This document shows, piece by piece, positions 1 through 60,317 of a DNA stretch of 60,317 nt. The notes under the pieces were generated by a model. That model had not been told where the DNA came from. It made no database searches and saw nothing but the letters and a program-made list of their open reading frames with translations. The position numbers were made by a program, and so were the translations under genes. How positions within the stretch are numbered: the first letter of the stretch is position 1; every line of letters starts with the position of its first letter. This DNA comes from a virus. Its lineage: Duplodnaviria; Caudoviricetes. Location: positions 1 to 60,317 of the IMG/VR virus record IMGVR_UViG_3300050120_000105; one strand, 5' to 3'.

Positions 1-8
1 GGACATGC

Positions 9-134
9 TCCGTTAATCGAATGCATAGCAATGACGATTGTGGTTACGAAGGTTGGCTCTGGGAATATAAGGGCGGTCTAAGCCTAATGCTTAGAGCCAG
101 ATTCCAAGCTTTGAAACATATTAGGTTTTGCTTT
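9..134. repeat. Terminal overlap identical to 60192-60317 (126 bp); circular assembly
   Basis: TCCGTTAATCGAATGCATAG...GGTTTTGCTTT present at both ends; the ORF starting at 60051 reads through it into the 21..350 frame. Confidence 0.95.
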
Positions 135-350
135 CCAGCCAAAGGCTGTCGAATTTGGCGCGTCTACAGCCTTTTAGGATTAAAAACGCGGGCTATTTTT
201 TGCGAATGCGGCGTGGCCTTCGACGGAAGCCCCATCTTTTGCCGCGCCTGCGGGACGCTTTCATATACCGGCCGTTGCGATTGCACGCGAGCCGGCATCA
301 GGACGCGCCCGGATGGCCCCTACACACACCCTCCGGCGGATCGAGAGTAA
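21..350 (+). CDS. 3' part of Cys-rich hypothetical protein that starts at 60051 and wraps the origin
   Basis: 60051 ATG (MKACKDCRW...SVNRMHSNDD) is in frame with this ORF across the overlap; CxxC pairs. Confidence 0.6.
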   Translation: MHSNDDCGYEGWLWEYKGGLSLMLRARFQALKHIRFCFPAKGCRIWRVYSLLGLKTRAIFCECGVAFDGSPIFCRACGTLSYTGRCDCTRAGIRTRPDGPYTHPPADRE

Positions 351-352
351 CC

Positions 353-577
353 ATGAAAATCATCATTGGCACTGACGATGATATCGAAGAATTGAAGGGC
401 CGAATTGCTCGCGCAATATATGAAACGTCGAACAAGTGGATTGCCGAAAACTTTCCGGAAGATCATCTATTTTGTGACTTCTCACAAGTGAACGAGCGTA
501 CTTGCAACCTTCACTTTGACTATGCCGAGGCGGTCATAGCCGCGCTGTCTCCGGCAGATCGAAAGGGCACACCATGA
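353..577 (+). CDS. hypothetical protein
   Basis: ATG at 353 (MKIIIG), ATGA coupling to next gene, ends ALSPADRKGTP. Confidence 0.65.
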   Translation: MKIIIGTDDDIEELKGRIARAIYETSNKWIAENFPEDHLFCDFSQVNERTCNLHFDYAEAVIAALSPADRKGTP

Positions 578-741
578 AGGTGATGATCTCAAAGGATATG
601 GCTGAGGAAGTCATAAAGGAGTTTGAGGCGGAAAATCCGGGAAAATCATTTTACGAAATGTCGTCGGCTGAATTTGTCGAACGGATGATGGAGAAGATCA
701 AGATAACAGCCCTCCCTCTGGCAGACCGGGGAACACCTTGA
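574..741 (+). CDS. small hypothetical protein (55 aa, not in ORF track)
   Basis: ATG 574 to TGA 741, coupled on both sides, ends LPLADRGTP. Confidence 0.6.
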   Translation: MKVMISKDMAEEVIKEFEAENPGKSFYEMSSAEFVERMMEKIKITALPLADRGTP

Positions 742-1505
742 ATGTCCTCGACCTCTTCTCAGGAATTGGCGGCTTCAGCCTCGGGCTCGAAAGAGCCGGA
801 ATGCGAACCGTCGCGTTCTGCGAGATCGATCCCTTCTGTCGAAAAATCCTCGCAAAGCATTGGCCAACCGTACCCTGTTACGAGGATGTTAGAACCATTA
901 CCGCAGAACGTCTCGCCGCAAATGCAGCAACAGGAGATGTTCAAATCGATGTCATCTGCGGAGGATTCCCATGCCAGGACATCACAAGGGTCGGCCCGAA
1001 AATCGGCATTCGTGGCACGCGAAGCGGCCTCTGGGTCGAATACGCACGAATTATTCGCGAGATACGACCTAGATTCGTCATCGTGGAAAACTCCACAGGG
1101 CTGCTTAATCGCGGAATGGGAGACGTTCTCGGAGACTTGGCCGAGTGCGGGTTCGATGCGGAATGGTCGGTGCTATCTGCATGCGCCTTGGGTGCCTCAC
1201 ATTCACGAGAGCGGCTGTTTCTTGTGGCATACCCCCACGAGCACCGACCGAAAACCCGCCGGTCAAAAGGAGATGGATATGATGTTGCGGCACATGGCCG
1301 GTACTTCAATCCCGAATACGTACATTCGTCTGCGCTCGCAGTTAGCAGCGCGCACTGGAATACGCTTGCCGGCGAACCCACGCTGGATCGAGTGGCTGAT
1401 GGGGTTCCCAATCGGGTGGACGCTCTTAGCTCCCTCGGCAATGCCGTCGTCCCACAAATCCCCGAAATCATCGGCCGGGCAATCATGAGGACAATCAATG
1501 AATAA
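738..1505 (+). CDS. C5 cytosine DNA methyltransferase, alpha-type chain (motifs I-VIII and X)
   Basis: DLFSGIGG, GGFPCQD, IVENS, HSRERLF, LGNAVVPQ motifs. Confidence 0.92.
   Translation: MNVLDLFSGIGGFSLGLERAGMRTVAFCEIDPFCRKILAKHWPTVPCYEDVRTITAERLAANAATGDVQIDVICGGFPCQDITRVGPKIGIRGTRSGLWVEYARIIREIRPRFVIVENSTGLLNRGMGDVLGDLAECGFDAEWSVLSACALGASHSRERLFLVAYPHEHRPKTRRSKGDGYDVAAHGRYFNPEYVHSSALAVSSAHWNTLAGEPTLDRVADGVPNRVDALSSLGNAVVPQIPEIIGRAIMRTINE
742..1488 (+). CDS. Probable beta subunit of the C5 MTase in an overlapping +1 frame (true start uncertain)
   Basis: Open frame ending in motif IX-like NPRWIEWLMGFPIGWT, which is absent from the main frame. Confidence 0.6.
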   Translation: MSSTSSQELAASASGSKEPECEPSRSARSIPSVEKSSQSIGQPYPVTRMLEPLPQNVSPQMQQQEMFKSMSSAEDSHARTSQGSARKSAFVAREAASGSNTHELFARYDLDSSSWKTPQGCLIAEWETFSETWPSAGSMRNGRCYLHAPWVPHIHESGCFLWHTPTSTDRKPAGQKEMDMMLRHMAGTSIPNTYIRLRSQLAARTGIRLPANPRWIEWLMGFPIGWTLLAPSAMPSSHKSPKSSAGQS

Positions 1506-1710
1506 AGCAGCACAAATCGCGCGTGATATTCGTTTGGGAGTTTTCCCGAATAAGTCGAAGGAAACCGAGACCGAGGAATATATATCGGCGCTTCGAACCC
1601 ACGTTGCTGATGGAAATCAACTCTCGCACCAAAATGGACTCTTCCTTTTGGAAGAAGTTGAACGACTTCATGGCTTGGTCCCTATTTATTTGGGTGGGAC
1701 GCGCACATGA
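1498..1710 (+). CDS. hypothetical protein
   Basis: AGGA RBS, overlaps MTase stop. Confidence 0.55.
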   Translation: MNKAAQIARDIRLGVFPNKSKETETEEYISALRTHVADGNQLSHQNGLFLLEEVERLHGLVPIYLGGTRT

Positions 1711-1744
1711 CCCTATCAGCCCTCTCTCCGGCAGAGGACAAGCG

Positions 1745-2275
1745 ATGACGCTACGGTTTTCTCTCTCCGATGCCGAACGCGCCAGCGACGAATGGGGCTG
1801 CAACTGCGGTCCTAGCGCGCTCGCGGCCATTGCGGGTTTGACGCTCGATGAAGTACGCCAGCTGATGGGCGACTTCGAACGCAAGCGCTACACCAATCCA
1901 ACGCTAATGCGGGAATGCCTTGAACGTACCGGCATCAAATTTCGATGGAATGCGCCAGAACTGCCAGCCTTTGGACTATGCCGTGTTCAATGGGAAGGCC
2001 CATGGACAAAGCCGGGCGTTCCGATGCGCGTCCGCTATCGCCATACGCACTGGATAGGTTTTCAAAACCGCCCCGATGGATCGACCTTTGGTAAGTCCGG
2101 AGTGTTTGACATCAACGCTATGAATGCCGGCGGCTGGATCGCTTATTCGGATTGGGCCACGACGCTTGTCCCGTGGATTTTGAGAGAATGCGTGCCGAAG
2201 GCTGATGGCGGCTGGCATTTCACGCACATGGTTCAAGTCGAGGCATCAGCACTCTCTCCGGCAGAGGACAAATGA
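1745..2275 (+). CDS. hypothetical protein, possible C39-like cysteine peptidase fold
   Basis: NCGPSALAA and later HTHW; ATG 1745 after GAGGA. Confidence 0.6.
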   Translation: MTLRFSLSDAERASDEWGCNCGPSALAAIAGLTLDEVRQLMGDFERKRYTNPTLMRECLERTGIKFRWNAPELPAFGLCRVQWEGPWTKPGVPMRVRYRHTHWIGFQNRPDGSTFGKSGVFDINAMNAGGWIAYSDWATTLVPWILRECVPKADGGWHFTHMVQVEASALSPAEDK

Positions 2276-2463
2276 CCATGGCTGATTACGACAAGGCTAT
2301 GATGCATGTCGAACTCGCGGCCTGGCGCACTGCCGCAGACCTCCGACGCGGAGGCGAGACCTGCATTGAGGATGCGCTCATCGCCTTTGCAGTGCATCTG
2401 ACTAAATTAGCAAAAGAGGCGCGCAAGGCATCCCAACACCCTCCGGCGGACCGTAACCCATGA
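2272..2463 (+). CDS. hypothetical protein
   Basis: ATGA coupling on both sides. Confidence 0.6.
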   Translation: MTMADYDKAMMHVELAAWRTAADLRRGGETCIEDALIAFAVHLTKLAKEARKASQHPPADRNP

Positions 2464-2729
2464 CGCAGACGATCGATCAGCCACTCTATGATCTGTCTGG
2501 CGCCGCCATGAAGCTGGGAAACGTTAGCCGCTCGACGCTTTATCGGTTGATCGACCAAGGCAAACTCGTTCGCGTGAACATAGGCACCAAGGCCGTGATA
2601 ACCGGCGAGTCCTTGGCCCGGTATGTTGAAGAACTAAAGGCGACCACTTCGGAAAATCTAGCCCATGACGCTACCCCTGATCCAGCGCTGGAACGGGAAA
2701 AAACGGCAAGACACAGCACGGGACACTAA
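2460..2729 (+). CDS. xis: Excisionase-like HTH DNA-binding protein
   Basis: LYDLSGAAMKLGNVSRSTLYRLIDQGKL winged-HTH pattern. Confidence 0.75.
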   Translation: MTQTIDQPLYDLSGAAMKLGNVSRSTLYRLIDQGKLVRVNIGTKAVITGESLARYVEELKATTSENLAHDATPDPALEREKTARHSTGH

Positions 2730-2890
2730 ATTGAAAACTATTCAAGAAACACAAAGAGAAGCGGCCTTACTTGAAACAGGAAGATACAGCGTGACACAAG
2801 GCGCGGCGGAGGTGCTTGAATTCGAACTCCATTGAAATCATTGGCGTTTTTGCGATTTTTGAGTTTTACCCGTGAGATTACCCCTGACCC
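2659..2890. other. attP-like region (arm-type repeats, degenerate tRNA-3'-like core)
   Basis: TACCC(C/G)TGA at 2672, 2867, 2879; minus strand 2803-2828 AGTTCGAATTCAAGCACCTCCGCCGC; AT-rich tracts beside xis. Confidence 0.4.
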
Positions 2891-2964
2891 CGAGCCAAGA
2901 AGCGCATGGAAGATGAAATCAGCAAGGCCGTCGCCGATCTGGCGCAAGATAAGGGATTCATCTG

Positions 2965-3231
2965 ATGGCGATAGATGAGGAATTATTGAAGCCGAGCCGC
3001 GAACATCTTGCGCATCTCAACGGTCTGATCGCCAAAGCTGAGCGCGAGATGGTGGAGGCTATTGAACGCTGGGGAAAGAACGACAAGGACTACGCACGGC
3101 ACCGAACCCGAGAATATTACCAAGCAATTGAGCCGCTACGGCGTGAAAGCGATGCGGTCATGAAAGCGATCGCCGATTATTACAACCTTCAACCAATGCC
3201 GCCGTCGCCGATCTGGCGAGGCTTGAGGTGA
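2965..3231 (+). CDS. hypothetical coiled-coil protein
   Basis: AAGGGA RBS, plausible helical protein. Confidence 0.6.
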   Translation: MAIDEELLKPSREHLAHLNGLIAKAEREMVEAIERWGKNDKDYARHRTREYYQAIEPLRRESDAVMKAIADYYNLQPMPPSPIWRGLR

Positions 3232-3320
3232 CCGCCTTGTCGAGTATAGCCAAAGCGGCCGGAGACCTGCCCACGTATTACGCCGCCAACCGAGCTTGGC
3301 GTGAGCTATTCAAGGCCCGC

Positions 3321-3350
3321 GAGGGCCGAAGCGCGCGCGCTTCGGCCCTC
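3321..3350. repeat. Perfect 30-bp palindrome
   Basis: GAGGGCCGAAGCGCG|CGCGCTTCGGCCCTC. Confidence 0.9.
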
Positions 3351-3367
3351 TCGAATGGGGATCTAAA

Positions 3368-3574
3368 GTGAGCAGAACAATTGAGCTCTGCCTAGATGGC
3401 GGTAAATGTCACATGATGACAGAGAACCATCTCCCAGCTTGCAGAGGAAGCTGTTCTATCCAGCATTCCCTAAGCCACGGCGACGTTTGGAGAAATATAG
3501 TCCGCCTCGCCAATGAAGGATGGCAGCCGAGCATTAAGATCGTTGAGCGTGCCCGCGGATTCACTTGGCGATAA
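3368..3574 (+). CDS. hypothetical protein
   Basis: GTG start with GGGGA RBS; composition only. Confidence 0.35.
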   Translation: MSRTIELCLDGGKCHMMTENHLPACRGSCSIQHSLSHGDVWRNIVRLANEGWQPSIKIVERARGFTWR

Positions 3575-3811
3575 TGCTCATCCACATACGTGACCGAGGA
3601 ATGAGGATGGATCTTCATACGGCCTATGCTTTGGCCAGCTTTATCGAATGGACGCACGCCAAGGACCGGGCCGAGAGCATCAAGAACTCGGGGCGTGACG
3701 GCCGAAATGGAATATGATGAACTCGCGGCCACCTGCCTGGGCGACCTGATCTATACCGTCGCGACGACGGGCAAGTTTTCCTCTAAACGTTCCTGAGCAG
3801 AGAGAGGTTTA

Positions 3812-3833
3812 CCCCGGCGGTGAGACGCCGGGG
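3812..3833. terminator. Hairpin at convergence of the two transcription arms
   Basis: CCCCGGCG-GTGAGA-CGCCGGGG. Confidence 0.5.
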
Positions 3834-3990
3834 CTTAGTGAAATCTTCAAATGACAGAGGCCACCATCTTTCAAGCACATATTGCAGGTTCCTGCAAGCG
3901 CCATGGTCAGACACTTCTAAGCGACGACCTTTCTTTGCGCTTTTTGCAAAGAACCCATCCCCGCTCCTGGCCAATAAGCGCACGTTGATG

Positions 3991-6900
3991 CTACGCCGCC
4001 TTCTCCAACCCGACTGGATCGTTGTCGTTGGAGGATGGATCGATGTCGCGCTTGAGCAGGAAGTTGAGTTTGCTGAATCCGCTCGGGATCGTATAGGTGC
4101 AACTCGTCGCGCAGAAATTGAAGGTCGCACCCTCGCCGTTCTGATAGGCATAGTAAGACGGAAATAGCGGCTGCGGCAGCGAAGAGATATTCAACGCGCC
4201 CGTGGCGGGAACGTTCGCGCCATTGTTGTTCCAATTTCCGCCGTTGAGTCGAACGCCAAGATAGCTACCGGGAGCCCACGCAAAGCCCACCGTATCTCCC
4301 GCCGCAGGGGCGGTTGACGCAAAAGTCATAGTGGCGACTGTGCCTTGAACGGTGGATTGAATGCTTGCGAAATTGGACTGAACTGCGAATCCGGACAGGT
4401 ACCAATAGCCCGGAGGGGTCAGGGGATCGTTGAAGTTTCTTGCAAAAAGCAATGGCTGATTGCCTTGAGTAAATCCGCTGTCGTAATGAAGTTCGAAATA
4501 GAACGGACCTCCTCCGGACTTGCTCTTGGTGATACGAACCGTTTGAACGGCGCTCCCGGCGCCAGTGTGCAGGATGGTAAGATTGCCGTTTGACAGCGTG
4601 TAGATGCCCGATCCGATCGTAGTCGGGTCAATTGTCACGACGCTGTTGCAGATGATGTCCACGACGAAGGTGCCCGAAACGCCGTGCGAGTTCGTGACCT
4701 GAATTGAAATCGGATAGGTCGTCAGGTTCGCGAGCGTCCCGGCAAGAACAAGCTCGTTCGATCCGTTGATCGAAAATAGACTGCCGGGATTGGAAATCAG
4801 TGTGAACGTCGTCGTCCCGGACCCGTCGATGTTCGGCTCCTGCGCCGTCATCGGGCCAGTCAGCACCGTGCCTGACGATGTGGTGGCAGGAATCTGTCCG
4901 CCGTCCCATCCCGCCACCCAATTCATGTTGATGCCGGTAGGTGCCGCAGCAAAGAATGAAGATAAGCCTGCACTGATCAATGCAGGCATATTCGGTTCGT
5001 CTGTAACCACGCCACCTGGGGGCGGAAACTGGAACGGAGGGGTGTTCACTTGACTAGGCAACGTGACATAGGGCGCTGTCGTCCATGCCGTCCAGCCAAC
5101 CCAAACGTCGGGATTGGCGCTGATATAACCTAACTGTGCTTCAGTTTCGGTAATCATTGAGGTTACGCCGGATATTCCGAACTCCCCGAGGAAAAGCTTC
5201 AACCCATTGGCCCGCGCGTACTCGGTCGCGTCGATCAAGGAAACAGCGCCAACGCCGGTCGCGGATGGATATGGGCTACTACCGCTGCCTCCAGCGTCGA
5301 GATAGCTGTGAACTTCATAAACTATTTTATTGAGTGGATCGGTGAGGAGCGATCCAACGCTGTTGAGCGTGGTAGAAAACAGGCTTGCCTTTGAGTAGCT
5401 ACCACCAACTTCGGCAAATATATATCCAGTGAAAGACGTGTTAGTCCGGACGCTAGTGATTATCGCCTGAGTTGCCGTTGCCATCACGGACGCCGTGACG
5501 AAATTCGGCTCATTCATCACGTCAAGAATTATGTTCGGTGATAGAGGCGCGTATCGCGCCATCAATTTGGTTTCGAAGTCAGCAATAGCAGCGTTGCTAT
5601 ACCCCGCCGTTCCAACAAGAGCAGAAAATGTCCCCGTTGTCGCCCCGGACGACGGCGTCCCGTTTGGGACCGGGATCGTGAACGTCGTGCCGTTGATGAT
5701 GGTGATGGCCCCGGCATAGGTCGGCGTCGGATTGGTGGTCGCCGTGGCGCCAAGTGTGAGCGTGGCCCCGGCATTGAGGATCGTGGTGTCGGCGACGGTG
5801 CAGGTCGCCGTGGTGCCGGTGACCGACACCGAGGAAATATCAATCGTAACCAGCGTCCCGCCGTAATCGTGAACATCAAGAACGGCTACCATGCCGCTGT
5901 TGACGGCGTCATTGACGGCGCTATCGAGCGCATCAAGGCCCGACGCTCCACCGAACGAAAGAGTGTTGGAGAGCGCACCGAACAACCTTGGTTGAACTCG
6001 CTCACGCTTGAACGGAAGGCGCGCGATGTTCATGCCACGATTATGATAGTACGCCATGTAAGAGTCATTGTAGACGCCAGCGAGAGGGGCGCCCTGACTG
6101 ACCGGATAGATCGCTCCGGGATTGGTAGATTCCATTCCCGAGAGATTCGCTCCAGTCCATGGCGGCGGGATCGCGACACTGGGCGCTATGACTGCACCAG
6201 TCGTAATCTGAACTGCCGGAGGATTGATCCAACCGCCGTTGTTGGTCGCGGCTATATTGAGCAAGCCGGCTTCGGCAGGCGTATACGTGAAATAGCCAAT
6301 GGCGTTATTTCCGGCAGGCAGCGTCACGCTGGGCGGAGTGACGGTCCCTCCAGCGCTCGCTCCGTTGTCGGCTCTTGTCGCCCCTGGCGTGATCGTGACG
6401 CCGCCCGAAGGAATCGTCCCGTTGTAGCGAACGGCGAAATTATTGGTGACCTGGCTTCCGACCGTTCCGATATTGACGATCTGTAATTTGGGCGCGTCAG
6501 GATTGGCGGTCGTGGTGACGATGGTCGGAAGATCGACGCGATAGGCTAGCGGCTGCGGACCCGTGTAGCCGGAAAATTGCTCCAGCACCGTCATCAACGT
6601 TGATTGCAAACCCGCCGATGAGAAATTAGCTACGCCCGGACTGGCTACGGATGACGGCCCCAGATAGAAAGCCATTCCCGGATTGAAGTTGGGACCAGCG
6701 CCCCATGCAAACACAGGGACCTGGTTCGATTGCGCCAGAGCGATCGTGTTGTATGCAGCCGTGTTCCACGCCGCGTAATTGTCATTGCCGCCGTTAGCTA
6801 GCTGATCATTGCTCCACCCGATTTCACCGAGGATCGCATTGACGTTGTGCGACGCTTTCCACGGCAGGAAACCATTGAGCCGCGTTTCGCCAATCGTGGC

Positions 6901-8568
6901 ACTCGTCGGTGTGCCGGGAGGCGCTGCGCCAGGCTTTGCGATTTCATTGGCCCACGAAAAAAATTGCCCGCTGGAATTGTTGTCGAGGTAGTTGTGATTG
7001 TCGAATACTAGATTGTTGGCGGGATCGGTGAGCTGGTAAAGATTTGTGTTGTTGTAGGGCTGTCCTGTTCCCGACTCCCAATTCCAGCCGCCCGAATAGT
7101 TGACGCCATCGACGATGATGAGCGTGTTGTCGCCGTTGGCGCGGATGGCATTGATCGCGGCCTGGTAGGCGCCCATCAACTGGGTTGAATTGAAGCCATT
7201 GATCGGCTCGTTCATCAGGCCGTAGGCATAGACACCAGCATTGCCTTTGTAGCGCGCGGAAATCTGCTGCCAGAGATAGGCATAGGCGGAATTGGGAAGG
7301 CGCGTTGATCCAATTGTGGAAGTCTCTTGTCCTTGAAGAGAATTGCCGTAGGGCGCAACAGCGGGAGAGTTCGTGGGGGTCGAGTTTGCTGTGTATTGAA
7401 AGGTGGTCCCTGTAACGTTGGAGATTGTCCAAGAACCGTTATAAGCGTCACCTGCATAGTTAGTGAGCGAGAGACCACTACCAACAACCGAGACGGTGAT
7501 GCCGTTGATCAGCGCAGACGTTCCGGAATAGGTCGCAGTGACCAGCGAACCAACTGAAGTCAATGATGAGATCGAGAAACTTCCCGCCAGCCCAGGACCG
7601 CCGCCAAACGTGTGCAGGTCGATTATGGCCTTGCTGCCAACCGACGCCATATTGGCTAGAACACCATCTAGCGCGGCAACGTAACTGCCGCCATTGATAT
7701 ATGTTCCGGTAGTATCAAGAGGCCCATTGAGTGCATGCTGTATACCGACCGTACCGAACTGAGGATTATTCTGCGCCCAGCCGATTGGCAGGCGATTGAT
7801 TTTCAGGTTTCGGTTGGCATAGTAGGTGATTTCCGGAAGGCCAACGACAAGAGGATACTGGCTTTCCATCCCCGAAAAATTGACGCCAACGAAGAACTGG
7901 CTCGGGGGCGGCGGCGTTGTATTGATCGCAATCGCGATAGTGTTGCTTGCGGATGTCGCATCGCCACCCGAATCATAATAGACCGCGCCACCATGCCCGC
8001 TTTGTAGAACCTGAATGGAAGCGGTGCCAACCGTGTTGGTGGTCGGTGTAAAGACGGCAGTAAAATGCTCACTATCCTGCTGAAGCAGGTTCGATAACGC
8101 GCCGCCGGTTGAGATGTTGACAGCCGGGAGGTTAAAGCCAAGGACTGCGGTGTTCCATGTGAACTGGATAAGCGCGGTCTGTCCAGTCGTCAGGCTGTAG
8201 GAAGATGCTGCGATCAACGACGTAAGTGGCGGAGGTGGCGGAGGCGGGGGCGGAGGTGGAGGCGGCCCGCCAGCGTAATTGAGCGTGAACTGCTGGGTGA
8301 CCAAAAACCCCGGCAGAGTGGCCAAAACCCCCGGCGCAGTCACCCTGATTCCAATCGAATAGGTTCCAATCGGGGTATTAACCGCCTCGACCAACTGGTT
8401 GCCGTTTTGAATCGCAAAATAGCCGTTGGGATTATTGGTCAGCGTGTAGCTGGCACCCGGAGGTGCCCCCGTAATGGATAAGGTCGCGACCAGATCGCCC
8501 ACGGCTGCATGGGCGTAGCCTGAGAAGGCGACGGCGCAGAAGATCAGGAGAGCGCGAAGCAGCTTCAT
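3991..8568 (-). CDS. Giant secreted multidomain glycanase: two GH5 (cellulase-like) domains, cadherin/Ig-like modules, C-terminal SPRY/ConA-like domain
   Basis: Signal peptide, poly-Pro linker; twice GxN(F/L)SGMES, RLP, D(L/V)H, MNEP, HxYLD, LGE(I/F)G, W motifs. Confidence 0.85.
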   Translation of the reverse strand: MKLLRALLIFCAVAFSGYAHAAVGDLVATLSITGAPPGASYTLTNNPNGYFAIQNGNQLVEAVNTPIGTYSIGIRVTAPGVLATLPGFLVTQQFTLNYAGGPPPPPPPPPPPPPLTSLIAASSYSLTTGQTALIQFTWNTAVLGFNLPAVNISTGGALSNLLQQDSEHFTAVFTPTTNTVGTASIQVLQSGHGGAVYYDSGGDATSASNTIAIAINTTPPPPSQFFVGVNFSGMESQYPLVVGLPEITYYANRNLKINRLPIGWAQNNPQFGTVGIQHALNGPLDTTGTYINGGSYVAALDGVLANMASVGSKAIIDLHTFGGGPGLAGSFSISSLTSVGSLVTATYSGTSALINGITVSVVGSGLSLTNYAGDAYNGSWTISNVTGTTFQYTANSTPTNSPAVAPYGNSLQGQETSTIGSTRLPNSAYAYLWQQISARYKGNAGVYAYGLMNEPINGFNSTQLMGAYQAAINAIRANGDNTLIIVDGVNYSGGWNWESGTGQPYNNTNLYQLTDPANNLVFDNHNYLDNNSSGQFFSWANEIAKPGAAPPGTPTSATIGETRLNGFLPWKASHNVNAILGEIGWSNDQLANGGNDNYAAWNTAAYNTIALAQSNQVPVFAWGAGPNFNPGMAFYLGPSSVASPGVANFSSAGLQSTLMTVLEQFSGYTGPQPLAYRVDLPTIVTTTANPDAPKLQIVNIGTVGSQVTNNFAVRYNGTIPSGGVTITPGATRADNGASAGGTVTPPSVTLPAGNNAIGYFTYTPAEAGLLNIAATNNGGWINPPAVQITTGAVIAPSVAIPPPWTGANLSGMESTNPGAIYPVSQGAPLAGVYNDSYMAYYHNRGMNIARLPFKRERVQPRLFGALSNTLSFGGASGLDALDSAVNDAVNSGMVAVLDVHDYGGTLVTIDISSVSVTGTTATCTVADTTILNAGATLTLGATATTNPTPTYAGAITIINGTTFTIPVPNGTPSSGATTGTFSALVGTAGYSNAAIADFETKLMARYAPLSPNIILDVMNEPNFVTASVMATATQAIITSVRTNTSFTGYIFAEVGGSYSKASLFSTTLNSVGSLLTDPLNKIVYEVHSYLDAGGSGSSPYPSATGVGAVSLIDATEYARANGLKLFLGEFGISGVTSMITETEAQLGYISANPDVWVGWTAWTTAPYVTLPSQVNTPPFQFPPPGGVVTDEPNMPALISAGLSSFFAAAPTGINMNWVAGWDGGQIPATTSSGTVLTGPMTAQEPNIDGSGTTTFTLISNPGSLFSINGSNELVLAGTLANLTTYPISIQVTNSHGVSGTFVVDIICNSVVTIDPTTIGSGIYTLSNGNLTILHTGAGSAVQTVRITKSKSGGGPFYFELHYDSGFTQGNQPLLFARNFNDPLTPPGYWYLSGFAVQSNFASIQSTVQGTVATMTFASTAPAAGDTVGFAWAPGSYLGVRLNGGNWNNNGANVPATGALNISSLPQPLFPSYYAYQNGEGATFNFCATSCTYTIPSGFSKLNFLLKRDIDPSSNDNDPVGLEKAA

Positions 8569-8628
8569 GCTATGATGTCACCGGTGGCCATTCAGTGTTC
8601 CATGGAAGCGGGTTAGCTGGAGCTTTTT

Positions 8629-9708
8629 ATGTTGATGCGGACCAGCAACGATATTGACGGCATTTTTTCAGGGCAGACGATCGAGGGCCGCTGGCTGGAA
8701 GTCAAAGGCCGATCATCAGGATTTGATTATTTGCGGATCATACTGGCCTGTCTGATCGTCGGCTGGCATTCCTATCCCGTCGCTTATGGTCCAGAGGCGG
8801 CTCTGGACTTCTGGACGAGATGGCCCGGATTGTTTCTTCAACTCATACTGCCATGCTTCTTTGCGCTGAGTGGATTTCTGGTTTCCGCGAGCAAAACCCG
8901 CGTCACTCTCAGCGTTTTTTTATGGCTTCGGGTCATTCGTCTGTTCCCGGCACTCGCCGTTGAGATCATCTTGTCGGCGCTGATATTGGGCCCACTGCTG
9001 ACCCAGCTGCCGCTGTCGACTTATTTCACGACGAGGAACTTTTACAGCTATTTCGGGAACATGGTTGGCTGGGTGCATTTTGTGTTGCCCGGCGTTTTCC
9101 TGGACAACCAGATACCCAATGTCGTGAACGCCTCTCTCTGGACGCTGCCCTTTGAACTCGAATGCTATGTCCTGATCTCGGTTCTGGTGGTACTCGGGAT
9201 ATTCACCGGCGCCGGCAAACGGATGTTGGCGTGTCTTGTCGTCGTCACGGCGATCGCGGCACTCATCAACATCGCCATGGGCGTGAATGCAGCCCCGATG
9301 GGCACCGTCAACGGGCGGCTGCTCGTTCTCAATTTCCTCGCCGGCGCGGTGCTCTATTCCTACCGAGCCCGTATTCCCTACCATCCCGGCATTGCCGTCT
9401 TTGCAGCCGTTGCCGGAATGGTGCTGATGCGGTTCGACTACCTCGTCTATTTATCGCCGATATTAACGGCCTACCTGACGGTTTATCTCGGCCTTTTGAA
9501 TCCTGCCCGGACCATCGTTGTGAGCAGCGGCGACTATTCCTACGGAACCTATATCTATGCGTTTCCGATTCAGCAAACCATCGCGTCGCTGATGCACGGC
9601 AGGGCGACCTGGTTGTCGATCGTTTCGGCCTCGCTCCCCTTGACGATTGGCTTCTCCCTGATGTCCTGGCACTTCATCGAGAAACCGTTCCAGCGCTTTA
9701 AGAAGTGA
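8629..9708 (+). CDS. Acyltransferase-3 family (OafA-like) surface polysaccharide O-acyltransferase
   Basis: FDYLR, FFALSGFL, RVIRLFP, SLWTLPFE, SYGTYIYAFPIQ, HFIEKPF; ~10 TM. Confidence 0.9.
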   Translation: MLMRTSNDIDGIFSGQTIEGRWLEVKGRSSGFDYLRIILACLIVGWHSYPVAYGPEAALDFWTRWPGLFLQLILPCFFALSGFLVSASKTRVTLSVFLWLRVIRLFPALAVEIILSALILGPLLTQLPLSTYFTTRNFYSYFGNMVGWVHFVLPGVFLDNQIPNVVNASLWTLPFELECYVLISVLVVLGIFTGAGKRMLACLVVVTAIAALINIAMGVNAAPMGTVNGRLLVLNFLAGAVLYSYRARIPYHPGIAVFAAVAGMVLMRFDYLVYLSPILTAYLTVYLGLLNPARTIVVSSGDYSYGTYIYAFPIQQTIASLMHGRATWLSIVSASLPLTIGFSLMSWHFIEKPFQRFKK

Positions 9709-9710
9709 CT

Positions 9711-10628
9711 TCACGGAGTGCCCCAGTAAGTCTGCTGGTTGTTTTCTATCGAGGTTCGAGACCCGGAAGGTATTCCTCCGGCGAGATCATAGGATATGTA
9801 CTCGCCGATTTCTCCGCTCCAGGAGGCATCACCATCCCCGTACCCGAGATAAAGATTTGCCGCCGTCAGCGTTTGAGCATTCGTGTTGGTTCCTGCCGTC
9901 GTTCGGTTGACCCAAAATGCGATAGCACCAGTTGATGAATTGTATTGAACTTCAACCACGGCTGCGACCGATGCCGTGAGGGGGTTTGATGTTAGTGAAG
10001 TGTCAATAGTGGCTGTCGCGGCCTTCAATAAGTGAAGAGTTTGCGGAGCGGTAGAGTCCACCCGCCACTCTAGTGCTGCGCTCACTGAGCCAGAAGCTAT
10101 TCCCTGGGCCGCGGATGTCGCTGTGTTTAGCACCACGGCGTTCTGGTACAAGGTGTTGACCGGATTAGCGGTTATGGTCGTCGTCAGGTAAGTCGGAGTG
10201 GCCGAAACAAACAGCGGAGCTGGTTGTCCGTTAAGCGTTGTGACGGCTCCAGACTGATAAATGATCGGAGCCCCGGCCGCTGCACTGGTCGCATTGTCTC
10301 CAGCGCCACATTGATCATACCAAGTTGTGACCTTGCATGTCGTACCGCTGCAAAATGTCGAGAGCGCCGACGTGTTCAAAACGTTGGACGAAAAACCGAT
10401 GTTTGAAGTCGTGCTGTCGCTGGACCGCGTGACCTGCATCGCGTTGCCAGCATAAGAGGTCAGCAATTGGCGCGTGCTGTAACAGACTTTAACGCCAGTC
10501 GATATTCCATCGAGTGGGAGCGTAACCGCGCTGATCCCCACCTGCTGAACCGACTGCCACCACGCCCATGCGCCGATCGAGGGAAAGCAAAGCGCAGCCG
10601 CAACGATGGAAGCAAAGAGCCGTTTCAC
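9711..10628 (-). CDS. Secreted ConA/arabinofuranosidase-B-like lectin domain protein
   Basis: Signal peptide; YSTRQL..Y.G, VTTWYDQ, WSGEIGE motifs; GTG 10628 coupled to upstream stop. Confidence 0.7.
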   Translation of the reverse strand: MKRLFASIVAAALCFPSIGAWAWWQSVQQVGISAVTLPLDGISTGVKVCYSTRQLLTSYAGNAMQVTRSSDSTTSNIGFSSNVLNTSALSTFCSGTTCKVTTWYDQCGAGDNATSAAAGAPIIYQSGAVTTLNGQPAPLFVSATPTYLTTTITANPVNTLYQNAVVLNTATSAAQGIASGSVSAALEWRVDSTAPQTLHLLKAATATIDTSLTSNPLTASVAAVVEVQYNSSTGAIAFWVNRTTAGTNTNAQTLTAANLYLGYGDGDASWSGEIGEYISYDLAGGIPSGSRTSIENNQQTYWGTP

Positions 10629-11260
10629 AGCGAATAGCCCCAAGCCTTGACAGATACGAGACCACCCGTTCCAGGGGCACCCGAGACGACGGCGATGCTG
10701 GTACTGACCGCACTTGCTGGAATGCAGGGGGAGAAGATTTGCTCATCGACTCCAAGTCCTGCCGTATTGGCCGGAACCCATAGAATAGAACTCATCGTTG
10801 CGGTGATAACTCCGGTCACGGTATCAGTGACATTGGTGTTGGCGGTGGCGTTGGCGCGGATCGAATAGCCACAAATGTAAGTAGTGTGGCCCGTAACATT
10901 CGTGAGTGTTGCCGTGGTCGCCGCCGTGGTGCCCGTAGCTGATGCCGTGATCGGAACAGCGCCGACCGGATACGGAAGCTGCCCGACCGTGCCAATGGTG
11001 TTGGTGCCTGTAGGCGTTGCCGCCGTATTCTGCACCGCGAACGTTCCGGCATTGGTGACCGCGCCGCCGCCCCCGCCCCCGCCAGAACCAGACGTGCAAA
11101 GATGTCCCGTTGAATCAATCGTTAGATAGCCCGAGTTATTAGGATAACTTGCGGTCCCGCATCCTCCCGGCAAGAGGGTGGGAGAAGATTGCGCGTTCGC
11201 CTGATGCCACGATAGCGCAACCAACAGCGCAAAGACCCACGTCGCAATAATTCTGCGCAT
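10625..11260 (-). CDS. Secreted Thr/Gly-rich putative virion or decoration protein
   Basis: ATG 11260 with GGAG RBS; signal peptide ending ANA. Confidence 0.7.
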   Translation of the reverse strand: MRRIIATWVFALLVALSWHQANAQSSPTLLPGGCGTASYPNNSGYLTIDSTGHLCTSGSGGGGGGGAVTNAGTFAVQNTAATPTGTNTIGTVGQLPYPVGAVPITASATGTTAATTATLTNVTGHTTYICGYSIRANATANTNVTDTVTGVITATMSSILWVPANTAGLGVDEQIFSPCIPASAVSTSIAVVSGAPGTGGLVSVKAWGYSL

Positions 11261-11303
11261 ATCGGTTTTCTCCGGTGATTTTAAGAGAGGAAGATGGCGC
11301 GGT

Positions 11304-11702
11304 CTAGATACCGCTTCCCTGGACGAAGCAGAAGACATACCGCCCGTATGCGCCACCACCCAGGAACACGAGCGTATGCCCAGTTGGATTCGACCTGTCC
11401 CATTTCAGCTTTATGTCAGGAATCTCGATTTCCGTTCCGATGTCGATATGCGGTCGCCCGAGCGGTTTGTCGGGTCGGTCGTCAGTGATGGTCGCAAACG
11501 TCTTGCCATTGCGGACGTGAACTTCGTCGGCGTAGTATCCGTCAGCCTCACCGCAGCACGGTTCTTTCGGATGATCTGGCCGCATCAGCGACCGGAACCA
11601 TTCCCTGATGACCGGGTCGGAATTCTCCCATTGGCCGAGATCGCGGGCATTTGCATTGCCGAGAAACGCCACCATGCCGAAGATGATCAGACTGATCTTC
11701 AT
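11304..11702 (-). CDS. Secreted Cys-containing hypothetical protein
   Basis: Signal peptide; PCCGEADG motif; coupled start. Confidence 0.7.
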   Translation of the reverse strand: MKISLIIFGMVAFLGNANARDLGQWENSDPVIREWFRSLMRPDHPKEPCCGEADGYYADEVHVRNGKTFATITDDRPDKPLGRPHIDIGTEIEIPDIKLKWDRSNPTGHTLVFLGGGAYGRYVFCFVQGSGI

Positions 11703-11914
11703 GGCTTTTTCAAACACTGCCGCGCTCGTTCAATCCGCGCCTCGGACGCATGGGCATCAAGCGCCATCTGTTCAGCCGCTGCTTCCCCGAGTATCGCCAC
11801 GGCTTCCCGCACCATGGCGCAAGTGATCTTGCCGGGTTTTTGATGGCCGATCGGCTTGCCGTCGCCGGCGCTGGCCGAGACCGTGAGCGCGAGCAGGATG
11901 AAGGCTGTTTTCAT
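11699..11914 (-). CDS. small secreted protein
   Basis: Signal peptide, two Cys, ATGA coupling. Confidence 0.65.
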   Translation of the reverse strand: MKTAFILLALTVSASAGDGKPIGHQKPGKITCAMVREAVAILGEAAAEQMALDAHASEARIERARQCLKKP

Positions 11915-12558
11915 CCCGGAACCCGATAATCAAGCACCCGGAGCCGGTACGGGATCTCCTGCCAGCCCCGGTTCCCACCGGTGGCGTTCCAGGCCATCAA
12001 CTGACCATTCACGACCCGTGACACGATCGCGACGTGTCCCCCGCCCCGGCGTGAGGATACGATCACGGCGCCGGGTACAGGTCCGCCGGCCGACCTTCCC
12101 CAGTGCAGATAGGAAAGGGCCGCCGCAGATCCGGTGCCCCGGATGCCCCGTTCTGCCAACGCCGAGCCTACATTTAGGGCGCAGGCCAGTCTTCCTGCGA
12201 TATAGCGAGCCGGCCGTCCGATGGCGGAATCGAACGACCCGTAGGATACCGTTTGCCGGGCCACGGTTGGCCGCGTAGCCGTCCAACTACGCGGCGCGAA
12301 GCCGCTACTGCGCGACGCGAAGCCGCTATGCGCAGCGCCGTGCGTAGCGCTGTGGCTTCTGCCGGTATATCTTGCGGGCTGCTGCTGGGACGCTCCGAAC
12401 AGGCAAAACAGGTCGGCGCAGGCCGGTTGCGCAACGCGCTGATAGTGACGGTGATGATGGTGGTGATACGTATAATGCTGGTGATGCCGGTGCCGGGCTT
12501 CTGCCGGCGAAAGCAGGCATAGCGATGCGCATACTGCCAAGAGCAGATATTTCAGCAT
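11911..12558 (-). CDS. Secreted CHAP/NlpC-like (TIGR02594-type) amidase with His-rich N-terminus
   Basis: ACALNV, ALSYLHWG, PGAVIV, GGGHVAIV Cys-His motif; carries 66-bp nested element in frame. Confidence 0.7.
   Translation of the reverse strand: MLKYLLLAVCASLCLLSPAEARHRHHQHYTYHHHHHRHYQRVAQPACADLFCLFGASQQQPARYTGRSHSATHGAAHSGFASRSSGFAPRSWTATRPTVARQTVSYGSFDSAIGRPARYIAGRLACALNVGSALAERGIRGTGSAAALSYLHWGRSAGGPVPGAVIVSSRRGGGHVAIVSRVVNGQLMAWNATGGNRGWQEIPYRLRVLDYRVPG
12287..12352 (+). mobile_element. 33-bp palindromic mini-element, two nested copies (inner copy 12308-12340)
   Basis: CTACGCGGCGCGAAGCCGCTA[CTGCGCGACGCGAAGCCGCTATGCGCAGCGCCG]TGCGTAGCGCTG. Confidence 0.85.
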
Positions 12559-12608
12559 GTCGATTTCCTTAAAATGGTGCCGGGCGGTACAGCGCCCGGT
12601 CTTTGTCG

Positions 12609-12929
12609 TCAGGCGGCCGGCGGGGGAATCGGAACGCCAGTTGCTGCGGTGAACGCGGTATGCATCGCCGTAGTCGCGTCAGTGATTTGCTGGGTCAGCG
12701 CGACAATCGCTGGATTCTGGTTGGATTGAGCATTGATCTGCGCCACGAGCGCAGCGATGTCGGAAGTGCCTTCCTGTATAAACGCGGCAACAGACGTTTT
12801 CAGGTCATCGATGGCAGCCATGATATTTTTCTCCATGAGGGCGAGCTGATTTTCGATAGCATCAAGGCGGCGCACGACCTCGGAAACCGCATCGATGTAA
12901 GGATGATGATGGATGTGCAGAGTCACCAT
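12609..12929 (-). CDS. hypothetical coiled-coil protein
   Basis: Helical composition, lysis-region position. Confidence 0.65.
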   Translation of the reverse strand: MVTLHIHHHPYIDAVSEVVRRLDAIENQLALMEKNIMAAIDDLKTSVAAFIQEGTSDIAALVAQINAQSNQNPAIVALTQQITDATTAMHTAFTAATGVPIPPPAA

Positions 12930-13102
12930 ATTCAGTTATTTTCCGTAGATGGTTCCAAAGATGATGCATAATGCGACTACGACCAGTGTGCCGATGAGAA
13001 TGACAACGCTCGCTTTGCGTTCATGCATGTCAGCAATCCTTGCAGATGCTCTCTGGCGCGGGAGGATAAGGCCGCAGCGGATCGATCTGAGACTGATGCG
13101 GC

Positions 13103-13351
13103 CTAACGCTGGTAGCCTGTGGGAAAGTAGAGCGGGCCACCCCCAATGCCCACGACTGAGAGAATCCATGCCACGATAGCGATGACGATCAGCAGGCCTA
13201 CGAAGATCTGCCCCCATTTGTAAACGTTGGCATCGATCGACCATCCAAGAAAGCTCGTGATCAGCCACACGATCGCATAGGCAACTATGCAAACGCCGGC
13301 GATATAGAGCAGCAGATATAGAAAACTGAGTAGAACGCCGCCGAGTGCCAT
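13103..13351 (-). CDS. Small 2-TM membrane protein (holin-like)
   Basis: AAGGAG RBS; two hydrophobic helices. Confidence 0.7.
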   Translation of the reverse strand: MALGGVLLSFLYLLLYIAGVCIVAYAIVWLITSFLGWSIDANVYKWGQIFVGLLIVIAIVAWILSVVGIGGGPLYFPTGYQR

Positions 13352-13484
13352 TGCATTTCTCCTTAGATCATCGCCTCAAACCAAAGATAAAACAGGTACA
13401 GCGTGACGCTCAGATACCCGAGCCAGAAGCATGAGCATGTGATGTATTCGTTTGCTGTCGTCGGTCGGTCAATGCGCATTTCGC

Positions 13485-13685
13485 TCATCCTTTGATGTGC
13501 GGGAATGCAGGCTCGATCGATATCCAGTAGTATTGGCCGTCTACCCAATCGAGGCGGTCCTTGAGCAGATTGAAAATCGCGGTCTCGTCCTGCGACGGCG
13601 GCCCGTTTTCCTTGGTCAGAAAAACCTGGACGATGCCATCGAGCCCGCGAACGCGGTCGCAGCGAAATTTCAGGAGGGGATGCAT
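13485..13685 (-). CDS. hypothetical protein
   Basis: Follows 13688 stop directly. Confidence 0.5.
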   Translation of the reverse strand: MHPLLKFRCDRVRGLDGIVQVFLTKENGPPSQDETAIFNLLKDRLDWVDGQYYWISIEPAFPHIKG

Positions 13686-13687
13686 GG

Positions 13688-14296
13688 TCAGTGATGCGTA
13701 AATGTTATGATCAACGCAGCGACCGCAACTAACATAGAAATGATAAAAGAAGCTCCAACAGCCAACGCACCGATCGAACTGACGCCTGCGGTCTTGCCCC
13801 TGTTCTGTCCTTCTCCGGTATCAAATCGCGTCTTCAAGTCAGCGATCTTGTCGTCAAGGTTCTTCTGGACTGACTGCAACAGCGATTCACCCTTGTTGAT
13901 CAGAGTGGTGAAGTTGTTTTCCATCTTGTTGATGGCAATGCTGTTGCTTTCGTTGGTCGCTCCAGCCGCTTCCTTCTGTGCCTGCAACGCCGCCGCGATG
14001 GCGGTTTTGTCTGCAATGGAAAGCTGCTCGGTTCGCTTGTCCCGCTCCACGAACTGTTTCTCGACGCCATCAAACTTGACTTCAAACAGAGTGGTGATGT
14101 GAACGATCGCGGCATCTATCTGTTCTTGACGCCCATCGATATTATGCTGAATCGCCGCAATTGTTCTATCTTGAGCGCCCTGCTGACTTTCCAGCAGTTC
14201 TTTGAGATTATCGATTTCCCGACGAAGATTCTCAGTTGTAAGAATAGACGGGTCAGGATTGGGCTTGCCCCCATTTATCGACTCCTGCTCAGTCAT
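13688..14296 (-). CDS. Coiled-coil protein with C-terminal TM anchor
   Basis: Heptad-rich sequence, C-terminal hydrophobic helix. Confidence 0.75.
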   Translation of the reverse strand: MTEQESINGGKPNPDPSILTTENLRREIDNLKELLESQQGAQDRTIAAIQHNIDGRQEQIDAAIVHITTLFEVKFDGVEKQFVERDKRTEQLSIADKTAIAAALQAQKEAAGATNESNSIAINKMENNFTTLINKGESLLQSVQKNLDDKIADLKTRFDTGEGQNRGKTAGVSSIGALAVGASFIISMLVAVAALIITFTHH

Positions 14297-14345
14297 TTTC
14301 CATTCTCATGACACGAGCCTCCTTATCTACGGAATGACCAGCATG

Positions 14346-14768
14346 TTAGTGCCAGCCAGCCACAATCACGCCAGTCGAGGTTGTTCCAATCAGGACCGGA
14401 GTAGTGGTGGCCATCAGGGTTCGCAGATGCCCCGAGATCGGCCGGGATGCCATCGCAAACCGATGGGCTGCTGCCGGCGGCGTAATAACACCAACCACCG
14501 CAGTTAAAGCTGCAACAATCTGATTGAACAGCACCGATCCCACAGTGACCGCCGCTGCGTAACCTGGACCCGCAATTGACGCCGCCGCCGCCATAATGCT
14601 TTCGATAGTCGGAACGTATTTTCCCAAGTTTGCAACTGCTGACTGGATCGATCCAGCGACAGTCGCCCATTGGGTCTGGAAAGCGGAAATCTGGGCTGTC
14701 GTGCAGCCGGCCATAACGCCCGCACCGATGAACGCGGTCGAAATCAAGAAAGAGCGACGGTTGATCAT
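14346..14768 (-). CDS. Tat-signal lipoprotein
   Basis: NRRSFL twin-arginine motif plus MAGC lipobox. Confidence 0.7.
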   Translation of the reverse strand: MINRRSFLISTAFIGAGVMAGCTTAQISAFQTQWATVAGSIQSAVANLGKYVPTIESIMAAAASIAGPGYAAAVTVGSVLFNQIVAALTAVVGVITPPAAAHRFAMASRPISGHLRTLMATTTPVLIGTTSTGVIVAGWH

Positions 14769-14953
14769 GTGGAAGGTCCTTTCGGGGGTTGTGCAGCATT
14801 GAGATAAGCTGTGATGACCTTTTTCATGTCCGCCATCAGGTCAGAATCGGAAATCACGCTGTTGTAGTTGATCCATCCGGTAGACATGGCAGCCAGATCG
14901 GAACGGATTTCCTTGAAGGCGGCTGCGAGGCCTGTTTGCGATAGTATGATCAT
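14765..14953 (-). CDS. hypothetical protein
   Basis: ATGA coupling. Confidence 0.6.
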   Translation of the reverse strand: MIILSQTGLAAAFKEIRSDLAAMSTGWINYNSVISDSDLMADMKKVITAYLNAAQPPKGPST

Positions 14954-15177
14954 GTGCGTGCTCCGACAGATGAGGAATTTCCAAGACCGGGTGTTATTTC
15001 GACCATGAAGCTAGCGCCCTCATCAGCGTTCACAATAAAACGACAAGCACTTGGCAACTTTCGGTCAGTAGCATTGGCGCTGGTGATGCGGCCAAAACTC
15101 TGCTTTGGCCATTGCTCTTGAAGCCCCTGCACCAGCATTGTCTTCAGCGAGTCTGCATCTAGCGTTGGTTTATTCAT
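14950..15177 (-). CDS. hypothetical protein
   Basis: ATGA coupling. Confidence 0.55.
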   Translation of the reverse strand: MNKPTLDADSLKTMLVQGLQEQWPKQSFGRITSANATDRKLPSACRFIVNADEGASFMVEITPGLGNSSSVGART

Positions 15178-15938
15178 GTGTGAACTCCGAATTTTGCAAG
15201 GAAGGATTCAAGCGCCGCCAGATCGAACTGCTGTGGCGAAAGATGCGTGGAGTTGTTCAGGAACTCCTGCGAGACGTGGCCTGCGCCCTCATCGAAATAC
15301 GCATTATAGAACGGCTTTTTGACTCTCTGGGTCCGCGACCAGGTAATAACAACATCGTCACCGTCCGGCGTTTGGCCAACAAACGGGACGTAGTGCAAGC
15401 CCTGAAGCGGATCACCCGGAATGAACGTCCAGGGTTGCCCAGCCGTGAACTGGTCCTGCGCGCTGCTCGGAACGTTGAAGCCCCATCCTGCCGCACCGAG
15501 TGTGTACGCTGCGAGCGGCAAGTCGTCCGCATTCACTGCGAGATAAGCCGCGATCTTGTGACGTTTTCCCGTCGAATCCCGGTAGCCGATCTTCTGGCGA
15601 TACGCGGCAGCAGCCTGAACGTCAGTGCCTTGATCGGTGGCGGGATCGTTCGGGTTAAAGCCCGTGATAGCCGTGTATTCATCTTGTGCGTCGAGCTGTG
15701 TAAACCTCGGAACGGGATTCCCGGCCTGTGCGTTGAGCACGATGCTTTCATGCATACCACCGGCAATGACGCAATCGCCCCATTGATCGTTTCCGAGCAT
15801 TCCGTAATTTTTGGAGGATGGCTGCACGCCCCATCCCGTAGTCGGCAGGGACGGCAGCTTCGTGACATCGAAGACATCACGAAAATCGATCTTGATCGCG
15901 CCGGGACGCCGAGGAAGTTTTCCGAATTTGTATTTCAT
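15174..15938 (-). CDS. Papain-like (C1-type) cysteine peptidase
   Basis: NDQWGDCVIAG, LHYVPFVG, ITWS. Confidence 0.65.
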   Translation of the reverse strand: MKYKFGKLPRRPGAIKIDFRDVFDVTKLPSLPTTGWGVQPSSKNYGMLGNDQWGDCVIAGGMHESIVLNAQAGNPVPRFTQLDAQDEYTAITGFNPNDPATDQGTDVQAAAAYRQKIGYRDSTGKRHKIAAYLAVNADDLPLAAYTLGAAGWGFNVPSSAQDQFTAGQPWTFIPGDPLQGLHYVPFVGQTPDGDDVVITWSRTQRVKKPFYNAYFDEGAGHVSQEFLNNSTHLSPQQFDLAALESFLAKFGVHT

Positions 15939-16288
15939 GATGCGGCCGATGCTGTAGCCGTCACGGCCGCCTTGGCCTCGGGAGTGGGTCCAATCTTCTG
16001 CTCGGCAGGATCGACAGCCAGCGTTGCTTGTGTCGCATTGGCATCCTCATTGACCAGGACCTTTTGAATTCCAGGCATCCTTGCCACTTGCTGCATCGTG
16101 GCACCTTGTCCCGTGGTAGCCATCAGGAACACGCCAGCGACACCCGATATCAGGGCACATGCGGACGCCGTGATACTTGCACCCAGAGTCCCAAACAAGA
16201 CAGTAAGTTGGGCAGTTGCACCGCCGATAAAACTAGCTGCGCCAATGACGAAAGCCACCCACTGAGTCTCAGTAATGTTTTTGAGCAC
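15935..16288 (-). CDS. 2-TM membrane protein, holin candidate
   Basis: Two N-terminal TM helices near endolysin. Confidence 0.6.
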   Translation of the reverse strand: MLKNITETQWVAFVIGAASFIGGATAQLTVLFGTLGASITASACALISGVAGVFLMATTGQGATMQQVARMPGIQKVLVNEDANATQATLAVDPAEQKIGPTPEAKAAVTATASAAS

Positions 16289-16306
16289 GTCAAATATTCC
16301 CTTCCC

Positions 16307-16507
16307 CTAGTGAAACTGCCAAACCATAAAAACAATGCCAGCCACAACCATCATCGCTAGGGTGCAGCCAACACGCGTCCTATGTTTGTCACGCGCAAAT
16401 TGCTCGATCTCGCATGGCGGCGTTCCGCCCTTCATCCACATGCATTGAGTTCTGTGGAATTCCTTGATCGGATTTCCGCAGTGCTCGCATTGTAATTGTT
16501 TCATCAC
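16307..16507 (-). CDS. small membrane protein
   Basis: CxxC plus C-terminal TM. Confidence 0.5.
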   Translation of the reverse strand: MMKQLQCEHCGNPIKEFHRTQCMWMKGGTPPCEIEQFARDKHRTRVGCTLAMMVVAGIVFMVWQFH

Positions 16508-17031
16508 ATTGCAAATTCGAGAATGTTATCTGCAAGCATGAACCCGTTGATCATGAGCAGCACATCAGCCGGCGTTATTCGATTCTTCGCCACCACCAGC
16601 CCGTAAGGAAATAGGGCGCCCTGTTCCAGCGCAAACACGATCAGCTCGGAACAAAACCATTGCTTCGTGTCGCGCCAGTCTCGTTCCTTGCCGACGCTTT
16701 CATTGACAGCCTGATCATCGAAGAAAGACCACAATGCAGAATTGTCGAAAGGTTTTCCGATCTGCGATCGTGCGATTTTGATCACAGCGGCAGCTACTTC
16801 ATCGGTACATTGCAGGCGTGCCACCTTTGGTACGGTCAAATACGGCCATGCCTGCATCGAACGCACCATCACCCCACCGAGGTCATGGATGGAATCGTCC
16901 TTGCCCGATACGCCAAGCAAACCTTCAGGTACGATCAGGTCCACATGGCTGAACGGAGAATGCGTAAGGCGTCGAATAACATCTGAAGAAAATGCCTTCG
17001 ATGTCGAGAATTGAATTTTTATCTCAGCCAT
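16504..17031 (-). CDS. YiiX/YebB-like permuted papain (NlpC/P60) enzyme
   Basis: FSHVD, ARSQIGKPFD, WFCSEL, ITPAD. Confidence 0.75.
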   Translation of the reverse strand: MAEIKIQFSTSKAFSSDVIRRLTHSPFSHVDLIVPEGLLGVSGKDDSIHDLGGVMVRSMQAWPYLTVPKVARLQCTDEVAAAVIKIARSQIGKPFDNSALWSFFDDQAVNESVGKERDWRDTKQWFCSELIVFALEQGALFPYGLVVAKNRITPADVLLMINGFMLADNILEFAM

Positions 17032-17705
17032 CACGCATCTTTAATGATCGACGCAGGCGGATGGTTGGTGAAATCGTCCAGCGCCGCATCGAGGCTATCG
17101 ACAAACTTGATGCTAGGATCGATTTTCATCATCGCCAGCAGCATACCGGCACAGCCGGGCTGGCTATCGACGGTGTGAGCGCTGAACACGCCGTCGCTGA
17201 TATACTTTCCGGAATGATATTGGTCTGTGTGAGCCCAGTTGTACGGTGACGGAATGCCGCGTTCGAAATATCCGATCCCGTTATATTGCTCCGTCGTTGC
17301 CAGAAACCCGCCAGCGGTCCAGTCCTTGTTGCCGGAAGCCATCGGTTTCAGGGCCGCGACGGCGCTATCTTCCCAGCTCTTGTACGGGCCTTCGCCACGC
17401 GGTTCGTGAACCGATTTACGGTTGAGCGGATCGCCCTGCGCGAGCTGGGTATTCCAGTCCTGCGAGGCTTCCCGCTCATGCACCACCGCAATGAAGAACC
17501 AGGGCACCCCGGTTTCTTTTTCGACGGTCTGATATCTGGCCTTGGCATCGCACAGCTTCTTGGCCACGGCCGAGAAGTCCCAGGTCGGTTTGACGACCGC
17601 CCAGCGCTTGGCATTAGCGGCTTTGAGCGCGCCTATGTTGAGCGGAGCCAGAGCGGCATAGTGTTGATGACGCGTGGCATAGTGGAAGTGATGGCGTCTG
17701 GTCAT
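17031..17705 (-). CDS. Lysozyme-family endolysin
   Basis: GVPWFFIAVVHEREAS, LAQGDPL, EQYNGIGY, PSPYNW, GKYISDG, QPGCA. Confidence 0.8.
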   Translation of the reverse strand: MTRRHHFHYATRHQHYAALAPLNIGALKAANAKRWAVVKPTWDFSAVAKKLCDAKARYQTVEKETGVPWFFIAVVHEREASQDWNTQLAQGDPLNRKSVHEPRGEGPYKSWEDSAVAALKPMASGNKDWTAGGFLATTEQYNGIGYFERGIPSPYNWAHTDQYHSGKYISDGVFSAHTVDSQPGCAGMLLAMMKIDPSIKFVDSLDAALDDFTNHPPASIIKDA

Positions 17706-17729
17706 GAATGGACTCTCCGGTGCATGTGG

Positions 17730-17993
17730 CTACTTCAATCTTACGGCCACGTCCTGCACGGTTTTTTGGTGCGAAGTATCGAGCACCGCAGCCATGGATT
17801 TCTGCACCGCATCACAGCCTTCATAACCAGATTGCCACGCACCCTTGTAACGATGAGATTGACAAATACTGTAGGCATTCTTGATCTCATCTTCCGTGGG
17901 AATTCCGGTCGTCGGTTGGACCGCTGGCGAGGTTGTCACTTGGGAGAATGCCGGAGTCGTCAGCAACACGAAACATAGAGCTAGTCTTTTCAT
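17730..17993 (-). CDS. small secreted protein
   Basis: AGGAG RBS; signal peptide; Cys pair. Confidence 0.65.
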   Translation of the reverse strand: MKRLALCFVLLTTPAFSQVTTSPAVQPTTGIPTEDEIKNAYSICQSHRYKGAWQSGYEGCDAVQKSMAAVLDTSHQKTVQDVAVRLK

Positions 17994-18012
17994 GAAGTTC
18001 TCCTATTTCTGA

Positions 18013-20160
18013 TCAACATCCGTTCCCCCAGGTCGAAGATGGCGCTATGCCGCCGACATGCGGCGTGCCTGAAACGAAAATGTTATTTCCGCAAATGAAA
18101 GTAGCGCTTGCATTGGACACGGGGGTGTATGGCGCCGGAGCGTCAATGAAATTTCCAGATAGAAATGTGTCGATAGTATTAGATGAAACGCGAACCAACG
18201 TCGGATTGCCAATCCCGGCGTTCGACTGAACTTGATTTTCAGTGATTGTTGTTCCCTGAACTGTGCAAACGGTAGCAGTTAAGTCTATAATCGCGTTGTT
18301 TGCTTCAAGGCTGGTAACTTGTTGTTCAAATACGTTGTGGGATATCCTTGGCGCAAAGGCGCAGGACAGAACCGCCCCACCGGCAGCCGATGAAATGTTG
18401 TTGTTTTCTATTATGAGGGTTCCAGCACCTATAATTTGTGATCCGCCAATACCGGCATTTGGACCAGTGATGATGTTGTTTTGGAAGCGCTGGCTATCGC
18501 CAGCATCGATAAGAAACGCACCTCCGTTGATAATGCCATTCTTGAAGGTGAAGTTGAAAGGAACGCCGTTCGGGTTTGCCAGTCCATTATTAAGTAAGAT
18601 TGCATAATTGCTGGCATTGGTCGAAGCAGAATATACCTCAACTCTATCGAACACGACTTCGGCAATGTTCACCGTAGCTGATGCAGTCGCGTTAATATGA
18701 AATGCAGTACGCCCTGAAGTGTAGGGGTTTAGGAACGCCATATCGGTAAATGAATAGCCACGAGTTACCGTGCCCGCGGCCGGAAATATTTGGAAGGTAT
18801 CGCTTGTTGCAGATGCTCCCGAGAGCAGCGTGAATCCTGAGGTGTACATCCCAGCACCGACGATATTGATCGGCGTGGTGCGAATGATGGTGGAACTTAC
18901 TGCACAAAAGCTATTGGGCAGGTAGATCGTCCCACCATAGGGAATATTACTTAGGGCAGTATTGATAGCGCTGATGTCGTCGGTAGTGCCATCGCATTTC
19001 GCGCCGTAGTCCGTGACGTATGGCCGCTCCGCATTTCGGGTTGCCTGAGTGCGCGATGTCCCGCCCGAGGCCGTATAAGTGACGCCGGTCGCTGAAACGT
19101 CCGAGATTTGCGAGAAAGGATTGAAATCAACCGCTGTGGTGCCAACTGTCGTCGTCGTCGCGCCGAGTGTCCAGGCCGAGTTGTATTGCGTCGCTCCGTT
19201 GGTGACGAAAATATAGGAGCCATTCAACATGGTTGCAGAAGTGTCGAAAAACGTGACGCGAGTCAGTACCCATGCCGCCGATCCAGAGCCCGCGGTGGTG
19301 ACGGAATAAATGCCGTTCTGGGCTGGTGCGGCTTGGTTATTGACGAGGACGATCGCATTCAGCGGTGCTACCGTAGCGTCGACCGTCAGCGTAGAATTCG
19401 AACCCGCCGTGAGTGTCGCGCCAGCGCCTAACGTTCCATTGGAATAAGTCGGCGTATTGGGCAGCACGGCGGCGGTCGCGAGGTAGGCAAAGGACGGCAG
19501 CGGCGTGATGCCCGTGGTGACCGCGGCGTCGACATAGGCTTTGTTCGCCGCATCGGTTGGATTAGTTGGCGTCGGCAATCCGGTGAGCAAAGTGACGCCA
19601 GTAACGTCTATCGCACTAGCGTTCTGCACCGCCATGGTGCCGAATGCAGATCCCCCGGACGCTCCGCTCCATACCTGATAATTGACGCCATCCGAGACTA
19701 CCCAGATGCTTTGCGATGCGGCTAATATAAAACTGGCCGCGCCGTTGATGGTCGAAGTCGTCGGCGTAAGGGTAACGGCCCCAGTCCCGGCATTGGTAAA
19801 ATAAACGTTGAAGGTCGCAAATGATCCCGTGGCCTGCGGCATCGAAATCGCCACGGGCAGCGAATTCGTAGTGCGGATCAGTTGCCCGTAATCGGACGCC
19901 TGTACCGCATAATTAGTGCCCTGCTGCAAATTGACGCCGGCATATTGCTGCCACGAATTGAGCATGTCGGTCACGCAGCCGCGGACAATCGCAGGCGTGA
20001 TGAAGAACGACATCTGGTCGGGAAAGCAGACTCCGATCTCCGTTAGCAGAGTCGCCTTCGACTTCTGCGCTTGAGCGGGCGTCAGCAGGCAAAGGGCAAT
20101 AAAAAAGCCGCCCAGAAGTCGGCTGAAATATCCTGGCTTCATTGGCTTCATCCTCGCCAA
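18013..20160 (-). CDS. Tailspike with pectate-lyase-like beta-helix; N-terminal signal peptide
   Basis: PTNPTDAANKAYVD, VTDYGAKCDGTTDD, Asn-ladder repeats. Confidence 0.8.
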   Translation of the reverse strand: MARMKPMKPGYFSRLLGGFFIALCLLTPAQAQKSKATLLTEIGVCFPDQMSFFITPAIVRGCVTDMLNSWQQYAGVNLQQGTNYAVQASDYGQLIRTTNSLPVAISMPQATGSFATFNVYFTNAGTGAVTLTPTTSTINGAASFILAASQSIWVVSDGVNYQVWSGASGGSAFGTMAVQNASAIDVTGVTLLTGLPTPTNPTDAANKAYVDAAVTTGITPLPSFAYLATAAVLPNTPTYSNGTLGAGATLTAGSNSTLTVDATVAPLNAIVLVNNQAAPAQNGIYSVTTAGSGSAAWVLTRVTFFDTSATMLNGSYIFVTNGATQYNSAWTLGATTTTVGTTAVDFNPFSQISDVSATGVTYTASGGTSRTQATRNAERPYVTDYGAKCDGTTDDISAINTALSNIPYGGTIYLPNSFCAVSSTIIRTTPINIVGAGMYTSGFTLLSGASATSDTFQIFPAAGTVTRGYSFTDMAFLNPYTSGRTAFHINATASATVNIAEVVFDRVEVYSASTNASNYAILLNNGLANPNGVPFNFTFKNGIINGGAFLIDAGDSQRFQNNIITGPNAGIGGSQIIGAGTLIIENNNISSAAGGAVLSCAFAPRISHNVFEQQVTSLEANNAIIDLTATVCTVQGTTITENQVQSNAGIGNPTLVRVSSNTIDTFLSGNFIDAPAPYTPVSNASATFICGNNIFVSGTPHVGGIAPSSTWGNGC

Positions 20161-22028
20161 CTTGCCGTTAAGAGCATTTGCGGCTGTGTGCCGAAGAATG
20201 TCTGGCCATCCCCTAGAGTACCAAGGGTCGCTTCAAGCGAAGTCACGACATTGATTCCGATCGTTGGGGGCGCAACATAATTGGCCGATGAATTCAGGAA
20301 CAGTTCGAACAACGAGCTTGCGCCGCCAAAAACAAAGGTGTTTGAACTCTGAAGACCAGAGGCTGCCGTGGTCGAGTTCCAGCCGATTCCTGTGAAAATT
20401 CCCGCATTCAAGGTCGTCGAAATCGCGTTCACTACTGTCTGGCGTTGGGTAAAAGAAGTGGTCACCATCTCTTCCGGAAGGCCGGCGAAGACCGTCACGT
20501 TGTTGGCGATATTGCCGTTCGAGGGTCTGACGGTCGCCGAGGCATAGGTCCAGTTTGCCGTTGGATCACCAGCCTGCAAAATTATTTTCTGCCGATTATA
20601 AGCGTTCCACACCCCGAACTTTCGCGACTGTCCGTAGCTCCGATAGGCTGAAACCTGACCCGCCGTGGCATCGATCGAGAGCGAGCCGACATAGGTGCAT
20701 TGATTGGCGGGGATCGTATAGGACGAAAGCCCGTTATATCCGATGATGGGTATCGCATTGACCCAGATGCCCTGCAGCCGAGTGAGCTGAGCGCTCCCTG
20801 CGCCAGTTCCCCTATTACCGGCTCCTGCGGTGGGACTTGTCCACGTCGGGCCTGTCACCAGCGTCGGAACGCCGTTATTGGAGAATACGCAGGAATCCTG
20901 GATCGCGGCAGATGCGCTTCCCGCGGTCGTCAGCGTCGCCGTCAATTCCGAGAATGTCACGCTCTTGAAGGTCGAACCGTTCCAGATCGGGATCGTGTTG
21001 CCGACGAACGGCGAATAATAGACCGTCGCCGTTCCGACCACGTCGCCGGTCTGCACCACATCACCGGTCGCCTGTCCCACGAGATTGAGATAACCTTGCG
21101 GCGGGGTCAGGCTTGCCGAACTGCCGCCGCCGCTCGAGGTCGAAGCAGCCGGATTAACCAGATGGAATTCGATATTGGTCGCGTCATAGGACACGATCGG
21201 CATGTTTGACGCATCGATTTCCGAGCCGGATAACGCTGCCGGTCCCGAGGCGGTATCGACCACGATGGCGATCGGCGCGCCGCCGGAAACCGAGATCGTG
21301 GCGGGCCCAGCATTGGAGGCGATTGCCCGAAACTGGATGCTGGCGCCGTCCTGCAGCGCAAACGACGTATCGGTGATGGTGATGGCGTTGCCGGTGCCCC
21401 CGGCGGTGCCCGCAAAATAGATGCCTTGTGGCGAGGTCGAGGCGGTGAGCTGCGAATAGACCGTGTTGCCGAGCGAATCCTGCACCACCATGAGGTAGAT
21501 GCCGGCTCCATAAATGACCGCGCAGCCGTTCTGGTCGAGCGGAACCGGATTCTGGTTGAGTGTGACTTCGCCGGCGTCCTGCCATGTCTGCTTGAAAGTC
21601 TGGGTATTCGGGATGTAGAACCCGACCGAGCCGCCGGCCAGCGACGAATTGATCGAAGTGCTTGAAACTGGTACCGAAAATCCGGTTCCGGTACCTCCGA
21701 TATTGACCGCTGCCGCGCTCAGAACATCCCCGGTGACATATTGTATCCCCGGATTTAAGACGGTCACCGTCGTGACAATTCCGCCGGAAACGGTTATATT
21801 TGCGGTTGCGCCGCTGCCCGAACCCCCGGTGAGCGGGATGCCGCCGTAACTGCCGTTGGTATAGAGAGAACCGCCCGTGATGGTGCCGAGCACGCCGACC
21901 ATGCCGTTGATGCCGGCCTGGGCCTGGAAACAAGTCTCGCCCGGCGGCAAAATCGTGGCTTGTGCGAAGACCTGCCCGCACGACAAGGCCAGCGCAAAGA
22001 GCGCCGCGAAGATGGATTTGAATTTCAT
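20148..22028 (-). CDS. Tail/tailspike protein with head-binding-like domain; N-terminal signal peptide
   Basis: GGSVGFYIPNT..KQTWQD..NPVPLDQNG motif typical of podovirus spike anchors. Confidence 0.75.
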   Translation of the reverse strand: MKFKSIFAALFALALSCGQVFAQATILPPGETCFQAQAGINGMVGVLGTITGGSLYTNGSYGGIPLTGGSGSGATANITVSGGIVTTVTVLNPGIQYVTGDVLSAAAVNIGGTGTGFSVPVSSTSINSSLAGGSVGFYIPNTQTFKQTWQDAGEVTLNQNPVPLDQNGCAVIYGAGIYLMVVQDSLGNTVYSQLTASTSPQGIYFAGTAGGTGNAITITDTSFALQDGASIQFRAIASNAGPATISVSGGAPIAIVVDTASGPAALSGSEIDASNMPIVSYDATNIEFHLVNPAASTSSGGGSSASLTPPQGYLNLVGQATGDVVQTGDVVGTATVYYSPFVGNTIPIWNGSTFKSVTFSELTATLTTAGSASAAIQDSCVFSNNGVPTLVTGPTWTSPTAGAGNRGTGAGSAQLTRLQGIWVNAIPIIGYNGLSSYTIPANQCTYVGSLSIDATAGQVSAYRSYGQSRKFGVWNAYNRQKIILQAGDPTANWTYASATVRPSNGNIANNVTVFAGLPEEMVTTSFTQRQTVVNAISTTLNAGIFTGIGWNSTTAASGLQSSNTFVFGGASSLFELFLNSSANYVAPPTIGINVVTSLEATLGTLGDGQTFFGTQPQMLLTASWRG

Positions 22029-22214
22029 GGAAGGATGTAGCCTTTGAATGCAGAAATCGAGGTTCTGCCGCGTATTCTGTTGGCTGTTTTTCTATTGAGT
22101 TGCTGGACCGGTGCGATGTGGCTGATCTGTCACCGAACCACCTACCGCGATATCCCGAGCGGAATGCCTATTCTGCTGATGCCTTTTGCCTTGCTGATCA
22201 GAGGGCTGCATCGC

Positions 22215-24473
22215 CTATGGCGCAGCCAGCGCATTCGAGCTTTTCTTCGACTGCTGGATTCGCACGACAGTCGGATGCGAAAGAAGCGCGTTGATGGTTT
22301 CCTGCCGCGCCCGCCCGCTCGCTAAAGCGCTTTTCGCCATTTGCATATTGGTGGCGATATCGTGCATCTGGCCCAGCTTCTGCGCGCCCATGTGAACGCC
22401 CTTCGCCAAAATAGAGGCGGTAAGACCAGCGCCGGGAAGTCCTGCGCTCTGCCCTAGAAGTTCTGCCGCCACAGGCGCTATATATTGCAGGGGATTGCCG
22501 CCCCCTACTTCTCTCACCTTAATTCGATCAGCCGCAGATTTAGTTTCGGCAGTCTTAGACCCGGAAACGATCGCGGCATTCGTATCGGCCTCGCGTTTTG
22601 CATCCTGCATCACGCGAACAAGACGGCTTGCTTCTTTATCCCCGAAAAGATGAGCAAGCTTTTCCTGGTTGTAAGGGATGGCTGTGATGTTCTGGCCAGC
22701 GAGAGCGCCATTCTTCACGCTGTTGATCTTCTGATCGATATCAAGCCGCACTCCGAGCCGCTTGGCTACTACCTCTTCGGGCGTCGCGCCTTGCATCCAC
22801 TGCTTCAGAAATTCCGGGCGATCTTCCAAACCATTGGCGCCGCCCCTGTTCTTTAGAACATCAAAGCCCTCGTTAAAGGCTTTGCCTACAGGATCTTCCA
22901 AATGGAAATTGAGTTGCCGAGTCAGATTGTCCGCATTTTCTTTTCCGAACAGAGTTGCGAACTTTCCCTGATTTACATCCTTATTAAGCAAGGAGGCTGC
23001 TTTTGATGCTGGATCTCCAACCGTTTTCATCTGATGGTTCAGCGCCGCTCTCGCTCCTATTTTAACGGCGTCCTGCTCGGCCTTCGATGCGCCGTTGAAC
23101 CATGACGCCAGTGCTTGAGGCGTAGATTTTACGCCAGACGACCCCGCCTGATTTTGGAAAATATTCAATCCGCGATTATATGCATCCATCGCTTGCGATG
23201 GACCTGCCCATGCCTGACGCGCTGCCTTGTAATCGGGATTGATGTCATCGAGCTTTTGGAGAAAGGCAGATCGAACCTTATCAATTGCCCGACCCTGCTC
23301 CGAAAGACGACCGGTCATTGAGTCTTTCGACTCATCCACCATCGCATCAAGGCCTTTTTTCACGACATTCAATGTACGCATATTGGGGGTTTGACCTAAT
23401 ATCGGATCTCCCGCCTCATCAAACCCCTTGATTGCAAAATCGTTAGGATTAAACGGCTTATTTTCTGCGAGCGATTCCAAACGCTGAATGGATACGCCCT
23501 TAGCAATGCCGCTTTTCACGATCGGGTCATCGATGAATTGCTGAAGACGCTCATCCCATGCTACAGGATGCGATAGCGCTTTTTCATAAAGAGGTGCGGC
23601 CTCTTCAGACCTCCGCTTCATCGTATCTTGTAAAACCGTATAGGGGTCAGTTGACGGACCCATTACCTTATCGAGAGCGGCATCGGTGCTTTTTGCGTGG
23701 TCTGCCACCGCTTGTGAAGCACGCTGCTTCAAACCGGCGACCATTTGGGTAATATCTGGCGTTGGCCCCATCGCCTCCGTATATGCCGTATTTGCAGCAT
23801 CTAACCTTGAAGCGGCGCGGTCGCGAACACTGCTCGATATAAAATTCTGCACATCGGGCGTACCGCCTGCCATCAACCCTTGAGTCGTTAACCGCACCGG
23901 ATCGGAAACGTCCGCCAGTGTCAGCCTAGGATTTGATTGCAATCGATTGACGGCCTCGGAAACGTTCTCCGGGCCTACGGCTTTGACCAAAGCGTTCGTC
24001 GCCCGCCTCGATGGTCCCAGCTTTTCGGCGACCGCACCAACAGCAGCCTTGGGAAATTCTTTGCCCGTGATCAAGCCCGCAATCCCAAAAGCATCGGGGA
24101 TCAGGCTCTCACTGGTCGAAGGCGTCGGCGACGCAAGCACGTTGCCGGGGGCCGCTATCGTCTCTGCGAGAGCGTGAGGAATATTAGCTACATAATCTTT
24201 TGTGGCTTGCCACATCCCGCGACCTGGACCAGCAGGCGGCACTTGTGCCGGCGCCACGCCGCCCTGCGCCGCTAAATTTTCCAGCGCTTCATGATCCTGC
24301 CACGATGGCGCGGCTGGCGTCGCAGCGGCCGATCTGCCGGGCAATTCAAACCCGGCAGACTCGAATATCGACGGCGACGCTTTGACCGCGGTTGTTGCGA
24401 CCGGTTTTACATCAGACGCTTTCGGCACCTCAAAGCCAGCCTTAGCGAAAATACTATCGCTATCGTCGGCCAT
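22215..24473 (-). CDS. Large internal virion / DNA injection protein (gp16-like position)
   Basis: Ala/Lys-rich helical sequence, synteny. Confidence 0.7.
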   Translation of the reverse strand: MADDSDSIFAKAGFEVPKASDVKPVATTAVKASPSIFESAGFELPGRSAAATPAAPSWQDHEALENLAAQGGVAPAQVPPAGPGRGMWQATKDYVANIPHALAETIAAPGNVLASPTPSTSESLIPDAFGIAGLITGKEFPKAAVGAVAEKLGPSRRATNALVKAVGPENVSEAVNRLQSNPRLTLADVSDPVRLTTQGLMAGGTPDVQNFISSSVRDRAASRLDAANTAYTEAMGPTPDITQMVAGLKQRASQAVADHAKSTDAALDKVMGPSTDPYTVLQDTMKRRSEEAAPLYEKALSHPVAWDERLQQFIDDPIVKSGIAKGVSIQRLESLAENKPFNPNDFAIKGFDEAGDPILGQTPNMRTLNVVKKGLDAMVDESKDSMTGRLSEQGRAIDKVRSAFLQKLDDINPDYKAARQAWAGPSQAMDAYNRGLNIFQNQAGSSGVKSTPQALASWFNGASKAEQDAVKIGARAALNHQMKTVGDPASKAASLLNKDVNQGKFATLFGKENADNLTRQLNFHLEDPVGKAFNEGFDVLKNRGGANGLEDRPEFLKQWMQGATPEEVVAKRLGVRLDIDQKINSVKNGALAGQNITAIPYNQEKLAHLFGDKEASRLVRVMQDAKREADTNAAIVSGSKTAETKSAADRIKVREVGGGNPLQYIAPVAAELLGQSAGLPGAGLTASILAKGVHMGAQKLGQMHDIATNMQMAKSALASGRARQETINALLSHPTVVRIQQSKKSSNALAAP

Positions 24474-24475
24474 TG

Positions 24476-24958
24476 TCAGTTGCTCTCGATCGCGCGGTTA
24501 ATCGCGTCCAGCGGATCGACGCCGACGCCCGCAACCGGACCCTGCGGCGCGTAGAACGTATGTCCGCCGATCTGGGCGACCGGCGCTTGCGCCCAATTCG
24601 GCAGCGATCCGCCGCGCCGCGCGCGCACGATCTGCGGATTGAGAAAATGGGTCGCACCGTTAGTCGGATCCGGGATATCGCCGTTCGTCACCATGTCGAC
24701 AATATCCGAGGTTTCGCGATAGGCCGGACTCGACGGCTTGATCGCTGCCAATTCCTTTGCTCGCGTCGACCATGGCTCGAATTGGTGAGGCGCCAGCATC
24801 ACGTCGGTCGGTGTCTTGCCATACGAGCCCGCCGCCGTCCTGTTAAGGATGACATGCGCGACCGCCGCCTGCCCCCGCGGGCCTTCCTGCGCCGCTTCGC
24901 CCAGGATGGTTCGCACCATCAGGTCTTTGTCCCTGGCCGAGAGATCATTTACCGGCAT
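24476..24958 (-). CDS. SleB-type cell wall hydrolase (Hydrolase_2)
   Basis: RTILGEA, VAHVILNR, QFEPW, DPTNGATHF, IGGHTFY. Confidence 0.9.
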   Translation of the reverse strand: MPVNDLSARDKDLMVRTILGEAAQEGPRGQAAVAHVILNRTAAGSYGKTPTDVMLAPHQFEPWSTRAKELAAIKPSSPAYRETSDIVDMVTNGDIPDPTNGATHFLNPQIVRARRGGSLPNWAQAPVAQIGGHTFYAPQGPVAGVGVDPLDAINRAIESN

Positions 24959-26141
24959 CGGTCGTTGTCTTCTCTGGTGCCTTCAGCGGTTTGACCCACT
25001 TATGTGAGAGCGCGTTCTTAAATTTGCCCTCGAATTCCTTCATGTCGCCGGGGTCCATTTGCGAGAGAAACTTCTGCTGGTTCTCACGGTTTAGGCGATT
25101 GAACTGGAACACCCGCGGGTCGATTTCCTGACCCATCCGTTCGGCGAACAGATCGTAATCTCCAGGCTTGGCACCATTGGCCCGCGCCGCCAGCCATGCC
25201 TTGCGGGTGGCGTCGATCGCGTCCTGGTTGCCGTGCAGCATGTCGATGACGCCTTCGCGTCCGAACTTCGACATCGATGTCGAAGGATTGGCGCCGACGA
25301 CCGTATGCAGTCCGGCATCGGAGCCATGAAAGAGTTGCGACTGATTGAGGCTGATCTGGTTGGCGATTTTGTCGAAGGACTCGCCGGCTTTCAGTTGCTC
25401 CGGAGTCATGGTGATGCCGAAACCACCCAGCCGGCCCGAAAGCTGGTTGAGTTTCTTTTCGACCTCGAAGGTCGGTCCCCCGAGATTATCTAGAATCTTC
25501 GAATCCGCCTTTAGATTTTCGAGGTCCGCATGATATTGCGGCGACGTCGATGCGCTGGACTGCAGCTTTGCGGCGCGGCCCGCGGCAGACTCGGAAAGCC
25601 CAGCTTCGCCCGGCGCCAGCCCAGTTTCGAACCCGCCGCCGCGAATGGCAGTCGTGTGGCGGATAACGGTCGGCGCTCCGGACGCACTCGGGGGTCCGGT
25701 TTCTGGCGACACCATCGATTCAGGCGACGTTCCCATGGTCCGCAGCGTGGCGATCCCCTGCTTGATTCCTCTCGGCTCGCGCAGCGCGATATCGGCGACC
25801 GTATTGATTGTCGACGCCGGAATATTCGGATGAATCGCCCGGATCGCGGCCTTCATGCGAAAGAAATCGTCGCGGGAGGCATTATCCGGCAACGTGCCGA
25901 GATGATGCGCCACGATTTGCGCGGCAGCTTCGTTTTGGCTGTTCTGCGAGGTGGTATTGGCGATATTCTGGCCTTGCAATGCCGCTTCCGGCTGTTGCGA
26001 AACGGCTGGAAACGTCGCATTGAAAAGCTTTTGCTGGTTGAGCGCACCCATCAATCCAACGACCTTTGCGGGATCGCTCGCCAGCGCATTGTTTTGCGTC
26101 GGCTGATAGGTCGGATAGGTTGGCGCAGCAATATCTGGCAT
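24945..26141 (-). CDS. Internal virion / injection protein
   Basis: Composition and synteny. Confidence 0.65.
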   Translation of the reverse strand: MPDIAAPTYPTYQPTQNNALASDPAKVVGLMGALNQQKLFNATFPAVSQQPEAALQGQNIANTTSQNSQNEAAAQIVAHHLGTLPDNASRDDFFRMKAAIRAIHPNIPASTINTVADIALREPRGIKQGIATLRTMGTSPESMVSPETGPPSASGAPTVIRHTTAIRGGGFETGLAPGEAGLSESAAGRAAKLQSSASTSPQYHADLENLKADSKILDNLGGPTFEVEKKLNQLSGRLGGFGITMTPEQLKAGESFDKIANQISLNQSQLFHGSDAGLHTVVGANPSTSMSKFGREGVIDMLHGNQDAIDATRKAWLAARANGAKPGDYDLFAERMGQEIDPRVFQFNRLNRENQQKFLSQMDPGDMKEFEGKFKNALSHKWVKPLKAPEKTTTDAGK

Positions 26142-26674
26142 CAGTGCACCATTCCAGAATAATTCGCGTGAAGCGCCTTGATATGCTCCATATGATCGTC
26201 ACGCTTGCCGCCGGCATTGCCCGCAAAATGCCCCGCGACATCGCCCAGCGACGGATTGCCCTGCCCGTAGTGATCGAGCAGACCGTTTTCCGCCTGCACC
26301 GTCTGCGCCAGCATGGTCTGCATCCATTTCCGCTGCTGCAACGGGTCAGACGGCACCTGGTCCAGTTGCTGCACGGCCTGTGGAGCGGTGAGCATCCGTT
26401 CCGAGACGAGCTTTGTCACACCGTCGATGATCTTGGATTTCAGATCGGAGCGGCCCGCGGCGGGATCCTTCAGCAGCATCGTCAACTCGCCCTTGATCGC
26501 ATCGAAATGCCGCAGGGCGGCGACCGTCTGCTCGTGCGTCGGAGGCGGCGGCGGGGCTGCAGGAGGTGCGGCACCATTCGCCGGCGGACCGGATTGCTGC
26601 TGCAGCGCATTGCCTGGCGCGCCTTCCTGCGCAGCTGCGGGCGGCGGCATGCCGCTGTCGAGGGCGTTCGGCAT
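26141..26674 (-). CDS. hypothetical virion-region protein
   Basis: Coupled ORF. Confidence 0.65.
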   Translation of the reverse strand: MPNALDSGMPPPAAAQEGAPGNALQQQSGPPANGAAPPAAPPPPPTHEQTVAALRHFDAIKGELTMLLKDPAAGRSDLKSKIIDGVTKLVSERMLTAPQAVQQLDQVPSDPLQQRKWMQTMLAQTVQAENGLLDHYGQGNPSLGDVAGHFAGNAGGKRDDHMEHIKALHANYSGMVH

Positions 26675-27420
26675 CAGGTGAAGCCCATCGCCTTGCCATA
26701 GGCAGCAGACTGTGCATCCGACACTGAGGCCGCATTCATGTTGCCAATATTACCGATCGCGCTTGGCGTGTAGAGCCCGCCGCCAGCGCCGCCATTGCCG
26801 AACAACTGGCTATAGAGCAGCGCATTCTGCGCCGAACCGCTCGCCCCCGTAACCCCGCCTGATAGCGCGCTGGCGCTGCCGAGCGTGCCGGATGCCAGTG
26901 CGTTTCCGGTATTGGTCAGCGTGCCGGCCATGGCGTTGCCGCTGCCGATCGCATCGCCCGCCAGCGCGCCGCCGGCACTGGCGCCCATCCCGGCATAGCC
27001 CTGCAGCGCGTTGACCGTATTGCCCCAGGTATTTTGCGCGAGCCCGTTATTGTACTGCGAGATCGCCGCCGCCAGCGGGCCTGCCGACGCGCCGCTCTTG
27101 GCTGACAAGGCATTGGTCGCAGCCATCGTTCCGTATTGCGACGCGAACTGAAATCCCGGTGTCTGCGATAATAGCGCGTTCTGGTTTGATCCCGGCGTAA
27201 TCAGGCCCTGCAAGGTCGGCAGGACGCTTTGACCGGCTGTCGCATAGGGCTGCAACGCTCCTTGCGCGACGCCGAACATCTGCTTCTGCTGCGCCAGCGC
27301 CTGCTGCTGCAATGCCACCTGCTGCTGCGAAGCCGTTTTCGACGCATTGGCACCGATCAGCGCCGAGCCGACCGATCCCGCCGCCCCTATGCCTCCGGCG
27401 ATCAGCGCGGTGAACGGCAT
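26674..27420 (-). CDS. DNA transfer/ejection protein (P22 gp7-like)
   Basis: Gly/Ala N-terminus, LQPYATAG, TPGFQF motifs. Confidence 0.8.
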   Translation of the reverse strand: MPFTALIAGGIGAAGSVGSALIGANASKTASQQQVALQQQALAQQKQMFGVAQGALQPYATAGQSVLPTLQGLITPGSNQNALLSQTPGFQFASQYGTMAATNALSAKSGASAGPLAAAISQYNNGLAQNTWGNTVNALQGYAGMGASAGGALAGDAIGSGNAMAGTLTNTGNALASGTLGSASALSGGVTGASGSAQNALLYSQLFGNGGAGGGLYTPSAIGNIGNMNAASVSDAQSAAYGKAMGFT

Positions 27421-28193
27421 TGGATCACCCTATAGTTGTCGTTCTCGATCATCAGCAGCGCCGATCCGATGTCGATCAAAAGCGGCGAGCGCGATACCAT
27501 TGCAATCGTTCCGTAGCCGGCAAATCGGGCCCATCGATTATAGAGCACGACCGCTTTTTCCGGCTGGCCGCCGTAGATCATTTCGGCACAGGCCCCGACA
27601 TAGCGGTCATGACATTCCTCGTCGGGATGGTTGTCGTGCAGCGCCTTGTGGCGGGCGAATTCTTCGTCGAGATGGGTATGAAACGCGCGACCGCTCGCGA
27701 TCAGGCACGACGCATTCCTGACCCAGTCTTCGTATTTCAGCGACCAGTATGACATGTCCGCCGGCGGCTCCGTCGGCCAAGCATTCTTGCGCGTGAATTC
27801 CAGCGTAGCTCCCACCATCCGACAGAATGTTGCTGCGGCCTTGTTGAAGGAAGGCACGCGGGTCTGCAAAATCATGCAATCGGTATGCGTGAACATCCAG
27901 CGATAGGCCTCGCGTGAGGCGCGGATGGCGTGGCTGCCTCTATGATTTTCTAGAAACGAGGTATGGACATCATAGATTCCGCCGGAGGGTTCGTTATTTC
28001 CCACCTTCGGCTGCACGAAGATAATGCCGCCGCCTTCCGCCATCAGCAGCACGTTGAGCGGATTCGAGACGAACTCCGTGACATCCATGTCGCCTGCCGC
28101 GATGCCAGGCAATTTGATGGACTCGAATACCGAAGAATCGTTCAGTATTGGGTTGATCTCGGATGCATCGAAGGAGCGGCGGATCAGCATCAT
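27402..28193 (-). CDS. GNAT-like protein (P22 gp14/DUF2824-like)
   Basis: IYDVHTSFL, WMFTHTD, TRVP..NKAA; position after gp10. Confidence 0.65.
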   Translation of the reverse strand: MMLIRRSFDASEINPILNDSSVFESIKLPGIAAGDMDVTEFVSNPLNVLLMAEGGGIIFVQPKVGNNEPSGGIYDVHTSFLENHRGSHAIRASREAYRWMFTHTDCMILQTRVPSFNKAAATFCRMVGATLEFTRKNAWPTEPPADMSYWSLKYEDWVRNASCLIASGRAFHTHLDEEFARHKALHDNHPDEECHDRYVGACAEMIYGGQPEKAVVLYNRWARFAGYGTIAMVSRSPLLIDIGSALLMIENDNYRVIQCRSPR

Positions 28194-29785
28194 GCCCCGT
28201 GCACGATCGGCGTATCGAGGAACGCCTGGTTGAGACCCGTCGTCATGCCTGCAACCCACGATAATTCGAAGACCCAATCACGTCCTTGGCCCAAGCCCCG
28301 CCAGCGCAGCATCGATCGATAATGCCCGGCGCTCGCCAGTTCCTTGAATCGATAATTACCGAAGGTCTCGCCGCCATTCTTGGATACGCGGAGTGCGATC
28401 TGAGGCGGACCCATTTTGACCTGCGGACCCCAAGAAAGATTACGACCTATTCCAGTTTCCTGTCCCGGCGTGACGGTCCATCCAGGAGCCGGCGTTAAAA
28501 CGATAGGTGGCAGTGCCGTTCCGAACCCCGAACTCCATGGCGACGATATCTGCGGCAGCTCGGACGAACCCGGCAATATGCCAGTCGCCATGTCCGCCGT
28601 GAAGCACGGCACCGTGATTTGATGCATCTCGTTGACGACATGCGGGAACGAGCGGATGCAGGAAATCGGCTGGCCGTTGTCGAACATGTAATTCGGATCG
28701 AGCGCGTAGATCTGCCCCGTTGCCCAATCCATTCCCACGTTGGTATCATAGGCAAAGGCATGGAACGCTACGCGCTCGCGATTGAGCTTGCCGTTCTGGT
28801 CGGTATAGGCGCGCTCATGCCACTGGCCGGTCGCGCGATCATAACCCCATGATTTATTGGCGCTTGGAAAATGAATCACCACGAAACTGTGGCCGCCCTG
28901 CTGGTAGGTGTAGCAGATTGCATCCGACCGCGTCGGATAGGTCAGCCATTCGTCTTCCAGCGCGTAGGTCGAGATGCGCTTGGCACCATAGCCCTCGATC
29001 ATGATCATGATCGCGCGCCCGTCCTTGTTCTGATCCAACCAACCTGCGTTTACGTCCTGTGTCCAAACTGAGAAGGGCGCAATAGTGCCATGGGGCACGA
29101 TCTGGCCGAATACTTCCTCAAGCGGAAAAATCGGATCGCCGGCGTTGAACCACGGTTCAGCGGTCATGGTGCCAACTGGCCATAGCGTGCGCTGGCAAGC
29201 GATGATGGCCTGGATTGGATCGCCGAACGTTCCTTTCGAGGCTTGGTCGAGCGCATTGAAAGCGACTTGTTCGGAAAGCGAGCAGTAGAAATTATTGGTG
29301 CCTATTTCATTGAAGAAGAAGAACGTGTCGAAGAAAGTTACCCGCGTCGATCCTGAAAACAATCCCGTAGTATCGACGATCTGCGTCATCTGGCGCGACG
29401 TCATGTTGATCTGGTAGCCGAGCGGCGAATTGTCGACGAGGACAATCTCGTTGCCGTTCGACTGGCCATTGTCGTCCATCGATACCGGCGTGAACTGGTT
29501 CTGGATCACGCCGATCTGGTTGAAATTCCAGTTCTTGTCGATGTAGTAGACGTTCGGCCCTGCCACGCCATAGAGGTCGCCGTTGGATACCCGGAAAACA
29601 CCGCGGCCCCGTCCCGGCACTGGGGGCGCCCCGAGCGGCCTGTTGCCCGGCCGGACGTAGTGAGTGAACGGCGATTCCGGATCGGATTCTTCCGGGTTGT
29701 TTTCGCAATAGGTATTGACCGAGCGCTGCGCGTTGGCGATCAGCGAGCGGTTCTGGTAGGCACCGGAATTGAGCGGAATCTTCAC
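28190..29785 (-). CDS. Packaged-DNA stabilization / head completion protein (P22 gp10-like)
   Basis: QRSVN, RG.F, VSMDDNG, YQQGGHSF, WRGLGQGRDWVFEL. Confidence 0.88.
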   Translation of the reverse strand: MKIPLNSGAYQNRSLIANAQRSVNTYCENNPEESDPESPFTHYVRPGNRPLGAPPVPGRGRGVFRVSNGDLYGVAGPNVYYIDKNWNFNQIGVIQNQFTPVSMDDNGQSNGNEIVLVDNSPLGYQINMTSRQMTQIVDTTGLFSGSTRVTFFDTFFFFNEIGTNNFYCSLSEQVAFNALDQASKGTFGDPIQAIIACQRTLWPVGTMTAEPWFNAGDPIFPLEEVFGQIVPHGTIAPFSVWTQDVNAGWLDQNKDGRAIMIMIEGYGAKRISTYALEDEWLTYPTRSDAICYTYQQGGHSFVVIHFPSANKSWGYDRATGQWHERAYTDQNGKLNRERVAFHAFAYDTNVGMDWATGQIYALDPNYMFDNGQPISCIRSFPHVVNEMHQITVPCFTADMATGILPGSSELPQISSPWSSGFGTALPPIVLTPAPGWTVTPGQETGIGRNLSWGPQVKMGPPQIALRVSKNGGETFGNYRFKELASAGHYRSMLRWRGLGQGRDWVFELSWVAGMTTGLNQAFLDTPIVHGA

Positions 29786-30240
29786 GTTTTGATTTCGGTC
29801 GCGGTGGTGAAGTAGAACGTCGTCTTGGCATTGAACGGAACTGAAAACGCATCGTTCTCATTCAATCGGTTGATGGTGCCCCCGGGCGGCGGATAGACCA
29901 GAAGCGCCTGCGCTGGATCGTCATTGAAGACGAGTTGGATCTGTCCTGGTTGCAAAGCGGAAAGCAACGCTCCGCTGCCCGCAGGAACATGATCGAATTC
30001 ATTCCAGTCCGCATTGAGCTGCAGCGCAGTCGCCTGGTTATTCCCCGTCGCGGAGAGACTTTTATCGACGACACCTGCGGCCAACGAGGACGTCGCATGG
30101 TTGAGCAGATTGAGCAGGAATTGGTAGCCCGTATCACTGAGGGCATAGTCGACGCCAGAATTCTTCGGATCCGGCGGATTGACGAACGGGACCTGCGGCG
30201 GTGGCAGGTTGCGGCCGGAGACATTGACGACCGATCCCAT
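29782..30240 (-). CDS. Structural protein, paralog of 30637..31101
   Basis: Shared A.G..QATA.QL...L.VYP...TIN domain. Confidence 0.7.
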   Translation of the reverse strand: MGSVVNVSGRNLPPPQVPFVNPPDPKNSGVDYALSDTGYQFLLNLLNHATSSLAAGVVDKSLSATGNNQATALQLNADWNEFDHVPAGSGALLSALQPGQIQLVFNDDPAQALLVYPPPGGTINRLNENDAFSVPFNAKTTFYFTTATEIKT

Positions 30241-30437
30241 CAGACGGAATCCCTTTCCCAGACCAGCGACAGATTCCGCTTCGAGGCTTCCGCCAACGCT
30301 TCAAGCGCGGTGGCATGTTCGTTGCGCGGCGCATTTTCCGGTCGCGACTTCAGCGACGTATAGAACTTGCCGTCGACCTTCCAGCCGTAGATCGCCTTCC
30401 GCACCTTTCTCAAATGCGAATTAGCGTTGATCGACAT
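30240..30437 (-). CDS. hypothetical protein
   Basis: Coupled ORF. Confidence 0.55.
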   Translation of the reverse strand: MSINANSHLRKVRKAIYGWKVDGKFYTSLKSRPENAPRNEHATALEALAEASKRNLSLVWERDSV

Positions 30438-30633
30438 GGCTCAACAGGCCTTTCGGCAATGGCGGTATCCACAGCACGCTCGCCAGACGCCGCGAGCGCT
30501 TGACGGCGGCGACCGCTTCGTCCGCGCTGTCGTAAGCGACGGCAGGGCGCACCGGCGCATCCGGCGGATAGCGGCTGATCAGGAAACCGCGGCGCGGATC
30601 ATGCCAGCCATAGAAATGATGTTCTGTCCGCAA
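30421..30633 (-). CDS. hypothetical protein
   Basis: Fills operon gap. Confidence 0.5.
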   Translation of the reverse strand: MRTEHHFYGWHDPRRGFLISRYPPDAPVRPAVAYDSADEAVAAVKRSRRLASVLWIPPLPKGLLSHVDQR

Positions 30634-30636
30634 GGG

Positions 30637-31101
30637 CTACTTCGACGCCCAGACGCCGGCCTTGGCACAGGAAAAATATTGCAGGACGTGCGTGGCGATT
30701 CCGCTGGTAAGCGACGTGCCGTTATTGATGGTGTCCTGTGCCGCGGTCACCGGGTTGTTCGCAACGGCGGGATAGACCGTCAGCGTCTGCGCACCGTTGT
30801 TATAAAGACTGAGTTCCGTGCCTGGCAAACAAGGAGGAAGATTGACCCCGGTGCTCGAGGCGACCGTATCGGCTTCGATCAGCGCAATGCCGCTCGGCAA
30901 TTGCGTTGCGGTCGCCTGTGTCGTGCCGGCAGCGGTAATACCCGACTGATAGCTGTTGTTTTGACCCCCGGCGAGGCCGAGCAGCCATACACCGTCCGGC
31001 ACTGCGTAACCATTGACGGGCGGGTTTCCTACCGCGAATGCCGCGCCCACGGCTGCGACGATCATCGCGCCGGCCAACATATTGAGGATGGTCTTGAACA
31101 T
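30637..31101 (-). CDS. Signal-peptide-bearing structural/decoration protein
   Basis: GGAG RBS; signal peptide ending AFA. Confidence 0.75.
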   Translation of the reverse strand: MFKTILNMLAGAMIVAAVGAAFAVGNPPVNGYAVPDGVWLLGLAGGQNNSYQSGITAAGTTQATATQLPSGIALIEADTVASSTGVNLPPCLPGTELSLYNNGAQTLTVYPAVANNPVTAAQDTINNGTSLTSGIATHVLQYFSCAKAGVWASK

Positions 31102-31121
31102 ATCGGTTCTCCGCGGGAGGG

Positions 31122-31346
31122 TCAGGGGATTTCGATGAACTCGGGCTCATAACCAAACTTGCGGTAAATCACTTCGGCCATTTCGCGCGTGGCACCAATC
31201 GTCGCGCTAAGCATGATGATCGCTCCATCAGGATTTACTTTTCCGTTACGTATCGGAACCTTGATCTTCTTTGGGCGCTTATCCGGCGGTCCCTGAATAG
31301 GGATCAAAATGCCGCGGTCCGATTTGACGTAATCGAGCGTCGTCAT
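31122..31346 (-). CDS. hypothetical protein
   Basis: ATGA coupling. Confidence 0.55.
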   Translation of the reverse strand: MTTLDYVKSDRGILIPIQGPPDKRPKKIKVPIRNGKVNPDGAIIMLSATIGATREMAEVIYRKFGYEPEFIEIP

Positions 31347-32122
31347 GGCGTATCGCTGCGATAGTTGTATGACGACCCGCTATTGCGGATCAGTTCGCGC
31401 GGATAGCGCAGCGTCGGAATCTGCGCGTTGGCTTTGCGGATGATGTTCTTGCCCTGCGCGGCGAGGATGTTCAAATCCGGATCGCGCTGCATCTGGAATG
31501 CGACGCGAAACCGGCGCGCGAGGCACCATTTCAGCGCGGCGCCGTATTCCGGCGGAAAGGCTACAGTCTCCTGCAATGCGGGGAAGCGCTGCAGCGTCTG
31601 CTTGCAGAGAATATGAAGCTCATAGATGCCGGCCTGCGGCACCGGCCATGGCCTCAACTTCCCGATCGGCCAGCCCGGATCGTAGAATACCGCGGACGAA
31701 AACGTGCCCAGCGTCTTCAGGCGAATCGCTGCATAGTCCTCATGCGCGTCGATGACTTCCAGCGGCCAATCGAATGGCTGTGTTCCGGCATTCGGCGCCG
31801 GGGAGCCATTGTTGACGACCTGGCGTAGAAACGCGAATTCCAGACGATCGGGCCGCGGATTGATATCGTAGTTCTGGCCCGCGCCGACCGTGTAGCTTTG
31901 CGCTCCGGTCGACGTAAACCCGTAATCCACCAGCTGATAGACCATATAGCGCTCATGCTGCCATTGCGCGATCAGGTCGTTGGCGATGTTGAGCGAGAGG
32001 TTGATGACCGGCTGCTCGATACTCTCGTCGATCCCGACGATGCCACCGATCATCAAGGCTTCCGCCAGCAGCGCCGAGACAACATACGGCGCCGGCAGCT
32101 GCTGAGCGGGAGCGTTGGGCAT
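31343..32122 (-). CDS. Head-tail adaptor (gp4-like)
   Basis: ANDLIAQWQ, FYDPGWP, FPPEYGAALKWCLA. Confidence 0.75.
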   Translation of the reverse strand: MPNAPAQQLPAPYVVSALLAEALMIGGIVGIDESIEQPVINLSLNIANDLIAQWQHERYMVYQLVDYGFTSTGAQSYTVGAGQNYDINPRPDRLEFAFLRQVVNNGSPAPNAGTQPFDWPLEVIDAHEDYAAIRLKTLGTFSSAVFYDPGWPIGKLRPWPVPQAGIYELHILCKQTLQRFPALQETVAFPPEYGAALKWCLARRFRVAFQMQRDPDLNILAAQGKNIIRKANAQIPTLRYPRELIRNSGSSYNYRSDTP

Positions 32123-32776
32123 TTACAGGCCGAGTTCTTTCTTGATGCGGTCGTTACTCCAGCGCTTGTCGACCTTGACGTTGTTGGTCTCGGCCAATTC
32201 GATCAGGGCGTCACGTTCGATGTCTTTGAAAGCCGAAAAAACTTCCTCTGGGGATCCTACTTCGTCCAACGCAACTATCGCAGCGGCCTTCTGTGCCGGT
32301 GTCGGGTTGTTCTGCGGAAACGAAGCCATAACTGCCGCGACTATAGCGGCAATCGTGGCAGGATCGACAGCGCCCGAGCCCTGCTGTTTGGAGGCCATCG
32401 TTCGAGCAATGACCTCGCCGAGAACCTGCGTTTCGGTTTTCACCGGCAGCGACTTGCCGGTCATGTCGATGCGCGGCTTGTTCGGCGTCGGCGACCATTC
32501 GGGGCCCAGCGCCAGCACTTCTTCCTTGCTGTTGACGATCTTTGGCTCAAGGGTCTTGTGATAGACCCAGGCCGGGAACGCCTGATAGCGGTGGGCACGG
32601 AAGTATTGACCGTAATGTTTGTGCTTCTTGAAGGCCGCATAATCGTTGATGCGCGGCGGATCGATATCGGGCTGCCACTCATCATCGGCATAATTAGGCG
32701 TAGTCGCCCAGTCACCAGGCGACCACTTGTCGACGTGAATCCCCTCGGTCAGGGCTTCGTTGAGTTCTTCAGACAT
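32123..32776 (-). CDS. hypothetical head-region protein
   Basis: GGAG RBS; FPAWVYH motif; C-terminal VKVDKRWS domain. Confidence 0.7.
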   Translation of the reverse strand: MSEELNEALTEGIHVDKWSPGDWATTPNYADDEWQPDIDPPRINDYAAFKKHKHYGQYFRAHRYQAFPAWVYHKTLEPKIVNSKEEVLALGPEWSPTPNKPRIDMTGKSLPVKTETQVLGEVIARTMASKQQGSGAVDPATIAAIVAAVMASFPQNNPTPAQKAAAIVALDEVGSPEEVFSAFKDIERDALIELAETNNVKVDKRWSNDRIKKELGL

Positions 32777-32794
32777 TTGTTTTCCTCCAGAAAA

Positions 32795-33802
32795 TTATTT
32801 CGGGGTGATCGTCGATCCAAGCGTCGAGGTGCCTTGACCCTGGTTGCCGACAGACTTGTCCGGATGCACATCGACCGGGCCTTGCCTGGTGGTCCAGTCT
32901 TCCGGGCCGATTTTTGCATCCGCTTCTTGAGCGGCGACGGGATGCTCAACCGACGCCTGATACTTGGTGGCCGCCTGAACCTCGAACATCTCCGACCGAT
33001 GCGGTTCAGTACCGGATGTCTTCCCGGACTTTACCGCATCGAGGGATTTACGCTCGTCCTCAAGCTCTTTTTCCCGCTGCTTGATTTTCGCCTCGCGGCG
33101 CTCGACGACGATTTCCGCGATGCGCTTGTCGCTGGTTTCGCGATGCTTCGCTTGGAGTTCTTCATGGTAAGCGCTCTCTGCTTCCCATCGCTCGGACGCA
33201 GAAACGCTATCGGCCGCCTTGGTGTCCGCGTGCTCGCCCATCGCCCGCTTTTCTTCGGCCTCGTCATGAACCAGGACCATGAGCGCACCGTCATGACGCC
33301 GCACATGATGGGTGAAACCTGGAACGCCGACGACGGCACCTCTCGGAACGGTCAAATTGTCACCGTCCTTTTTCAGTTCGGATTTGCCGGGATTTTTCTC
33401 GGCCGAGCTACGCTGCTCGATGTCTTTTTCGGTTTCCCAATCGCCGGTTTCACGAACCTCACCGAGATTCCGGTTGATGCTGACATGCGATTCATCATGC
33501 GGCACAATCCATTTGGGATATTCCGCGCCAACGTCCGGATGAGCAGCGAAGGGCTGCTGCTCAATGCCGATCAGATGGCCGGTTGAGCCGTCTTTCAACA
33601 GCCCATCATGGGCCCCGGGCGGGTTTTTAACGCCCTCGATGATTTCCTTGTTGTAATCGGAAACCACGTCGGGATGTACGAACCCGGTTGGATTCAAGTC
33701 CGGCCGCCGCGCCCCGCCCGGCGTTCGGCCATCGGGCTTTACCAACGGAGGCGGCGGTGCGGTCGGCGTTTCGATATCGGTTTCCGGAAAATTGGTGGTC
33801 AT
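32795..33802 (-). CDS. hypothetical head-region protein
   Basis: AAGGAG RBS; EYPKW motif. Confidence 0.7.
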   Translation of the reverse strand: MTTNFPETDIETPTAPPPPLVKPDGRTPGGARRPDLNPTGFVHPDVVSDYNKEIIEGVKNPPGAHDGLLKDGSTGHLIGIEQQPFAAHPDVGAEYPKWIVPHDESHVSINRNLGEVRETGDWETEKDIEQRSSAEKNPGKSELKKDGDNLTVPRGAVVGVPGFTHHVRRHDGALMVLVHDEAEEKRAMGEHADTKAADSVSASERWEAESAYHEELQAKHRETSDKRIAEIVVERREAKIKQREKELEDERKSLDAVKSGKTSGTEPHRSEMFEVQAATKYQASVEHPVAAQEADAKIGPEDWTTRQGPVDVHPDKSVGNQGQGTSTLGSTITPK

Positions 33803-33840
33803 TTGGTGTTCTCCTTAAGCTAGATGACGTTTGAAGGACC

Positions 33841-35100
33841 CTACAAGCTGTCCAGCGTGGCGACGGCCCATTCGCCTCTTGGCCAAAAATACCCGAAAAG
33901 TACGTCGACACGGTCGACGGCCTGGTCGGTCCCCGACTCATAGACCACCAACGACCGCAGCGAACATCGATCGAACTCATGGCGTGCCGCTTCGACCACG
34001 CCCCTGCCATTGGAGGGCATCCACAACGGGGCAATCACCAGCGACACCGCCTCGCGCTGGAACGCGATCGATTGCCGATAGGTCACGCTGGCATTGGCGA
34101 ATGGTGTGATAACCGCGTTATTCGCAGGCGATGCCGTCACCGTCATGTAGGCCTGCGCGGTATAGGGCAGTCCCGCGTAGGGAACGCTGGATGCCGGCGG
34201 AATCAGCGCCGGATAGATCGGGATCGAGGTCGCCCCGCTAAGCACGTTCGCCGTGACGGTGAACTGGCGTGCGAGACCGGTTGACGCAAACGTGGTGCGG
34301 TTGACGGCGAGAACGCCGGCCACGGTGATGATGTCACCCTGGTTCAGCGTGCCAGACAACGCCGAGGTCGTGATCGCGGTGCCGGTCTGGTTGGCGCCGC
34401 TGACGGTCGCGGTGGTAGCCGATCCCGTCGTATGCTTGATCACCGTCTGGTCCCGGAACATGTCGAAACCGAGCGCGTTTTTCATCGTTCCGGTCATGTA
34501 CTGGCTGGAAATGCGCGTTGCCGGGTTGAACTGCCCAGCGAGTGAAGACACCAACTTGGCATCGGTATGCGGATCATTGGCGAGCTTGCGCGCATCCATC
34601 GTTCCGAGATCGGGCGCCGAGTTGTCGTCGAGCAGCGCACCGGCATTCAGAACCGGGGCCTGGTTGATGGCGAGGATGTTGTTGTTGGCATCGACATTGG
34701 CGGTCGCGTTGCAGATGGCACCCTGAGATGAGAACATCAGGGTCTGGGCGACGTTGCCGGCGAGCTTGTTCATGCGCGGCATGATGAAGCGTTCGCTGTA
34801 GTCCTCGATCGAAAGCGTGCGCTCAGCCGTGGTAAAGGCAATGTCGATGTGGCGCTGGGTTGCGACTGTCAGCACCACCTGTTGCTCGATGGTATCCTGC
34901 AGCGACAATGCCGGGCCGTCGCTCGGCGCATAGTCGTTCGGAATACGAACGCGCAGCTGGGCGCCAATCTTGGCGCCTTCCTGGCCGAAGCGGTCATCGT
35001 AATCGCGATTGACCGACATCATGAACATGTTGGAGTTGAGAAAAAGCGGGACGGAATACCGAGTGATCATGCTCGGCGTAAGCAGGTTATTGCCGGCCAT
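33841..35100 (-). CDS. Major capsid protein (P22 coat/gp5 family)
   Basis: NNLLT, VNRDYD, KIGAQLRVRIP, GDIITVAGV, RVDVLFG. Confidence 0.92.
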   Translation of the reverse strand: MAGNNLLTPSMITRYSVPLFLNSNMFMMSVNRDYDDRFGQEGAKIGAQLRVRIPNDYAPSDGPALSLQDTIEQQVVLTVATQRHIDIAFTTAERTLSIEDYSERFIMPRMNKLAGNVAQTLMFSSQGAICNATANVDANNNILAINQAPVLNAGALLDDNSAPDLGTMDARKLANDPHTDAKLVSSLAGQFNPATRISSQYMTGTMKNALGFDMFRDQTVIKHTTGSATTATVSGANQTGTAITTSALSGTLNQGDIITVAGVLAVNRTTFASTGLARQFTVTANVLSGATSIPIYPALIPPASSVPYAGLPYTAQAYMTVTASPANNAVITPFANASVTYRQSIAFQREAVSLVIAPLWMPSNGRGVVEAARHEFDRCSLRSLVVYESGTDQAVDRVDVLFGYFWPRGEWAVATLDSL

Positions 35101-35397
35101 CGGGTTGGCTCCAAAGATTAGGCGGCGCCACCTCTAAGGGCGCACGGATGAAGGGGGATGCGACACGAACGGTCGCGGTGTCTCTCGCAAGCCCGATTGC
35201 GAGAAAAACGGAAGTGGCGGGACGGAAAACCCGGTTCTCGATATCCGGTTCGGATCGGTGATCATCGTAGCGGCGCGCAGTCACCGCATTATCAGACCTG
35301 CGAAGCTCGCAATAACGCTTGCGAGAAAGAGCGGGTTTCTTGAACCTTGCACCGCGTCGCTGTAGTCGCGGAATTTACCAGCGCGTGCCTCCGTTGA

Positions 35398-35430
35398 CTG
35401 CGCGACGCGAAGCCGCTTTGCGCAGCGCCG
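35398..35430 (+). mobile_element. 33-bp palindromic mini-element copy in capsid leader
   Basis: CTGCGCGACGCGAAGCCGCTTTGCGCAGCGCCG. Confidence 0.85.
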
Positions 35431-35452
35431 TCGACGGAGTTTATAGACTTTT

Positions 35453-35677
35453 CTAGAGTTGCTTCTTGATCGCGATCTCAACGCAGCGCATATGGCGGCC
35501 GAACGAATCCGGCATGATCGCCCATGTGACCTCGTAACCCTCGATGCGCGCCTTCGACATTATGACGCAAATTTGGTCGAGCAGCGGACCTATCTCGGCA
35601 CGTAATTCAGCGGCGATCACTGCATCGGTACGGATCGGCTGGACGTTTCCAGTGTCGTCATCGACGGCTTTCAGCAT
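35453..35677 (-). CDS. hypothetical protein
   Basis: Starts immediately after scaffold stop. Confidence 0.55.
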   Translation of the reverse strand: MLKAVDDDTGNVQPIRTDAVIAAELRAEIGPLLDQICVIMSKARIEGYEVTWAIMPDSFGRHMRCVEIAIKKQL

Positions 35678-36550
35678 TTATCCGGTCCGTTTCATATACT
35701 TCGATTTGTACCAGGCCTCCCATGCCTTATCGTCCATTTTCGCATCACCGTCCGGCGTGGTCGGATCGACCTCCGGTGCGGAAGCGAGCGGCGCAAGGCG
35801 AGGCGCGGGCGCGGGTGCTTTGCTGATCGCAGCAGGCTTCGGCGCTTCAGGTTTGATTTCGGTCTTTGGCGCATCGGCCATTCGGGTCAGCTCCGCAATG
35901 CGGCGGCGGGAATCCATACCGACCAGGGATGCCGCCTTTTCAGGATCCTTGGCGAGCTTGTCGACGAGAATATGAGCGCCGGCCTTGTCGACCGCGAGCA
36001 GATCGGCCACGAAATCGTCGTTGGTGGTGGCGCCGACCGCGGCGAGAATGTCGAGCGACTGCGCAAAGTCGGGAAATGCCGACATGCCGGCATTGCGCAC
36101 GCCGACGGTATCTTCGACGAAGCGATCGTGCGCCGCCTGCGCCTTGACGGCGGCCTGGAATTCGGTTGGTACGGGCGCGGCGGGAGCGGCTGGTTTAGGT
36201 GCCGCTGCTGGGACCGCCGGATCCGCCTGCATGCGCTCGATGATGGCCTGCAGATCGGCGGCCTTCTGTTCGGCGGCCTCGCGGGCGGCGCGCTCCTGGC
36301 GTTTTTCCTCGCGCACTTCCCCGACAACCTTCTGAAAGGTTTTCATCGGCATCATGAGTGGGGCGGGTGCGGACGGCGCTGGATCGGCAACAGCGGCGGG
36401 ATCGGCCGCCGGGTCCGCGACAGGATCGACAACGGGATCGGCTGCGACAGGATCGGCGGCGAGAACCGGATCGATGGGGTCGATGATGGCTGCGGGTTCA
36501 TCCGGCGCTCGAAGCGCAGACGACAAATACAAATGGCGAAGGATATCCAT
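35678..36550 (-). CDS. Scaffolding protein
   Basis: Acidic ADP-repeat N-terminus, coiled coil; between portal and coat. Confidence 0.8.
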   Translation of the reverse strand: MDILRHLYLSSALRAPDEPAAIIDPIDPVLAADPVAADPVVDPVADPAADPAAVADPAPSAPAPLMMPMKTFQKVVGEVREEKRQERAAREAAEQKAADLQAIIERMQADPAVPAAAPKPAAPAAPVPTEFQAAVKAQAAHDRFVEDTVGVRNAGMSAFPDFAQSLDILAAVGATTNDDFVADLLAVDKAGAHILVDKLAKDPEKAASLVGMDSRRRIAELTRMADAPKTEIKPEAPKPAAISKAPAPAPRLAPLASAPEVDPTTPDGDAKMDDKAWEAWYKSKYMKRTG

Positions 36551-36558
36551 GGACGACC

Positions 36559-37049
36559 TCAGTGTCTGGTTGCGGTTGTGCTCAAAAGCTTCTGGACCAG
36601 CGACGGCTCGGCATGATTGCCGTAGGTGGTCGCGATCTCTTTGACCTCGAAGGCGTCGCCGGCGAATTGCTGGCTGTCCTTGTTCAATTGAACCGGCGTG
36701 TGTTGCGAATTGATGCCGATGATTTGCTGGACGCAGAGCGCCTTATGGATGCGCTCCTTATCGGTTTCACGGACATCTGCCCGCGCCAGCAGACCCGCGA
36801 GTTCGCACCGGACATCCTCGGCAAAATTCTGGTAATGCGACTCGACGTAGCATGCTTGCGGATCTGCGCCGCAGCGGAAACCGATCTCGGACCAGAACGC
36901 GCGGAATTTCTCCGACCGACCAGCATCGCCCAACAGCCCCTTGCGGCATTGCTCGAAGAAGGCGCCAGCCATCTCCTTGCATTCATGATCAAAGAACTTG
37001 ATCAGCTTGCGGACTTCAGAGTTGGTCAGGCGTTCGCCGTCGACGATCA
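36559..37049 (-). CDS. hypothetical protein
   Basis: Probable start MIVDGERL at 37049. Confidence 0.6.
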
Positions 37050-37310
37050 TGCTAACCAGTCTCCCAACACTGCCGTTTGTCGGGACCTCTCTATCGGAGC
37101 AATGCGGCTTCCGGGAAATGTCAATTCCGTATAATGAAAGGCATCTCTGCGAATTTCTCCGACTTCCGTAAACCAAACGGTCTCGATGATTCCATCTCCC
37201 GAGCCGCTGATTGCCGTGATCGTCATTGTCGGGCCACCACTGTTCAAGCGCGCCGGCCGGCCCTTTCCAATCGCACTTTTGATCTCGTCGAATCTGGGAT
37301 CTGGGCTCAT
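37047..37310 (-). CDS. YodC/DUF2158-like protein
   Basis: LNSGGPTMTI...VWF...F..L motif. Confidence 0.65.
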   Translation of the reverse strand: MSPDPRFDEIKSAIGKGRPARLNSGGPTMTITAISGSGDGIIETVWFTEVGEIRRDAFHYTELTFPGSRIAPIERSRQTAVLGDWLA

Positions 37311-39478
37311 TGCACGCTCTCATCCTGCGAAATATCCGCAGCGTTCGCCTGCTCGATCACATTGAAAATGTGCTGATTGGCCTGCGTACGCACTTCATGC
37401 TCGGCGCGCTGCTGGCTCAGCACATGTTCGACCGCGGCTTCGATGATCACCTTCATGCGACCCGTTTCGGCATCGAATGACTTGACGTCGTTGCGCTCGT
37501 CGCGACCGCGGACCTTCAGCTTTTCCTCGGCCAGCTTCATCATCAGTTCCGAATTCAGCTGCTGGCCTTCGACGATCTGCTGCTGAAGCGCCGCCAGGTT
37601 CGGATCTTGCCCGTCATCAAACAGCCATGGGCTGGTGTGCTTAATCCATTTCTGGACCCGTTCGGCCATCTCCTGGGCGCCGGCGAAGTCGCCGTTCTTG
37701 AGCGCCAGATCGCCCATGATCGCGGTCAGTTCCTTATTCTGGGCGATGATCTGCGTCATCGCGTCCCACGCCTGCTGGCGTTGGGTCGCGTAGTTCGGGC
37801 CGGGATCGGAGAGCACTTCGTATTCGCCTACGAGCGGGTTGAAGATGATCTCTTCGGCGGTATCTTCTTCCTTCTTGATGCGCTGGAAGGCTTCCTTGGC
37901 ATCTGGATCGATGGTGATGATTTTCTTCGAAAGGTCTTCGCCCTCGACGTGCAGGATGCGCTTGGTGTCATAGAGCTTGGGATAGATTCCGATCAGTTGC
38001 TTGGCGAGATACCGGTACATGTCGTACTGGTGCTCGGTGAAATGATAGGTCGCGATGTTGCCGGTGCGCTGGCGGGCGTTGATGGTCTTGTCCGATTCCA
38101 CCCCACGCGGATTCTCCTGCCCTTGGCTGGCCTGCCACTGGCCCGTGACCATCATGGCCCAGCGCTCGGCGTCCTGCATGCCCTGCATGAAGACGGGCGC
38201 GATCTGGGGTGGTTCTACGCGGGTCGGTGCCGTGACCGGCCGGCCCTCTTCGCCTTCCTCCTGGGCCCAATCTTCGAACGCCAGATAGGCATAATCCTCG
38301 ACGTTGGCGTTCGCCCATTCCTTCTCGTTGGTCTCGAAAGCGCGCAACGGACCGACCCATGGCGTCTTGGTCTGCAGCGCACCGAACTGCGCCGAGCCGG
38401 AGGCGTTGTAGTTGAGCAATTGCTGCGGCGACAGCTGGGCGCGCGTATGGCCCTTGCAGTCCATCTGGCCGTTGATGACGGTTTTCAGCCCATAGCAGGG
38501 AACGATCGGGATATACTCGCCGATCCAGCGCGTTTCCGGCTTGTCGCCACGCTTCAGGATGCAATCGCCGCCGATCAGATACCAGTTGACGCTTTGGGTG
38601 ATGACGTCGCGGTATTTGCCCTCGATCTCGCCGCTGTCGATCTTATCGATCGTCATGTCGACGAGTTCTGTGCCCGAATCGGCCTCCATCTCCGAGCGAT
38701 GGCCGCGAAACTCGCTACCGTCCGGCATTTTGAACCAAATCAGTTCGTCGTTCTTGTCCTCGCGCTCGTAATACATCGCCACCAGCACATGCTTATCACC
38801 AAGCCAGAGCGCATCCATGCCGAGCGTCGAGGTGCCGATCTTATTCCTATATTTGCGATGCTCGCGGTTGAAACGGTCGCGCGCCATCTTGTCGAAAACG
38901 AAGCCGAATTGCGCATCACTTGGATCCCCATCCATGAAGACCTCGGGATCGAGGTATACGGTGCGGGGGTCTTTTGCGCCTTTGATATAGACGTCCTGAT
39001 CGAACGACTTGTCATTTACGAAAGCTGTTTCCAGAATCAGGTAGCCGAAACCTCCATCGACCTGATTGGTGATCGCGTTTCGGTAACAGACCGTCGCAGT
39101 CGAAATATATTCGGTGCGCTCGACCAGCATTTGCATGCCTTCGGCCGCATCCGCTGTTGCCTTGCCGCCGGTCGCCCGAACTCGCGGCGACGCCTTGTTC
39201 ATCATCGATTCGTTGATGACCAGGCGATTGTGCGGCTCGATAATATTGATGGTCAGGCACGGTTTGCGCTTGTTGGTGCGGTCTGCGAAGATCTTGTCGT
39301 CCCAGCCATATTGATTGCGGTCGTCCTGGTAGGCGCATTTGGTGTCTTCGAGACTATATCCATACGCTTTGTCGTAAAACTCCTTGCAGCGCAGGAAGCG
39401 TTGCCGGGCGCGGTGAACGATCCGCGCATCGCCGGTCAGTGTCGGATCGTCATCGCCGCCATCGGCCGGATAGGCCAT
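37307..39478 (-). CDS. Portal protein (P22 gp1 family)
   Basis: KPCLTIN, GGFGY, YIPIVP, PQQLLNY, GPNYATQRQ. Confidence 0.92.
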   Translation of the reverse strand: MAYPADGGDDDPTLTGDARIVHRARQRFLRCKEFYDKAYGYSLEDTKCAYQDDRNQYGWDDKIFADRTNKRKPCLTINIIEPHNRLVINESMMNKASPRVRATGGKATADAAEGMQMLVERTEYISTATVCYRNAITNQVDGGFGYLILETAFVNDKSFDQDVYIKGAKDPRTVYLDPEVFMDGDPSDAQFGFVFDKMARDRFNREHRKYRNKIGTSTLGMDALWLGDKHVLVAMYYEREDKNDELIWFKMPDGSEFRGHRSEMEADSGTELVDMTIDKIDSGEIEGKYRDVITQSVNWYLIGGDCILKRGDKPETRWIGEYIPIVPCYGLKTVINGQMDCKGHTRAQLSPQQLLNYNASGSAQFGALQTKTPWVGPLRAFETNEKEWANANVEDYAYLAFEDWAQEEGEEGRPVTAPTRVEPPQIAPVFMQGMQDAERWAMMVTGQWQASQGQENPRGVESDKTINARQRTGNIATYHFTEHQYDMYRYLAKQLIGIYPKLYDTKRILHVEGEDLSKKIITIDPDAKEAFQRIKKEEDTAEEIIFNPLVGEYEVLSDPGPNYATQRQQAWDAMTQIIAQNKELTAIMGDLALKNGDFAGAQEMAERVQKWIKHTSPWLFDDGQDPNLAALQQQIVEGQQLNSELMMKLAEEKLKVRGRDERNDVKSFDAETGRMKVIIEAAVEHVLSQQRAEHEVRTQANQHIFNVIEQANAADISQDESVQ

Positions 39479-40857
39479 TAGCTCGCCATCCAGCCGTGGC
39501 CGTTGCGATCATCCAGCGTCGGCAGTTGCGTGCGCGGCAGCGGCTTCTTTTCCACGATTTTCTTTGTAATCATCGGAAATAGTTCCGTCAGAGCCCAAAC
39601 CAGCGCATCGACGCGATCCGGCGACATTTCCCCGACCATGCCGTTGGGGCCGAAATTGACCATCTCGTCCTCCAGCGCGGCAAAGGTTCCGACGTGACTG
39701 ATGCGACCCTGCGTATAGAGCGCTGCGATCGGTTCGGCCCGGGTCCATTTTCCTTTGGATGCGTGAACCTCCTTGAATGGAACGGTCGGTCGCACCGCCC
39801 GCACCGTGGCCGCGACCATATCACCGCCATTGTTAACTTCGCCGACGATGCAATTGCCGTCGTAACGATCGAAACAGGCCACCGCCATACGAGCCCAGCC
39901 ATTGGGGCTTTCCCGACAGGTTGCATCATCAAGGATGTAGCCGCGGTTATCCTCGCCAACGCCTGCCACGATGATGCCTGTCGCCGCGCCGTCTTCCGGC
40001 ATGTCGTTCTTTTTGGCCGCCGGATCGATCGCAACCACTACGCGCTTCATGATCGGAAGAGGTTTCGGATGTTTGTGACGATCGCGATCTAGATCCGCCC
40101 GTGTCCAGAGCGCATCCGGCACATCGTCGAGGATTTCGGCGGATAGCTCCTGACGGCCGAGCCTTGTTCCTGCATATTTATCAGTGATCGATTTGATGAA
40201 CGACGCCGCGAGATTGGCTTCGTTGTCCGTTGTGACACCGCGCGAAACCAGCGTGGTCGACGCCGCCAGTATCTCCTTCAGGATTGGGATCGGCCGCGGC
40301 GTGGTGGTGACGATCTGCCGCGGATGCTGTCCCAGGCGAAGGCCGAACTGCAACTGGTCCCATGTCTCGCGAGCATACCTGAATTTCGCTAATTCATCAC
40401 ACCAGGCTGCATCGAACTGCGGCCCGCGTAGCTGATCCGGTTCTGTCGCATTGTAGCCGGTGGCGATGGCTCCGGTATGAAACTCAATCCGGATCGGCTT
40501 CTTGGTGATCCTGGGCTTCTGATGCGGCGGAAAGACCGAGAGCAAACCACTCTGGCCGAACACCATAACCTCTTCCAGATCCTTTTGTGTCTCGGCAATC
40601 AGCGCAATACGTGTCGCGCGTTTCGCCGTGACTTCAGCCCGTACCCACTCCGCTCCGCATCGGGTCTTGCCGAAACCACGTCCCGCCAATACCAGCCAGG
40701 TCAGCCAATCGCCTTCGGGTGGCAACTGGTTCGGGCGAGCCCATGCGCGCCAGTTCCAATCGAGACCTTTCAGGTCTTCCGCCAGAATCTCATCAAGTTC
40801 TTTGCGCGCATGCTGTCCCAGCGAGGCGATGAAGGCTTCCACCTCGCCGAGATTCAT
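39478..40857 (-). CDS. terL: Terminase large subunit
   Basis: AGRGFGKT Walker A, LRGPQF..WCDE, TTTP, VAIDPA, SPDRVDA. Confidence 0.95.
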   Translation of the reverse strand: MNLGEVEAFIASLGQHARKELDEILAEDLKGLDWNWRAWARPNQLPPEGDWLTWLVLAGRGFGKTRCGAEWVRAEVTAKRATRIALIAETQKDLEEVMVFGQSGLLSVFPPHQKPRITKKPIRIEFHTGAIATGYNATEPDQLRGPQFDAAWCDELAKFRYARETWDQLQFGLRLGQHPRQIVTTTPRPIPILKEILAASTTLVSRGVTTDNEANLAASFIKSITDKYAGTRLGRQELSAEILDDVPDALWTRADLDRDRHKHPKPLPIMKRVVVAIDPAAKKNDMPEDGAATGIIVAGVGEDNRGYILDDATCRESPNGWARMAVACFDRYDGNCIVGEVNNGGDMVAATVRAVRPTVPFKEVHASKGKWTRAEPIAALYTQGRISHVGTFAALEDEMVNFGPNGMVGEMSPDRVDALVWALTELFPMITKKIVEKKPLPRTQLPTLDDRNGHGWMAS

Positions 40858-40858
40858 A

Positions 40859-41527
40859 TCAGAGCACGCGATACCACACTTTACTGGCTGTGGTGTAGAG
40901 CCAGCAATTCGATGACAGTGTGACAGTGCTCGCCGTACCCGCCGCAGTCGCAACAGGTAGCGAGGTGACCGCAGTGCCGACGATGGTCTGCCCGGTGGTT
41001 CCAACCACGATCGAAGTTGTGGTCAGGACGCCAGTTCCCGCATCGGTCAGACAGAACTTCTGATTCTGCATCGGATTTGGCGGCAACGTGAGGCTGGAAT
41101 AGGTTGCCGTGCCAGCACCAGCATAGATAAAGTTGGAGATACCATCAGCAACCACAACCGCAGCAGTCGTGCCCGTGGTGGTGGCAACGGTCGTTCCGCC
41201 GTAGCCCGTCCCAAGTAAGGTAGAGGGAAGAGTAACCGTCTGCGGATTGACGCCGCTGCCCGGCACCGTATCCATCGGGATCAGTTCGTTGCCGGTCAGC
41301 GTTGGAGGGCCGGCCGGAACGGTCTGGGCGCAAACCCCACTGGCACCGGTGCCCTGACCCTGGCCGGTGGCGCCGCCAAGCGGCGTGCCTGCACCGGTGA
41401 CCGTCGATGCGCAGAACGATGCACCACCGACGATCGGGTAGGTCGAATAATTGCCGGCGCCGTATGCGATCGCCGAACTTACCAAAAGAGCAGCCAAGGC
41501 TACGGCTGCGCGAGTGCGCGTCAACAT
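40859..41527 (-). CDS. Secreted Thr/Gly-rich putative structural protein
   Basis: AGGAG RBS; signal peptide; Cys pairs. Confidence 0.7.
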   Translation of the reverse strand: MLTRTRAAVALAALLVSSAIAYGAGNYSTYPIVGGASFCASTVTGAGTPLGGATGQGQGTGASGVCAQTVPAGPPTLTGNELIPMDTVPGSGVNPQTVTLPSTLLGTGYGGTTVATTTGTTAAVVVADGISNFIYAGAGTATYSSLTLPPNPMQNQKFCLTDAGTGVLTTTSIVVGTTGQTIVGTAVTSLPVATAAGTASTVTLSSNCWLYTTASKVWYRVL

Positions 41528-41748
41528 GTTCAATGCTCCTGTTGATTGCCGGGTGCCGGCGTCTTTGCCATCAGTTCCGGGATGGGCAGCCGGTCGTTAA
41601 AAGGATTGGGACCAGCGCTTTTCAGCGCCTCTTGAGGCCTGACCTCTAGGATCGATCCGTGATCTACCTCGGTTGTCCCATGGTCGGTTTAAGGAGCTTC
41701 ATGCTTTCGCATATCTCCCGGAACTTTCACCGACTCGACCGACCTCCG

Positions 41749-42312
41749 TTATTCGTTCGAAACCTGCCCGATCGACGCATTAAGGTCATCGGCTTCCGCC
41801 TGAATCGCACTGGCGACCGTGACCGCACGCGCCGCGGCGCCGTCGAGATTATCGAGGGAGGCACCGACCTGTGCTTTCGCGGCATCGAGCTTTGATTTGG
41901 CCGCTGCAATCCGCGTCTTGAAGTCGGCACCGAGCGCGCTGGCACCGGTGATGGTTTTCTTGATCGGATAGGCGGCGGGGGCTGCTTTCGCTATCGGCGC
42001 AGGCGCGATTTGGTTCTGAGGCAGAACGGTCGTCAGTGAGCCGGCGGCGCTTTGCTGTCCGCCTCCGAAATTAGCGTCCGCTGCCGCCCCGTCAGCCATT
42101 GCAGATGGTTCCTCGATGACTTCGAATTGCGCGATGCGCTTCATACCGCCGGCGCCGACGACATGGCGATAGGGGCCGACCAGGCCTTCCATCACCTCGC
42201 CGACCTTGCGTTCCTGGTGCTGGAAGAACGTGTCCTCGGTAATGCGAAATTTCATGATGGATTCCGCAAGGTCCTGCGCATAGAGACTGAAGCGGAGCGG
42301 ATCGAATTTCAC
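41749..42312 (-). CDS. hypothetical protein
   Basis: GTGA coupling; coiled-coil C-terminus. Confidence 0.6.
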   Translation of the reverse strand: MKFDPLRFSLYAQDLAESIMKFRITEDTFFQHQERKVGEVMEGLVGPYRHVVGAGGMKRIAQFEVIEEPSAMADGAAADANFGGGQQSAAGSLTTVLPQNQIAPAPIAKAAPAAYPIKKTITGASALGADFKTRIAAAKSKLDAAKAQVGASLDNLDGAAARAVTVASAIQAEADDLNASIGQVSNE

Positions 42313-42500
42313 ACCAGCGTTACGTGGCCGCCCAGCGATGATTTAGCCGCTAACATGTCCGCGTAGTCGCCGCGCAAGGTCATGAACTCGCTTTCGAGAA
42401 TACCTTCGCCGTTCGCCATCCGTCGCAGCGTATATTTGACGGGCTCCATCTCAAAGTGTCCCGTCAGATAGGTGATTGTCAGATGATCGCCTTCATCCAT
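42309..42500 (-). CDS. hypothetical protein
   Basis: Follows TerS. Confidence 0.55.
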   Translation of the reverse strand: MDEGDHLTITYLTGHFEMEPVKYTLRRMANGEGILESEFMTLRGDYADMLAAKSSLGGHVTLV

Positions 42501-42511
42501 TTTTCGCGCCC

Positions 42512-42949
42512 TTATGCCGCCTGATGCCGCGCTAGCAATGCGACCAGCGCCCGGGCGCGATCGGCGTCGCTCGCTACTTCGATCGGACCGCCAGCGGGGC
42601 CTGATATTTCCGCCTTATCGCGCCATAGGCCGGATAGCTTCGCGATCGTCTGAATCAATTGATTGGCCGCCGAAGGTTCTTCCAGCGACATCGCCATCAG
42701 CCGAGCCTCTTCGGCGTTATCGACCAGGCGCTCGATCGTCACGACGGTGTGCCGCGCCGCAATCTCCCTCAGTTCTACAACCCGCGCCCTGACCGAGGGC
42801 AGCTGCGCGCGACGCTTGGCATTCGAGATCAGCGATGAGCCGCCATAGCCCGATAGACGCGCGGCTTCCGTCGCACTGCGCCCCTTGGCGAGTTCCGCAG
42901 CAAACGCCTCCAATTTGGCGTCGTTCTTGCGTGTACGCGCGGCTGGCAC
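42512..42949 (-). CDS. terS: Terminase small subunit
   Basis: FAAEL..G.SATEAA..GY HTH; EISGPAGGPI tail. Confidence 0.85.
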   Translation of the reverse strand: MPAARTRKNDAKLEAFAAELAKGRSATEAARLSGYGGSSLISNAKRRAQLPSVRARVVELREIAARHTVVTIERLVDNAEEARLMAMSLEEPSAANQLIQTIAKLSGLWRDKAEISGPAGGPIEVASDADRARALVALLARHQAA

Positions 42950-43105
42950 GAAAAGGGATTCCTATGGGATTCTATCGTTGTTCCCCAAAAACGGGCCGCT
43001 CGCGGGAGGGGGCATGTAACGAGCGGCCCTAAGTCTTGGGAGGAAACGCCCCTGAAGGGAGGCGAGCGACCACGATGGGGACCATGAGCGCCTATCTATA
43101 GACAG

Positions 43106-43144
43106 CAAAAACCCCGCGCGGGCGGGGCTTTCGGGGGTTTTTTG
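43106..43144 (-). terminator. Intrinsic terminator in late-operon leader
   Basis: Minus strand AAGCCCCGC-CCGC-GCGGGGTTTTT, with an alternative pairing partner AAAAACCCC upstream. Confidence 0.65.
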
Positions 43145-43291
43145 TGCAGCCTGCCGTGATGGCGCGCGCCCGCTCAACTACTGCGGCCCTACTCCCCTTC
43201 GGTTGGAATCCCTCTCGGTAGCAAATCTCTCGATTTGCCTGCGCAGGAGCCTCTTTGCCCCTCGCCGAACCGTTGTTACACCGTGACGGTG

Positions 43292-43864
43292 CTATACCGC
43301 TTCGACCTGATCCTCGGATAAATCCAACGGGACCATGCGCCCTAAGAGGTTCACAAGAGCGGTGAGTCGCCGCTTGTTGTCAAGCGAGGCGATGTGAGCC
43401 GTCCACATATCGAACGAGTGGCCCTTGATCCGGACCTCCTGGCCGACATAGAACGCCCGCTTGCGCTGGCCCGGCGGGACGTCGAGCAGCATCTCGAATT
43501 TACGGATTTCGCCCAGCATTTTGGGCCGAACGATGACCGGGGCGCTTTCCTGCCTGACATAGCCGATGATGTCGTCGCTGATCTTCTTCAGGCGCGTCAG
43601 ATCGGCTTCGAAATCCGGGATCAGGATCAGGCCAGAAAAGATCGCCACGGTGCGTTCGCGATAGCGGTTCCAGCCCGTTTTGCGGCTGATCTTCTCCTTC
43701 GGCAGGTAGTTGTCGACGCCGCGCTCGGTCAATTTGGCCTCGACAGCCAGTTCCCGGTTCGGACGCACGCGAAGCAGGTAGTGGTGCTTTGGGACAGGGC
43801 GAACGATGCAGGATGGCGGTTCCATGAATTCGATGAAATCCCCGATATGGTAGAGCGCTGTCAT
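43292..43864 (-). CDS. NusG-paralog antiterminator (NGN + KOW)
   Basis: YLLRVRPNRE, YLPKE, IFSGLI, FYVGQEVRIK..F, VNLLGRMVP. Confidence 0.85.
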   Translation of the reverse strand: MTALYHIGDFIEFMEPPSCIVRPVPKHHYLLRVRPNRELAVEAKLTERGVDNYLPKEKISRKTGWNRYRERTVAIFSGLILIPDFEADLTRLKKISDDIIGYVRQESAPVIVRPKMLGEIRKFEMLLDVPPGQRKRAFYVGQEVRIKGHSFDMWTAHIASLDNKRRLTALVNLLGRMVPLDLSEDQVEAV

Positions 43865-43878
43865 GTTCGGTTGCCCTT

Positions 43879-43911
43879 CTACGCGGCGCGAAGCCGCTAT
43901 GCGTAGCGCTG
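43879..43911 (+). mobile_element. 33-bp palindromic mini-element copy (intergenic)
   Basis: CTACGCGGCGCGAAGCCGCTATGCGTAGCGCTG. Confidence 0.85.
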
Positions 43912-43919
43912 TGGGTGAT

Positions 43920-45089
43920 CTACTTGAAGTCGGCCATGTCCTGTTCGGTCGGTTCGGGTTGTGGCGGGCCGGTGGTGTAGATTTTGCCCTCGACCGACGG
44001 GGGCCACGGCCAGGGGGCGCGAAAGCCAACAGCTAGGGCCGGGCGGGCCCCGAAGACGCTCGCGTTCAAAAGTTCGGTCCAAGCAGCCACCTGCCGATAA
44101 TCCTCAATCGCGACCCATTTCGAGCTGTCGGCGGCGCCCGCAAAGGCTAGGATTTGAGGGGTGATCTCGCCAGGGTAGGTAATTCTGCCCTTGTGTTCGA
44201 AGGGGCGCGCGCGGGTGACGGCGTACAGCGTCGAGATCGCTTTGCCCTCGGGGCTATCGGCCAAAATTCCAGTCACGCCGCCATGCCGCTGCGTTGGATC
44301 CCGCTTGGCAAATTCAGCCCAGGCCGCGGTTTCCTTCAGGAACAGATGCGCGCCGAGCACATTGGGCGGTTTGCGCTGCGCCTTGCGATAGGCGACGTAG
44401 CCGCGGGCGGCCGACCGGGCGAGGTTTTGTTCCTCGGGCTTGAGCGCCGACCAGACTTGCTGCGCCAACGATTGTCGCAGTATCGGCTCTTGCCAGTCTT
44501 TTTCGAAATCCTTCCAACTTTCATCGATCTCGACCGACCCCCCGGAGGGGGGCTGGGGGGATTCTTCAGGTTCAGGTTCAGAAGTTAGGCCACGTACGCA
44601 GTTAGGTGGCTGCTGGGGGGCTAAGTGGGGGGCTAACTGTTCTTCATCCTCAGAATTTGCAACTTTCCTAGGAGAGGGGCTAATTTCAACGCTTTCGGAA
44701 TTAGAATTTCCTTCTACGGCTTCGACTTTGCCTTCTGCGGCGGCCTCGATCACCTCGGGATCGGCGTCGATCATCAGCCGGATTTCGTCGGTCGTGCGAC
44801 GCCCGCGGCCATCTGCATTGCGGCGCCCGTTTTCATCCAGCCATTGAGGCATCCGGACAACGGCCCCGATGCTTTCCAGCCATATCAGCCGGCGCCGGAC
44901 GGTCTCTGGCGCGAATTCGGTATCCTCGGCGAGCTGCGCGAGACTGACGAAACACATACCTTCGCCGTTGACGTAGAGCGTCAGCGTTGAAAGCACGAGC
45001 TTGGCGTAGGGATTGCGCAGCCGAAGGTTACGAGCCCAGGCATGGGCCTCGTCTGCGGCGATACGGCGTTTGCGGCGGGGATTGGTCAA
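43920..45089 (-). CDS. Replication initiator (N-terminal wHTH)
   Basis: AKLVLSTL, CFVSLAQLAEDTE..ETVRRRL..LE; EPEPEE linker. Confidence 0.75.
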   Translation of the reverse strand: MTNPRRKRRIAADEAHAWARNLRLRNPYAKLVLSTLTLYVNGEGMCFVSLAQLAEDTEFAPETVRRRLIWLESIGAVVRMPQWLDENGRRNADGRGRRTTDEIRLMIDADPEVIEAAAEGKVEAVEGNSNSESVEISPSPRKVANSEDEEQLAPHLAPQQPPNCVRGLTSEPEPEESPQPPSGGSVEIDESWKDFEKDWQEPILRQSLAQQVWSALKPEEQNLARSAARGYVAYRKAQRKPPNVLGAHLFLKETAAWAEFAKRDPTQRHGGVTGILADSPEGKAISTLYAVTRARPFEHKGRITYPGEITPQILAFAGAADSSKWVAIEDYRQVAAWTELLNASVFGARPALAVGFRAPWPWPPSVEGKIYTTGPPQPEPTEQDMADFK

Positions 45090-45322
45090 AGCGGATAGTT
45101 CCTCGCGTTATAAGCTACCGCTCGCGCCTGGCCGCTGATACACGGCGGCGTCCCCTCGCCCTCGATCCGGTCCAGGTCGCGCCAGAACTCGACCCAATGC
45201 ACATCGCGCGGTCCGTCCGCTTCATGCCGCGTCACCTTGACGACGCCGCAGCCGTTCTGGCATTCGCGCTCGGTCTTGTGGGGCGAGATGACGTTGCCGT
45301 CTTTGGGCCAGCGGTGTTTCAT
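45086..45322 (-). CDS. small Cys-containing protein, paralog of 45319..45588
   Basis: TERECQNGCGVVKVTRH. Confidence 0.65.
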   Translation of the reverse strand: MKHRWPKDGNVISPHKTERECQNGCGVVKVTRHEADGPRDVHWVEFWRDLDRIEGEGTPPCISGQARAVAYNARNYPL

Positions 45323-45588
45323 GTCTTGCTTCCCGCCCCGACCGGCACGCACGCCGGCGCATCGAACGTCTCGACCTGCACCGCATCCGCCGATCGCCGC
45401 CAGGCCCTTCCGCCGCCGCCTTTCGGATGCAGCGTGACCTTGACCGCGCCGCAGACCTTGCAGGTGCGCTCGGTTTGCGGATAGCCGGAGGCGGACCTTG
45501 CCGCCGGCACCCATACCGGAGACTCGAAGGTGTGCTTCAAGGCCGGCATGTGGAGGACGTAGCCTTCGGGGATGGTGTTCATGTTCAT
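45319..45588 (-). CDS. small Cys-containing protein
   Basis: TERTCKVCGAVKVTLH. Confidence 0.65.
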   Translation of the reverse strand: MNMNTIPEGYVLHMPALKHTFESPVWVPAARSASGYPQTERTCKVCGAVKVTLHPKGGGGRAWRRSADAVQVETFDAPACVPVGAGSKT

Positions 45589-45597
45589 TTGGTTTCG

Positions 45598-46333
45598 GGA
45601 TAGTTCAACTTTGATTCCTCGTTATTAGCATCGGCGGTGTCGGCTAAGTTCCGGATGTTTCGGCTTCGACCTTCGCTTTCGGCTCGGACCGCATGCGTTT
45701 CGCCGCCGCCGCCTCTTCAGCGCGATCGGCTGCGCTCTTGACATGCGACTTGCGGATGCCGTCGATGTCTTCAGTCGGGAAGCGTCCAGTATCGTCGAAG
45801 TCTTCACGCTTGATCGGCTTGATCGTTGGGGCGGGCTCGTCGACTTCCTCCGCAACCGGATTGCCGTCAGTGTCGCGATAGACGCGAACCGGCAAGCCTC
45901 CGAGTTTGAGCACGATCTCGCCATGCGGCGGAACGATGCTTTTGAGAAATTCGACAGCCTCTTCGCGCGCGGCGAGATCGACGGCGAACTTGCCGAGCGC
46001 CATGAACAGCGGCGGTTCTTCGGCCATGCCGATCGCGTGCATATAGGTATCGAGCAGCGCTTCGGCCTGTTGGCGCTTGGCGGGATCTTCCGCACGAAGC
46101 GCGATCAGTTTTCGAATTGTCTTGGTATCGAAGCCGAGGGCCTTGCCGCGCTGGAAGATTTCCTTTTGTTGTTCGCTCAGTTGCTTCTTGCGGTCGATGA
46201 CGCCCTCGATCTCTTCGATCAGGCCGCGCAATTCCTTGCCGCTCTTGGTGCCCTTGCCGATGCTCATAACTTCATCCTTCAGAACTTAGCCGCTGCATTA
46301 CCGTTTCGTCGTGACGCTAAAGTTGTACTGTCC
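45598..46333 (-). mobile_element. Inverted-repeat cassette A (ends 45598-45651 and 46282-46333); cargo GapR-like gene
   Basis: GGATAGTTCAACTT..GGCTAAGTTC / GAACTTAGCC..AAGTTGTACTGTCC. Confidence 0.8.
45644..46267 (-). CDS. GapR/DUF2312-family nucleoid-associated protein with C-terminal extension
   Basis: LRGLIEEIE, KEIF..GK..GFDTKTIRKLIALR, LLDTYMHAIGM. Confidence 0.85.
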   Translation of the reverse strand: MSIGKGTKSGKELRGLIEEIEGVIDRKKQLSEQQKEIFQRGKALGFDTKTIRKLIALRAEDPAKRQQAEALLDTYMHAIGMAEEPPLFMALGKFAVDLAAREEAVEFLKSIVPPHGEIVLKLGGLPVRVYRDTDGNPVAEEVDEPAPTIKPIKREDFDDTGRFPTEDIDGIRKSHVKSAADRAEEAAAAKRMRSEPKAKVEAETSGT

Positions 46334-46344
46334 ATATCTGTCTC

Positions 46345-46563
46345 CTACCGCGGCACGATCTTGTATCCAGCCTGATGCAGCCCATCCAACACAGCCCGCA
46401 CTGGAATGCTGCTTTCGCTTAGCAATCGTCCCGACCAACGATAAGGCACCATCGACAGCGCACACGCGATCACTTCATCCGGATCAAGCAACGGCCCGGC
46501 GCGAGGCTTGCGGGCTTCGAGCGGCATGCGGTCGATGCTGACGGGGAGCGTGGAGGGTTTCAT
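46345..46563 (-). CDS. hypothetical protein
   Basis: Coupled; ends AGYKIVPR. Confidence 0.55.
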   Translation of the reverse strand: MKPSTLPVSIDRMPLEARKPRAGPLLDPDEVIACALSMVPYRWSGRLLSESSIPVRAVLDGLHQAGYKIVPR

Positions 46564-46871
46564 TCGGCGGGCTCCAGCAGATCAGCCATCCCTAGCGATT
46601 CCCGCTTCCGCTGCTTGATGCCACGCCGTCGTATCGGCGCGTCGTATTGATTGTGGCAGCGCTGGCACCACGCACGCAGGTTTTCATCCGAACAATTCTC
46701 GGGGACGTGATCGAGATGCGCGACCGTCAGCACAATCTTTGAACCGTCGCGGATGCTGTAATTCTGGGCTCCGCAATCCTCGCATTTGTTGCCCGCGCGC
46801 GCCCGAATTCGCAGACTGATTTGCTTCCAGTCTTTCGGGTATCGATCCTTATTTTCGGGGCGAATGGGCAT
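46560..46871 (-). CDS. HNH-like endonuclease domain protein
   Basis: CEDCG, VLTVAHLDH.PENC, NL.AWCQRCHN. Confidence 0.8.
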   Translation of the reverse strand: MPIRPENKDRYPKDWKQISLRIRARAGNKCEDCGAQNYSIRDGSKIVLTVAHLDHVPENCSDENLRAWCQRCHNQYDAPIRRRGIKQRKRESLGMADLLEPAE

Positions 46872-47332
46872 TATACAGCCACTCCCGCGCGCATCTTGTC
46901 GAGCGCAGATCGCCCCGGCATAGGATCGCCGAAAAATCCTCCAGTCAGCCCGCGCTCACGGATGCGGTCGCGAAGCTCCTGGTCGAACACCAGCTTCGAT
47001 TTTGGCGTGAGCGCGATATGGCCGGCATAGTCGATCGTGACCGGACACGGCTTTCCCGGCAGCGGCGCCGGTTTCGGCTTTCGCCTGGGGAGATCCTCGA
47101 ATTCGATCATCAGCGCCACTTCGGCCTTGATGGCGAGCCGTCGCGCCTTGCGTTCGTCGACCCGGCGCTGGGTGCGGACTTCCGACATCATCGACTGGCA
47201 GGTCGAGCGCGGATGGCCGACCTTGCTCACGATATCGTCCCACGGGACGCGGCGACCTTCCAGCGAACAGGTGTCCACGGTGTCGGTCATGTATTTGAGC
47301 TGTTCCGCCGTCCATCGGTTTTCGTAACGCAT
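46871..47332 (-). CDS. hypothetical protein, N-terminal Myb/HTH-like
   Basis: RWTAEQ...W..I pattern; FFGDPMPGRSAL tail. Confidence 0.65.
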   Translation of the reverse strand: MRYENRWTAEQLKYMTDTVDTCSLEGRRVPWDDIVSKVGHPRSTCQSMMSEVRTQRRVDERKARRLAIKAEVALMIEFEDLPRRKPKPAPLPGKPCPVTIDYAGHIALTPKSKLVFDQELRDRIRERGLTGGFFGDPMPGRSALDKMRAGVAV

Positions 47333-47386
47333 TTACTTTTCCTTCCCTGTTATTTCGTTACGATCACCGTGCCCGGCGAAGCCTCT

Positions 47387-47419
47387 CTACGCGGCGCGAA
47401 GCCGCTATGCGTAGCGCTG
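47387..47419 (+). mobile_element. 33-bp palindromic mini-element copy that truncates a gene
   Basis: Exact copy; supplies the TAG at 47405-47407. Confidence 0.85.
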
Positions 47420-47704
47420 TGGCGAAGACGGGTCGCGCAGCGCCATCGCGGCGCCATCGACCAGAAAATTCGCCAGTTGGTCTTTTGTGATTTCGAATTC
47501 GAAAAACACGCCGCCAGCCGATTGAACCTTGACCACGAAGGTATTGCGCAGCGGCTCGGTCAGGTAGAACAGCTTTGCCTTCGGGTAGGCGTAAGGCTCA
47601 CGCGGCGCGTGGGCGTTGGTGAGGATGGTCTTATTTGGACAGTTCAACTTTGATTCCTCGTTATGAGCAGCGGCGGTGTCGGCTAAGTTCTTCGTGCCGG
47701 TCAC
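47405..47704 (-). CDS. hypothetical protein altered at both ends by insertions
   Basis: N-terminus reads through the cassette-B end; C-terminus cut by the 33-bp element. Confidence 0.55.
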   Translation of the reverse strand: MTGTKNLADTAAAHNEESKLNCPNKTILTNAHAPREPYAYPKAKLFYLTEPLRNTFVVKVQSAGGVFFEFEITKDQLANFLVDGAAMALRDPSSPQRYA

Positions 47705-48508
47705 AGTTCAAGTGCCTCTTGCTTTGCGGGCTTCGGCGGTTCGATGAACAAGTCAGGTCGCGCCAGCGCGTCGGTGATGCGGCGGCAGGCGATGTCGAAA
47801 TACTTGGGCTCAATCTCGATGCCGATGAACTTTCGGCCGAGCTTGACGGCGGCAACGCCGGTTGTGCCGGATCCCATGAAGGGGTCGAGGATGGTTTCGC
47901 CGGCATCGGAAAAAAGTTCTATCCACTCTCCGATAAGTTCGACCGGCTTTTGTGTGGGATGTTCGCCACGCGGTGACGGATAGGACCAGACAGCGCGCGA
48001 TCCTCCACCGTTCCAGCGTTTTGTTTCGTCTGCTCTATGGAAAATCGCAACGGCTTCCCATCCCGTCGCAGGCCTGTCGCCAGTAAACTGCGGCGCTCCG
48101 TTCGGCTTAACCCAAATTCCAAATCTCACCAGGGGAAGCCCGCTCGCCTCAGCGACTCCGATATGCCGCCAGTCGCATGTTAGGATGACCCACCTCCGCG
48201 CGATCGAAATCATCAACTCACACAATGTCAGAAAGTCTTCGCGGCTTAAGGATTCGAAATGGATACTGGCGACATTGTCCGCACCGCCGTTTTTTCCGAT
48301 ACGAGTTCGCGCGCCCGCATGAGTAACGGCGTCATAAGGCGGATCAGTCACCACGGCATCGACCTTGCCCAGTGTCGGCAGAATCTCCCGGCAGTCGCCG
48401 AGATAAAGCGTCACGCCTTCCGCCAGATGTTCGACACGATTCATTTTCTGCCTTCAGAACTTAGCCGCTGCCTTACCGTTTCGTCGTGACGCTAAAGTTG
48501 TACTATCC
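47637..48508 (-). mobile_element. Inverted-repeat cassette B (ends 47637-47690 and 48457-48508); cargo DNA methylase
   Basis: Both ends ~95% identical to the corresponding ends of cassette A. Confidence 0.8.
47701..48444 (-). CDS. N4/N6 DNA methyltransferase (beta class)
   Basis: VTDPPY, HPTQKP, LDPFMGSGTT. Confidence 0.92.
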   Translation of the reverse strand: MNRVEHLAEGVTLYLGDCREILPTLGKVDAVVTDPPYDAVTHAGARTRIGKNGGADNVASIHFESLSREDFLTLCELMISIARRWVILTCDWRHIGVAEASGLPLVRFGIWVKPNGAPQFTGDRPATGWEAVAIFHRADETKRWNGGGSRAVWSYPSPRGEHPTQKPVELIGEWIELFSDAGETILDPFMGSGTTGVAAVKLGRKFIGIEIEPKYFDIACRRITDALARPDLFIEPPKPAKQEALEL

Positions 48509-48530
48509 ATATCCAACCTAACGGCGAGCA

Positions 48531-48755
48531 TCATTGCGGCCTCCGCATCTTGCAATCGCATAGCCATTCCATGTGGACGACGTACTGATCATGATGCGGC
48601 ATCTGGACTCGCGGCCGAAGGATGATCCAGCCGAGGCGCAGCCAATCCAGGGCCTGCCAGCGCGGCACGTAATGGATGATGCGGTCCTTCACCGAACGAA
48701 CTCTGCTGATGGCGAAATCTCTCGCGCATGTGCGTAGCTTTTTGCGGGAAGCCAT
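48531..48755 (-). CDS. hypothetical protein (start uncertain)
   Basis: ORF in operon. Confidence 0.45.
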   Translation of the reverse strand: MASRKKLRTCARDFAISRVRSVKDRIIHYVPRWQALDWLRLGWIILRPRVQMPHHDQYVVHMEWLCDCKMRRPQ

Positions 48756-48886
48756 TTATTGGACCGATTGAGCGGAATATGCCGCGAAGGTGCGCGCGGT
48801 CGCGATTTGGCGAATGTCGCTTCCGGCCAGCCCTTGATCCGATCGGCGTTGCGTCGCGCTCCGCGATATTCTGATGCGTGTTTCAT
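48689..48886 (-). CDS. hypothetical basic protein
   Basis: ATGA coupling. Confidence 0.45.
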   Translation of the reverse strand: MKHASEYRGARRNADRIKGWPEATFAKSRPRAPSRHIPLNRSNKWLPAKSYAHAREISPSAEFVR

Positions 48887-50010
48887 GCCGCTTCGTCCTC
48901 TGCGTTTGGCTGTGCCTTGCGCACGGGACTCGCCGTGAACCGGATCGCGTCGTCAGGCTTGGAAAGGGCTTCGCGGCAGCCAGGCGGTATCCAGAACGGC
49001 GCCAGTGGCTGGGCTCCCTTCAACCAGACCAGCCACATGTACGCGGTTGCGGTAGATCCCTCCGGGTCCCATCGCCCCTTGCAGAGATTGACGCGCTCGG
49101 CAAAGAACGCGATCAGCGTCGGCGGTGTGTCCTTGAAGATGCGTTCATAGCGACCGATCGAATCGAGCCATTGCACGCGCATGAACATCGCAATGCCGGT
49201 GCCGACCAGATCGAGCGCTTTCAGCACAAAGGCCTCGCCGAGATCGCCGAAGGGCGGGTTGGTGATGATCCAGTCCGCGCCTCGGAGTATTTCGGGACCG
49301 AGGAAGTCGACAACGCGGTCGCCATAACCATAATCGTGAATGTCGGAGGCGATCACCGAGCGGAAATATTCCCGCAACACTTCGGCCATGTGGCCATCGC
49401 CGCATGCCGGTTCCCACGCGTGCTGCCATTTGCAATGGCCGCGACGTTCGAGGTGCGGGAAAACATGTTCGATCAGCGCGCGCGTAGCCCAGGGCGGCGT
49501 CGGGAAGTGGTCTAGGCTGTCGTCGGGTTCCTGCCGTGAGCCCATGACGGCGCGGGCACTGTTGATGGCGGCCTCGCCGATCCGCATCAGATCCATGGTG
49601 ACGCGGGTCTGGCCGGCTTCCATTTCGTCGCGCCACGCGCCGACGCGCGCCTCAAACTCTGCCGGGGGCACCGCAGCCATCTTTTGGGCATGAGCCGAAA
49701 ACTTATGAGAGACGCCGATATCCTCCAGTTTGATCGGAGAAACCCCTTCCGGTTCGGCAGTGGTTTTGGCTGGAGGGCGGCCGCCCTTATGGAGCCCAAT
49801 GGTCTCTTTTTGCGCGGCAATCATCTGGCCGAATCGGCGCTCGGCGTGAAAACGAATCTCGGCGGCGTCGATTTCGAGGCTACGATCACCGGCGCGCCGA
49901 GCGTATTCCTTCATCGCCACGGCCTTGTCGAGGATCGACTTGACGTCGTCGACGGCCTTGGCCTCGGCGAGCATGATGCGGGCTTGATCGTAGGGGACGA
50001 GATCCGTCAT
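48883..50010 (-). CDS. Adenine-type DNA methyltransferase with N-terminal helical/HTH domain
   Basis: DHFPTPPWAT, WEPACGDGHM, IITNPPF. Confidence 0.85.
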   Translation of the reverse strand: MTDLVPYDQARIMLAEAKAVDDVKSILDKAVAMKEYARRAGDRSLEIDAAEIRFHAERRFGQMIAAQKETIGLHKGGRPPAKTTAEPEGVSPIKLEDIGVSHKFSAHAQKMAAVPPAEFEARVGAWRDEMEAGQTRVTMDLMRIGEAAINSARAVMGSRQEPDDSLDHFPTPPWATRALIEHVFPHLERRGHCKWQHAWEPACGDGHMAEVLREYFRSVIASDIHDYGYGDRVVDFLGPEILRGADWIITNPPFGDLGEAFVLKALDLVGTGIAMFMRVQWLDSIGRYERIFKDTPPTLIAFFAERVNLCKGRWDPEGSTATAYMWLVWLKGAQPLAPFWIPPGCREALSKPDDAIRFTASPVRKAQPNAEDEAA

Positions 50011-50036
50011 CTAGCGAACCTCGCGACAGGTCATTT

Positions 50037-50420
50037 TCAGCCGGGAGGCAGCGCCTCCCGATAGATTTCCTTGCCGGGCACCAAATCCCAGATGTTCCGG
50101 CAGAATGGTTCGCCGTGCGTCATGTCCATCAACCACTTCATGGTGACGCCACGATCCCAAAACCACTCGCCGCGCAGATGGCCTTCGCGCAATTGCTGAT
50201 GCACCAGCGGTTCGACATCCGGCGGAGCCGCGACGACCCCAATAAGTTCGAGTTTCCGCGCGCTGCCAACTTGGAGATCGGAAAGCCGGTGCCAATGGTC
50301 GCGTGAGTATCCGACCTTGATCGCGTCGGCCTCCGCATCGCGGATGAAGTAAACTGAGCCGAGTTCGGTTTCCGCGATCCAGAATTCTCGCAGAGAGACC
50401 AATCGAGTACGCAGGAACAT
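50037..50420 (-). CDS. GIY-YIG-like (T5orf172/Mug113) domain protein
   Basis: VYFI, IKVGYS, RLSDLQ, E..VH, GEWF. Confidence 0.75.
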   Translation of the reverse strand: MFLRTRLVSLREFWIAETELGSVYFIRDAEADAIKVGYSRDHWHRLSDLQVGSARKLELIGVVAAPPDVEPLVHQQLREGHLRGEWFWDRGVTMKWLMDMTHGEPFCRNIWDLVPGKEIYREALPPG

Positions 50421-50742
50421 AACACCCTCGCTGGCTGGCGATACAATCTAAGCGTTTAGCACAGAATGCGGCGATCTTCATGATTAAGGTTGCACTCATA
50501 GGTTTGCACTCGCTCGGGATAAGAACCGTTCGACGACGCACGCAAAACTCATTTACCGGGGACGCAACACAACGCGCAGAAACCGCTCAAAAAAAGCAGT
50601 CAGAAAGGACGTGAGGACCTTCGAAACCGGACGACGTTGGTCGCTTCGGACCGGCGATCGGCCCTGGTGCGCAGCACGTAGCGCAGCGCAAAGTAGGCGA
50701 TGGCGAGGATGGTGAAGGCGGCATAGCCGTAAAGGATCGTGG

Positions 50743-51045
50743 TCATGCGGCCTCCGCGAAACGCTCTGAGGCTTCAAGAATCGACTGGATCAAGCGCCAG
50801 CCGCTTTCAGATGGTCTAAAGAACGGCCCGCGCGGAGATTCTCCGGGCACTTTCCTGTTCCAGATTTCGATCAGTTCACGCCGCCACAGCGGCACCACTG
50901 CGCGGCGCGAAGCCGCTATGCGCAGCGCCGTTGCCTCTCGCTGATCGCGAGTCAGGGTAATCTGACCGCCATTGGAGCAGCAGATCGCGAGATGTTTCAA
51001 TGTCGCGATCTGCCGGTTTGAGAGACGTTCGCCTTTCACAGGCAT
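50743..51045 (-). CDS. hypothetical protein with in-frame 33-bp element
   Basis: Contains TALRIAASRRAV derived from the element. Confidence 0.65.
   Translation of the reverse strand: MPVKGERLSNRQIATLKHLAICCSNGGQITLTRDQREATALRIAASRRAVVPLWRRELIEIWNRKVPGESPRGPFFRPSESGWRLIQSILEASERFAEAA
50898..50930 (+). mobile_element. 33-bp palindromic mini-element copy (in-frame insertion)
   Basis: CTGCGCGGCGCGAAGCCGCTATGCGCAGCGCCG. Confidence 0.85.
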
Positions 51046-51602
51046 TCTCCGATAATTTCACGCTTGAGGGCGGCAACCTTGTCTTCGTCCGTTTGAACCT
51101 CGCCGATCAATGCAACCAGCCACCAGCGTTCGCCTTTCCATTTCGGCGGAATGAACGTCGCGTGCAGACCTTGCGCGGTGCAGATCCGCAGCGGTCCCTT
51201 GATGGTTTCGATGGTGCCCGGGCCAACGGGATCGTTCTTTCCACCATTCGCCGCGCGACCATTCTTGTCGGAACGCCAGAAGGCAATCATCGCGCCTTCT
51301 TGCTGCAGCTCCGCAAAACGCTTTTGCTGTTGCTCTGGCATCTTCCTTGCAAAATTCGGAATCGTGGCCAACCAATATTCCTTGGAGCCGGAGCCGTAGC
51401 CGTAGCCGGAGCCGTCGCCGGAGCCGGAGCCGGAGCCGGAGCCGTCGCCGGAGCCGTAGCCGTCGCCGGAGCCGTAGCCGTAGCCGTAGCCGGAGCCGGA
51501 GCCGTAGCCGTAGCCGGAGCCGTCGCCGGAGCCGGAGCCGTCGCCGGAGCCGTTCAAAAATGAGTGCGGGACTTCGCCCCGCACGAGTCTCGCTTCGCTC
51601 AT
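51036..51602 (-). CDS. Gly-(Ser/Tyr/Asp) repeat protein
   Basis: ATG 51602 coupled; GSGDGSGYGYG tract. Confidence 0.75.
   Translation of the reverse strand: MSEARLVRGEVPHSFLNGSGDGSGSGDGSGYGYGSGSGYGYGYGSGDGYGSGDGSGSGSGSGDGSGYGYGSGSKEYWLATIPNFARKMPEQQQKRFAELQQEGAMIAFWRSDKNGRAANGGKNDPVGPGTIETIKGPLRICTAQGLHATFIPPKWKGERWWLVALIGEVQTDEDKVAALKREIIGECL
51383..51552. repeat. Hexamer microsatellite (GGCTCC/GGCTAC/GGCGAC on minus strand)
   Basis: ~28 tandem 6-bp units. Confidence 0.9.
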
Positions 51603-51925
51603 TTCCATGGTGCGCTTTCCCATGCTGCGACAGCGGCAGTCGTGACCTCGGCAACCGAGGTAATGTCGCGAAGCTCGATATCGGCGGCCGGCCCGACGCG
51701 CGCGCCTTTGACCGGCCCCATGTTGGCGAGGCCCATGAAGCCCTTGTTTTCTGCCGGCCAATAGATGCAGTTACGCGCCGCGCGAAGCTTGATGGTCTCA
51801 CCGTCGGTATCGAGGGCGTAACCAAAGAACACGCCTCTGTGACTTGTTGTAACTAGAACTGCCCTCTCTTCTTTCTTCAAATGTGCCGCCAAGTGTTCCT
51901 CCCGTTTGATTAAAGATGAGCCCAT
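51599..51925 (-). CDS. Conserved phage protein (DUF6948-like), usual partner of GYG-repeat proteins
   Basis: VLVTTSHRGVFFG, ARNCIYW, GLA..GP. Confidence 0.7.
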   Translation of the reverse strand: MGSSLIKREEHLAAHLKKEERAVLVTTSHRGVFFGYALDTDGETIKLRAARNCIYWPAENKGFMGLANMGPVKGARVGPAADIELRDITSVAEVTTAAVAAWESAPWK

Positions 51926-52539
51926 GCTCTCCGTGCCCGGATCGCAGAGACGGTTTCCATGCTGATCAAGTATTGTGAAGCGATTTCGCGACGCGTCCGC
52001 TTGTCAGACCTGATGGCCACGACCTGTTCAGGCTGCAGTTTTGCGGTATGAACGCGCTCACCTCTGTTGTGACGATCCTTCGCAATGCAATCGCGATTGT
52101 TGTCGACCCTGGTACCGGCAAAGAGATGGCTTGGCCGACAACAGGCTGGGTTATCGCAGGAGTGACAGGCGCAGAGACCTGCGGCCAACTTCCCTCTTGT
52201 GATTAGATATGCGGCCTGATGCGCTTGCCGTGGAAATCCTTTCTCAGAATAGCGTGCGTAGCCATCCTTTGAGCGAGCCGAAGGATATTCCCAACAACCG
52301 GCCTTGCCAGCTTGATCAAGTAAAAACGCAGCCATTCTCGGATGGCGACGACCATAACAGCCGCAGGATTTGGTGTGCCCGCTCCGTAGACCGGACGTAA
52401 GGGCAATCACCACTACCGCGCCGCAGTCGCATAGACATTTCCAGCGCTGCTGTGCGTGGACGTTTGAATCTAGCCGCTCAATTACGAGCAATCGTGCAAA
52501 ACGCTGCCCTACAAGATCAAACCGCTGCCCGCTGGTCAT
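51910..52539 (-). CDS. HNH homing endonuclease
   Basis: WKCLCDCG, TKSCGC, CWEY, CHSCDNPACCRPSHL..GT..DN. Confidence 0.85.
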   Translation of the reverse strand: MTSGQRFDLVGQRFARLLVIERLDSNVHAQQRWKCLCDCGAVVVIALTSGLRSGHTKSCGCYGRRHPRMAAFLLDQAGKAGCWEYPSARSKDGYARYSEKGFPRQAHQAAYLITRGKLAAGLCACHSCDNPACCRPSHLFAGTRVDNNRDCIAKDRHNRGERVHTAKLQPEQVVAIRSDKRTRREIASQYLISMETVSAIRARRAWAHL

Positions 52540-52548
52540 GCGGCGCTC

Positions 52549-52827
52549 CTATCGTCGGTCAGGCAGCCAAAGATTGATGACGGCTTGGATAGTGCGCGCG
52601 GTAGGCTCCTGCTCGCCTGAAATCTGATAAGCGGCGGCGCGTACCGAGCAACCGACAAGGGCCGCGAGTTCTTCTGCGGTTTTGTTCGGCCACATCCCTT
52701 TGCAAGCTTTACCGAACCACGAACTGCAAATTCTTGCATCGCCCTGCAGGATGTTTCGCTCGATTTTCGCGGCGCCCGCGATCTCGCGCTCGTAAACCGT
52801 ACGCATGAACAAACCCCTGATACGCAA
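52549..52827 (-). CDS. CII-like HTH regulator
   Basis: WPNKTAEELAALVGCSVRAA..QISGE; downstream of cro. Confidence 0.55.
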   Translation of the reverse strand: MRIRGLFMRTVYEREIAGAAKIERNILQGDARICSSWFGKACKGMWPNKTAEELAALVGCSVRAAAYQISGEQEPTARTIQAVINLWLPDRR

Positions 52828-52957
52828 TGCAACAAATCAACTGCCGTTAACCCAACTGAGAGAAAAATTTTCCGTGACACGAAACCGCCATACGGACCAT
52901 GCTGCGGCAAAACGCGCAGGGGGCGGAAATGGGGAAGATTATTCGATTTCCGGGGCA

Positions 52958-53170
52958 TCAGGCGCGCACCTCGGTTTCCAGGGGATACAAATCGGGGCGC
53001 AGTTCATGCCTGGAGACGCCGGAGACGCGCTCGACCACCAGCACGCGAAGCGGAGGAACCTCATTCCATTGTGAAACGGCCTGCGCAGTCACACCGACGG
53101 CCCGCGCAAACTTGGCCTGGCCGCCGACATTTTCGACCGCTCGTTTGAGGGCTTCTTTCTTGTCATCCAT
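52958..53170 (-). CDS. cro: Cro-like (YdaS family) repressor
   Basis: GGQAKFARAVGVTAQAVSQW, VSRHELRPDLY. Confidence 0.88.
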   Translation of the reverse strand: MDDKKEALKRAVENVGGQAKFARAVGVTAQAVSQWNEVPPLRVLVVERVSGVSRHELRPDLYPLETEVRA

Positions 53171-53181
53171 AGTCGTCACCT

Positions 53182-53243
53182 CAAGCATGGCTTTTACCTC
53201 AAAGTCAAGTTTTGCTTCATTGTTTGCCTAAAGCCGGGCTTTA
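53182..53243. promoter_or_regulatory. Three putative operators AAG(C/T)-N3-GCTT between cro and cI
   Basis: CAAGCATGGCTTT 53182, CAAGTTTTGCTTC 53206, TAAAGCCGGGCTTTA 53229; TATAAT at 53242. Confidence 0.7.
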
Positions 53244-53253
53244 TAATGCGGAA

Positions 53254-53574
53254 ATGACTTTAGGAAATCGCATCAAGGCGGCCCGCGAGCGCCTTCGGCC
53301 AAAGCCGACTCAGGCCGAGATAGGTGCCCACTTCGGCGTCACCGACAAAGCTGTCTCCGGGTGGGAACGAGACGAGGCAATCCCGGAACTGGATAAGATC
53401 GCTAAGTTGTCGAGATTACTCAGGATTCCAGTTATTTGGCTGCTCGAAGGGACGGACGATCCACCTCCCCCCGATTCGCTGGAAAAGGACATCGAACAGC
53501 TCCAGCCCCATGAACGCGCCGTGGTGCGCACCATGGTCGACGCTTTCAGCAAAAACCGGGATACCGTCGCCTAA
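53254..53574 (+). CDS. cI: CI-like XRE repressor without peptidase domain
   Basis: LGNRIKAAR, TQAEIG..FGVTDKAVSGWE; divergent from cro; probably leaderless ATG. Confidence 0.85.
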   Translation: MTLGNRIKAARERLRPKPTQAEIGAHFGVTDKAVSGWERDEAIPELDKIAKLSRLLRIPVIWLLEGTDDPPPPDSLEKDIEQLQPHERAVVRTMVDAFSKNRDTVA

Positions 53575-53612
53575 TCCACAGCTTTCGTGGCCGGCCAGAT
53601 ATTTTTTGATAT

Positions 53613-53638
53613 TTGACTAAAGCAACAAGCTATGCTTG
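53613..53638 (+). promoter_or_regulatory. Early rightward promoter/operator
   Basis: TTGACT followed by palindrome CAAGCTATGCTTG. Confidence 0.6.
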
Positions 53639-53671
53639 AGTGCTCCCACACCAACAGGGAGCCGCCACCCC

Positions 53672-53998
53672 ATGACAACCACCTTCCAGACAGAACCCCG
53701 CCCTTCCCCGCTCTACCTCGTCCTCTGTGGCCAGCACATCGACGAATACGCAGCCGAGCGCGACGTCAACGACATGGATCGCGAGACAACGATCCGCGAT
53801 ATCGCAGCCGGCGAATTCGAAACGCTCTCGCGCGTGATCGAGATCGGCACCGGCGCCGATGTCACCAAGGACTTCGCCAGACAGGTCATGACGATCTGGG
53901 CTGGGCGAGGCGAGACGCTTTCTTACCGTCAATATGAATTCGTCGAGATCCACGTCGGTACGCGCGCGGCGCGGTCGTTTCTGCGGAGGGCTGCGTGA
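53672..53998 (+). CDS. hypothetical protein
   Basis: GGGAG RBS, ATG 53672. Confidence 0.65.
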   Translation: MTTTFQTEPRPSPLYLVLCGQHIDEYAAERDVNDMDRETTIRDIAAGEFETLSRVIEIGTGADVTKDFARQVMTIWAGRGETLSYRQYEFVEIHVGTRAARSFLRRAA

Positions 53999-54255
53999 TG
54001 GTCGCGATCGGCGGAAAGCCTCGCAAGGCAAAGCTTCCCTCGCAGCCGCAAGTCGTCGTGCAGCGCGCCGCTTTCACCAACGAATTCGCGCTGTTCAGTG
54101 CCGACGACAAAGGCATGACGATCATCACATGGATCGGCGACCCGAACGCCGCGACCAAATTCAATTCGAAATATGAAGCCAAATCCCGCGTGCGCGACAT
54201 GCATGACGTTCCGGACTCGCGCGTGTTCAAGGTTTTGCAGAAGGAGACTGTGTGA
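53995..54255 (+). CDS. hypothetical protein
   Basis: Coupled ORF. Confidence 0.6.
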   Translation: MMVAIGGKPRKAKLPSQPQVVVQRAAFTNEFALFSADDKGMTIITWIGDPNAATKFNSKYEAKSRVRDMHDVPDSRVFKVLQKETV

Positions 54256-55034
54256 TGATGATGTTAGACCGCGCTGAAATCCCCGCAACCGACCGCCTTG
54301 TCAGCACTGCCGACAACCAGCCCTCGCGCATCGACTTCGCCGTCGAAGCCTATGACGAACTGCGCACGTACCTGAAATCGCATCCCGTTGTTATGAGCCA
54401 GGACGATGCCCAGGCCGGCGCCGCCGTAAACGAGCGCACGCTTGTCGCTTTGAACGAAGCCCGCGCCGAACGCGAGACCAAAACCCGCCCGTTCCGCGAC
54501 CGGCTGAATGCGATCTTCGATGCCTACGCGCTGGTCAAGGACAAGGGCACGCTGGAAACCGCCCGCGGCGAGCTGCGCAAGCGGCTGACAAAATACGCCA
54601 ACGATATCGAGGCCAAGCGCATCGCCGAGGTCGAGCGGTTGCGCAAGGAAGCCGAAGAAGCCGAACGGATTGCCCGCGAAGCCGAAGCCGCCGAACGCGA
54701 GGCGATCGACGATGCCGAACAGGGCGTCGAGAGCGACGTCGGCGAGGCAATCCAGCAGGCGGATCAGGCGTTCACGGACTTCCGGCGCGCGGACAAGACG
54801 GCTGCGATCGCCGCCAAGAACGTGCCGGTGCGGTTCAAGAGCGTGCTGGGAGGCAATTCGCGCGGCATGCGGACGGTCGAGGTTTTGGTGATCGAGGATG
54901 TCGCCAAGGTGATCAGGATTTTAGGGATGACCGACAAGATCAGGGACGCGATTTTGTCCAGCGCCCGCGACTACCGCCGCGAATACGACGAGCTTCCCGC
55001 CGGCATCACCGCAACCTTTGAGAGGACTTTGTAA
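54252..55034 (+). CDS. Coiled-coil early protein (recombination-region)
   Basis: AAGGAG RBS; long EAR-rich helix; LPAGI tail. Confidence 0.7.
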   Translation: MMMMLDRAEIPATDRLVSTADNQPSRIDFAVEAYDELRTYLKSHPVVMSQDDAQAGAAVNERTLVALNEARAERETKTRPFRDRLNAIFDAYALVKDKGTLETARGELRKRLTKYANDIEAKRIAEVERLRKEAEEAERIAREAEAAEREAIDDAEQGVESDVGEAIQQADQAFTDFRRADKTAAIAAKNVPVRFKSVLGGNSRGMRTVEVLVIEDVAKVIRILGMTDKIRDAILSSARDYRREYDELPAGITATFERTL

Positions 55035-55529
55035 ATGAACACGTCAGCAGCACTTCAACAGCCGCGCTTTGAGCAAGGCACCATCACCGTCCAGAACATC
55101 TATCCCTCGAAAGGCCAAGGCAAGTCGGCCCACATCAAGGATTCGGACGGTATGTTGTTCGGTATCTGGCCGGACAAGCTTGGCCTCGTCCAGGTCGGAG
55201 GAACTTACGAGATCGAGTTTTCCGCCAGCACCAAGAACGGCACCACGTACCGCGATATCAAGCAACTGCACATGGTGGAAAAGCCGCAGCCGCAGCCGGC
55301 GCGTTCATTGTCGTCGGCCGCGGCGCCGGCGCCGCAGACAGAGAAGCCGCAGAACGGCGGATACTACCGGCCGACAGCGCCGCAGGATTCCGAGCGCATG
55401 TTCTGCTGCAGTACGCTCAACGCCTTCATCCAGACCGGCCGCGTTGAATGTCATCGCGAGCATCTGACGATAGCGATCAACGAGCTGCGCGCGGCCTATG
55501 CGGCGACGTTCGGCGCCGACGACCACTGA
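55035..55529 (+). CDS. Possible ssDNA-binding OB-fold protein
   Basis: Beta-rich N-terminus, P/Q linker, acidic end. Confidence 0.5.
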   Translation: MNTSAALQQPRFEQGTITVQNIYPSKGQGKSAHIKDSDGMLFGIWPDKLGLVQVGGTYEIEFSASTKNGTTYRDIKQLHMVEKPQPQPARSLSSAAAPAPQTEKPQNGGYYRPTAPQDSERMFCCSTLNAFIQTGRVECHREHLTIAINELRAAYAATFGADDH

Positions 55530-55639
55530 CACCCGTTACCTCGCCAAAGGCGTAGCGGCTCCATGGCGAGGGAGGCGGCGGCGGGTTTTTAAGCATCCTC
55601 GTCGCCGCCAACTAATTCAAAGGCATCACAGGGGACACC

Positions 55640-55834
55640 ATGAACATCCAACTCAAACCGGAAACCCGCCGTTTCATCGAGGATTTTGTCGCGCACGAAA
55701 TCACCACGCTGACCGCACTCGATCCGTTCGGCATCGACGATCCCTGCCCGGGAAGCCCGGACGGCCATTACCAGTTGTGGGACGGGCCGCGCACGCTGGT
55801 ATGCGCGCATTGCGCGAAGGTGCTGTGGTCATGA
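55640..55834 (+). CDS. small Zn-finger-like protein
   Basis: CPGSPDGH...CAHC. Confidence 0.6.
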   Translation: MNIQLKPETRRFIEDFVAHEITTLTALDPFGIDDPCPGSPDGHYQLWDGPRTLVCAHCAKVLWS

Positions 55835-56064
55835 ACTCCTTCCTGATCGACGGCCCGCTGATGTCCACCTTCGATCGCCGCAAGGCGATGATCGAGCGCA
55901 TGGCGAAAGACCTGGTCAAATTCGACGCCGCGCAGAACGAAGCCGACGCGATCCGATCGCTGATGGCGCGGGGCTACTCGCCGTTCGCCGTGCTGCGCTA
56001 TGTCGACGATGCGCGGCAGGTGGCGTTCCAGAGCATTGTTGCGAGGGAGATGGCGAAGTCGTGA
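55831..56064 (+). CDS. hypothetical protein
   Basis: ATGA coupling at 55831. Confidence 0.65.
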   Translation: MNSFLIDGPLMSTFDRRKAMIERMAKDLVKFDAAQNEADAIRSLMARGYSPFAVLRYVDDARQVAFQSIVAREMAKS

Positions 56065-56152
56065 GGCCAGAGGGATGGATAGTACAACTTGAGCGTCACG
56101 GTTTAAACACCAGCGCAGCGGCTAAGTTCGATCCGCAGCTAGGAGCTACAAG

Positions 56153-56329
56153 ATGGGAAAGCGCGCGTTGATCGACATCGCCGGCGAACTCAAAGGCGAG
56201 ACCGACAAAGCTTTTCGAATTTTCGACGGCAAAACGACTGAATGGGTGCCGAAGTCGCAAGTCGAGCAGAACCCTGACGGCACTTTCACAATGCCAGAAT
56301 GGCTGGCACAGGATAAAGGATTCATCTGA
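56153..56329 (+). CDS. Small conserved phage protein (58 aa, not in ORF track)
   Basis: AGGAG RBS; ETDKA...WVPKSQ...MPEWLA.DKG. Confidence 0.75.
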   Translation: MGKRALIDIAGELKGETDKAFRIFDGKTTEWVPKSQVEQNPDGTFTMPEWLAQDKGFI

Positions 56330-56574
56330 TGGCACACGTTTACGAAGGACAACCGGATGGCCGGCAGGCCGACACGGCGATTGAAGTCAGCCGCTTTCGC
56401 CCGAAGTATCGAGCGTTGAGCAACGAAGAAAAGTCGCTGCACGACGCAATCAAGGACGAAGCCGCCGTGCTCGAAACCTTGTTCGCCAAGGTCAAGCCAG
56501 GTCGCTACAACTCGCTAGCAATCACGTCGCTCGAACAGTCAATTATGTGGATCGTCAAGGAATTGACGTCGTAA
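56329..56574 (+). CDS. Acb2/Tad1-like cyclic-nucleotide sponge (anti-CBASS candidate)
   Basis: YRALSNEE...K...E.L...PGRYNSLAITSLEQSIMW resembles the Acb2 pattern YRDLSQEE...PGRW..GKT.IQ.GMM. Confidence 0.7.
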   Translation: MAHVYEGQPDGRQADTAIEVSRFRPKYRALSNEEKSLHDAIKDEAAVLETLFAKVKPGRYNSLAITSLEQSIMWIVKELTS

Positions 56575-56657
56575 CCAAACGCGGCGCTTAGAACTTAGCC
56601 GCTGAGTCGGTGAAGCGTCGTCGCGTTTGAGTTGTACTATCCAAATCGGACTTCCAA

Positions 56658-57094
56658 TGATCAGACCGCAACGCATCGTTCACGATTCGAAACCCGGCGA
56701 TTTACTCAAACGCGCGACCGCGCCGACCGCGACAGCGCGAACCTCCGACCATGGAGATGCCGATTATTTGGCCCTTATCAGGCAAATGCCCTGCCTTTCC
56801 TGCGGCATGGAACTGTCTGAGGCCGCTCACCTACGTCTTTCAAGTGCAGCGTATGGCAAGGCGAGCGGCCTCGGGAAGAAGCCTCATGACAAGTGGGCGC
56901 TTTCATTATGCAGCCAATGCCATCGCCTGGCGAAAACAGCCCAACATAACCGCAACGAAGCCGAGTTTTGGGCAAGCCTGGGCATCAATCCCCTCAGTTG
57001 CGCCGTTGAACTTTATGCGGCGCGCGGCGATCCGGTCTCGATGCGGATGATCGTCGTGCTGACGATTGCGACGCGTTGGAAACGGGATGGATAG
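56658..57094 (+). CDS. DUF968/HNH-like Zn-binding protein
   Basis: YLALIRQMPCLSCG, EAAHL, KPHD..ALSLC..CH, QH; stop codon supplied by cassette D end. Confidence 0.75.
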
Positions 57095-57473
57095 TACAAC
57101 TTGAGCGTGAGTGACTGAGTATCGGCGATAGAGGCTAAGTTCGGAAGACAGCAAAAAGGAAACGACACGATGAAAATGACGTTACAGAGCACGACCAAGA
57201 TCGTCGAATTGAGATCACGCAGTGGTGGGGTGATGCAGGCCAGGATATGGGAGGGCACAACCGAGAATGGTGTGCCGGTCCACGCCTTCATCACACGGGT
57301 CGCGTGCCACAAGGATGAGGATAACAGCGAGCTTGAGCGCGACCTTCGCGAGCACGTCGCGCCATCCGATAATATTGGCAAAGCCTATGATTTACGCTTC
57401 TTCATCGACTAGCCGGAGGACGAACTTAGCCGCTCAGTCAGTGCAGCGTCGTGTCGGTAAAGTTGAACTATCC
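57089..57473 (+). mobile_element. Inverted-repeat cassette D (ends 57089-57142 and 57422-57473)
   Basis: GGATAGTACAACTT..GGCTAAGTTC / GAACTTAGCC..AAGTTGAACTATCC. Confidence 0.8.
57170..57412 (+). CDS. hypothetical protein (cargo of cassette D)
   Basis: AAGGA RBS; ARIWEG.T..GVPVHAFITRV. Confidence 0.7.
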   Translation: MKMTLQSTTKIVELRSRSGGVMQARIWEGTTENGVPVHAFITRVACHKDEDNSELERDLREHVAPSDNIGKAYDLRFFID

Positions 57474-57579
57474 AAATGAACGCATGTGGATTGTTTAGTT
57501 TGTGCGCAGGGAAAAACTGGAATCGACGTAAAATGATGGATGTACTTTTGAACACGCGCCCGGAGCGCTGAACCGCTAG

Positions 57580-57636
57580 ATGTCGGCTTACTACAACGAG
57601 ATCGATCCCACGGGAGAGAAACGCCATGAGCACTAG
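57580..57636 (+). pseudogene. 5' remnant of a phage cytosine methylase gene
   Basis: Encodes MSAYYNEIDP, then diverges and stops. Confidence 0.55.
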
Positions 57637-57940
57637 CACGCCAACACCTTGGAGAGTTTTCACGACAACGGATGGCCGCAAGCTGGTCGGGATCGGCGCC
57701 GATGACGGTCAGGGAATCCTCGATTGCGGTTTCGGCGTTTGGGCATGGAATGATGCTGAAGGCATCGCCAACGCAGATCTGGTCGTCAAGGCCGTGAATA
57801 ATCACGACGCGCTGGTCAGGTGTCTTGAAGGTATCCGCGACCAACGATGGAATGAAGACGCTGATTTGGATGACATCTGCAACACGGCTGAGCAAGCGCT
57901 ACGCGCTCTTGTGGCAGGACCGAAGGCAGGAAAGCCATGA
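57626..57940 (+). CDS. hypothetical protein
   Basis: TPTPW...ANADLVVKAVNNHDALV, a common phage accessory motif. Confidence 0.7.
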   Translation: MSTSTPTPWRVFTTTDGRKLVGIGADDGQGILDCGFGVWAWNDAEGIANADLVVKAVNNHDALVRCLEGIRDQRWNEDADLDDICNTAEQALRALVAGPKAGKP

Positions 57941-58860
57941 CAGACCACGCAAGCGAGCGAGAGACGAACTTTAGGGAATGTGAATACCCGAACTGCACTT
58001 GCCCGCGCCACGGTCGTTGCATGGTCGCTAAGCTGGCAGACGAATATGAAGCCGGTCTCCGAAAAATGGAAGCGGCTGGATACGAGGAATTCGCGCAGAC
58101 GATCATCAAACACAGAATGGTCATCGCCGCTCTCCGCGCACCCGCTCCAGTCGCAGTGAGGGGACGTGTAATGAACCAAAAACAATACCCCTCTGACGGC
58201 TACCCAGAGGATGATTCGGCCAACGCCGCCATCCCGCGTGAGCAGGATGCGAAGCCGGTCGCGTGGATGAACTCTGTTCATATCGAAGCCTATCAATCCG
58301 GCCAGAGGGGTGGCGTGGCGTGGACCTCCCCTATGGAGAGTGAATTTTATAATGTAGCGGTCTACGCCGCCCCGCCCTCGGATTCGCCGGGGAGCGCCCA
58401 CCAACCTCAAGGCGGCGACGCGCGGGAGGACAAATTGCGATCGTTCTTATCGATCCTTGCAGCAGCCGGTGGCCAGACCAGCGGTAACGATGACAAGTGG
58501 AACTGGATCAACTATTTCTGTGACGACGCCGAACCCTTGGACACGTTTAACCAAGCCAGCAAGCGCAAATTGACGCGCGTCACGCATGATTCAGATACGG
58601 ACAATTCCGTCGTCTATCTAACCGATGCTGGCCGCGCATTTATCGCCACCCCACCCGCCCCGGTGCGGCCTCAAGGCGGCGACGCGCGGGAGCATGAAAT
58701 CGTCGCCCTGCCGGAGAATTGGCCCTACGCGCGTAAAAAAGCATCTATTCAGGTCATCGTCGCAAGAGAGATGATGAAGGCCGGCGCCCCGCCCCCGGTG
58801 CGGGCCGCTGCCGAGCCGGGAGAGATGCCACTGCCCCACATACAGGAGAAACAAAAATGA
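57937..58860 (+). CDS. Mosaic accessory protein with internal direct repeats
   Basis: KPVAWM...VYAAPP module; PQGGDARE twice. Confidence 0.65.
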   Translation: MTDHASERETNFRECEYPNCTCPRHGRCMVAKLADEYEAGLRKMEAAGYEEFAQTIIKHRMVIAALRAPAPVAVRGRVMNQKQYPSDGYPEDDSANAAIPREQDAKPVAWMNSVHIEAYQSGQRGGVAWTSPMESEFYNVAVYAAPPSDSPGSAHQPQGGDAREDKLRSFLSILAAAGGQTSGNDDKWNWINYFCDDAEPLDTFNQASKRKLTRVTHDSDTDNSVVYLTDAGRAFIATPPAPVRPQGGDAREHEIVALPENWPYARKKASIQVIVAREMMKAGAPPPVRAAAEPGEMPLPHIQEKQK

Positions 58861-59069
58861 ATTTACCCGATATCGAAGTTGTCAGCGCTAAGGTTCACGA
58901 GTCTTGGATGGATTCAAAACGCAAGGCTGGCGTGACTTCTCGCAAACTGGAAACCGGCGAAGAACTAATGGTGCCGTATGACGATCTTTCAGAGGAAGCT
59001 AAGGAATTGGATCGCGTAGCTGTCCGCACCATCTATTCCGCAATTTACTCGACGGTCATGGCGATATGA
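58857..59069 (+). CDS. Stand-alone RyR-repeat-like domain protein
   Basis: VHESWM..K..AG...LMVPYDDLSEEAKELDR. Confidence 0.65.
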   Translation: MNLPDIEVVSAKVHESWMDSKRKAGVTSRKLETGEELMVPYDDLSEEAKELDRVAVRTIYSAIYSTVMAI

Positions 59070-59413
59070 GCGCACTTGACGACATCGCCAAAGAGCGCCA
59101 GCGCCAGATCAGCAAAGAAGGCTGGACGTTGGCACACGATGACGAGCATGACCGGGGCGAACTCGCTGATGCTGCGGCTTGCTATGCTGCCACTACGCGC
59201 GCTTTTAAGGCCGAAGAGTTCGCGGGCGTCGGCTATAAGCCCTACACGTCCTATTCCGATCTGTGGCCGCAATCCTGGTCCGACCATTGGTTCAAGCCTA
59301 AGAAAAGTCGGCGCCGCAAACTCATTATTGCGGCCGCGCTGATCGTCGCTGAGATTGAGCGCCTTGATCGCGCCGCCCTCTCCCCGGCCAGCGCCAATGA
59401 GGGGGAGACATGA
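59066..59413 (+). CDS. Conserved phage protein
   Basis: ERQRQI.KEGWT..HDDEH..GELA.AA.CYA, WP, AALIVAEIERLDR. Confidence 0.75.
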   Translation: MSALDDIAKERQRQISKEGWTLAHDDEHDRGELADAAACYAATTRAFKAEEFAGVGYKPYTSYSDLWPQSWSDHWFKPKKSRRRKLIIAAALIVAEIERLDRAALSPASANEGET

Positions 59414-59652
59414 GCGAACCAAGAAAGAAATTTGTCGGACAGCCGAAGCCCGTCGCATTCAACGTCGATGACACCGCTGAGGTCTATCGGCTGCTGAGCG
59501 AGTGCTGGGGCTATCTCAGGATGTGCCACCACAAACACGGTACGGATTGGGAAGGTCGCCAGTTTGCTATGAATGCTCTTGAAGAATTGCAGAAGCGTGA
59601 CTGGAAACTTGTTCCATCCCCGCCCAGCGCCAATGAGGGGAGCGCAGCATGA
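59410..59652 (+). CDS. hypothetical protein
   Basis: Coupled; flanked by 24-bp direct repeat. Confidence 0.65.
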   Translation: MSEPRKKFVGQPKPVAFNVDDTAEVYRLLSECWGYLRMCHHKHGTDWEGRQFAMNALEELQKRDWKLVPSPPSANEGSAA

Positions 59653-60047
59653 GCGAGAGGGAAGCCACGACGCTTTATCTTGAACGGTCGAAGGTCCGTG
59701 AAGTCCTGATCGGTCAACCGGACGAAACTCTCCAAGTCACGGAATCGATCTTGTGCGAAATCGACGCGCTACCCGCCTTCACGGCGGCGGACATCGGCGG
59801 TCGTGCCAAAGGGGCCGTGAAGCTTGATCCGCTTCCTACAGATAAATATGTGGTTGACGATCCATGGTATCGACCTGCCCAAGGAACGCCAGACCCGGAA
59901 GTGGTCGCGGCAGTTCAAGAAGCCATCATGAAGCACCCTTTTTGGAAGCCTGGGCTCGGCTCGTCAGGCTTTGCGTTTGGTTTGGCCAATACCGCCATCG
60001 AGGCTTACGTGTCGGCACTTTCGACCCCATCGACGGAGGGAAAGTAG
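59649..60047 (+). CDS. hypothetical protein
   Basis: Coupled ORF. Confidence 0.6.
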   Translation: MSEREATTLYLERSKVREVLIGQPDETLQVTESILCEIDALPAFTAADIGGRAKGAVKLDPLPTDKYVVDDPWYRPAQGTPDPEVVAAVQEAIMKHPFWKPGLGSSGFAFGLANTAIEAYVSALSTPSTEGK

Positions 60048-60050
60048 CAA

Positions 60051-60317
60051 ATGAAGGCTTGCAAAGATTGTCGATGGGCGCAGCGCAGATGGTTTGGTGC
60101 CTTAGAATGCCACCATCCCGTTATAGGAAAACGAGAGGAAGATCGCGATCCCGTGACCGGAAAAGTTGAAAGTGCCGGCTACCGGTCGTGTTCCGTTAAT
60201 CGAATGCATAGCAATGACGATTGTGGTTACGAAGGTTGGCTCTGGGAATATAAGGGCGGTCTAAGCCTAATGCTTAGAGCCAGATTCCAAGCTTTGAAAC
60301 ATATTAGGTTTTGCTTT
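60051..60317 (+). CDS. 5' part of origin-spanning Cys-rich protein
   Basis: GGAGG RBS; MKACKDCRW; continues into 21..350. Confidence 0.6.
   Translation, partial: MKACKDCRWAQRRWFGALECHHPVIGKREEDRDPVTGKVESAGYRSCSVNRMHSNDDCGYEGWLWEYKGGLSLMLRARFQALKHIRFCF

Follow-up and report, generated by a model that had tools for sequence, protein, structure and literature searches.

REPs, as described in PMC3733652, are grouped into super-families defined by an unpaired terminal GTAG or CGTC on the 5' side of the stem; they lie close behind the ends of open reading frames (ORFs), sometimes give a TAG stop, and occasionally occur as in-frame intragenic copies, while the CGTC REPs are taken to include RPE-4 and RPE-6. 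According to PMC8266576, the tetranucleotide 5' of the REP hairpin takes part in the choice of the cleavage site, as in IS608. Other small elements include the GC clusters of yeast mitochondria, one of which, GC42, is described with an AG target duplication (PMC4478555), and the MITEs of phages and viruses, which were found by MITE-Tracker with its default settings (PMC11602168). Here, we describe a case that is rare in a phage, namely a 33-bp hairpin element recently copied into six places of a soil phage genome, even within genes and within one of its own copies, which places it among the smallest mobile elements caught while spreading. The window, i.e., the whole stretch of DNA analysed, has a length of 60,317 nucleotides.

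The element is a GC-rich quasi-palindrome of 33 bp, present six times in the window, always on the + strand, with five of the copies intact and one split. Exact matches to the pattern CTRCGCGRCGCGAAGCCGCTWTGCGYAGCGCYG lie at 12308, 35398, 43879, 47387, and 50898 (five forward and no reverse matches), whereas 100 dinucleotide shuffles contain no match, so that not one copy would be expected by chance. The sixth copy is read directly from the sequence: its positions 1–21 lie at 12287–12307 (+) and its positions 22–33 at 12341–12352 (+; repeat family D17), the copy at 12308–12340 being nested between them, and its two parts, once rejoined, agree base for base with the copies at 43879 and 47387. 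When as many as 10 mismatches were allowed, a scan of the window added no copy to these six and returned just reverse-strand self-matches (7–9 mismatches), as expected of a quasi-palindrome. These counts agree with the initial annotation, which had described six codon-length copies in one orientation, lying in the minus-transcribed arm; indeed, all the element loci lie under minus-strand genes.

Two types can be distinguished, CTAC (12287, 43879, and 47387) and CTGC (12308, 35398, and 50898). The three CTAC-type copies are mutually identical, and the three CTGC-type copies differ among themselves at positions 8 and 21 only. Between the types, positions 3, 26, and 32 change together; positions 3 and 26 are paired partners in the outer stem (1–6/23–28), which confirms the covariation claimed earlier for this stem, with the difference at position 32 being additional, and as the covariation involves two types only, a single event may account for it. 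The outer stem and the inner pairing give one main hairpin in the 33 bases, followed by an unpaired tail of 5 nt, which is CGCYG on the + strand and appears on the minus strand as a 5'-terminal CRGCG. GYAG is present only inside the stem, in its 3' arm, and not in the tag position, and the termini of the element read CT... and ...CYG. The 33-mers fold no better than their dinucleotide shuffles (z between -0.9 and +0.3), and the special role once attributed to the GCGAAGC core finds no support in the abundance of the bare heptamer, which is not enriched (24 observed vs 21 expected).

The nested pair, a CTGC-type copy within a CTAC-type copy, occurs in the gene at 11911–12558 (minus strand), which encodes a secreted CHAP-like peptidase on the basis of a homolog alignment and of a Pfam CHAP match with an E value of 6e-4, under the curated cut-off. 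The pair spans 66 bp and accounts for 22 extra residues within a low-complexity linker, one insertion having landed in the hairpin of an older copy. The copy at 35398–35430 (+), of the CTGC type with A at position 8 and T at position 21, is intergenic, 22 nt past the stop of ORF 35453–35677, and splits an older hairpin (35389–35439, +) at its dyad centre, between the arms 35389–35397 and 35431–35439. The CTAC-type copy at 43879–43911 (+) is also intergenic, 8 nt past the stop of ORF 43920–45089, and the ATG (43864) of a NusG-like gene follows 14 nt further on.

Another CTAC-type copy, at 47387–47419 (+), lies at the 3' end of the gene at 47405–47704 (minus strand) and provides its final four codons and its TAG stop; without the element, the reading frame would continue for 17 further codons and end in a TAA directly adjoining the ATG that comes next, so that the gene has been shortened. 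Finally, the CTGC-type copy at 50898–50930 (+) lies inside the gene at 50743–51045 (minus strand) and adds 11 in-frame residues to a 100-residue protein with no match among PHROG families. The prediction that 33 bp would add 11 amino acids in frame is therefore borne out here and, twice over, in the nested pair. Taken together, the surviving insertions mark tolerated sites, located just past stop codons (35398 and 43879), in a dispensable C-terminal tail (47387), or in frame, i.e., in the linker of the 11911–12558 protein and in the 50743–51045 protein. Read on the mRNA strand, the element is open in two of its three frames; in the reversed orientation it would be open in all three, as read from the sequence, and thus translation does not explain the strand bias.

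Element-free sequences exist for four of the five loci. At 50898, all four related phage contigs (L009–L012) display a clean 33-column gap; empty alleles had been proposed as a check on this very gene, and none of these homologs contains the 33 bp. For the 35398 locus, ten relatives were compared upstream of the MCP gene, and none of them carries the element; two (L038 and L039) still align at the site, and both keep the target hairpin whole, with its arms adjacent. At 47387, one variant contig of run X2 (151 nt, 2.9x depth, from the same peat metagenomes) has 47386 followed directly by 47420, so that precisely the 33 bases of the element are missing. At the 12287/12308 locus, the 22 residues are missing from all 12 aligned CHAP-like homologs, these being 12 among the 120 proteins listed as the best of 353 matches. 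Only for 43879 did the search for sequences without the element return none. No base is duplicated at the three sites for which the uninterrupted sequence is available as DNA (50898, 35398, and 47387), in line with the lack of target duplication reported at the outset, and all copies share one orientation and exact 33-bp ends. The 33-mer is thus a non-autonomous mobile DNA element that has been inserted at least six times, and the core of the initial annotation, a tiny strand-specific mobile element, is upheld by the element-free sequences at four loci. The element entered this phage lineage recently, because its copies are near-identical and because no copy with up to 9 mismatches occurs in 227,065 bases of relatives.

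Regarding the choice of the target, the insertion point is W|T on the + strand, which on the minus strand places it 3' of an A, with A|T at four of the six sites and T|T at the other two. The cuts lie within short GC-rich palindromes, either in the loop or at the centre of the dyad, and these palindromes have the same shape as the hairpin of the element itself. A Watson-Crick stem of at least 3 bp flanks the cut at 5/6 sites, against a genome-wide rate of ~0.21, and when G.T pairs are admitted, the stems reach 9 bp at 35398 and 8 bp at 43879, lengths of at least 8 bp having a genome-wide rate of 0.007; both the palindrome statistic and the W|T rule were devised post hoc, after the sites were seen. 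The minus-strand 5' flanks (GCCA, CCCA, GCCA, CGCA, TCGA, and GCAA) all end in A, four of the six in CA, with no conserved tetranucleotide.

Outside this phage, exact-pattern scans of collections of genomes, viruses, plasmids, and phages yielded nothing beyond chance matches: the element was absent from IMG/VR in two scans and from plasmid and phage records, and no real copy was present among the 185,579 species of the genome collection, a scan of the exact pattern that gives no indication of a copy-rich host. The sole outside match is a near-identical copy, agreeing at 31 of the 33 pattern positions, which lies 10 nt from the end of an alphaproteobacterial metagenome contig (L030), in a REP-rich intergenic region, directly after one GTAG-type and one CGTC-type REP; the contig encodes GDPD, RidA, and EipB-like proteins. 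Considering these scans, and the absence of the GTAG/CGTC tag layout by which REPs are classified in PMC3733652, the repeat does not appear to be a catalogued one, a possibility that the initial annotation had raised. The host of the phage is probably an alphaproteobacterium of the Bradyrhizobium family; the phage has a GapR-like gene, and the homologs of its CHAP-like protein carry names such as Bradyrhizobium sp. and Tardiphaga sp. among the matches listed.

How the element moves can be proposed with less assurance. The reading that we tentatively favour, while giving it somewhat less than an even chance, is that of a REP/RPE-like non-autonomous hairpin element moved as single-stranded DNA by a putative enzyme of the HUH kind supplied in trans. 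The element and its targets would be handled as folded single strands, possibly exposed when the long arm of minus-strand genes is replicated or transcribed, and a nick-and-join enzyme would act on them as in REP/RAYT and IS200/IS605. By analogy with these systems, a short unpaired tag beside the foot of the hairpin may help to choose the cut; the 5-nt tail (CRGCG on the minus strand) occupies this position and holds the third of the bases by which the two types differ. The earlier suggestion of an HUH link has no counterpart among the genes of the phage, as six-frame searches gave no match for Y1_Tnp (PF01797), Y2_Tnp (PF04986), Phage_GPA, or Helitron_like_N (PF14214), nor any RAYT gene, and no tyrosine or serine recombinase or integrase is recognisable. 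Since the phage has no recognisable HUH gene, the enzyme would most likely be provided by the host.

The active strand is indicated differently by different features. The + strand is favoured by the G.T pairs in two target hairpins, by the 7.22 G.T pair, and by the GCGAAGC mini-hairpin, which forms on this strand only, whereas the tag-then-hairpin layout favours the minus strand. Likewise, the statement that the inner G-to-A variant is tolerated as a wobble on the minus strand only holds for one among several pairings, with the other features favouring the + strand. The cumulative GC skew has its peak near 20–22 kb and its minimum near 54–56 kb; if these extremes are the terminus and the origin of a two-way replication, the 12.3-kb locus is on the other arm with the same orientation, which does not fit lagging-strand targeting in theta mode.

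Other routes have to be weighed against the one via a trans-acting HUH enzyme. The phage has three HNH nucleases and one GIY-YIG-like nuclease, assigned by domain matches: HNH_3 with zf-His_Me_endon (51910–52539), of the nicking I-HmuI-like type, HNH (46560–46871), HNH/DUF968 (56627–57094), and MUG113/T5orf172 (50037–50420). That these free-standing enzymes cut or nick hairpin sites, and that repair then copies an existing element into them, as has been proposed for the GC clusters of yeast, is unlikely. Two candidates lie within ~1 kb of element copies, no transposase was found in the phage, and intron-encoded endonucleases were proposed as helpers for the yeast mitochondrial GC clusters (PMC4478555); however, ectopic break repair needs flanking homology, none of which exists between the element loci, and it would not yield identical 33-bp ends six times, or one orientation. 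Moreover, relatives with homologous regions carry no element, and HNH genes are so common in phages that their presence says little. Quite improbable, too, is an enzyme-free template switching, in which the polymerase stalls at a small palindrome, copies the distant hairpin of the element, and returns: this would account for small palindromes as targets of an element that is itself a hairpin, for one copy inserted into the hairpin of another, and for the lack of target duplication, but the flanks share at most one base of microhomology with the element ends, and slippage predicts partial or variable-length copies instead of ends that are exact six times, with no such copies at up to 10 mismatches. 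Relatives having the same hairpins show no such inserts.

Orientation-specific, duplication-free insertion into palindromes is the behaviour of IS1111-type elements and of integron attC recombination, and this resemblance, along with the position of the L030 copy in a REP cluster, brings in another hairpin- or REP-targeting recombinase, for instance a DEDD enzyme like those of IS110/IS1111 or a tyrosine recombinase that works on single strands in their folded form. We regard it as very improbable, as 33 bases are too short for two recombination sites or a guide RNA, the phage has no tyrosine or serine recombinase, and the junctions lack the G|TT point at which attC sites recombine. Least probable, and already contradicted as the origin of the repeats, is a conserved, non-mobile regulatory signal that selection maintains, for example to terminate transcription, to stabilise RNA, or to bind a protein. 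Three of the five loci are at or just past ORF ends, as for REPs, and the composite hairpin at 35385–35443 is unusually stable as RNA (z -3.7); against this stand the element-free sequences at four loci, the two loci within coding sequence, the copy inside another copy, the relatives that carry no element, and hairpins that are not followed by a T-run. A secondary function may have been acquired after insertion.

MITE-Tracker seeks terminal inverted repeats and target duplications in longer elements. The MITEs of phages and viruses described in PMC11602168 resemble the 33-bp element in being non-autonomous, common to hosts and viruses, and rare in phages. The element is, however, no MITE derived from a DDE transposon, since its target is not duplicated and its two ends, compared as inverted repeats, agree at just 4–5 of 6 positions. 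The GC clusters described in PMC4478555, such as GC42, are likewise GC-rich hairpins, of ~40 bp, that multiply in a small, gene-dense genome also holding homing endonucleases. The genomes are of a different kind, and since the AG target duplication is lacking, the element was not placed in this class. IS91 and the Helitrons, which rely on a Y2 Rep of the HUH kind, insert at A|T in a single orientation and without duplication, bear a GC-rich hairpin near one end, and terminate in 5'-TC and CTRR-3'. The first of these traits recall the element, but its junctions are A|T at some sites only, its termini are different, and the phage has no match to a Y2 or Helitron Rep, so that this assignment was rejected as well.

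Closer likenesses are found with the IS200/IS605 family (HUH Y1, single-strand 'peel and paste') and its hairpin-only derivatives. As described in PMC8266576, these insert in one orientation without duplicating their target, end in hairpins, and have a tag or guide adjacent to the foot of the hairpin. In contrast, the element has no conserved target tetra- or pentanucleotide, no room for two subterminal hairpins, and no TnpA in the phage. RPE-1 is longer than the 33-bp element. The RPEs covered in PMC3733652 are palindromic repeats that stand in frame within protein genes and add residues, as the element does. Their sequence is unrelated, and the Rickettsia RPEs reside in bacterial chromosomes, not in phages. 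As for the REPs, the element differs in its tag, in having six copies in a phage vs hundreds in a chromosome, and in forming no inverted pairs (REPIN-like doublets) in a phage without a RAYT gene. It also displays clean insertions with matching uninterrupted sites, which to our knowledge are rarely documented for REPs. On the other hand, the element and the REPs are alike in that the unit is a GC-rich hairpin of 20–40 bp whose stem adjoins a few unpaired bases, that sub-types differ by complementary changes in the stem, and that copies are placed near ORF ends, sometimes providing TAG stops or lying in frame within genes; moreover, the sole outside copy sits among REPs, in a bacterial intergenic region.

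Six copies of the element lie in the window, all on the + strand. An exact search with the 33-mer pattern gives five matches, all + strand, compared with 0 in 100 shuffles, and the sixth copy, at 12287, is interrupted after its own position 21 by the copy at 12308, which agrees with the initial annotation, where six copies of one orientation, one of them split, had been described. No degenerate copies are present in the window at up to 10 mismatches. The copies fall into two types: the three of the CTAC type (12287, 43879, and 47387) are mutually identical, and the three of the CTGC type differ from them in a concerted manner at positions 3, 26, and 32, with further variation among themselves at position 8 (A or G) and position 21 (A or T). 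Three pairings compete within the 33-mer, namely an outer stem (1–6/23–28), an inner stem (5–9/15–19), and a shifted stem (3–6/28–31), and the element folds with no better energy than shuffled sequences do. The outer stem remains paired because positions 3 and 26 change together, as the covariation proposed earlier requires, and position 32 belongs to the 5-base tail, which is unpaired. The GCGAAGC core is found on the + strand of the element only. Its description as an ultrastable DNA mini-hairpin stands, with a Tm of 76.5 °C given in PMC13037366; the bare heptamer, for its part, is not enriched in the phage genome. No Rfam family matches the element.

At four of its five loci the element is an insertion. 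For the copy at 50898, homologs of the ORF at 50743–51045 (61–74% identity) are encoded on four IMG/VR contigs, and the DNA alignment has a clean 33-column gap in all four, with continuous flanks and no duplicated base, as had been claimed for the target. At 35398, 12 relatives of the capsid gene were retrieved, 10 of them with alignable upstream sequence, and the element is absent from all 10; two related loci, L038 and L039, retain the exact target, an 18-base palindrome with adjacent halves, which in the window are parted by the 33 bases. At 12287–12352, 22 residues of the encoded protein, located exactly at the 66-bp nested pair, are found only in the window and in none of 12 aligned CHAP-like homologs, picked among the 120 listed of 353 matches. 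Regarding 47387, the element is present in the main contigs of the peat metagenome runs X1–X3, from which the record may come, at 16–26x depth, and one 151-base contig of X2 links 47386 to 47420, skipping exactly 33 bases. This contig has a depth of 2.9x and five further differences, so that the evidence for an element-free variant, coming from one low-depth contig, is real but thin; the layout of the runs was built from assembled contigs, and the lack of variants at other loci is therefore uninformative. The only relative found for the ORF at 47405–47704 (L023, 47% identity) was rejected as an uninterrupted 47387 site because it ends six residues past the last conserved block. The copy at 43879 is left with no element-free counterpart, since the related-locus search found no relative of the ORF at 43920–45089 or of the NusG-like ORF; it found none of the CHAP-like ORF either. 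The empty alleles that the initial annotation proposed to look for thus exist for the 50743 ORF, in 4/4 homologs, and also at 35398, 47387, and 12287–12352. An assembly artefact was discarded because the same copies were assembled in three runs, and contigs break at the copies, as they should at repeats.

The target sites have features in common. On the + strand, the base 3′ of the cut is always T and the base 5′ of it is A (four cases) or T (two); the flanks are small palindromes cut at their loop or center. Watson–Crick stems of at least 3 bp occur at 5/6 sites and at 21% of all positions, a comparison that is indicative only, as the palindrome measure was designed after seeing the sites; by the same kind of post hoc measure, when G·T pairs of the + strand are counted as well, stems reach 9 bp at 35398 and 8 bp at 43879, and stems of at least 8 bp occur at 0.7% of positions. 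The nested insertion follows the same hairpin rule, inside the hairpin of the older copy. On the minus strand, the 5′ flank is CCA for all three CTAC-type copies, and GCA, CGA, and CAA for those of the CTGC type, numbers too small for a test. Insertion of the Tc1/IS630 type, which duplicates TA, was rejected because TA is not present on both sides, and an integron attC-like cassette because the junctions do not match.

The copies also affect the genes that host them. With the one at 50898, a 100-residue protein gains 11 residues, and with the nested pair the linker of a secreted CHAP-like peptidase (the 11911 ORF) gains 22, so that the in-frame gain of 11 residues per 33 bp holds as initially described. 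At 47387, an internal TAG of the element ends the frame, with four new codons in place of 17 old ones, and the stop–start overlap that formerly joined this frame to the next gene disappears; the remaining two copies lie 22 and 8 nt past stop codons. All three frames of the element are open on the + strand and two on the minus (mRNA) strand, the third containing the TAG, and for this reason translation does not explain the single orientation.

The phage that carries these copies, an entire IMG/VR record of 60,317 bases, has a CheckV completeness of 100%, and most of its genes are on the minus strand, from about 3.4 to 53 kb. The record, although classed as linear without end repeats, has a direct terminal repeat of 134 bases (1–134 and 60184–60317, 98% identity), and a 52,580-base contig found in two metagenome runs spans the record ends, from the 33.5–43.9 kb region to 51.6–52.5 kb; given this repeat and the contigs joining across the ends, the genome is circular or circularly permuted, at about 60.2 kb. 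It includes the large terminase (39478–41004), the presumed major capsid gene (33841–35100, from position and conservation), NusG-like and GapR-like genes, three DNA methyltransferases, and one exonuclease. Searches of the genome gave no integrase of the tyrosine or serine type, and the phage is probably non-integrating. Its host is probably an alphaproteobacterium of the Bradyrhizobium family, to judge from the CHAP-like homologs, which carry the names Bradyrhizobium sp. and Tardiphaga sp., the GapR-like gene, and a match to the host-type small RNA family suhB/mmgR (RF00519; 42979–43067, minus strand; 43.1 bits with a gathering score of 41), phage-borne and located between a small-terminase-like gene and the NusG-like gene.

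Other features of the genome deserve mention. Three HNH nucleases (51910–52539, 46560–46871, and 56627–57094) and one T5orf172/GIY-YIG-like gene (50037–50420) are encoded in this one phage of 60 kb, and for two of the four an element copy is no more than about 1 kb away; a link with the element is a candidate only. A second repeat family of 55–70 nt has seven copies in both orientations, three on the + strand (45598–45651, 47637–47690, and 57089–57142) and four on the minus strand (46271–46338, 48446–48513, 56580–56647, and 57411–57478), with conserved ends TGGAyAGTwCAACTT and CGGCTAAGTTC about 29 nt apart. These copies lie directly upstream of GapR-like, methyltransferase, and HNH genes, which are bracketed by inverted pairs, and may serve the phage as promoters or operators, or else mark the borders of cassettes. 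The capsid-gene leader (35100–35390, minus strand) is a noncoding stretch of about 290 nt, conserved in blocks in the related loci L033–L041 and L043, which points to RNA structure or to a regulatory role. Finally, at 51363–51584, 12- and 18-base repeats of the GCCGGAGCCGTAGCC type encode a Gly/Ser/Asp/Tyr-rich stretch in the ORF at 51036–51761, and the length of this stretch varies among relatives by indels of 18–60 bases.

Outside this genome the element is hardly found. No copy occurs in the records of four relatives or in phage relatives totalling 227,065 bases, and among the relatives no other palindromic indels of 18–70 bp were seen. Two exact-pattern scans of IMG/VR, from which records of this genome or of one very close to it may be hidden, returned no copy. 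The second of them, with a looser core of 16 bases, picked up 55 stretches, which are all coding sequence matched by chance and agree with the element at no more than 26/33 positions, 16 of these forced. The exact pattern is likewise missing from a genome collection of 185,579 species, where all 3 matches are due to chance and inside genes, and blastn against plasmids and GenBank phages yielded weak matches only (E 0.02 or worse), including a Bradyrhizobium phage match (H30) rejected as unrelated in sequence to the element; megablast of 43000–51500 detected no near relative among GenBank phages. One of eight metagenome matches is real, the other seven being chance matches inside genes. It lies on the bacterial contig L030, whose DNA resembles Methylobacterium and Rhizobium records and which encodes GDPD, RidA, and EipB-like proteins. 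In its intergenic tail (2470–2719), a GTAG-type REP is followed by a CGTC-type REP that ends in a CCA tail, both types assigned by the definitions of PMC3733652, and directly then by an element-like 33-mer that agrees at 31/33 pattern positions. The 10 bases after this copy repeat GCGCGGC before the contig ends, and with them a second copy in tandem may begin. The search of phage and other genomes proposed in the initial annotation thus locates the element, in the sets searched, on L030 only.

The element has inserted repeatedly, precisely, without duplication, and in one orientation, even into its own copy. A nick-and-join enzyme, supplied in trans, could produce this outcome by acting on folded single strands, and the single orientation would fit either rolling-circle replication or strand exposure by transcription of the long minus-strand arm; the GC-skew profile, assuming two-way replication, would not fit lagging-strand targeting, which speaks against this reading. 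It is also weakened by the lack of an HUH gene in the phage, of a conserved target tetranucleotide, and of a canonical tag. Pfam and PHROGs searches on about 47 phage ORFs, PDB sequence searches of three unknown ORFs, and two Atlas look-ups gave no transposase, HUH fold lead, or recombinase. The movers might instead be the HNH or GIY-YIG-like nucleases of the phage itself, or template switching might take the place of a dedicated enzyme, or a recombinase of another type might be at work, but each of the three is a poorer fit than a trans-supplied enzyme acting on single strands, be it to the shared orientation of the element, to its size, or to its exact ends.

A bolder and, in our opinion, improbable reading takes the 33-mer for a hairpin transposon that is minimal and self-describing, in which a single hairpin and a 5-nt tag would suffice for an enzyme of the HUH or another type, the one tag base in which the types differ would reprogram the choice of target, and the phage might keep the copies since an SSB-resistant GCGAAGC mini-hairpin on one strand would serve it, for instance as a priming or processing signal in rolling-circle replication. 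If true, no smaller programmable mobile unit would be known, and the spread of REP-like repeats would have a tractable model.

The spread of such hairpin repeats is still described as poorly understood in PMC8266576, and the value of this case resides in six young insertions with element-free sites at four of five loci, a variant contig from the same metagenomes that is devoid of the copy at 47387, an insertion nested within another, and a target rule that can be read from the sites (a small hairpin loop, no duplication), all in a 60-kb genome small enough for laboratory handling. It also shows that a host-type mini-element can colonize a probably non-integrating phage, with proteins lengthened by 11 and 22 residues, one frame ended early, and a stop–start overlap broken. 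Duplication-free elements this small may well be missed by tools designed for longer MITEs bounded by TIRs and duplications, and may be under-counted in viral genomes.

As for known systems, MITEs in phages are known but rare, according to PMC11602168, and a literature search, with subscription journals and supplementary tables outside its scope, gave no account of a hairpin element of this size (about 33 bp) that multiplies in a phage genome without duplications. The element lacks the full set of features of MITEs, IS200/IS605, Helitron/IS91, and yeast GC clusters, as well as the defining tag of the GTAG and CGTC REP super-families. Its likeness is to REP/RPE repeats, with which it shares the small hairpin, sites behind ORFs, the supply of stop codons, and in-frame intragenic copies, and, when read on the minus strand, the layout of a tag followed by a hairpin; the REP tetranucleotide at the place of this tag takes part in the choice of the cut, as reported in PMC8266576.

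Follow-up and report, generated by a model that had tools for sequence, protein, structure and literature searches.

A scan of the window (the whole stretch of DNA analysed, 60,317 nt), a 60-kb phage genome, identified six copies of a 33-bp palindromic mini-element, and comparison with related sequences showed that the element is a true, precise insertion. The copies lack target duplication, share one orientation, include one copy nested in another, and lie at flanking dyads that exceed chance and follow a common register; the phage has no recognisable transposase. The best reading is a non-autonomous, REP/SDR-like element, not a canonical REP, moved in trans through single-stranded DNA, and we consider it modestly probable that this is a selfish element inserted at stem-loops of the single-stranded + strand by a host enzyme acting in trans.

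On the + strand, the element is an imperfect palindrome, 5'-CTRCGC...GCGYAG-CGCYG, with a stem CTRCGC/GCGYAG and an inner option GCGGC/GCCGC, and fits the REP description of a 20–40-bp stem-loop palindrome; folded by itself, however, the element did not exceed shuffled sequence in stability. Five copies are contiguous, with 0–3 mismatches among them, and the sixth (12287–12307 plus 12341–12352) is interrupted by the copy at 12308. All six are carried on the + strand (2 × 0.5^6 = 0.03). They form two subfamilies, A and B, distinguished by a G3-C26 to A3-T26 change that leaves the stem paired. The outer copy of the nested pair (subfamily B, CTACGC...) comprises a 21-nt 5' part at 12287–12307 (+), in the linker of a CHAP-like gene (11911–12558, −), and a 12-nt 3' part, TGCGTAGCGCTG, at 12341–12352 (+), and the nested copy (subfamily A with G8A, 12308–12340, +) is in its loop region, at GCCGCTA^TGCGTAG. 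The copy at 35398–35430 (+, subfamily A with G8A and A21T) lies between genes and splits a conserved hairpin exactly in the middle, CTCCGTTGA^TCGACGGAG; the site precedes the major head gene by approximately 300 nt. The copy at 43879–43911 (+, subfamily B) lies in the 55-nt spacer between a replication-initiator gene (stop codon at 43920–43922) and a NusG-like gene (ATG at 43864), that at 47387–47419 (+, subfamily B) at the 3' end of the gene at 47405–47704 (−), and that at 50898–50930 (+, subfamily A, reference form) inside a conserved gene (50743–51045, −). Thus, four of the six copies are in coding DNA, and two (35398 and 43879) are intergenic. The nesting and the two subfamilies together point to repeated activity of the element.

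Removal of the copies exactly reproduced all six junction strings given in the first-pass annotation, and its statement that copies always precede a T was confirmed at 6/6 sites (T accounts for 0.219 of bases, so 0.219^6 ~1e-4). This T is part of the target and not of the element, since the empty sites already contain it. For the 35398 site, two related phage contigs (L009 and L010) read ...CTCCGTCGA|TCAACGGAG..., where the window has 33 extra bases. The 50898 copy is missing from 9/9 related viral loci, in which the homologous gene reads GC(N)A|TGG..., and its 11 residues are lacking in 12/12 aligned homologs; likewise, 11/11 aligned homologs are without the 22 residues that the nested pair contributes, and removal of both elements restores ...RSH-W.... 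No target duplication was seen in these empty-versus-filled comparisons, covering three loci and four insertion events, and the relatives examined carry the element at no site.

Since 33 is a multiple of three, the copies within genes keep the reading frame, and ORFs stay open despite the in-frame palindrome. The product of the gene hosting the nested pair (P0001), in which a signal peptide and a His-rich linker precede a CHAP-like domain at the C terminus, gains 22 residues, and that of the gene hosting the 50898 copy (P0002) gains 11, inserted in frame between the A and the TG of a nearly invariant Met codon, for a length of 100 aa versus 83–93 aa in the listed homologs. At 47387, an element-derived TAG is the present stop codon, and the gene is cut short beyond its conserved core, ending ...DGAAMALR, after which homolog tails vary.

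An assembly or chimera artefact of the metagenome contig, to which the breaking of De Bruijn contigs of the runs at the copies might point, is extremely improbable, since filled sites are present in contigs of several runs with 0–2 differences, including a run not flagged as source (X4, with contigs spanning 35282–35510 and 47293–47512, element present), reading frames are kept, and removal restores conserved protein and DNA exactly. We regard it as very improbable that the copies are no transposon at all and instead function as RNA or DNA hairpins, whether as terminators, mRNA stabilisers or protein-binding sites, kept in place by selection, with the variable closing stem reflecting covariation of a single structured motif. 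Functional hairpins would fit the conserved core with complementary but non-identical flanking arms, the single compensatory change that the inner stem shows, the two intergenic copies, and the single long hairpin that the 35398 flanks form with the element (z = -4.0). Yet this reading is at odds with the effect of four of the six copies on conserved proteins, in which they are either translated or cause truncation (one splits the Met codon), with the absence of the element from every site in the relatives examined, with the fact that the mRNA-antisense strand forms the better stems, and with the lack of any Rfam match at the copies.

With the copies removed, the junctions read AGCC gtccaa^t GGCT (outer copy), CTCCGT tga^tcg ACGGAG (35398), CCC tt^t GGG (43879), GCC tct^t GGC (47387), GGCA cca^t TGCC (50898) and CGC ta^t GCG (nested copy). 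Self-complementarity of the flanks was compared with random and GC-matched positions, as proposed in the first-pass annotation, and was higher at the insertion sites. The longest Watson-Crick stems at the five independent sites were 4, 6, 3, 3 and 4 bp; against a null of random before-T positions (probability of 0.46, 0.15 and 0.012 for stems of at least 3, 4 and 6 bp, respectively), a sum of at least 20 had P = 0.006, and all five stems being at least 3 bp had P = 0.021. By DNA folding of junction-centred 28-mers, the MFE hairpin loop contained the junction at 5/5 sites, and at 6/6 with the nested copy (null 0.54), with P = 0.0015 (5 sites) and 0.0004 (6 sites) for the summed folding score. 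Other window sizes gave P = 0.0007–0.016, GC-matched positions 0.0004–0.023, and positions conditional on W^TNG (null of 2241 positions) 0.0013–0.0016. Because both the stem and the folding tests beat random before-T positions, the flank dyads exceed chance, with P about 0.0004–0.023 by test for only five independent targets and one nested.

The earlier description of each target as a small dyad opened at its loop is borne out by junctions falling in the loop more often than at random sites, and little was common to the targets beyond A/T^T, in agreement with the little primary sequence they were said to share. Its caution that chance contributes to short stems applies site by site, as three stems are 3 bp and individually unremarkable (46% of random positions reach that length), while the set as a whole exceeds chance. 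The emptied sites fold modestly (−1.3 to −6.1 kcal/mol), and the 3–4-bp stems at the coding-DNA sites would be barely stable. The only long, conserved hairpin among the targets is the 18-nt palindrome at 35398, with the copy at its exact centre; a comparable hairpin of different sequence occupies the same place in 8/9 relatives, and the remaining one (L007) has only a weak 3+3-bp interrupted stem.

Among ten registers tried, a 3' arm beginning 1 nt after the junction gave the top summed stem (19, P = 0.0006), a 5' arm ending 3 nt before the junction was a close second (18, P = 0.0007), and allowing G.T gave a summed stem of 34 on the + strand (P = 0.0001) and 24 on the minus strand (P = 0.03), these register and strand rules being post hoc, derived after inspection of the data. 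The nested copy fits the same register, against a 6-bp stem. That the + strand, antisense to local genes, forms the better stems speaks for single-stranded DNA rather than RNA as the target. On the minus strand, A is at −1 in 6/6 sites and C at −3 in 5/6, all three subfamily B copies follow CCA, and the tetranucleotides before the junction (TCGA, CCCA, GCCA, GCAA, GCCA, CGCA) show weak preference beyond the −1 A. Structure is not fully separable from a preference for a short sequence (C-N-A^W on the minus strand). The proposal of structure-directed insertion into single-stranded DNA or RNA is partly supported, as to structure, by the dyad enrichment and the register, narrowed towards DNA by the + strand bias, and qualified by a coexisting sequence preference among 5–6 events.

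It is possible, if rather unlikely, that the same mobile mini-element chooses its target by short sequence alone (minus strand C-N-A^W, or CCA^ for subfamily B), the dyads being incidental or arising from GC-rich trinucleotides like GCC/GGC. IS200/IS605 elements insert 3' of a tetranucleotide, and the −1 A, the −3 C and the CCA shared by subfamily B, together with three stems of just 3 bp and the location of 4/6 sites in coding DNA, speak for such a rule; however, the dyad enrichment survives the null of 2241 W^TNG positions (P about 0.0015), the 35398 copy is centred in an 18-nt palindrome whose hairpin is conserved in relatives, and the nested copy keeps the register against its 6-bp stem.

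Six-frame searches of the whole phage gave no match to Y1_Tnp (PF01797), IS110 DEDD or tyrosine recombinase families (PF00589), and no transposase was found among 40 ORFs compared with Pfam and 20 compared with PHROGs. No true copy of the element was present in 185,579 species genomes, where 3 pattern matches differ at 6–8 of 33 nt, and no match was obtained in IMG/VR, plasmids or phages. Collecting more copies, as the first-pass annotation had suggested, produced a single possible one in metagenome contigs (L110, 3 mismatches, at a contig end), so that five or six sites remain. No empty-site or new-site variants were present in contigs of four runs, which drop rare variants. The names of homolog sources indicate a likely Bradyrhizobium-like host group.

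A phage without a detected transposase, and an element that seems almost private to this genome, would also fit an enzyme-free origin with no dedicated transposase, in which a switch of replication template or the repair of a break at a small hairpin brings the palindrome of another copy into the loop, hairpin loops being known stalling and switching points. We find this very improbable: all six sites have base-identical boundaries, and the flank that they share does not exceed 1 nt (W before, T after), which leaves almost no microhomology to guide switching; the strict single orientation and fixed register look enzymatic.

Under the favoured reading, insertion by a host enzyme in trans, the element would have multiplied within this phage lineage, with small stem-loops of the + strand, in its single-stranded state, as targets. 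The enzyme would probably be of the single-strand type (HUH/Y1, IS200/IS605-RAYT-like), supplied by the host and acting during phage replication. The break would open the loop with a single base, always T, left between it and the 3' arm (on the minus strand, just after the A that follows the 5' arm), and the hairpin of the inserted element may then stack on the target stem to give a longer stem. Copies in genes would survive where they land in linkers, tails and other tolerant spots with the frame kept. More doubtful is a new class of minimal mobile DNA, in which a 33-nt palindrome encoding no protein reads stem-loop geometry on single-stranded DNA, rather than sequence, enters at one base's distance from the 3' arm, and uses host or phage replication or repair activity.

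The element resembles REPs and REPINs in being a GC-rich imperfect palindrome of the 20–40-bp class with subfamilies that carry complementary stem changes, and its minus strand ends in GYAG, as in REPs. As described by Di Nocera et al. 2013 (PMC3733652), REP termini can supply TAG stops and REPs also occur inside ORFs, the REPs of Bradyrhizobium carry GCGG/CCGC at their loop termini, small palindromes enclose some other REP families (T. roseum, A. variabilis, H. neapolitanus), and the tag of GTAG-tagged REPs is unpaired beside the hairpin, whereas here GYAG, 3' of the hairpin, pairs with CTRC as part of the stem and is followed by an extra CGCYG tail (+ strand). Bertels and Rainey 2011 (PMC3116915) reported signs of excision for doublets (REPINs) only, whereas the copies here are singlets, and empty sites prove precise insertion of a single unit. 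REPs are high-copy, chromosomal and mostly extragenic, and their cognate RAYT (Y1 HUH) is typically REP-flanked; the present element has 6 copies in a phage, 4 of them in ORFs, none in the bacterial genomes searched, and no PF01797 match in the phage.

With the IS200/IS605 family and its miniature derivatives, which move by single-strand 'peel and paste' transposition (PMC3116915, PMC6006769), the element shares the lack of target duplication, strict strand specificity and hairpin-bearing ends, and it resembles them in an apparent placement directly 3' of a short motif on one strand. Those elements have separate left- and right-end hairpins, whereas here 33 bp hold one hairpin system, the motif is weak (C-N-A), the target stem-loop is enriched, and the phage genome has no TnpA. 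The nearest precedent for so small a mobile unit is the SDR of Nostoc and relatives, reported by Elhai et al. in 2008 and said to be mobile 21–27-nt repeats of hairpin character, nested and in otherwise conserved sequence; SDRs differ in sequence and host phylum, and the present element has a phage carrier and copies in frame within genes. Target choice by structure or palindrome is also known from IS1397/ISKpn1 and IS110/IS1111 members, which target REP hairpins (insertion sequences of this kind were reportedly treated by Tobes and Pareja in 2006), and from integron attC recombination, which uses a folded single strand and in which IntI, a tyrosine recombinase, acts at a G^TT crossover in the bottom strand. 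All of these are elements of full size, or cassettes, and bring an enzyme of their own, whereas the present unit is 33 bp, and the phage has no IS110-type or tyrosine recombinase gene. Membership in the attC/IntI system was rejected, as there was no PF00589 match and the junctions do not read G^TT but W^T with G, C or T as the next base. Rickettsia palindromic elements (RPEs) are approximately 100–150 bp and chromosomal, in an intracellular bacterium, and we know of no hairpin-loop target rule for them. They are likewise palindromes inserted in frame with ORFs staying open, a likeness and not membership, because size class and sequence are unrelated (RPEs: Ogata/Claverie, cited in PMC3733652).

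Whether and how single REP-size palindromes move is a long-standing question, on which the 33-bp singlet described here bears with filled and empty sites resolved to the base, nested copies, a fixed strand and a target rule of geometry. All of its copies can be read in a complete phage genome of small size, which makes it a compact system in which to test structure-directed insertion into single strands. Phage proteins can be remodelled by such elements, with gains of 11 and 22 residues and one tail replaced, and the 35398 copy extends the conserved hairpin that lies upstream of the capsid gene. If the geometry reading is true, no smaller element would have a proven rule of structure-directed targeting, DNA insertion addressed to hairpins would have a natural template, and such an element could spread into a virus genome, its conserved genes included.

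The 33-bp imperfect palindrome is present in five contiguous copies that differ from one another at 0–3 positions, and in a sixth copy of 21 + 12 nt that is interrupted by one of the five (outer copy at 12287, nested copy at 12308; copies are named by their starts). All six lie on the + strand and fall into two subfamilies, CTGCGC...GCGCAGCGCCG (12308, 35398 and 50898) and CTACGC...GCGTAGCGCTG (12287, 43879 and 47387), between which G3/C26 is replaced by A3/T26 and the six-base stem stays paired; this is one compensatory event, and by itself weak evidence for structure. Without its flanks, the element does not fold better than shuffled sequences do, and Rfam gave no family at the copies. Its 33 nt equal 11 codons, and of the minus-strand frames two of three are open, the third having a TAG that is used at 47387.

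The 33-bp sequence is, with high confidence, a mobile insertion. At 35398, relatives reached via the head protein carry no element, and the empty site in two of the related contigs, L009 and L010, reads ...CTCCGTCGA|TCAACGGAG... in gene sense, which is the window flanks joined exactly. The 50898 copy lies inside ORF 50743–51045, whose 100-aa protein (P0002) has 11 residues absent from all 12 aligned homologs (120 listed homologs, 83–93 aa); the site lacks the 33 bp in 9/9 related viral loci, where it reads GC(N)A|TGG, and a nearly invariant Met codon is split by the insertion. The predicted structure of P0002 (mean pLDDT 55) was too poor to locate the insert. The nested pair is inside ORF 11911–12558, whose product combines a signal peptide with a His-rich linker and a CHAP-like domain, and the 22 residues added by the pair are missing in 11/11 aligned homologs; taking them out restores ...RSH-W.... 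Beside the 47387 copy, ORF 47405–47704 is, judging by its 13 homologs (10 aligned, conserved ...DGAAMALR), a real gene whose stop is now the TAG of the element; read from the sequence without the element, the frame continues for 17 codons to a TAA abutting the next ATG. The frame thus suggests a truncation, and the tails of the homologs of its protein, P0241, vary. The 43879 copy occupies the spacer between the end of the replication initiator gene (43920–45089, −) at its stop codon and the ATG of a gene for a NusG-like protein (PF02357, E 1.9e-7; 43292–43864, −) directly downstream of it. No alignable empty site was obtained for this copy: replication-protein relatives in viral_contigs gave nothing, and the spacer in the related contig L126 was diverged and unalignable. 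Searching the DNA of five related records for empty sites of 43879 and 47387 returned one short match, and no empty-site form was seen in contigs of four peat runs, an absence that carries little weight because contigs are prone to lose rare variants. The T that follows each copy was also found in the empty sites, and so belongs to the target.

The first-pass annotation had placed the copies at the loops of small dyads, just before a T, and its junction strings matched exactly on re-reading. Dyads were scored as the longest Watson–Crick stem with the junction inside a 3–8-nt loop, with the null drawn at random from positions that precede a T in the genome emptied of the element. The five independent sites scored 4, 6, 3, 3 and 4, and null positions scored at least 3 in 46%, at least 4 in 15%, and at least 6 in 1.2% of cases, giving P=0.006 for a sum of at least 20 and P=0.021 for all five stems reaching 3 or more. 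When 28-mers centred on the junction were folded with DNA parameters, the junction fell in the hairpin loop of the minimum free energy (MFE) structure at 5/5 sites (6/6 including the nested copy) versus 54% of the null, with P=0.0015 for the summed score of five sites and 0.0004 for six. P values were 0.0007–0.016 over half-windows of 8–20 nt, 0.0004–0.023 with GC matching, and 0.0013–0.0016 with the null limited to 2241 W^TNG positions. Flanks equal to matched random sites, the result named in the annotation as speaking against structure, were not seen in either the stem or the folding test, in what is a very small sample. Three stems are ordinary taken singly, in line with the contribution of chance that it had allowed for given the short stems, and the dyads in sum lie above random (P 0.0004–0.023).

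Regularities of register and strand were noticed post hoc. Ten registers were compared. The top summed stem of 19 (P=0.0006) came from the register in which exactly 1 base separates the junction from the 3' arm (...loop ^T arm). The runner-up, in which 3 nt separate the 5' arm from the junction, was nearly equal (sum 18, P=0.0007), owing to the 3–4-nt size of most loops, and the remaining eight registers gave P=0.01–0.98. The nested copy has the same register against the 6-bp stem of the outer copy, CTACGC ...cta^t GCGTAG. With G.T pairs allowed, the summed stem was 34 on the + strand (P=0.0001) and 24 on the minus strand (P=0.03), and on the + strand, with such pairs, two of the stems become 8 bp long: CTCCGTTG a^t CGACGGAG and GGTTGCCC tt^t GGGTGATC. 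Since the + strand is antisense to all genes concerned, the folded + strand would be DNA and not mRNA. The earlier proposal of structure-directed insertion into single-stranded DNA or RNA is thus partly supported, and the strand bias, on the strand antisense to the genes, narrows it in favour of single-stranded DNA of the + strand over RNA. Insertion is precise, without target duplication, in a single orientation and repeated (nested), at sites enriched for small stem-loops at a fixed register.

The one strong target among the sites is that at 35398, just past a small upstream ORF and 200–290 nt before the head gene. When the same place was folded in nine relatives, 8/9 had a hairpin (stems of 4–9 bp, two with GNRA loops), and the ninth, L007, had only a weak, interrupted 3+3-bp stem; the eight hairpins differ in sequence, and the hairpin at this site is thus a conserved structural feature. 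The copy lies at its exact centre, and flanks and element together form one long hairpin (−19.2 kcal/mol and z = −4.0 for the + strand, z = −1.8 for the minus).

Six-frame searches of the phage found no Y1 transposase, IS110-type DEDD transposase or tyrosine recombinase, and comparison of 40 ORFs with Pfam and 20 with PHROGs gave no transposase or recombinase of these kinds; matches included an HNH endonuclease, DUF968, GapR-like and NusG-like proteins, HTH regulators, an acyltransferase, and the GH5 domain of a 1525-aa protein. This protein (3991–8568, −), with GH5 cellulase and Big_12 domains, may be a tail-associated glycanase, and next to its gene comes an Acyl_transf_3 gene on the other strand (8629–9708, +). 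We favour, with moderate confidence, a target choice that is structure-directed on single-stranded DNA via a trans-acting single-strand transposase. The target would be the + strand in single-stranded form, and unidirectional replication of rolling-circle type would fit better than bidirectional theta replication, owing to the uniform orientation of copies on either side of the initiator gene. Cutting and joining would be carried out in trans by a host enzyme of the HUH/Y1 type, as in IS200/IS605 and as proposed for REP/RAYT, after which the terminal inverted bases of the element would stack on the target stem; the length of 11 codons and the two open minus-strand frames would allow copies to survive.

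The record (60,317 bp, completeness rating 100%) has a 134-bp direct repeat at both ends (1–134 and 60184–60317, 98% identical), which represents a terminal repeat or, alternatively, a circular overlap left by the assembly. Genes run on the minus strand from ~3.4 to 53 kb, including those for the major head protein (33841–35100), portal (37307–39478), large terminase (39478–41004) and two DNA methyltransferases, and on the plus strand in the remainder; no tRNA was found in the phage. Bradyrhizobium or Tardiphaga names among homologs of several phage proteins, and a predicted alpha-proteobacterial sRNA suhB/mmgR (Rfam RF00519; 42979–43067, −; 43.1 bits versus a gathering score of 41), point to a likely Bradyrhizobium-like host, and the runs in which the sequence occurs are peat metagenomes. 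The RF00519 match sits just downstream of the NusG-like gene; an ops/RfaH-like reading suggested by that gene was dropped, the motif-like stretch being on the template strand. The early region holds a family of 54–68-nt intergenic repeats (core GAACTTAGCCGCTG ... AAAGTTGTACTATCC) that occur in either orientation, at 45598–45651, 46271–46338, 47637–47690, 48446–48513, 56072–56096, 56580–56647, 57084–57142 and 57411–57478; these might act as phage promoters or as operator modules. ORF 51058–51825 (−) contains a long periodic repeat of 12/18 nt (GCCGGAGCCGTAGCC...) at 51363–51584, with similar repeats beside the P0002 homolog in the relatives L126, L127, L129, L131, L132 and L134.

The wider collection of copies proposed in the annotation yielded one possible addition. 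Exact-pattern scans gave 0 copies in IMG/VR, three chance-like matches and no true copy in genome_contigs, and 108 stretches in metagenome contigs, of which only that in L110 (2630–2719) appears real; by its sequence (30/33 bases, 3 mismatches, non-coding, T following) it is the only possible outside copy. A different palindromic repeat unit (ATTGC...GCAAT) adjoins it, and after 10 nt more the contig stops, as expected at a repeat. Matches in L002, L041, L073 and L083 were open coding frames reading REAA(L/M)RS, judged to be codon-level chance; a blastn search with the 33-mer recovered no copy from plasmids or phages, and a Bradyrhizobium phage match (H30) was not a copy of the element. Close kin of the phage carrying the element may lie beyond the collections searched. 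A perfect palindrome, CTGCGCCAATTGGCGCAG, absent from the window, occurs in the related phage contigs L132 (2003–2020, 9321–9338 and 15569–15586) and L133 (7412–7429), extends to 24 nt with AGC/GCT flanks in two copies, and has a stem similar to the one in the 33-bp element, so that a second small palindromic repeat family may be represented here.

The element behaves most like a REP or an IS200/IS605-derived miniature, and also resembles cyanobacterial small dispersed repeats. Passages of Di Nocera et al. (PMC3733652) describe REP families inside small palindromes in three species, REPs within ORFs, REPs that donate a TAG to ORFs, and GCGG/CCGC loop termini in Bradyrhizobium REPs, and all four features in those passages are echoed here. 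However, its GYAG is base-paired, whereas that of REPs is an unpaired tag; unlike REPs, it is carried by a phage in six copies, mostly in genes, and unlike in REP/RAYT systems no RAYT is present in the phage. For these reasons, we class the element with the small mobile palindromes, as a new form, and not as a REP.

Follow-up and report, generated by a model that had tools for sequence, protein, structure and literature searches.

Inverted two-box ends around varied accessory genes in phages of soil alphaproteobacteria, a candidate system of exchangeable gene slots

The stretch of DNA analyzed here (the window, 60,317 nucleotides) is a whole 60-kb virus record corresponding to a complete P22-like phage, and it carries four small gene cassettes, hereafter A to D, each bounded by two inverted copies of a bipartite sequence. 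These ends measure 52–54 bp and are made of an outer box of 14 bp and an inner box of 10 bp, following the consensus GGATA-N3-CAACTT, then 27–30 nt, then GGCTAAGTTC. The outer box GGAYAGTWCAACTY has eight exact matches in the window, at the coordinates given by the original prediction, and the inner box GGCTAAGTTC also has eight, every one of them located 28–30 nt inside an outer box. Both boxes are strongly enriched: at up to two mismatches, the outer box is matched 10 times versus 1.00 expected (the largest count in 100 shuffles being 4), and at one mismatch the inner box is matched nine times in the window versus 1.87 expected. Across the whole record, the two-box end is found four times in forward and four times in reverse orientation, its backwards control giving none, and the eight copies strictly alternate in orientation, forming four inward-facing pairs (45598–46333, 47637–48508, 56077–56642, and 57089–57473) with no unpaired copy, exactly as predicted. 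The features of these regions, with upstream-type (U-type) and downstream-type (D-type) ends distinguished, are the following.

45598–45651, + strand: D-type end of cassette A (outer box 45598–45611, inner box 45642–45651)
45644–46267, − strand: cargo A, 207-aa GapR-like DNA-binding protein (Pfam GapR_DNA-bd, E 1.7e-20)
46282–46333, − strand: U-type end of cassette A (box matches; begins 11 nt past the stop of the preceding ORF)
47637–47690, + strand: D-type end of cassette B (94% identity with its cassette A counterpart)
47701–48444, − strand: cargo B, 247-aa N6/N4 DNA methyltransferase (Pfam N6_N4_Mtase, E 6.3e-29; phrog_67, E 4.2e-63)
48457–48508, − strand: U-type end of cassette B (94% identity with its cassette A counterpart)
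56077–56129, + strand: U-type end of cassette C (begins 12 nt past the stop of a 188-aa gene, 55498–56064)
56153–56329, + strand: cargo C1, 58-aa protein, function not assigned (phrog_8389, E 5.7e-9; no Pfam match)
56329–56574, + strand: cargo C2, 81-aa Acb2/Tad1-like protein (Pfam Acb2_Tad1_hairpin, E 7.1e-13)
56591–56642, − strand: D-type end of cassette C (box matches; homologous D-type ends precede the same HNH gene in loci L025, L030, and L032)
56657–57094, + strand: DUF968-type HNH endonuclease gene, not cargo (Pfam DUF968, E 7.4e-7; phrog_131 HNH)
57089–57142, + strand: U-type end of cassette D (box matches)
57170–57412, + strand: cargo D, 80-aa protein, function not assigned (member of a family of small phage proteins that is widespread)
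57422–57473, − strand: D-type end of cassette D (box matches; the unit 57083–57480 is missing from relatives)

The Pfam and PHROG matches agree with the cargo identities proposed at the outset (GapR-like, N4/N6 methylase, a 58-aa protein with an Acb2-like one, and an unknown 80-aa protein), the Acb2/Tad1 family being annotated as a signal sponge directed against CBASS/Thoeris, and the cargo of all four cassettes is indeed co-oriented with the surrounding operon. The ends fit closely around, and sometimes within, coding sequences: the stop codon TAG of cargo A (45644–45646) falls within the inner box of its D-type end, while its start lies 14 nt beyond the inner box of its U-type end; an ORF (47405–47704) runs through the D-type end of cassette B; and the HNH gene, which occupies the whole segment between cassettes C and D, has its stop TAG within the outer box of the U-type end of cassette D. 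A companion claim, according to which excision by one rule restores coupled reading frames, held for one of the four cassettes. As for the wider families of these genes, 28 of the 30 viral loci that carry an HNH-gene relative have no ends nearby, and cargo D has nine relatives besides the window's own protein, with no ends in any of the 47 viral loci encoding such relatives.

The two types of ends have distinct spacer consensus sequences with a consistent polarity, and their G+C content (46–54%) is below that of the window (57.6%), the boxes themselves being AT-rich and near-invariant. In the window, AT precedes the U-type end in 4/4 cassettes and AAAT follows the D-type end in 3/4, in accordance with the original prediction, but the AT rule fails in other phages. 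The flanks of the four cassettes have no common repeat, which agrees with the proposed absence of a target-site duplication. The ends are also mosaics, inasmuch as the U-type ends of cassettes C and D have 25 nt in common (the first 20 nt plus 5 nt of flank) and then diverge.

Beyond the window, pattern scans recovered the ends in six other viral contigs, one Bradyrhizobium prophage, and 19 metagenome stretches, where they make up 21 distinct inward-facing pairs and no pair whose two ends point the same way; the two boxes are spaced by 27–30 nt in 37 of 38 ends. As the original prediction anticipated, the same ends enclose other cargo elsewhere, none of the 27 cargo proteins being alike (0/351 pairs). 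Cargo runs from the U-type to the D-type end in 21/21 distinct pairs, with at most 883 bp between the paired ends. The inner box of the upstream end abuts the ribosome-binding site of the cargo, which starts 2–6 nt past the box, and the downstream end lies 0–16 nt past the cargo stop codon. Genuine solo ends were found twice, both of downstream type and both standing before the HNH gene (L030 and L032). The soil phages concerned, which include Bradyrhizobium prophages, have the cassettes at gene junctions within their early operons. In 4/5 phages the cassettes lie 0.5–4.5 kb from the integrase gene, within the “moron” or accessory part of the genome, the 4.5-kb distance being measured through the joined ends of the provirus record. 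The ends constitute the sole nucleotide similarity between the window and four of the five other phage records tested. Neither the plasmid nor the GenBank phage collection has a match to them, the 6.8-Mb genome of the lysogen holds none except the prophage pair, and no further copy was found in 150 other genomes of its genus (Bradyrhizobium, 151 in all); a literature search found no published description of this element. The objections that the original prediction had foreseen, such as a motif invariant among relatives or mostly unpaired, thus do not apply, since relatives vary in cargo and occupancy, true solo ends number two, and plasmids and GenBank phages give no matches.

The comparison of related loci reveals how these cassettes vary. 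One locus exists as four allele types (L014 = L034 = L042; L031 = L036; L033; L038), joined by the downstream side of L040, in which flanks and ends are 80–96% identical, cargo is unrelated, and homology stops precisely where each of the two inner boxes meets the cargo: cargo turns over here between fixed ends. The same holds for L025 and the window, whose flanking genes are alike (the 188-aa gene and the HNH gene) and whose cargo between the ends is different. End variants have moreover spread horizontally: phages G001 (its cassette 2) and G004 have cassettes with unrelated flanks and unrelated cargo, the downstream ends of which agree over 47 consecutive nt and the truncated upstream ends over 32 nt, the differences between the downstream ends being confined to outer-box positions 6–8. 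Together with the U-type ends of cassettes C and D, these mosaics indicate that the conserved stretches contain breakpoints at several positions, which is expected under homology-driven exchange. Finally, the empty-site alleles that the original prediction called for do exist: relatives lack cassettes C and D without any end remnant. The junction between empty and occupied alleles is not clean, 13 nt plus the cassette being replaced by 11 other letters. The junction from the 188-aa gene to the HNH gene also varies in relatives without any ends, so that turnover at this place does not require them.

Since accessory units, one of them with an anti-immunity gene, lie between mirrored ends here and unrelated genes lie between the same ends in other phages, swappable slots come to mind. 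The explanation we favor, which we regard as evenly poised between right and wrong, is that the ends bound exchangeable gene slots, the cargo of which would be swapped by recombination between like ends. Between an upstream end and a downstream end, the latter an inverted copy of the same two-box element, each slot would hold one or two promoterless genes, every one preceded by a ribosome-binding site of its own, and we infer that cargo could be gained, lost, or replaced when two phage genomes meet in one cell, upstream end pairing with upstream end and downstream with downstream, with crossovers in the conserved boxes. The inverted arrangement implies that recombination within one genome could not delete the cargo. 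Regarding the driver, the phages' own single-strand-annealing/exonuclease modules appear slightly more likely than a site-specific recombinase reading both boxes. Genes within 3 kb of the cassettes in other phages include Rad52_Rad22, ERF, YqaJ, and NinB, an exonuclease-like gene lies two genes upstream of cassette C in the window, and phage recombinases of this kind are reported to shuffle diverged phage DNA (PMC3945230). Against purely homology-driven exchange, the strict spacing and near-invariance of the boxes point to a site-reading protein. Boxes of 10–14 bp are also short for homologous recombination, and the slot model accounts neither for the first entry of a gene between the ends nor for their being inverted copies; the two solo downstream ends and the end-free turnover at the 188-aa/HNH junction likewise count against it.

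By analogy, such slots may resemble the promoter-early stem-loop (PeSL) cassettes of T4-type phages or the dif modules of plasmids. PeSLs are described as short, conserved intergenic repeats of the accessory regions, found at the breakpoints of gene insertions, deletions, and replacements between relatives, with exchange occurring between repeats; each combines a sigma-70 promoter and a terminator hairpin, and as direct repeats they can loop out mini-circles (PMC2839356). The ends reported here likewise mark the points at which related phages differ by insertion, deletion, or replacement, but they are inverted and have neither promoter nor hairpin. On the model of PeSLs, in which regulatory repeats can drive shuffling (PMC2839356), the ends could be cis-acting expression or insulation signals, namely sites for a host or phage protein at both borders, with shuffling as a by-product. 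A spacing of about four helical turns between near-invariant AT-rich boxes is typical of protein-binding sites, and the tight fit of the ends to the cargo ribosome-binding site and stop codon, the persistence of solo downstream ends before the HNH gene, and the proximity of cassettes to integrase genes in the moron region all speak for this possibility. We nevertheless consider it unlikely: no sigma-70-type promoter was found at any end and no terminator is common to all of them (a weak terminator-like site is seen in a single end, the downstream one of cassette C), the ribosome-binding site starts too close to the inner box for the latter to act as a −10 element of the cargo, no DNA-binding protein common to the phages was found, the motif is absent from the host genomes outside the prophage pair, and an opposite orientation at the two borders is not expected of an expression signal.

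The original prediction saw in these cassettes a non-autonomous, site-preferring system mobilized in trans. Its modular part stands, as the cassettes are discrete units with polar ends, varied cargo, and empty sites; its transposon part does not fare as well. In mobile insertion cassettes and similar non-autonomous derivatives of IS, passenger genes are enclosed by terminal inverted repeats and no transposase gene is present; the repeats are shared with an autonomous IS of the same hosts, and insertion produces target duplications. Of these traits, the terminal inverted repeats are found here, without duplication or autonomous relative. It could be that a transposase from the host, a prophage, or a co-infecting phage binds both boxes and moves ends and cargo as a unit, and this is suggested by the sharp outer limits of the repeats and their different left and right ends, by whole units being present or absent without end remnant at sites C and D, by identical end variants in phages with unrelated flanks, and by a fixed-spacing two-box layout that may be similar to transposase binding sites. 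We find it quite unlikely all the same. In addition to the missing target duplication, the difference between empty and occupied alleles is one of replaced letters at either side and not of a clean insertion, the same cargo was never seen at two sites, and allelic loci keep their ends and change their cargo, the opposite of ends traveling with cargo. As the original prediction stated, no cognate enzyme is recognizable in the phage, the window having no match to Phage_integrase, Resolvase, or rve and the 69 of its ORFs scanned giving no Pfam hit to a recombinase or transposase family; an enzyme common to the end-bearing phages was not found either. The autonomous copy that the prediction expected, with ends enclosing a transposase or recombinase, did not appear in pattern scans of viral, genome, and metagenome sequences, in plasmids, or in the 151 Bradyrhizobium-genus genomes, and no enzyme is enclosed in the 21 distinct cassettes.

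Two further explanations carry little weight. The ends might pair across the cargo as a long-range RNA or single-strand stem, serving as a processing or stabilizing signal or as a giant attC-like recombination substrate: the inner boxes with the preceding CAGC could form a helix of 10–14 bp and the outer boxes a second one of up to 14 bp, as follows directly from the inverted repeat. The upstream and downstream outer boxes of a cassette show uncompensated differences at positions 4, 7, and 8, spacers are unrelated between upstream and downstream ends, individual ends have no better fold than shuffled sequence (z-scores 0.31 to 1.52), folding of the alignments yields 0 pairs for 17 upstream and 20 downstream ends, Rfam has no match for the ends, and solo ends exist, all of which makes this stem very improbable. 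Invertible segments of the inverton or shufflon kind, in which an invertase would flip cargo between the inverted sites flanking every gene unit and so switch expression, are hardly credible given a cargo polarity that is never reversed among the 21 distinct pairs and uniform with the operon in the window, Resolvase/invertase family matches in 0/5 phages, and no strand-changing, inversion, or circle joint in the assembled contigs compared with the window, a weaker point as contigs drop rare variants.

Returning to the exchangeable slots, two known cassette systems help to situate them. Integron cassettes are tightly packed, promoterless, co-oriented, and extremely diverse in cargo, with generic recombination sequences at their borders; each has one attC hairpin site and needs the IntI integrase, attI, and a Pc promoter next to it. 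The slots are similarly packed, promoterless, co-oriented, and diverse, but have two inverted, non-folding ends per cassette, in a window where Phage_integrase is unmatched. The dif modules of Acinetobacter plasmids are accessory units bounded by inverted copies of an asymmetric pdif site, on which host XerC/XerD act, in segments that alternate in type; closely related backbones bear varied modules with no dedicated enzyme gene on the replicon, movement is thought to use like-site recombination between two molecules, inversions and deletions have been shown, and the 28-bp site, with two 11-bp arms and a 6-bp spacer, resembles chromosomal dif (PMC6449649, PMC13141974). Strict alternation of ends and inward pairs are features in common with the slots, but the site is here 52–54 bp long with 14- and 10-bp boxes 27–30 nt apart, nothing resembling it occurs in the host genome outside the prophage pair, and the replicons are phages of soil alphaproteobacteria. 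We also propose, tentatively and as a somewhat unlikely reading, that a dedicated recombination system reading a two-box site of about 54 bp may load and unload promoterless accessory and counter-defense genes in inverted-site slots of otherwise unrelated soil phages. If this were true, integrons or dif modules would have an equivalent in phages, built on a site of a new kind and using a new or co-opted host enzyme.

The complete 60,317-bp virus record, that of a P22-like podovirus encoding a terminase together with P22 portal and coat proteins, carries eight copies (four forward and four reverse) of a two-box end of 52-54 bp, in which a 14-bp outer box, GGAYAGTWCAACTY, is joined 28-30 nt further inside by a 10-bp inner box, GGCTAAGTTC. 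Each box has eight exact matches in the window, and allowing the outer box at most two mismatches brings its count to 10, versus 1.00 expected. The original prediction was that these ends form four inward-facing pairs around unrelated genes, all oriented like the surrounding operon; the pairs, the identities of their cargo and its co-orientation were all confirmed, as follows:

45598-46333, co-oriented with its operon: cassette A, a GapR-like gene
47637-48508, co-oriented with its operon: cassette B, an N6/N4 methylase gene
55498-56064: gene for a 188-aa protein, preceding cassette C
56077-56642, co-oriented with its operon: cassette C, genes for a 58-aa protein and an Acb2/Tad1-like protein
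56657-57094: DUF968-type HNH gene, filling the gap between cassettes C and D
57089-57473, co-oriented with its operon: cassette D, gene for an 80-aa protein of unknown function

The ends are packed closely against genes. The upstream outer box begins 11 (A), 22 (B) or 12 (C) nt past the stop of the preceding ORF and in cassette D overlaps the stop of the HNH gene; 12-27 nt then separate the upstream inner box from the cargo start, and 0-16 nt the cargo stop from the downstream inner box, the TAG stop of cassette A falling within that box. Downstream of cassette B, ORF 47405-47704 stays open across the whole downstream end and has no ATG of its own past it; the outer-box TTG, 7 nt after GAGGA, could be its start. 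The same sequence recurs in the downstream end of cassette A, which opens an ORF of 7 codons ending on the ATGA of the following gene. As for an "ATG^CC" excision rule suggested earlier, it gave a long ORF for one of the four cassettes and failed for the other three.

Outside the window, exact-pattern scans recovered ends in 6 further viral contigs (7 stretches), in 19 metagenome stretches and in 3 genome contigs, among which only a Bradyrhizobium prophage was convincing; its pair holds the sole ends of the 6.8-Mb lysogen genome, itself the only one of 151 genomes of its genus to have any. A profile built from the ends then returned 24 inward pairs (21 distinct after merging identical contigs), three of them with a degenerate partner end, and 7 unpaired matches, comprising two at contig edges, one partial remnant, two weak matches that are probably due to chance, and two true solo downstream ends (L030 and L032, confirmed by unfiltered model scoring). 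In 37 of 38 ends the boxes are 27-30 nt apart. The two ends of a pair are separated by 317-883 bp, with one or two genes between them, and the spacer consensus differs between upstream and downstream ends, so the element is polar. In four temperate phages (G001-G004, loci L043-L055), cassettes lie 0.5-4.5 kb from a tyrosine integrase gene, a distance counted for G002 across the ends of the provirus record. A search of viral contigs for close relatives of the window, made through two flanking proteins, found none, and megablast of a 15-kb region gave no match among GenBank phages.

The expectation that the same ends would surround other cargo also held, since the 27 cargo proteins are mutually dissimilar (0 of 351 pairs alike). 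Two of them are methyltransferases, unrelated to each other; GapR, Acb2 and DUF551 are also represented, along with many proteins of unknown function, and the majority of the 27 have no match to a family of known function. Relatives of cargo D were found at 47 other viral loci, none of which has ends, and the cargo is thus drawn from an ordinary pool of phage genes. One 59-kb viral contig (L056, 4001-4739) carries relatives of cargo D (79% identical) and of the Acb2-like gene (76% identical in nucleotides) about 320 bp apart, in opposite orientation and without ends.

With regard to gene turnover, a single locus was followed across related contigs (L014 = L034 = L042, L031 = L036, L033, L038, and L040): four unrelated cargos sit between flanks and paired ends that remain 80-96% identical, and homology stops where the inner boxes border the cargo. 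Likewise, in the contig stretch L025, the window's 188-aa and HNH genes flank a cassette with a different, 169-aa cargo. Empty sites, which the original prediction had called for, were found for two cassettes: cassette D is absent as a whole unit, without end remnant, from the metagenome contig L030, and the 188-aa and HNH genes overlap directly in L110, a relative lacking cassette C. Cassette D is also absent from contigs of two runs of another study, in which 57082 is joined to 57481 with 11 other letters between and cassette C is kept; such run comparisons used assembled contigs, so that uncovered parts and missing inversion or circle joints carry no weight. Sites of another form, with two inner boxes 0-30 nt apart, were not found in viral contigs, the sole match being an unrelated terminator hairpin. 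Finally, identical stretches of 47 nt at the downstream end and 32 nt at a truncated upstream end are common to cassette 2 of G001 and the G004 cassette, whose flanks and cargo are unrelated. Overall, breakpoints are seen where the inner box meets the cargo, in the outer box or immediately after it, or at the outer limit of the end.

We read the pairs as exchangeable slots, because this breakpoint pattern suits recombination wherever cassettes are alike. Under such a scheme, drawn from sequence comparison with the recombination events not directly seen, phage genomes residing together would swap slots by recombining at like ends, and the inverted layout would guard against deletion. The driver could be either phage annealing recombinases, such as those treated in PMC3945230, or a site-specific enzyme. 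With regard to this proposal, Rad52, ERF, YqaJ, and NinB recombination functions are encoded near cassettes in other phages, and an exonuclease-like gene lies two genes upstream of cassette C in the window.

Two observations nevertheless speak against exchangeable slots. Solo downstream ends occur, and the junction between the 188-aa and HNH genes also varies in relatives without ends: in L107 (2150-2500) and L108 (2250-2500), extra ORFs lie between these two genes (compare window 56040-56070), coupled by overlapping stop and start codons (ATGA or GTGA) and with 9-nt direct repeats on either side, AAGTCGTGA in L108 and GAGCAAGCC in L107. To judge from these sequences, the junction is subject to a second, end-free mode of gene insertion.

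Among the alternatives, a classical transposon is not well supported; the cassette nature, which was part of the same original prediction, is. No target duplication was found at the cassettes, the junctions of occupied versus empty sites are not clean, no autonomous copy turned up in pattern scans of viral, genome, and metagenome collections, and the ends remain with the backbone at allelic loci. As to known IS ends, a blastn search with one 71-nt end against plasmid and GenBank phage collections returned no match. A long-range stem under selection is unlikely, given that the two ends of a cassette show uncompensated differences at outer-box position 4, 7, or 8 and have unrelated spacers. A hairpin or attC-like fold of single ends was rejected, as their folding does not surpass that of shuffled sequence; no consensus base pair emerged when 17 upstream and 20 downstream ends were aligned, and an Rfam search of the ends gave no match. 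No sigma-70-like promoter lies at any window end, and a single weak terminator-like site was seen, inside the downstream end of cassette C. The ends may also bear some likeness to, among others, IS1 ends, hix/gix half-sites, DnaA boxes, the ops site, Chi sites, and serine-integrase attP geometry, on which we do not rely.

The strict box spacing argues that some protein reads the two-box site. The five complete phages compared (the window and G001-G004) have hardly any proteins in common, and none occurs in at least four of them at a blastp E of 1e-3, an insensitive test that leaves even the integrases unclustered. Scans of 69 window ORFs detected no recombinase or transposase family.

Candidate enzyme families in the five complete phages
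Phage_integrase: 4/5 phages, the window being the one without a match
MUG113 (MUG113/T5orf172 nuclease): 3/5 phages
DUF968: 2/5 phages
Resolvase: 0/5 phages
rve: 0/5 phages

On this basis, the tyrosine integrase, missing from the window, was set aside as cognate enzyme, as was the MUG113/T5orf172 nuclease, found in just three phages; the DUF968 HNH nuclease was rejected on its presence in two phages and on 28 of 30 relative loci having no ends nearby. The 307-aa protein adjoining cassette D has a poor Atlas model (pLDDT 0.51) with weak winged-helix likeness, and no PDB sequence match.

Elsewhere in the window, a 103-aa ORF (46560-46871) is absent from a related phage in run X5, where 46563 is joined to 46896 with 21 other letters between, a gene-sized indel not bounded by ends. 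A 33-bp palindromic mini-element (47387-47419 and 50898-50932, direct-repeat family D6) is missing from related-phage contigs of run X6 (joints 47386-47420 and 50897-50933), and thus forms an insertion/deletion polymorphism of its own. Inside ORF 51036-51761, nine overlapping GGAGCC/GTAGCC-type repeat copies at 12/18-nt spacing (51366-51575) coincide with a break in the Logan contigs of the source run. A GH5 cellulase domain occurs in a 1525-aa protein (3991-8568) and an arabinofuranosidase-like domain in a 310-aa protein (9711-10643), both encoded in the late region and both probably host-surface depolymerases.

The feature is real, and neither it nor its outer-box 14-mers were found described in the literature searched. 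The ends and cassettes are a new variant among cassette systems bounded by inverted sites or repeats, with a proposed mechanism. The slots would work like the dif modules of Acinetobacter plasmids (PMC6449649, PMC13141974) and the PeSL cassettes of T4-type phages (PMC2839356), although the two-box element fails the defining sequence features of both. The question raised is which protein reads boxes of 14 and 10 bp four helical turns apart. If the slots are real exchange units, the inverted-site module idea, so far from Acinetobacter plasmids, would extend to phages, and the ends could serve as bait, anything between two of them being a candidate accessory or counter-defence gene. Soil phages would then have a defined route for trading small accessory genes, by which otherwise unrelated phages would exchange an Acb2-type anti-CBASS sponge, two DNA methyltransferases, and a GapR-like protein.

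Follow-up and report, generated by a model that had tools for sequence, protein, structure and literature searches.

What are the near-identical ends that enclose unrelated genes in a soil phage genome, and how do the genes between them come to differ? Accessory and counter-defence genes of phages turn over fast, and to our knowledge the means by which a single gene passes from one phage to an unrelated one have been described in a few systems only, such as the PeSLs of T4-like phages. The stretch of DNA in which the question arises, hereafter the window, is a complete phage record of 60.3 kb. No close annotated relative of this phage was found among GenBank phages (best match 5% query coverage, 70.8% identity), and a literature search found no description of the element analyzed here.

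Four cassettes bounded by one family of inverted arms

The original prediction, made from the window alone, was that two cassettes (A and B) share near-identical ends around a GapR-like gene and a methylase gene; sequence comparison and Pfam searches confirmed this. The upstream ends, at 46282-46333 in A and 48457-48508 in B, are identical save for 2 of 52 nt, a likeness that none of 100 shuffles reproduced, and the repeat runs on to a length of 68 nt (46271-46338 and 48446-48513; 94% identity); the downstream ends (45598-45651 and 47637-47690) share 54 nt at 94% identity. Missed at that stage were that the upstream and downstream ends within each cassette are imperfect inverted repeats belonging to a single family of about 52 nt, that the window contains four cassettes (A, B, C, and D) rather than two, and that C and D have a 5-codon leader ORF. 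Each end, or arm, consists of an outer box (GGATAnnnCAACTT) and an inner box (GGCTAAGTTC) with a variable centre; the conserved boxes are spaced 25-30 nt, and 16 columns are invariant across 20 aligned arms. A pattern scan of the window found eight arms, against none for the reversed-pattern control. As to arm centres, that of the 5′ arm at one metagenome locus (L149b) resembles those of the 3′ arms of window cassette C and locus L147.

The order of parts is 5′ arm (~52 nt), ribosome-binding site, one or two small genes, 3′ arm (~52 nt). Among 21 complete convergent arm pairs, spanning 306-872 nt, the distance from the 5′ arm to the first cargo start is 7-28 nt in every case and cargo direction relative to arm type is always the same, i.e., polarity is fixed. 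The cargo stop falls within the 3′ arm in 12 of the 21 cassettes, and in 10 of these 12 it is the TAG of the inner box. Reading frames that enter the 5′ arm meet stop codons there, as read directly off the box sequences. The window cassettes sit within early operons, co-directional with their neighbors; this statement applies to the window only, the longest-ORF flank test being unreliable in GC-rich DNA, where it mis-called annotated flanks.

Cassette A (45598-46333, minus strand, 736 nt) runs from its 5′ arm at 46282-46333 to its 3′ arm at 45598-45651 and encodes a 207-aa protein with a GapR-like N-terminal domain (45644-46267; PF10073, E 1.7e-20), the stop codon being a TAG inside the 3′ arm. 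Cassette B (47637-48508, minus strand, 872 nt; 5′ arm 48457-48508, 3′ arm 47637-47690) encodes a 247-aa N6/N4 DNA methyltransferase (47701-48444; PF01555, E 6e-29). The block between them (46345-47704, minus strand) has ORFs of 72, 103, 153, and 99 aa, the 103-aa ORF being an HNH endonuclease (phrog_1571), and would be lost if the arms of A and B, which have like orientation, recombined. No A-B deletion joint, circle, or recombination intermediate was seen in the assembled contigs of four runs, in which rare variants are invisible.

Cassette C (56077-56642, plus strand, 566 nt; 5′ arm 56077-56129, 3′ arm 56591-56642) holds two genes, one for a 58-aa protein with no function assigned (56153-56329) and one for an 81-aa protein with an Acb2/Tad1 hairpin domain (56329-56574; PF24729, E 7e-13). 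Cassette D (57089-57473, plus strand, 385 nt; 5′ arm 57089-57142, 3′ arm 57422-57473) encodes an 80-aa protein (57170-57412) whose Atlas matches are viral hypothetical clusters only. Cassettes C and D are separated exactly by a DUF968/HNH-type nuclease gene (56657-57094, plus strand), with the C 3′ arm on one side and the D 5′ arm on the other; this gene ends on the TAG of the cassette D outer box. Homologues of this nuclease adjoin an arm at three other loci (L155, L156, and L147). An exonuclease-like phage gene occupies 54252-55034.

Like arms hold unlike cargo

That cargo is swapped between conserved ends, as originally proposed, is supported by the near-identical arms of A and B, which hold unrelated genes, and two further comparisons between phages agree. 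At one locus, represented in G005, L161, and L157, three unrelated cargos occupy the space between highly similar flanks and arms (identity 93-94% for G005 versus L161 and 80-83% for G005 versus L157), and homology ends exactly at the inner box edges. Similarly, the arms of G003 cassette b and of G407 are 93-94% identical and their cargo is different. In each of these comparisons one end subtype goes with more than one cargo gene. Cassette C of the window and locus L147 likewise have flanking genes in common (40% and 53% amino acid identity) and cargo that is not. As in PeSL-type exchange, genes were found to be replaced with the breakpoints lying at the motifs.

The 25 cargo proteins are all mutually unrelated (blastp, E<=1e-3) and include the GapR-like, DNA methylase, and Acb2/Tad1-like proteins. 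Three of the 25 have Pfam matches, none of them to a transposase; the 20 cargo proteins from other contigs had no Pfam match above the cut-off. A phmmer search of PDB returned nothing for the Acb2-like protein and a best E of 0.95 for the cassette D cargo.

Presence and absence of a cassette, and the spread of the arms

Cassette D is missing in two relatives, and the edges of the gap coincide with its boundaries to within a few bases. In a contig of run X5, position 57082 is joined directly to 57481, a joint supported by this single contig (depth 2.3), the shorter side of which spans 36 letters and which aligns at 85% likeness; in L155, the DUF968 gene is followed directly by the sequence that comes after D in the window. 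The presence/absence boundaries lie at most ~7 nt from the arm ends. An abutting target-site duplication was found in none of 19 cassettes. Non-abutting direct repeats of 11, 13, and 17 nt occur near three of the 19, whereas 0.3% of 328 non-partner controls reach at least 10 nt; these nearby repeats form the pattern expected from integration by short homology.

Outside the window, a sequence model of the arms (R1) found them in all six other IMG/VR records matched by the pattern scan and gave strong matches at 17 of 24 metagenome loci (soil and peat contigs); the initial IMG/VR pattern was too loose, with only about 4 of its 117 stretches having the full motif. One prophage, in Bradyrhizobium sp. 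URHD0069, also carries arms and is the sole copy encountered in an isolate. In every element where both ends are visible, whether in IMG/VR records, metagenome contigs, or the prophage, the arms are convergent. The arm was not found in 72,556 plasmid records, nor, save for one 20-nt chance match, in 50,697 GenBank phage records. A scan of species-representative genomes gave two arm matches only, one of them probably due to chance. Among 401 genomes of the host family there was one real carrier (G006), the other 11 matches having three mismatches and being comparable to the control; a search of the genus for the outer box matched 2 of 61 genomes, which is near the control rate.

One possibility on which these data bear is that each cassette is a transposon-like or site-specific element, in the style of mobile insertion cassettes or pdif modules; an enzyme acting in trans, from the host or from another element, would recognize the arms and move or exchange whole cassettes. 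The terminal inverted-repeat layout, with two boxes conserved in all arms and one arm family usable at either end, is what such elements would have, and both the boundaries of cassette D and the halting of replacement exactly at the inner boxes fit as well. So does the lack of kinship among carriers: no protein family was shared by at least four of five cassette-bearing phage genomes, a comparison that used the first 60,000 of the 60,605 nt of G004. The missing target-site duplication speaks against this reading, however, as does the constant cargo orientation in 21 of 21 cassettes. Moreover, the window has no match to the tyrosine recombinase, serine recombinase, rve, or DDE_Tnp_1 families (PF00589, PF00239, PF00665, and PF01609; the PF00589 search registered its positive control in 14 of 14 genomes), and the host genomes searched yielded no autonomous or multicopy insertion sequence with arm-type ends. 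We consider such elements a tentative explanation. A further possibility, to be held with similar reserve, is that the arms are recognition sites of a dedicated exchange machinery serving a pool of single-gene cassettes, enriched in counter-defence functions, among unrelated Bradyrhizobium-type soil phages. If that machinery existed, either encoded by the host or spread over phage proteins, the cassettes would be the equivalent, in phages, of integron cassettes or pdif modules, and the arm sequence could be used as bait for new anti-defence genes.

Regulatory signals and RNA structure

The arms might instead be binding sites for a host or phage regulator that bracket early accessory genes, for example for silencing or looping, with exchange as a by-product. 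It is primary sequence, not structure, that is conserved; many outer boxes contain a short palindrome around CAACTTG; and the arms, in early operons, flank a cI/Cro-like pair on both sides. Nevertheless, no regulator gene common to the five phages was found, model R1 finds just the eight arms in the window, with no operator-like copy elsewhere, and none of the three promoter-like sites of sigma-70 type in 45000-58000 overlaps an arm, which makes regulation an unlikely primary role. Terminator signals amounted to a single weak terminator-like site, in one arm.

An action at the RNA level is more doubtful still. The arms would pair in the operon transcript and loop out the cargo, creating an RNase III site, a stabilizer, or a split ribosome-binding site. 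Each cassette could indeed form ~14 and 10-14 base pairs through its boxes, and in cassette C the sense strand pairs nearly fully if G-U pairs are counted (-67 vs -56 kcal/mol). This is not general: over 21 cassettes the arm-arm pairing energy is -43.8 for sense versus -44.3 for antisense (Wilcoxon p 0.86) and -43.8 for the own partner versus -45.6 for non-partners (p 0.26), so a long-range helix between arms, having neither strand bias nor partner specificity, was rejected. Nor does the partner arm have compensating changes for the differences in the outer-box triplet and in the inner box (GTAC/GTTC), and Rfam gave no match at the arms at E<=1 (43000-60317). A hairpin inside each arm was likewise rejected, the RNAalifold consensus being empty on both strands for 19 5′ arms and 21 3′ arms. 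The split ribosome-binding site, with a Shine-Dalgarno sequence before the 5′ arm and a start after the 3′ arm, was dropped, since among the downstream genes several possess a Shine-Dalgarno-like tract themselves.

Phase-variable inversion of the cargo between the inverted arms, suggested by the flanking of a whole gene by inverted repeats, is scarcely credible given that PF00239 and PF00589, and hence an invertase, are absent from the window and that inverted cargo, judged against 5′-type and 3′-type arm centres, was seen in none of the 21 cassettes.

Translation at the 5′ edge

The 18-codon ORF (MDSTTLASRRNGxAAAKF*) reported in the upstream ends of A and B is present in both translations (46279-46335 and 48454-48510). 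Its proposed role as a leader peptide relaying translation is not supported for the family: a start codon occupies that position in only 10 of 19 5′ arms, and among these 10 the resulting ORF is of 5 codons in six (in cassettes C and D, for instance, it is no longer than that), 18 in two, and 23 and 27 in the remaining two. Of the 19 5′ arms, 12 have a Shine-Dalgarno-like tract immediately upstream, compared with a frequency of 13.6% in background windows, and some translational role of that edge is therefore possible.

Discussion

Because the same arms hold unrelated genes in other soil phages, we conclude that they mark a previously undescribed route for the swapping of accessory genes between phages. 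The explanation we favor, at a probability of roughly 0.5, is that the cassettes are plug-in accessory genes of a phage-specific family, promoter-less and exchanged by recombination, PeSL-like in function and different in architecture. The arms would serve as standard adapters, with the 5′ arm stopping incoming reading frames and setting the cargo start 7-28 nt behind it, and the 3′ arm providing the stop codons of many cargo genes; judged from the box sequences, they may thereby insulate translation. As arm likeness is kept between phages, a double crossover within the arms, during co-infection or an encounter of phage and prophage, could replace one cargo by another. We infer that homologous recombination is the agent of this exchange, and the systems of either phage or host could serve. 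Entry at a new site would be rarer, and probably proceeds by way of intermediates, circular or linear, whose integration by short homology leaves direct repeats nearby. Homologous recombination alone does not explain why near-unrelated phages have arms that are ~80% identical, or why all arms belong to one family, in inverted copies. The conserved boxes, spaced 25-30 nt, resemble sites recognized by a protein.

The arms give exchangeable genes a sequence-defined boundary in soil phages whose hosts form a group important to agriculture. They offer a searchable signature for gathering cargo genes (25 distinct ones, including the methylase and the Acb2/Tad1-like protein), a natural system in which to study gene insertion into operons without polar damage, and candidate natural landing pads for phage engineering.

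Several known systems have features in common with the cassettes. Integron cassettes are promoter-less and mostly single-gene, with diverse cargo, and their stop codon is often inside the boundary element; attC sites borne by phages are the subject of PMC9892861. Arm cassettes are similar in that they are promoter-less, start near the 5′ boundary (21/21), and often stop within a boundary element (12/21). The phage window, however, has no tyrosine recombinase or integron integrase (PF00589), and whereas attC is one 3′ hairpin site, the arms lie on both sides, inverted, and have no conserved hairpin. In pdif (XerC/XerD) modules of Acinetobacter plasmids, inverted 28-bp Xer sites enclose varied cargo and no recombinase. 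Inverted boundary sites, unrelated backbones, varied cargo, and absence of a recombinase from the module are points of likeness; 28-bp Xer sites versus ~52-nt two-box arms is the difference. Phage morons are extra accessory genes inside phage operons with their own promoter and terminator. Arm cassettes too are inserted between genes of a phage operon, but show neither promoter nor terminator and have standard arms in common.

Mobile insertion cassettes and MITEs have terminal inverted repeats, may have a passenger gene, and lack an internal transposase. By the account in PMC11602168, MITEs occur in viral genomes. The arms resemble such elements as terminal inverted repeats around a passenger gene with no transposase inside; unlike them, arm cassettes have no abutting target duplication and, in the genomes searched, no cognate insertion sequence or multicopy presence, and they have a fixed orientation and a translational fit.

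PeSLs are, as portrayed for T4-type phages by Arbiol et al. 2010 (PMC2839356), strong sigma-70-like promoters with terminator stem-loops; they are conserved intergenic motifs around non-essential ORFans, at which recombination replaces, deletes, or inserts genes (PMC2839356; Comeau et al. 2014, PMC4122927). Compared with PeSLs so described, which combine promoter and stem-loop, the arms have neither promoter overlap nor consensus structure, are paired in inverted orientation with a 5′ version that differs from the 3′ version, and belong to another phage and host group. What arms and PeSLs, on these accounts, have in common is a short conserved motif repeated between accessory ORFs in plastic regions, the arms being present eight times in the window and in six viral records besides.

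Four cassettes with common arms

The window is rated complete in IMG/VR (60,317 nt). The original prediction described two segments with near-identical ends and unrelated cargo, and both end repeats are real: between the upstream ends, 46282-46333 and 48457-48508, there are 2 mismatches in 52 nt (0 matches in 100 shuffles), and the downstream ends, 45598-45651 and 47637-47690, share 94% identity over 54 nt. Seen on the coding strand, the two ends of each cassette are also inverted repeats of one another. Two boxes are common to both ends, the outer one GGAYAGTWCAACTT and the inner one GGCTAAGTTC. Searching the window with the two boxes gave eight such ends, or arms (reversed-pattern control, 0), and therefore four cassettes: A (45598-46333, minus strand) and B (47637-48508, minus strand) lie within the leftward early/replication operon, and C (56077-56642, plus strand) and D (57089-57473, plus strand) within the rightward early operon. 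R1, a sequence-only model built from a 20-arm alignment with 16 invariant columns, found no further copies in the window.

Cassette A encodes a GapR-like protein and B an N6/N4 DNA methyltransferase, so that arms differing at 2 and 3 positions do enclose unrelated cargo. C has two products, one of 58 aa and one of 81 aa, the latter with an Acb2/Tad1 hairpin domain (49 bits; cut-off 27). The 80-aa protein of D has no match.

Besides the cassette methylase, the window has two methyltransferase-like genes (48883-50010 and 742-1488), and its early regions contain three nuclease-type genes: an HNH endonuclease (46560-46871, minus), a T5orf172/GIY-YIG-like gene (50037-50420, minus) and a DUF968/HNH gene (56657-57094, plus). 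A separate 42-nt repeat with an internal G+C-rich palindrome occurs in three copies ~3.5 kb apart (43873-43914, 47381-47422 and 50892-50933; 83-100% identity), two of them intergenic; contigs assembled from metagenome run X1 are broken at these copies. Reads from X1 are apparently cut at a long imperfect tandem array of 6-, 12- and 18-nt units (51363-51584) within ORF 51036-51761, where it specifies a Gly/Ser/Tyr/Asp-rich repeat protein. A NusG-like gene (43292-43855, minus; NGN domain, PF02357), possibly a phage-specific antiterminator, adjoins a replication-initiator-like gene (43920-45089), and a 1525-aa ORF (3991-8568, minus) matches no PHROG at E<=0.001.

Distribution of the arms

A gapped pattern matched seven stretches from six IMG/VR records, 24 metagenome stretches and, among genomes, two contigs, from Bradyrhizobium sp. 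URHD0069 and a Clostridia MAG (the latter probably by chance). R1 supported all six viral records and gave strong matches at 17 of the 24 metagenome loci; a second pattern, designed on the 3′ arm, recovered the identical six viral records. The 21 complete cassettes consist of convergent pairs of R1-detected arms, 306-872 nt apart. Unpaired arms lie at contig ends or, at L155, L156 and L158, lack a recognisable partner within the upstream sequence available, and the 5′ arm is reduced to its inner ~17 nt in two cassettes (cassette b of phage genome G003, and that of G407). The arm was not found in PLSDB plasmids or, bar one 20-nt chance match, in GenBank phages. In the Bradyrhizobium family, 1 of 401 searched genomes has a real match (G006), the other 11 being control-like matches with three mismatches; for the outer box alone, the count is 2 among 61 genomes from the genus, near the control rate. 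The runs containing the window are peat metagenomes.

Cargo exchange between like arms

The predicted swapping of cargo between conserved ends recurs in other genomes. Phage genome G005 and metagenome loci L161 and L157 represent one common locus with three unrelated cargos; flank and arm similarity is 93-94% for G005 and L161 and 80-83% for G005 and L157, and the inner arm edges mark precisely where homology ends. Likewise, G003 cassette b and G407 have 93-94% identical arms around different cargo. L147 reproduces the gene order of the cassette C locus: its cassette follows a homologue of the gene that ends at 56064, precedes DUF968 and encloses different cargo. L161 and L149a have a 5′-arm end and the adjoining cargo in common. 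There was no pairwise similarity at E<=1e-3 among 25 cargo proteins, and certain cargo proteins have homologues in other phages outside any cassette.

The cargo protein of L064 (174 aa, DPPY motif) shows 61.5% aa identity to a homologue encoded at L156 1366-1638, downstream of DUF968 and preceded by no detectable arm; one gene is therefore found both in and out of cassettes. The related phages G003 and G407 (contigs L127 and L130) also have in common several other intergenic segments of 40-64 nt, 90-98% identical, with non-homologous genes between them, and the G407 counterpart of the site of G003 cassette a is a 1.7-kb stretch of different, arm-free DNA.

Polarity and translation signals

Alignments distinguish 5′ and 3′ arms as versions within one family. 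A purine-rich ribosome-binding tract follows the 5′ arm, and the first cargo start lies 7-28 nt past this arm in all 21 cassettes. In 12 of 21 cassettes the 3′ arm contains the cargo stop; ten of these stops are the inner-box TAG, giving cargo C-termini ..RT or ..GT. Judged from its sequence, the 5′-arm outer box has stops in two frames; in cassette D its TAG is the stop of the upstream DUF968 gene. In 10 of 19 5′ arms a start codon straddles the outer edge, and an SD-like 4-mer lies immediately 5′ of 12 of 19 (13.6% of background windows). A tiny uORF or SD at this edge is common. The 18-codon leader of the original prediction is not: the uORF has 18 codons in A and B only, five in six arms, and 23 and 27 in two others, and the leader is therefore a local variant.

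Empty sites and neighbouring genes

Cassette D is absent from two relatives. In a contig from metagenome run X5, 57082 is joined to 57481 with 11 other letters in between (one contig, depth 2.3; shorter side 36 letters, 85% likeness); in L155, a DUF968 gene (65% aa identity) is followed directly by the window's post-D sequence. Neither site has an arm remnant or a clean target duplication. Direct repeats of 11, 13 and 17 nt lie near, not abutting, the ends of 3 of 19 cassettes; among 328 non-partner controls, 0.3% have a repeat of at least 10 nt. In the URHD0069 prophage (L128, identical to L142; 700-1160), the repeat 5′ of the cassette is the 5′ coding end of the downstream gene, 17 nt exact within a longer imperfect duplication, so that the cassette is flanked upstream by a partial copy of this gene start and downstream by the full one.

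A DUF968/HNH gene adjoins an arm in the window, L155, L156 and L147 and lies 0.5-0.8 kb away in L064 and L126. Synteny accounts for at least part of this proximity, and the gene is not among the families common to G004, G005 or G407. Two other X5 contigs are of low depth. The first connects 43912, a position within the 42-nt repeat, with 56075, which lies 2 nt short of the 5′ arm of C, on opposite strands; the second skips 56349-56479, inside the Acb2-like gene.

Discussion

The best-fitting reading is one of standardised plug-in cassettes. Their arms would act as translational adapters for the cargo and supply ~52 nt of homology, within which a double crossover would replace it. Entry at new sites may be rare and proceed by integration via short homology, which would account both for the direct repeats close to the ends and for the lack of duplications abutting them. 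The predicted A-B deletion between like-oriented arms, 96% identical in sequence, is plausible.

The leading alternative invokes a dedicated trans-acting enzyme that recognises the bipartite inverted boxes, as the inverted-repeat design of the arms and their presence in phages with almost no genes in common would suggest. However, target duplications are lacking and no recombinase or autonomous partner element was found. The window encodes neither a recombinase of the tyrosine or serine type nor a transposase of the rve or DDE_Tnp_1 type, and no protein family is common to at least four of the five larger cassette-bearing genomes. We give a distinct, machinery-dependent system an appreciable but minor probability.

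Models in which the arms act at the RNA level or the cassettes invert have little support. Cofolding of arms from 21 cassettes favoured neither one strand (p 0.86) nor the true partner over other arms (p 0.26), and differences in the outer-box triplet and inner box occur without matching change in the partner arm. Neither arm has a consensus fold or an Rfam match. The arms overlap no promoter of the sigma-70 type, and one arm only has a terminator-like site, a weak one.

The literature searched, including the accessible parts of PMC2839356 and PMC11602168, contains no description of an arm-bounded element. We class the arm cassettes with a known kind, exchangeable gene cassettes. PeSL motifs serve the cargo-replacement role in T4-type phages (abstract of PMC2839356). 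The arms described here would be functionally like them but differ in being inverted, non-promoter and non-hairpin.
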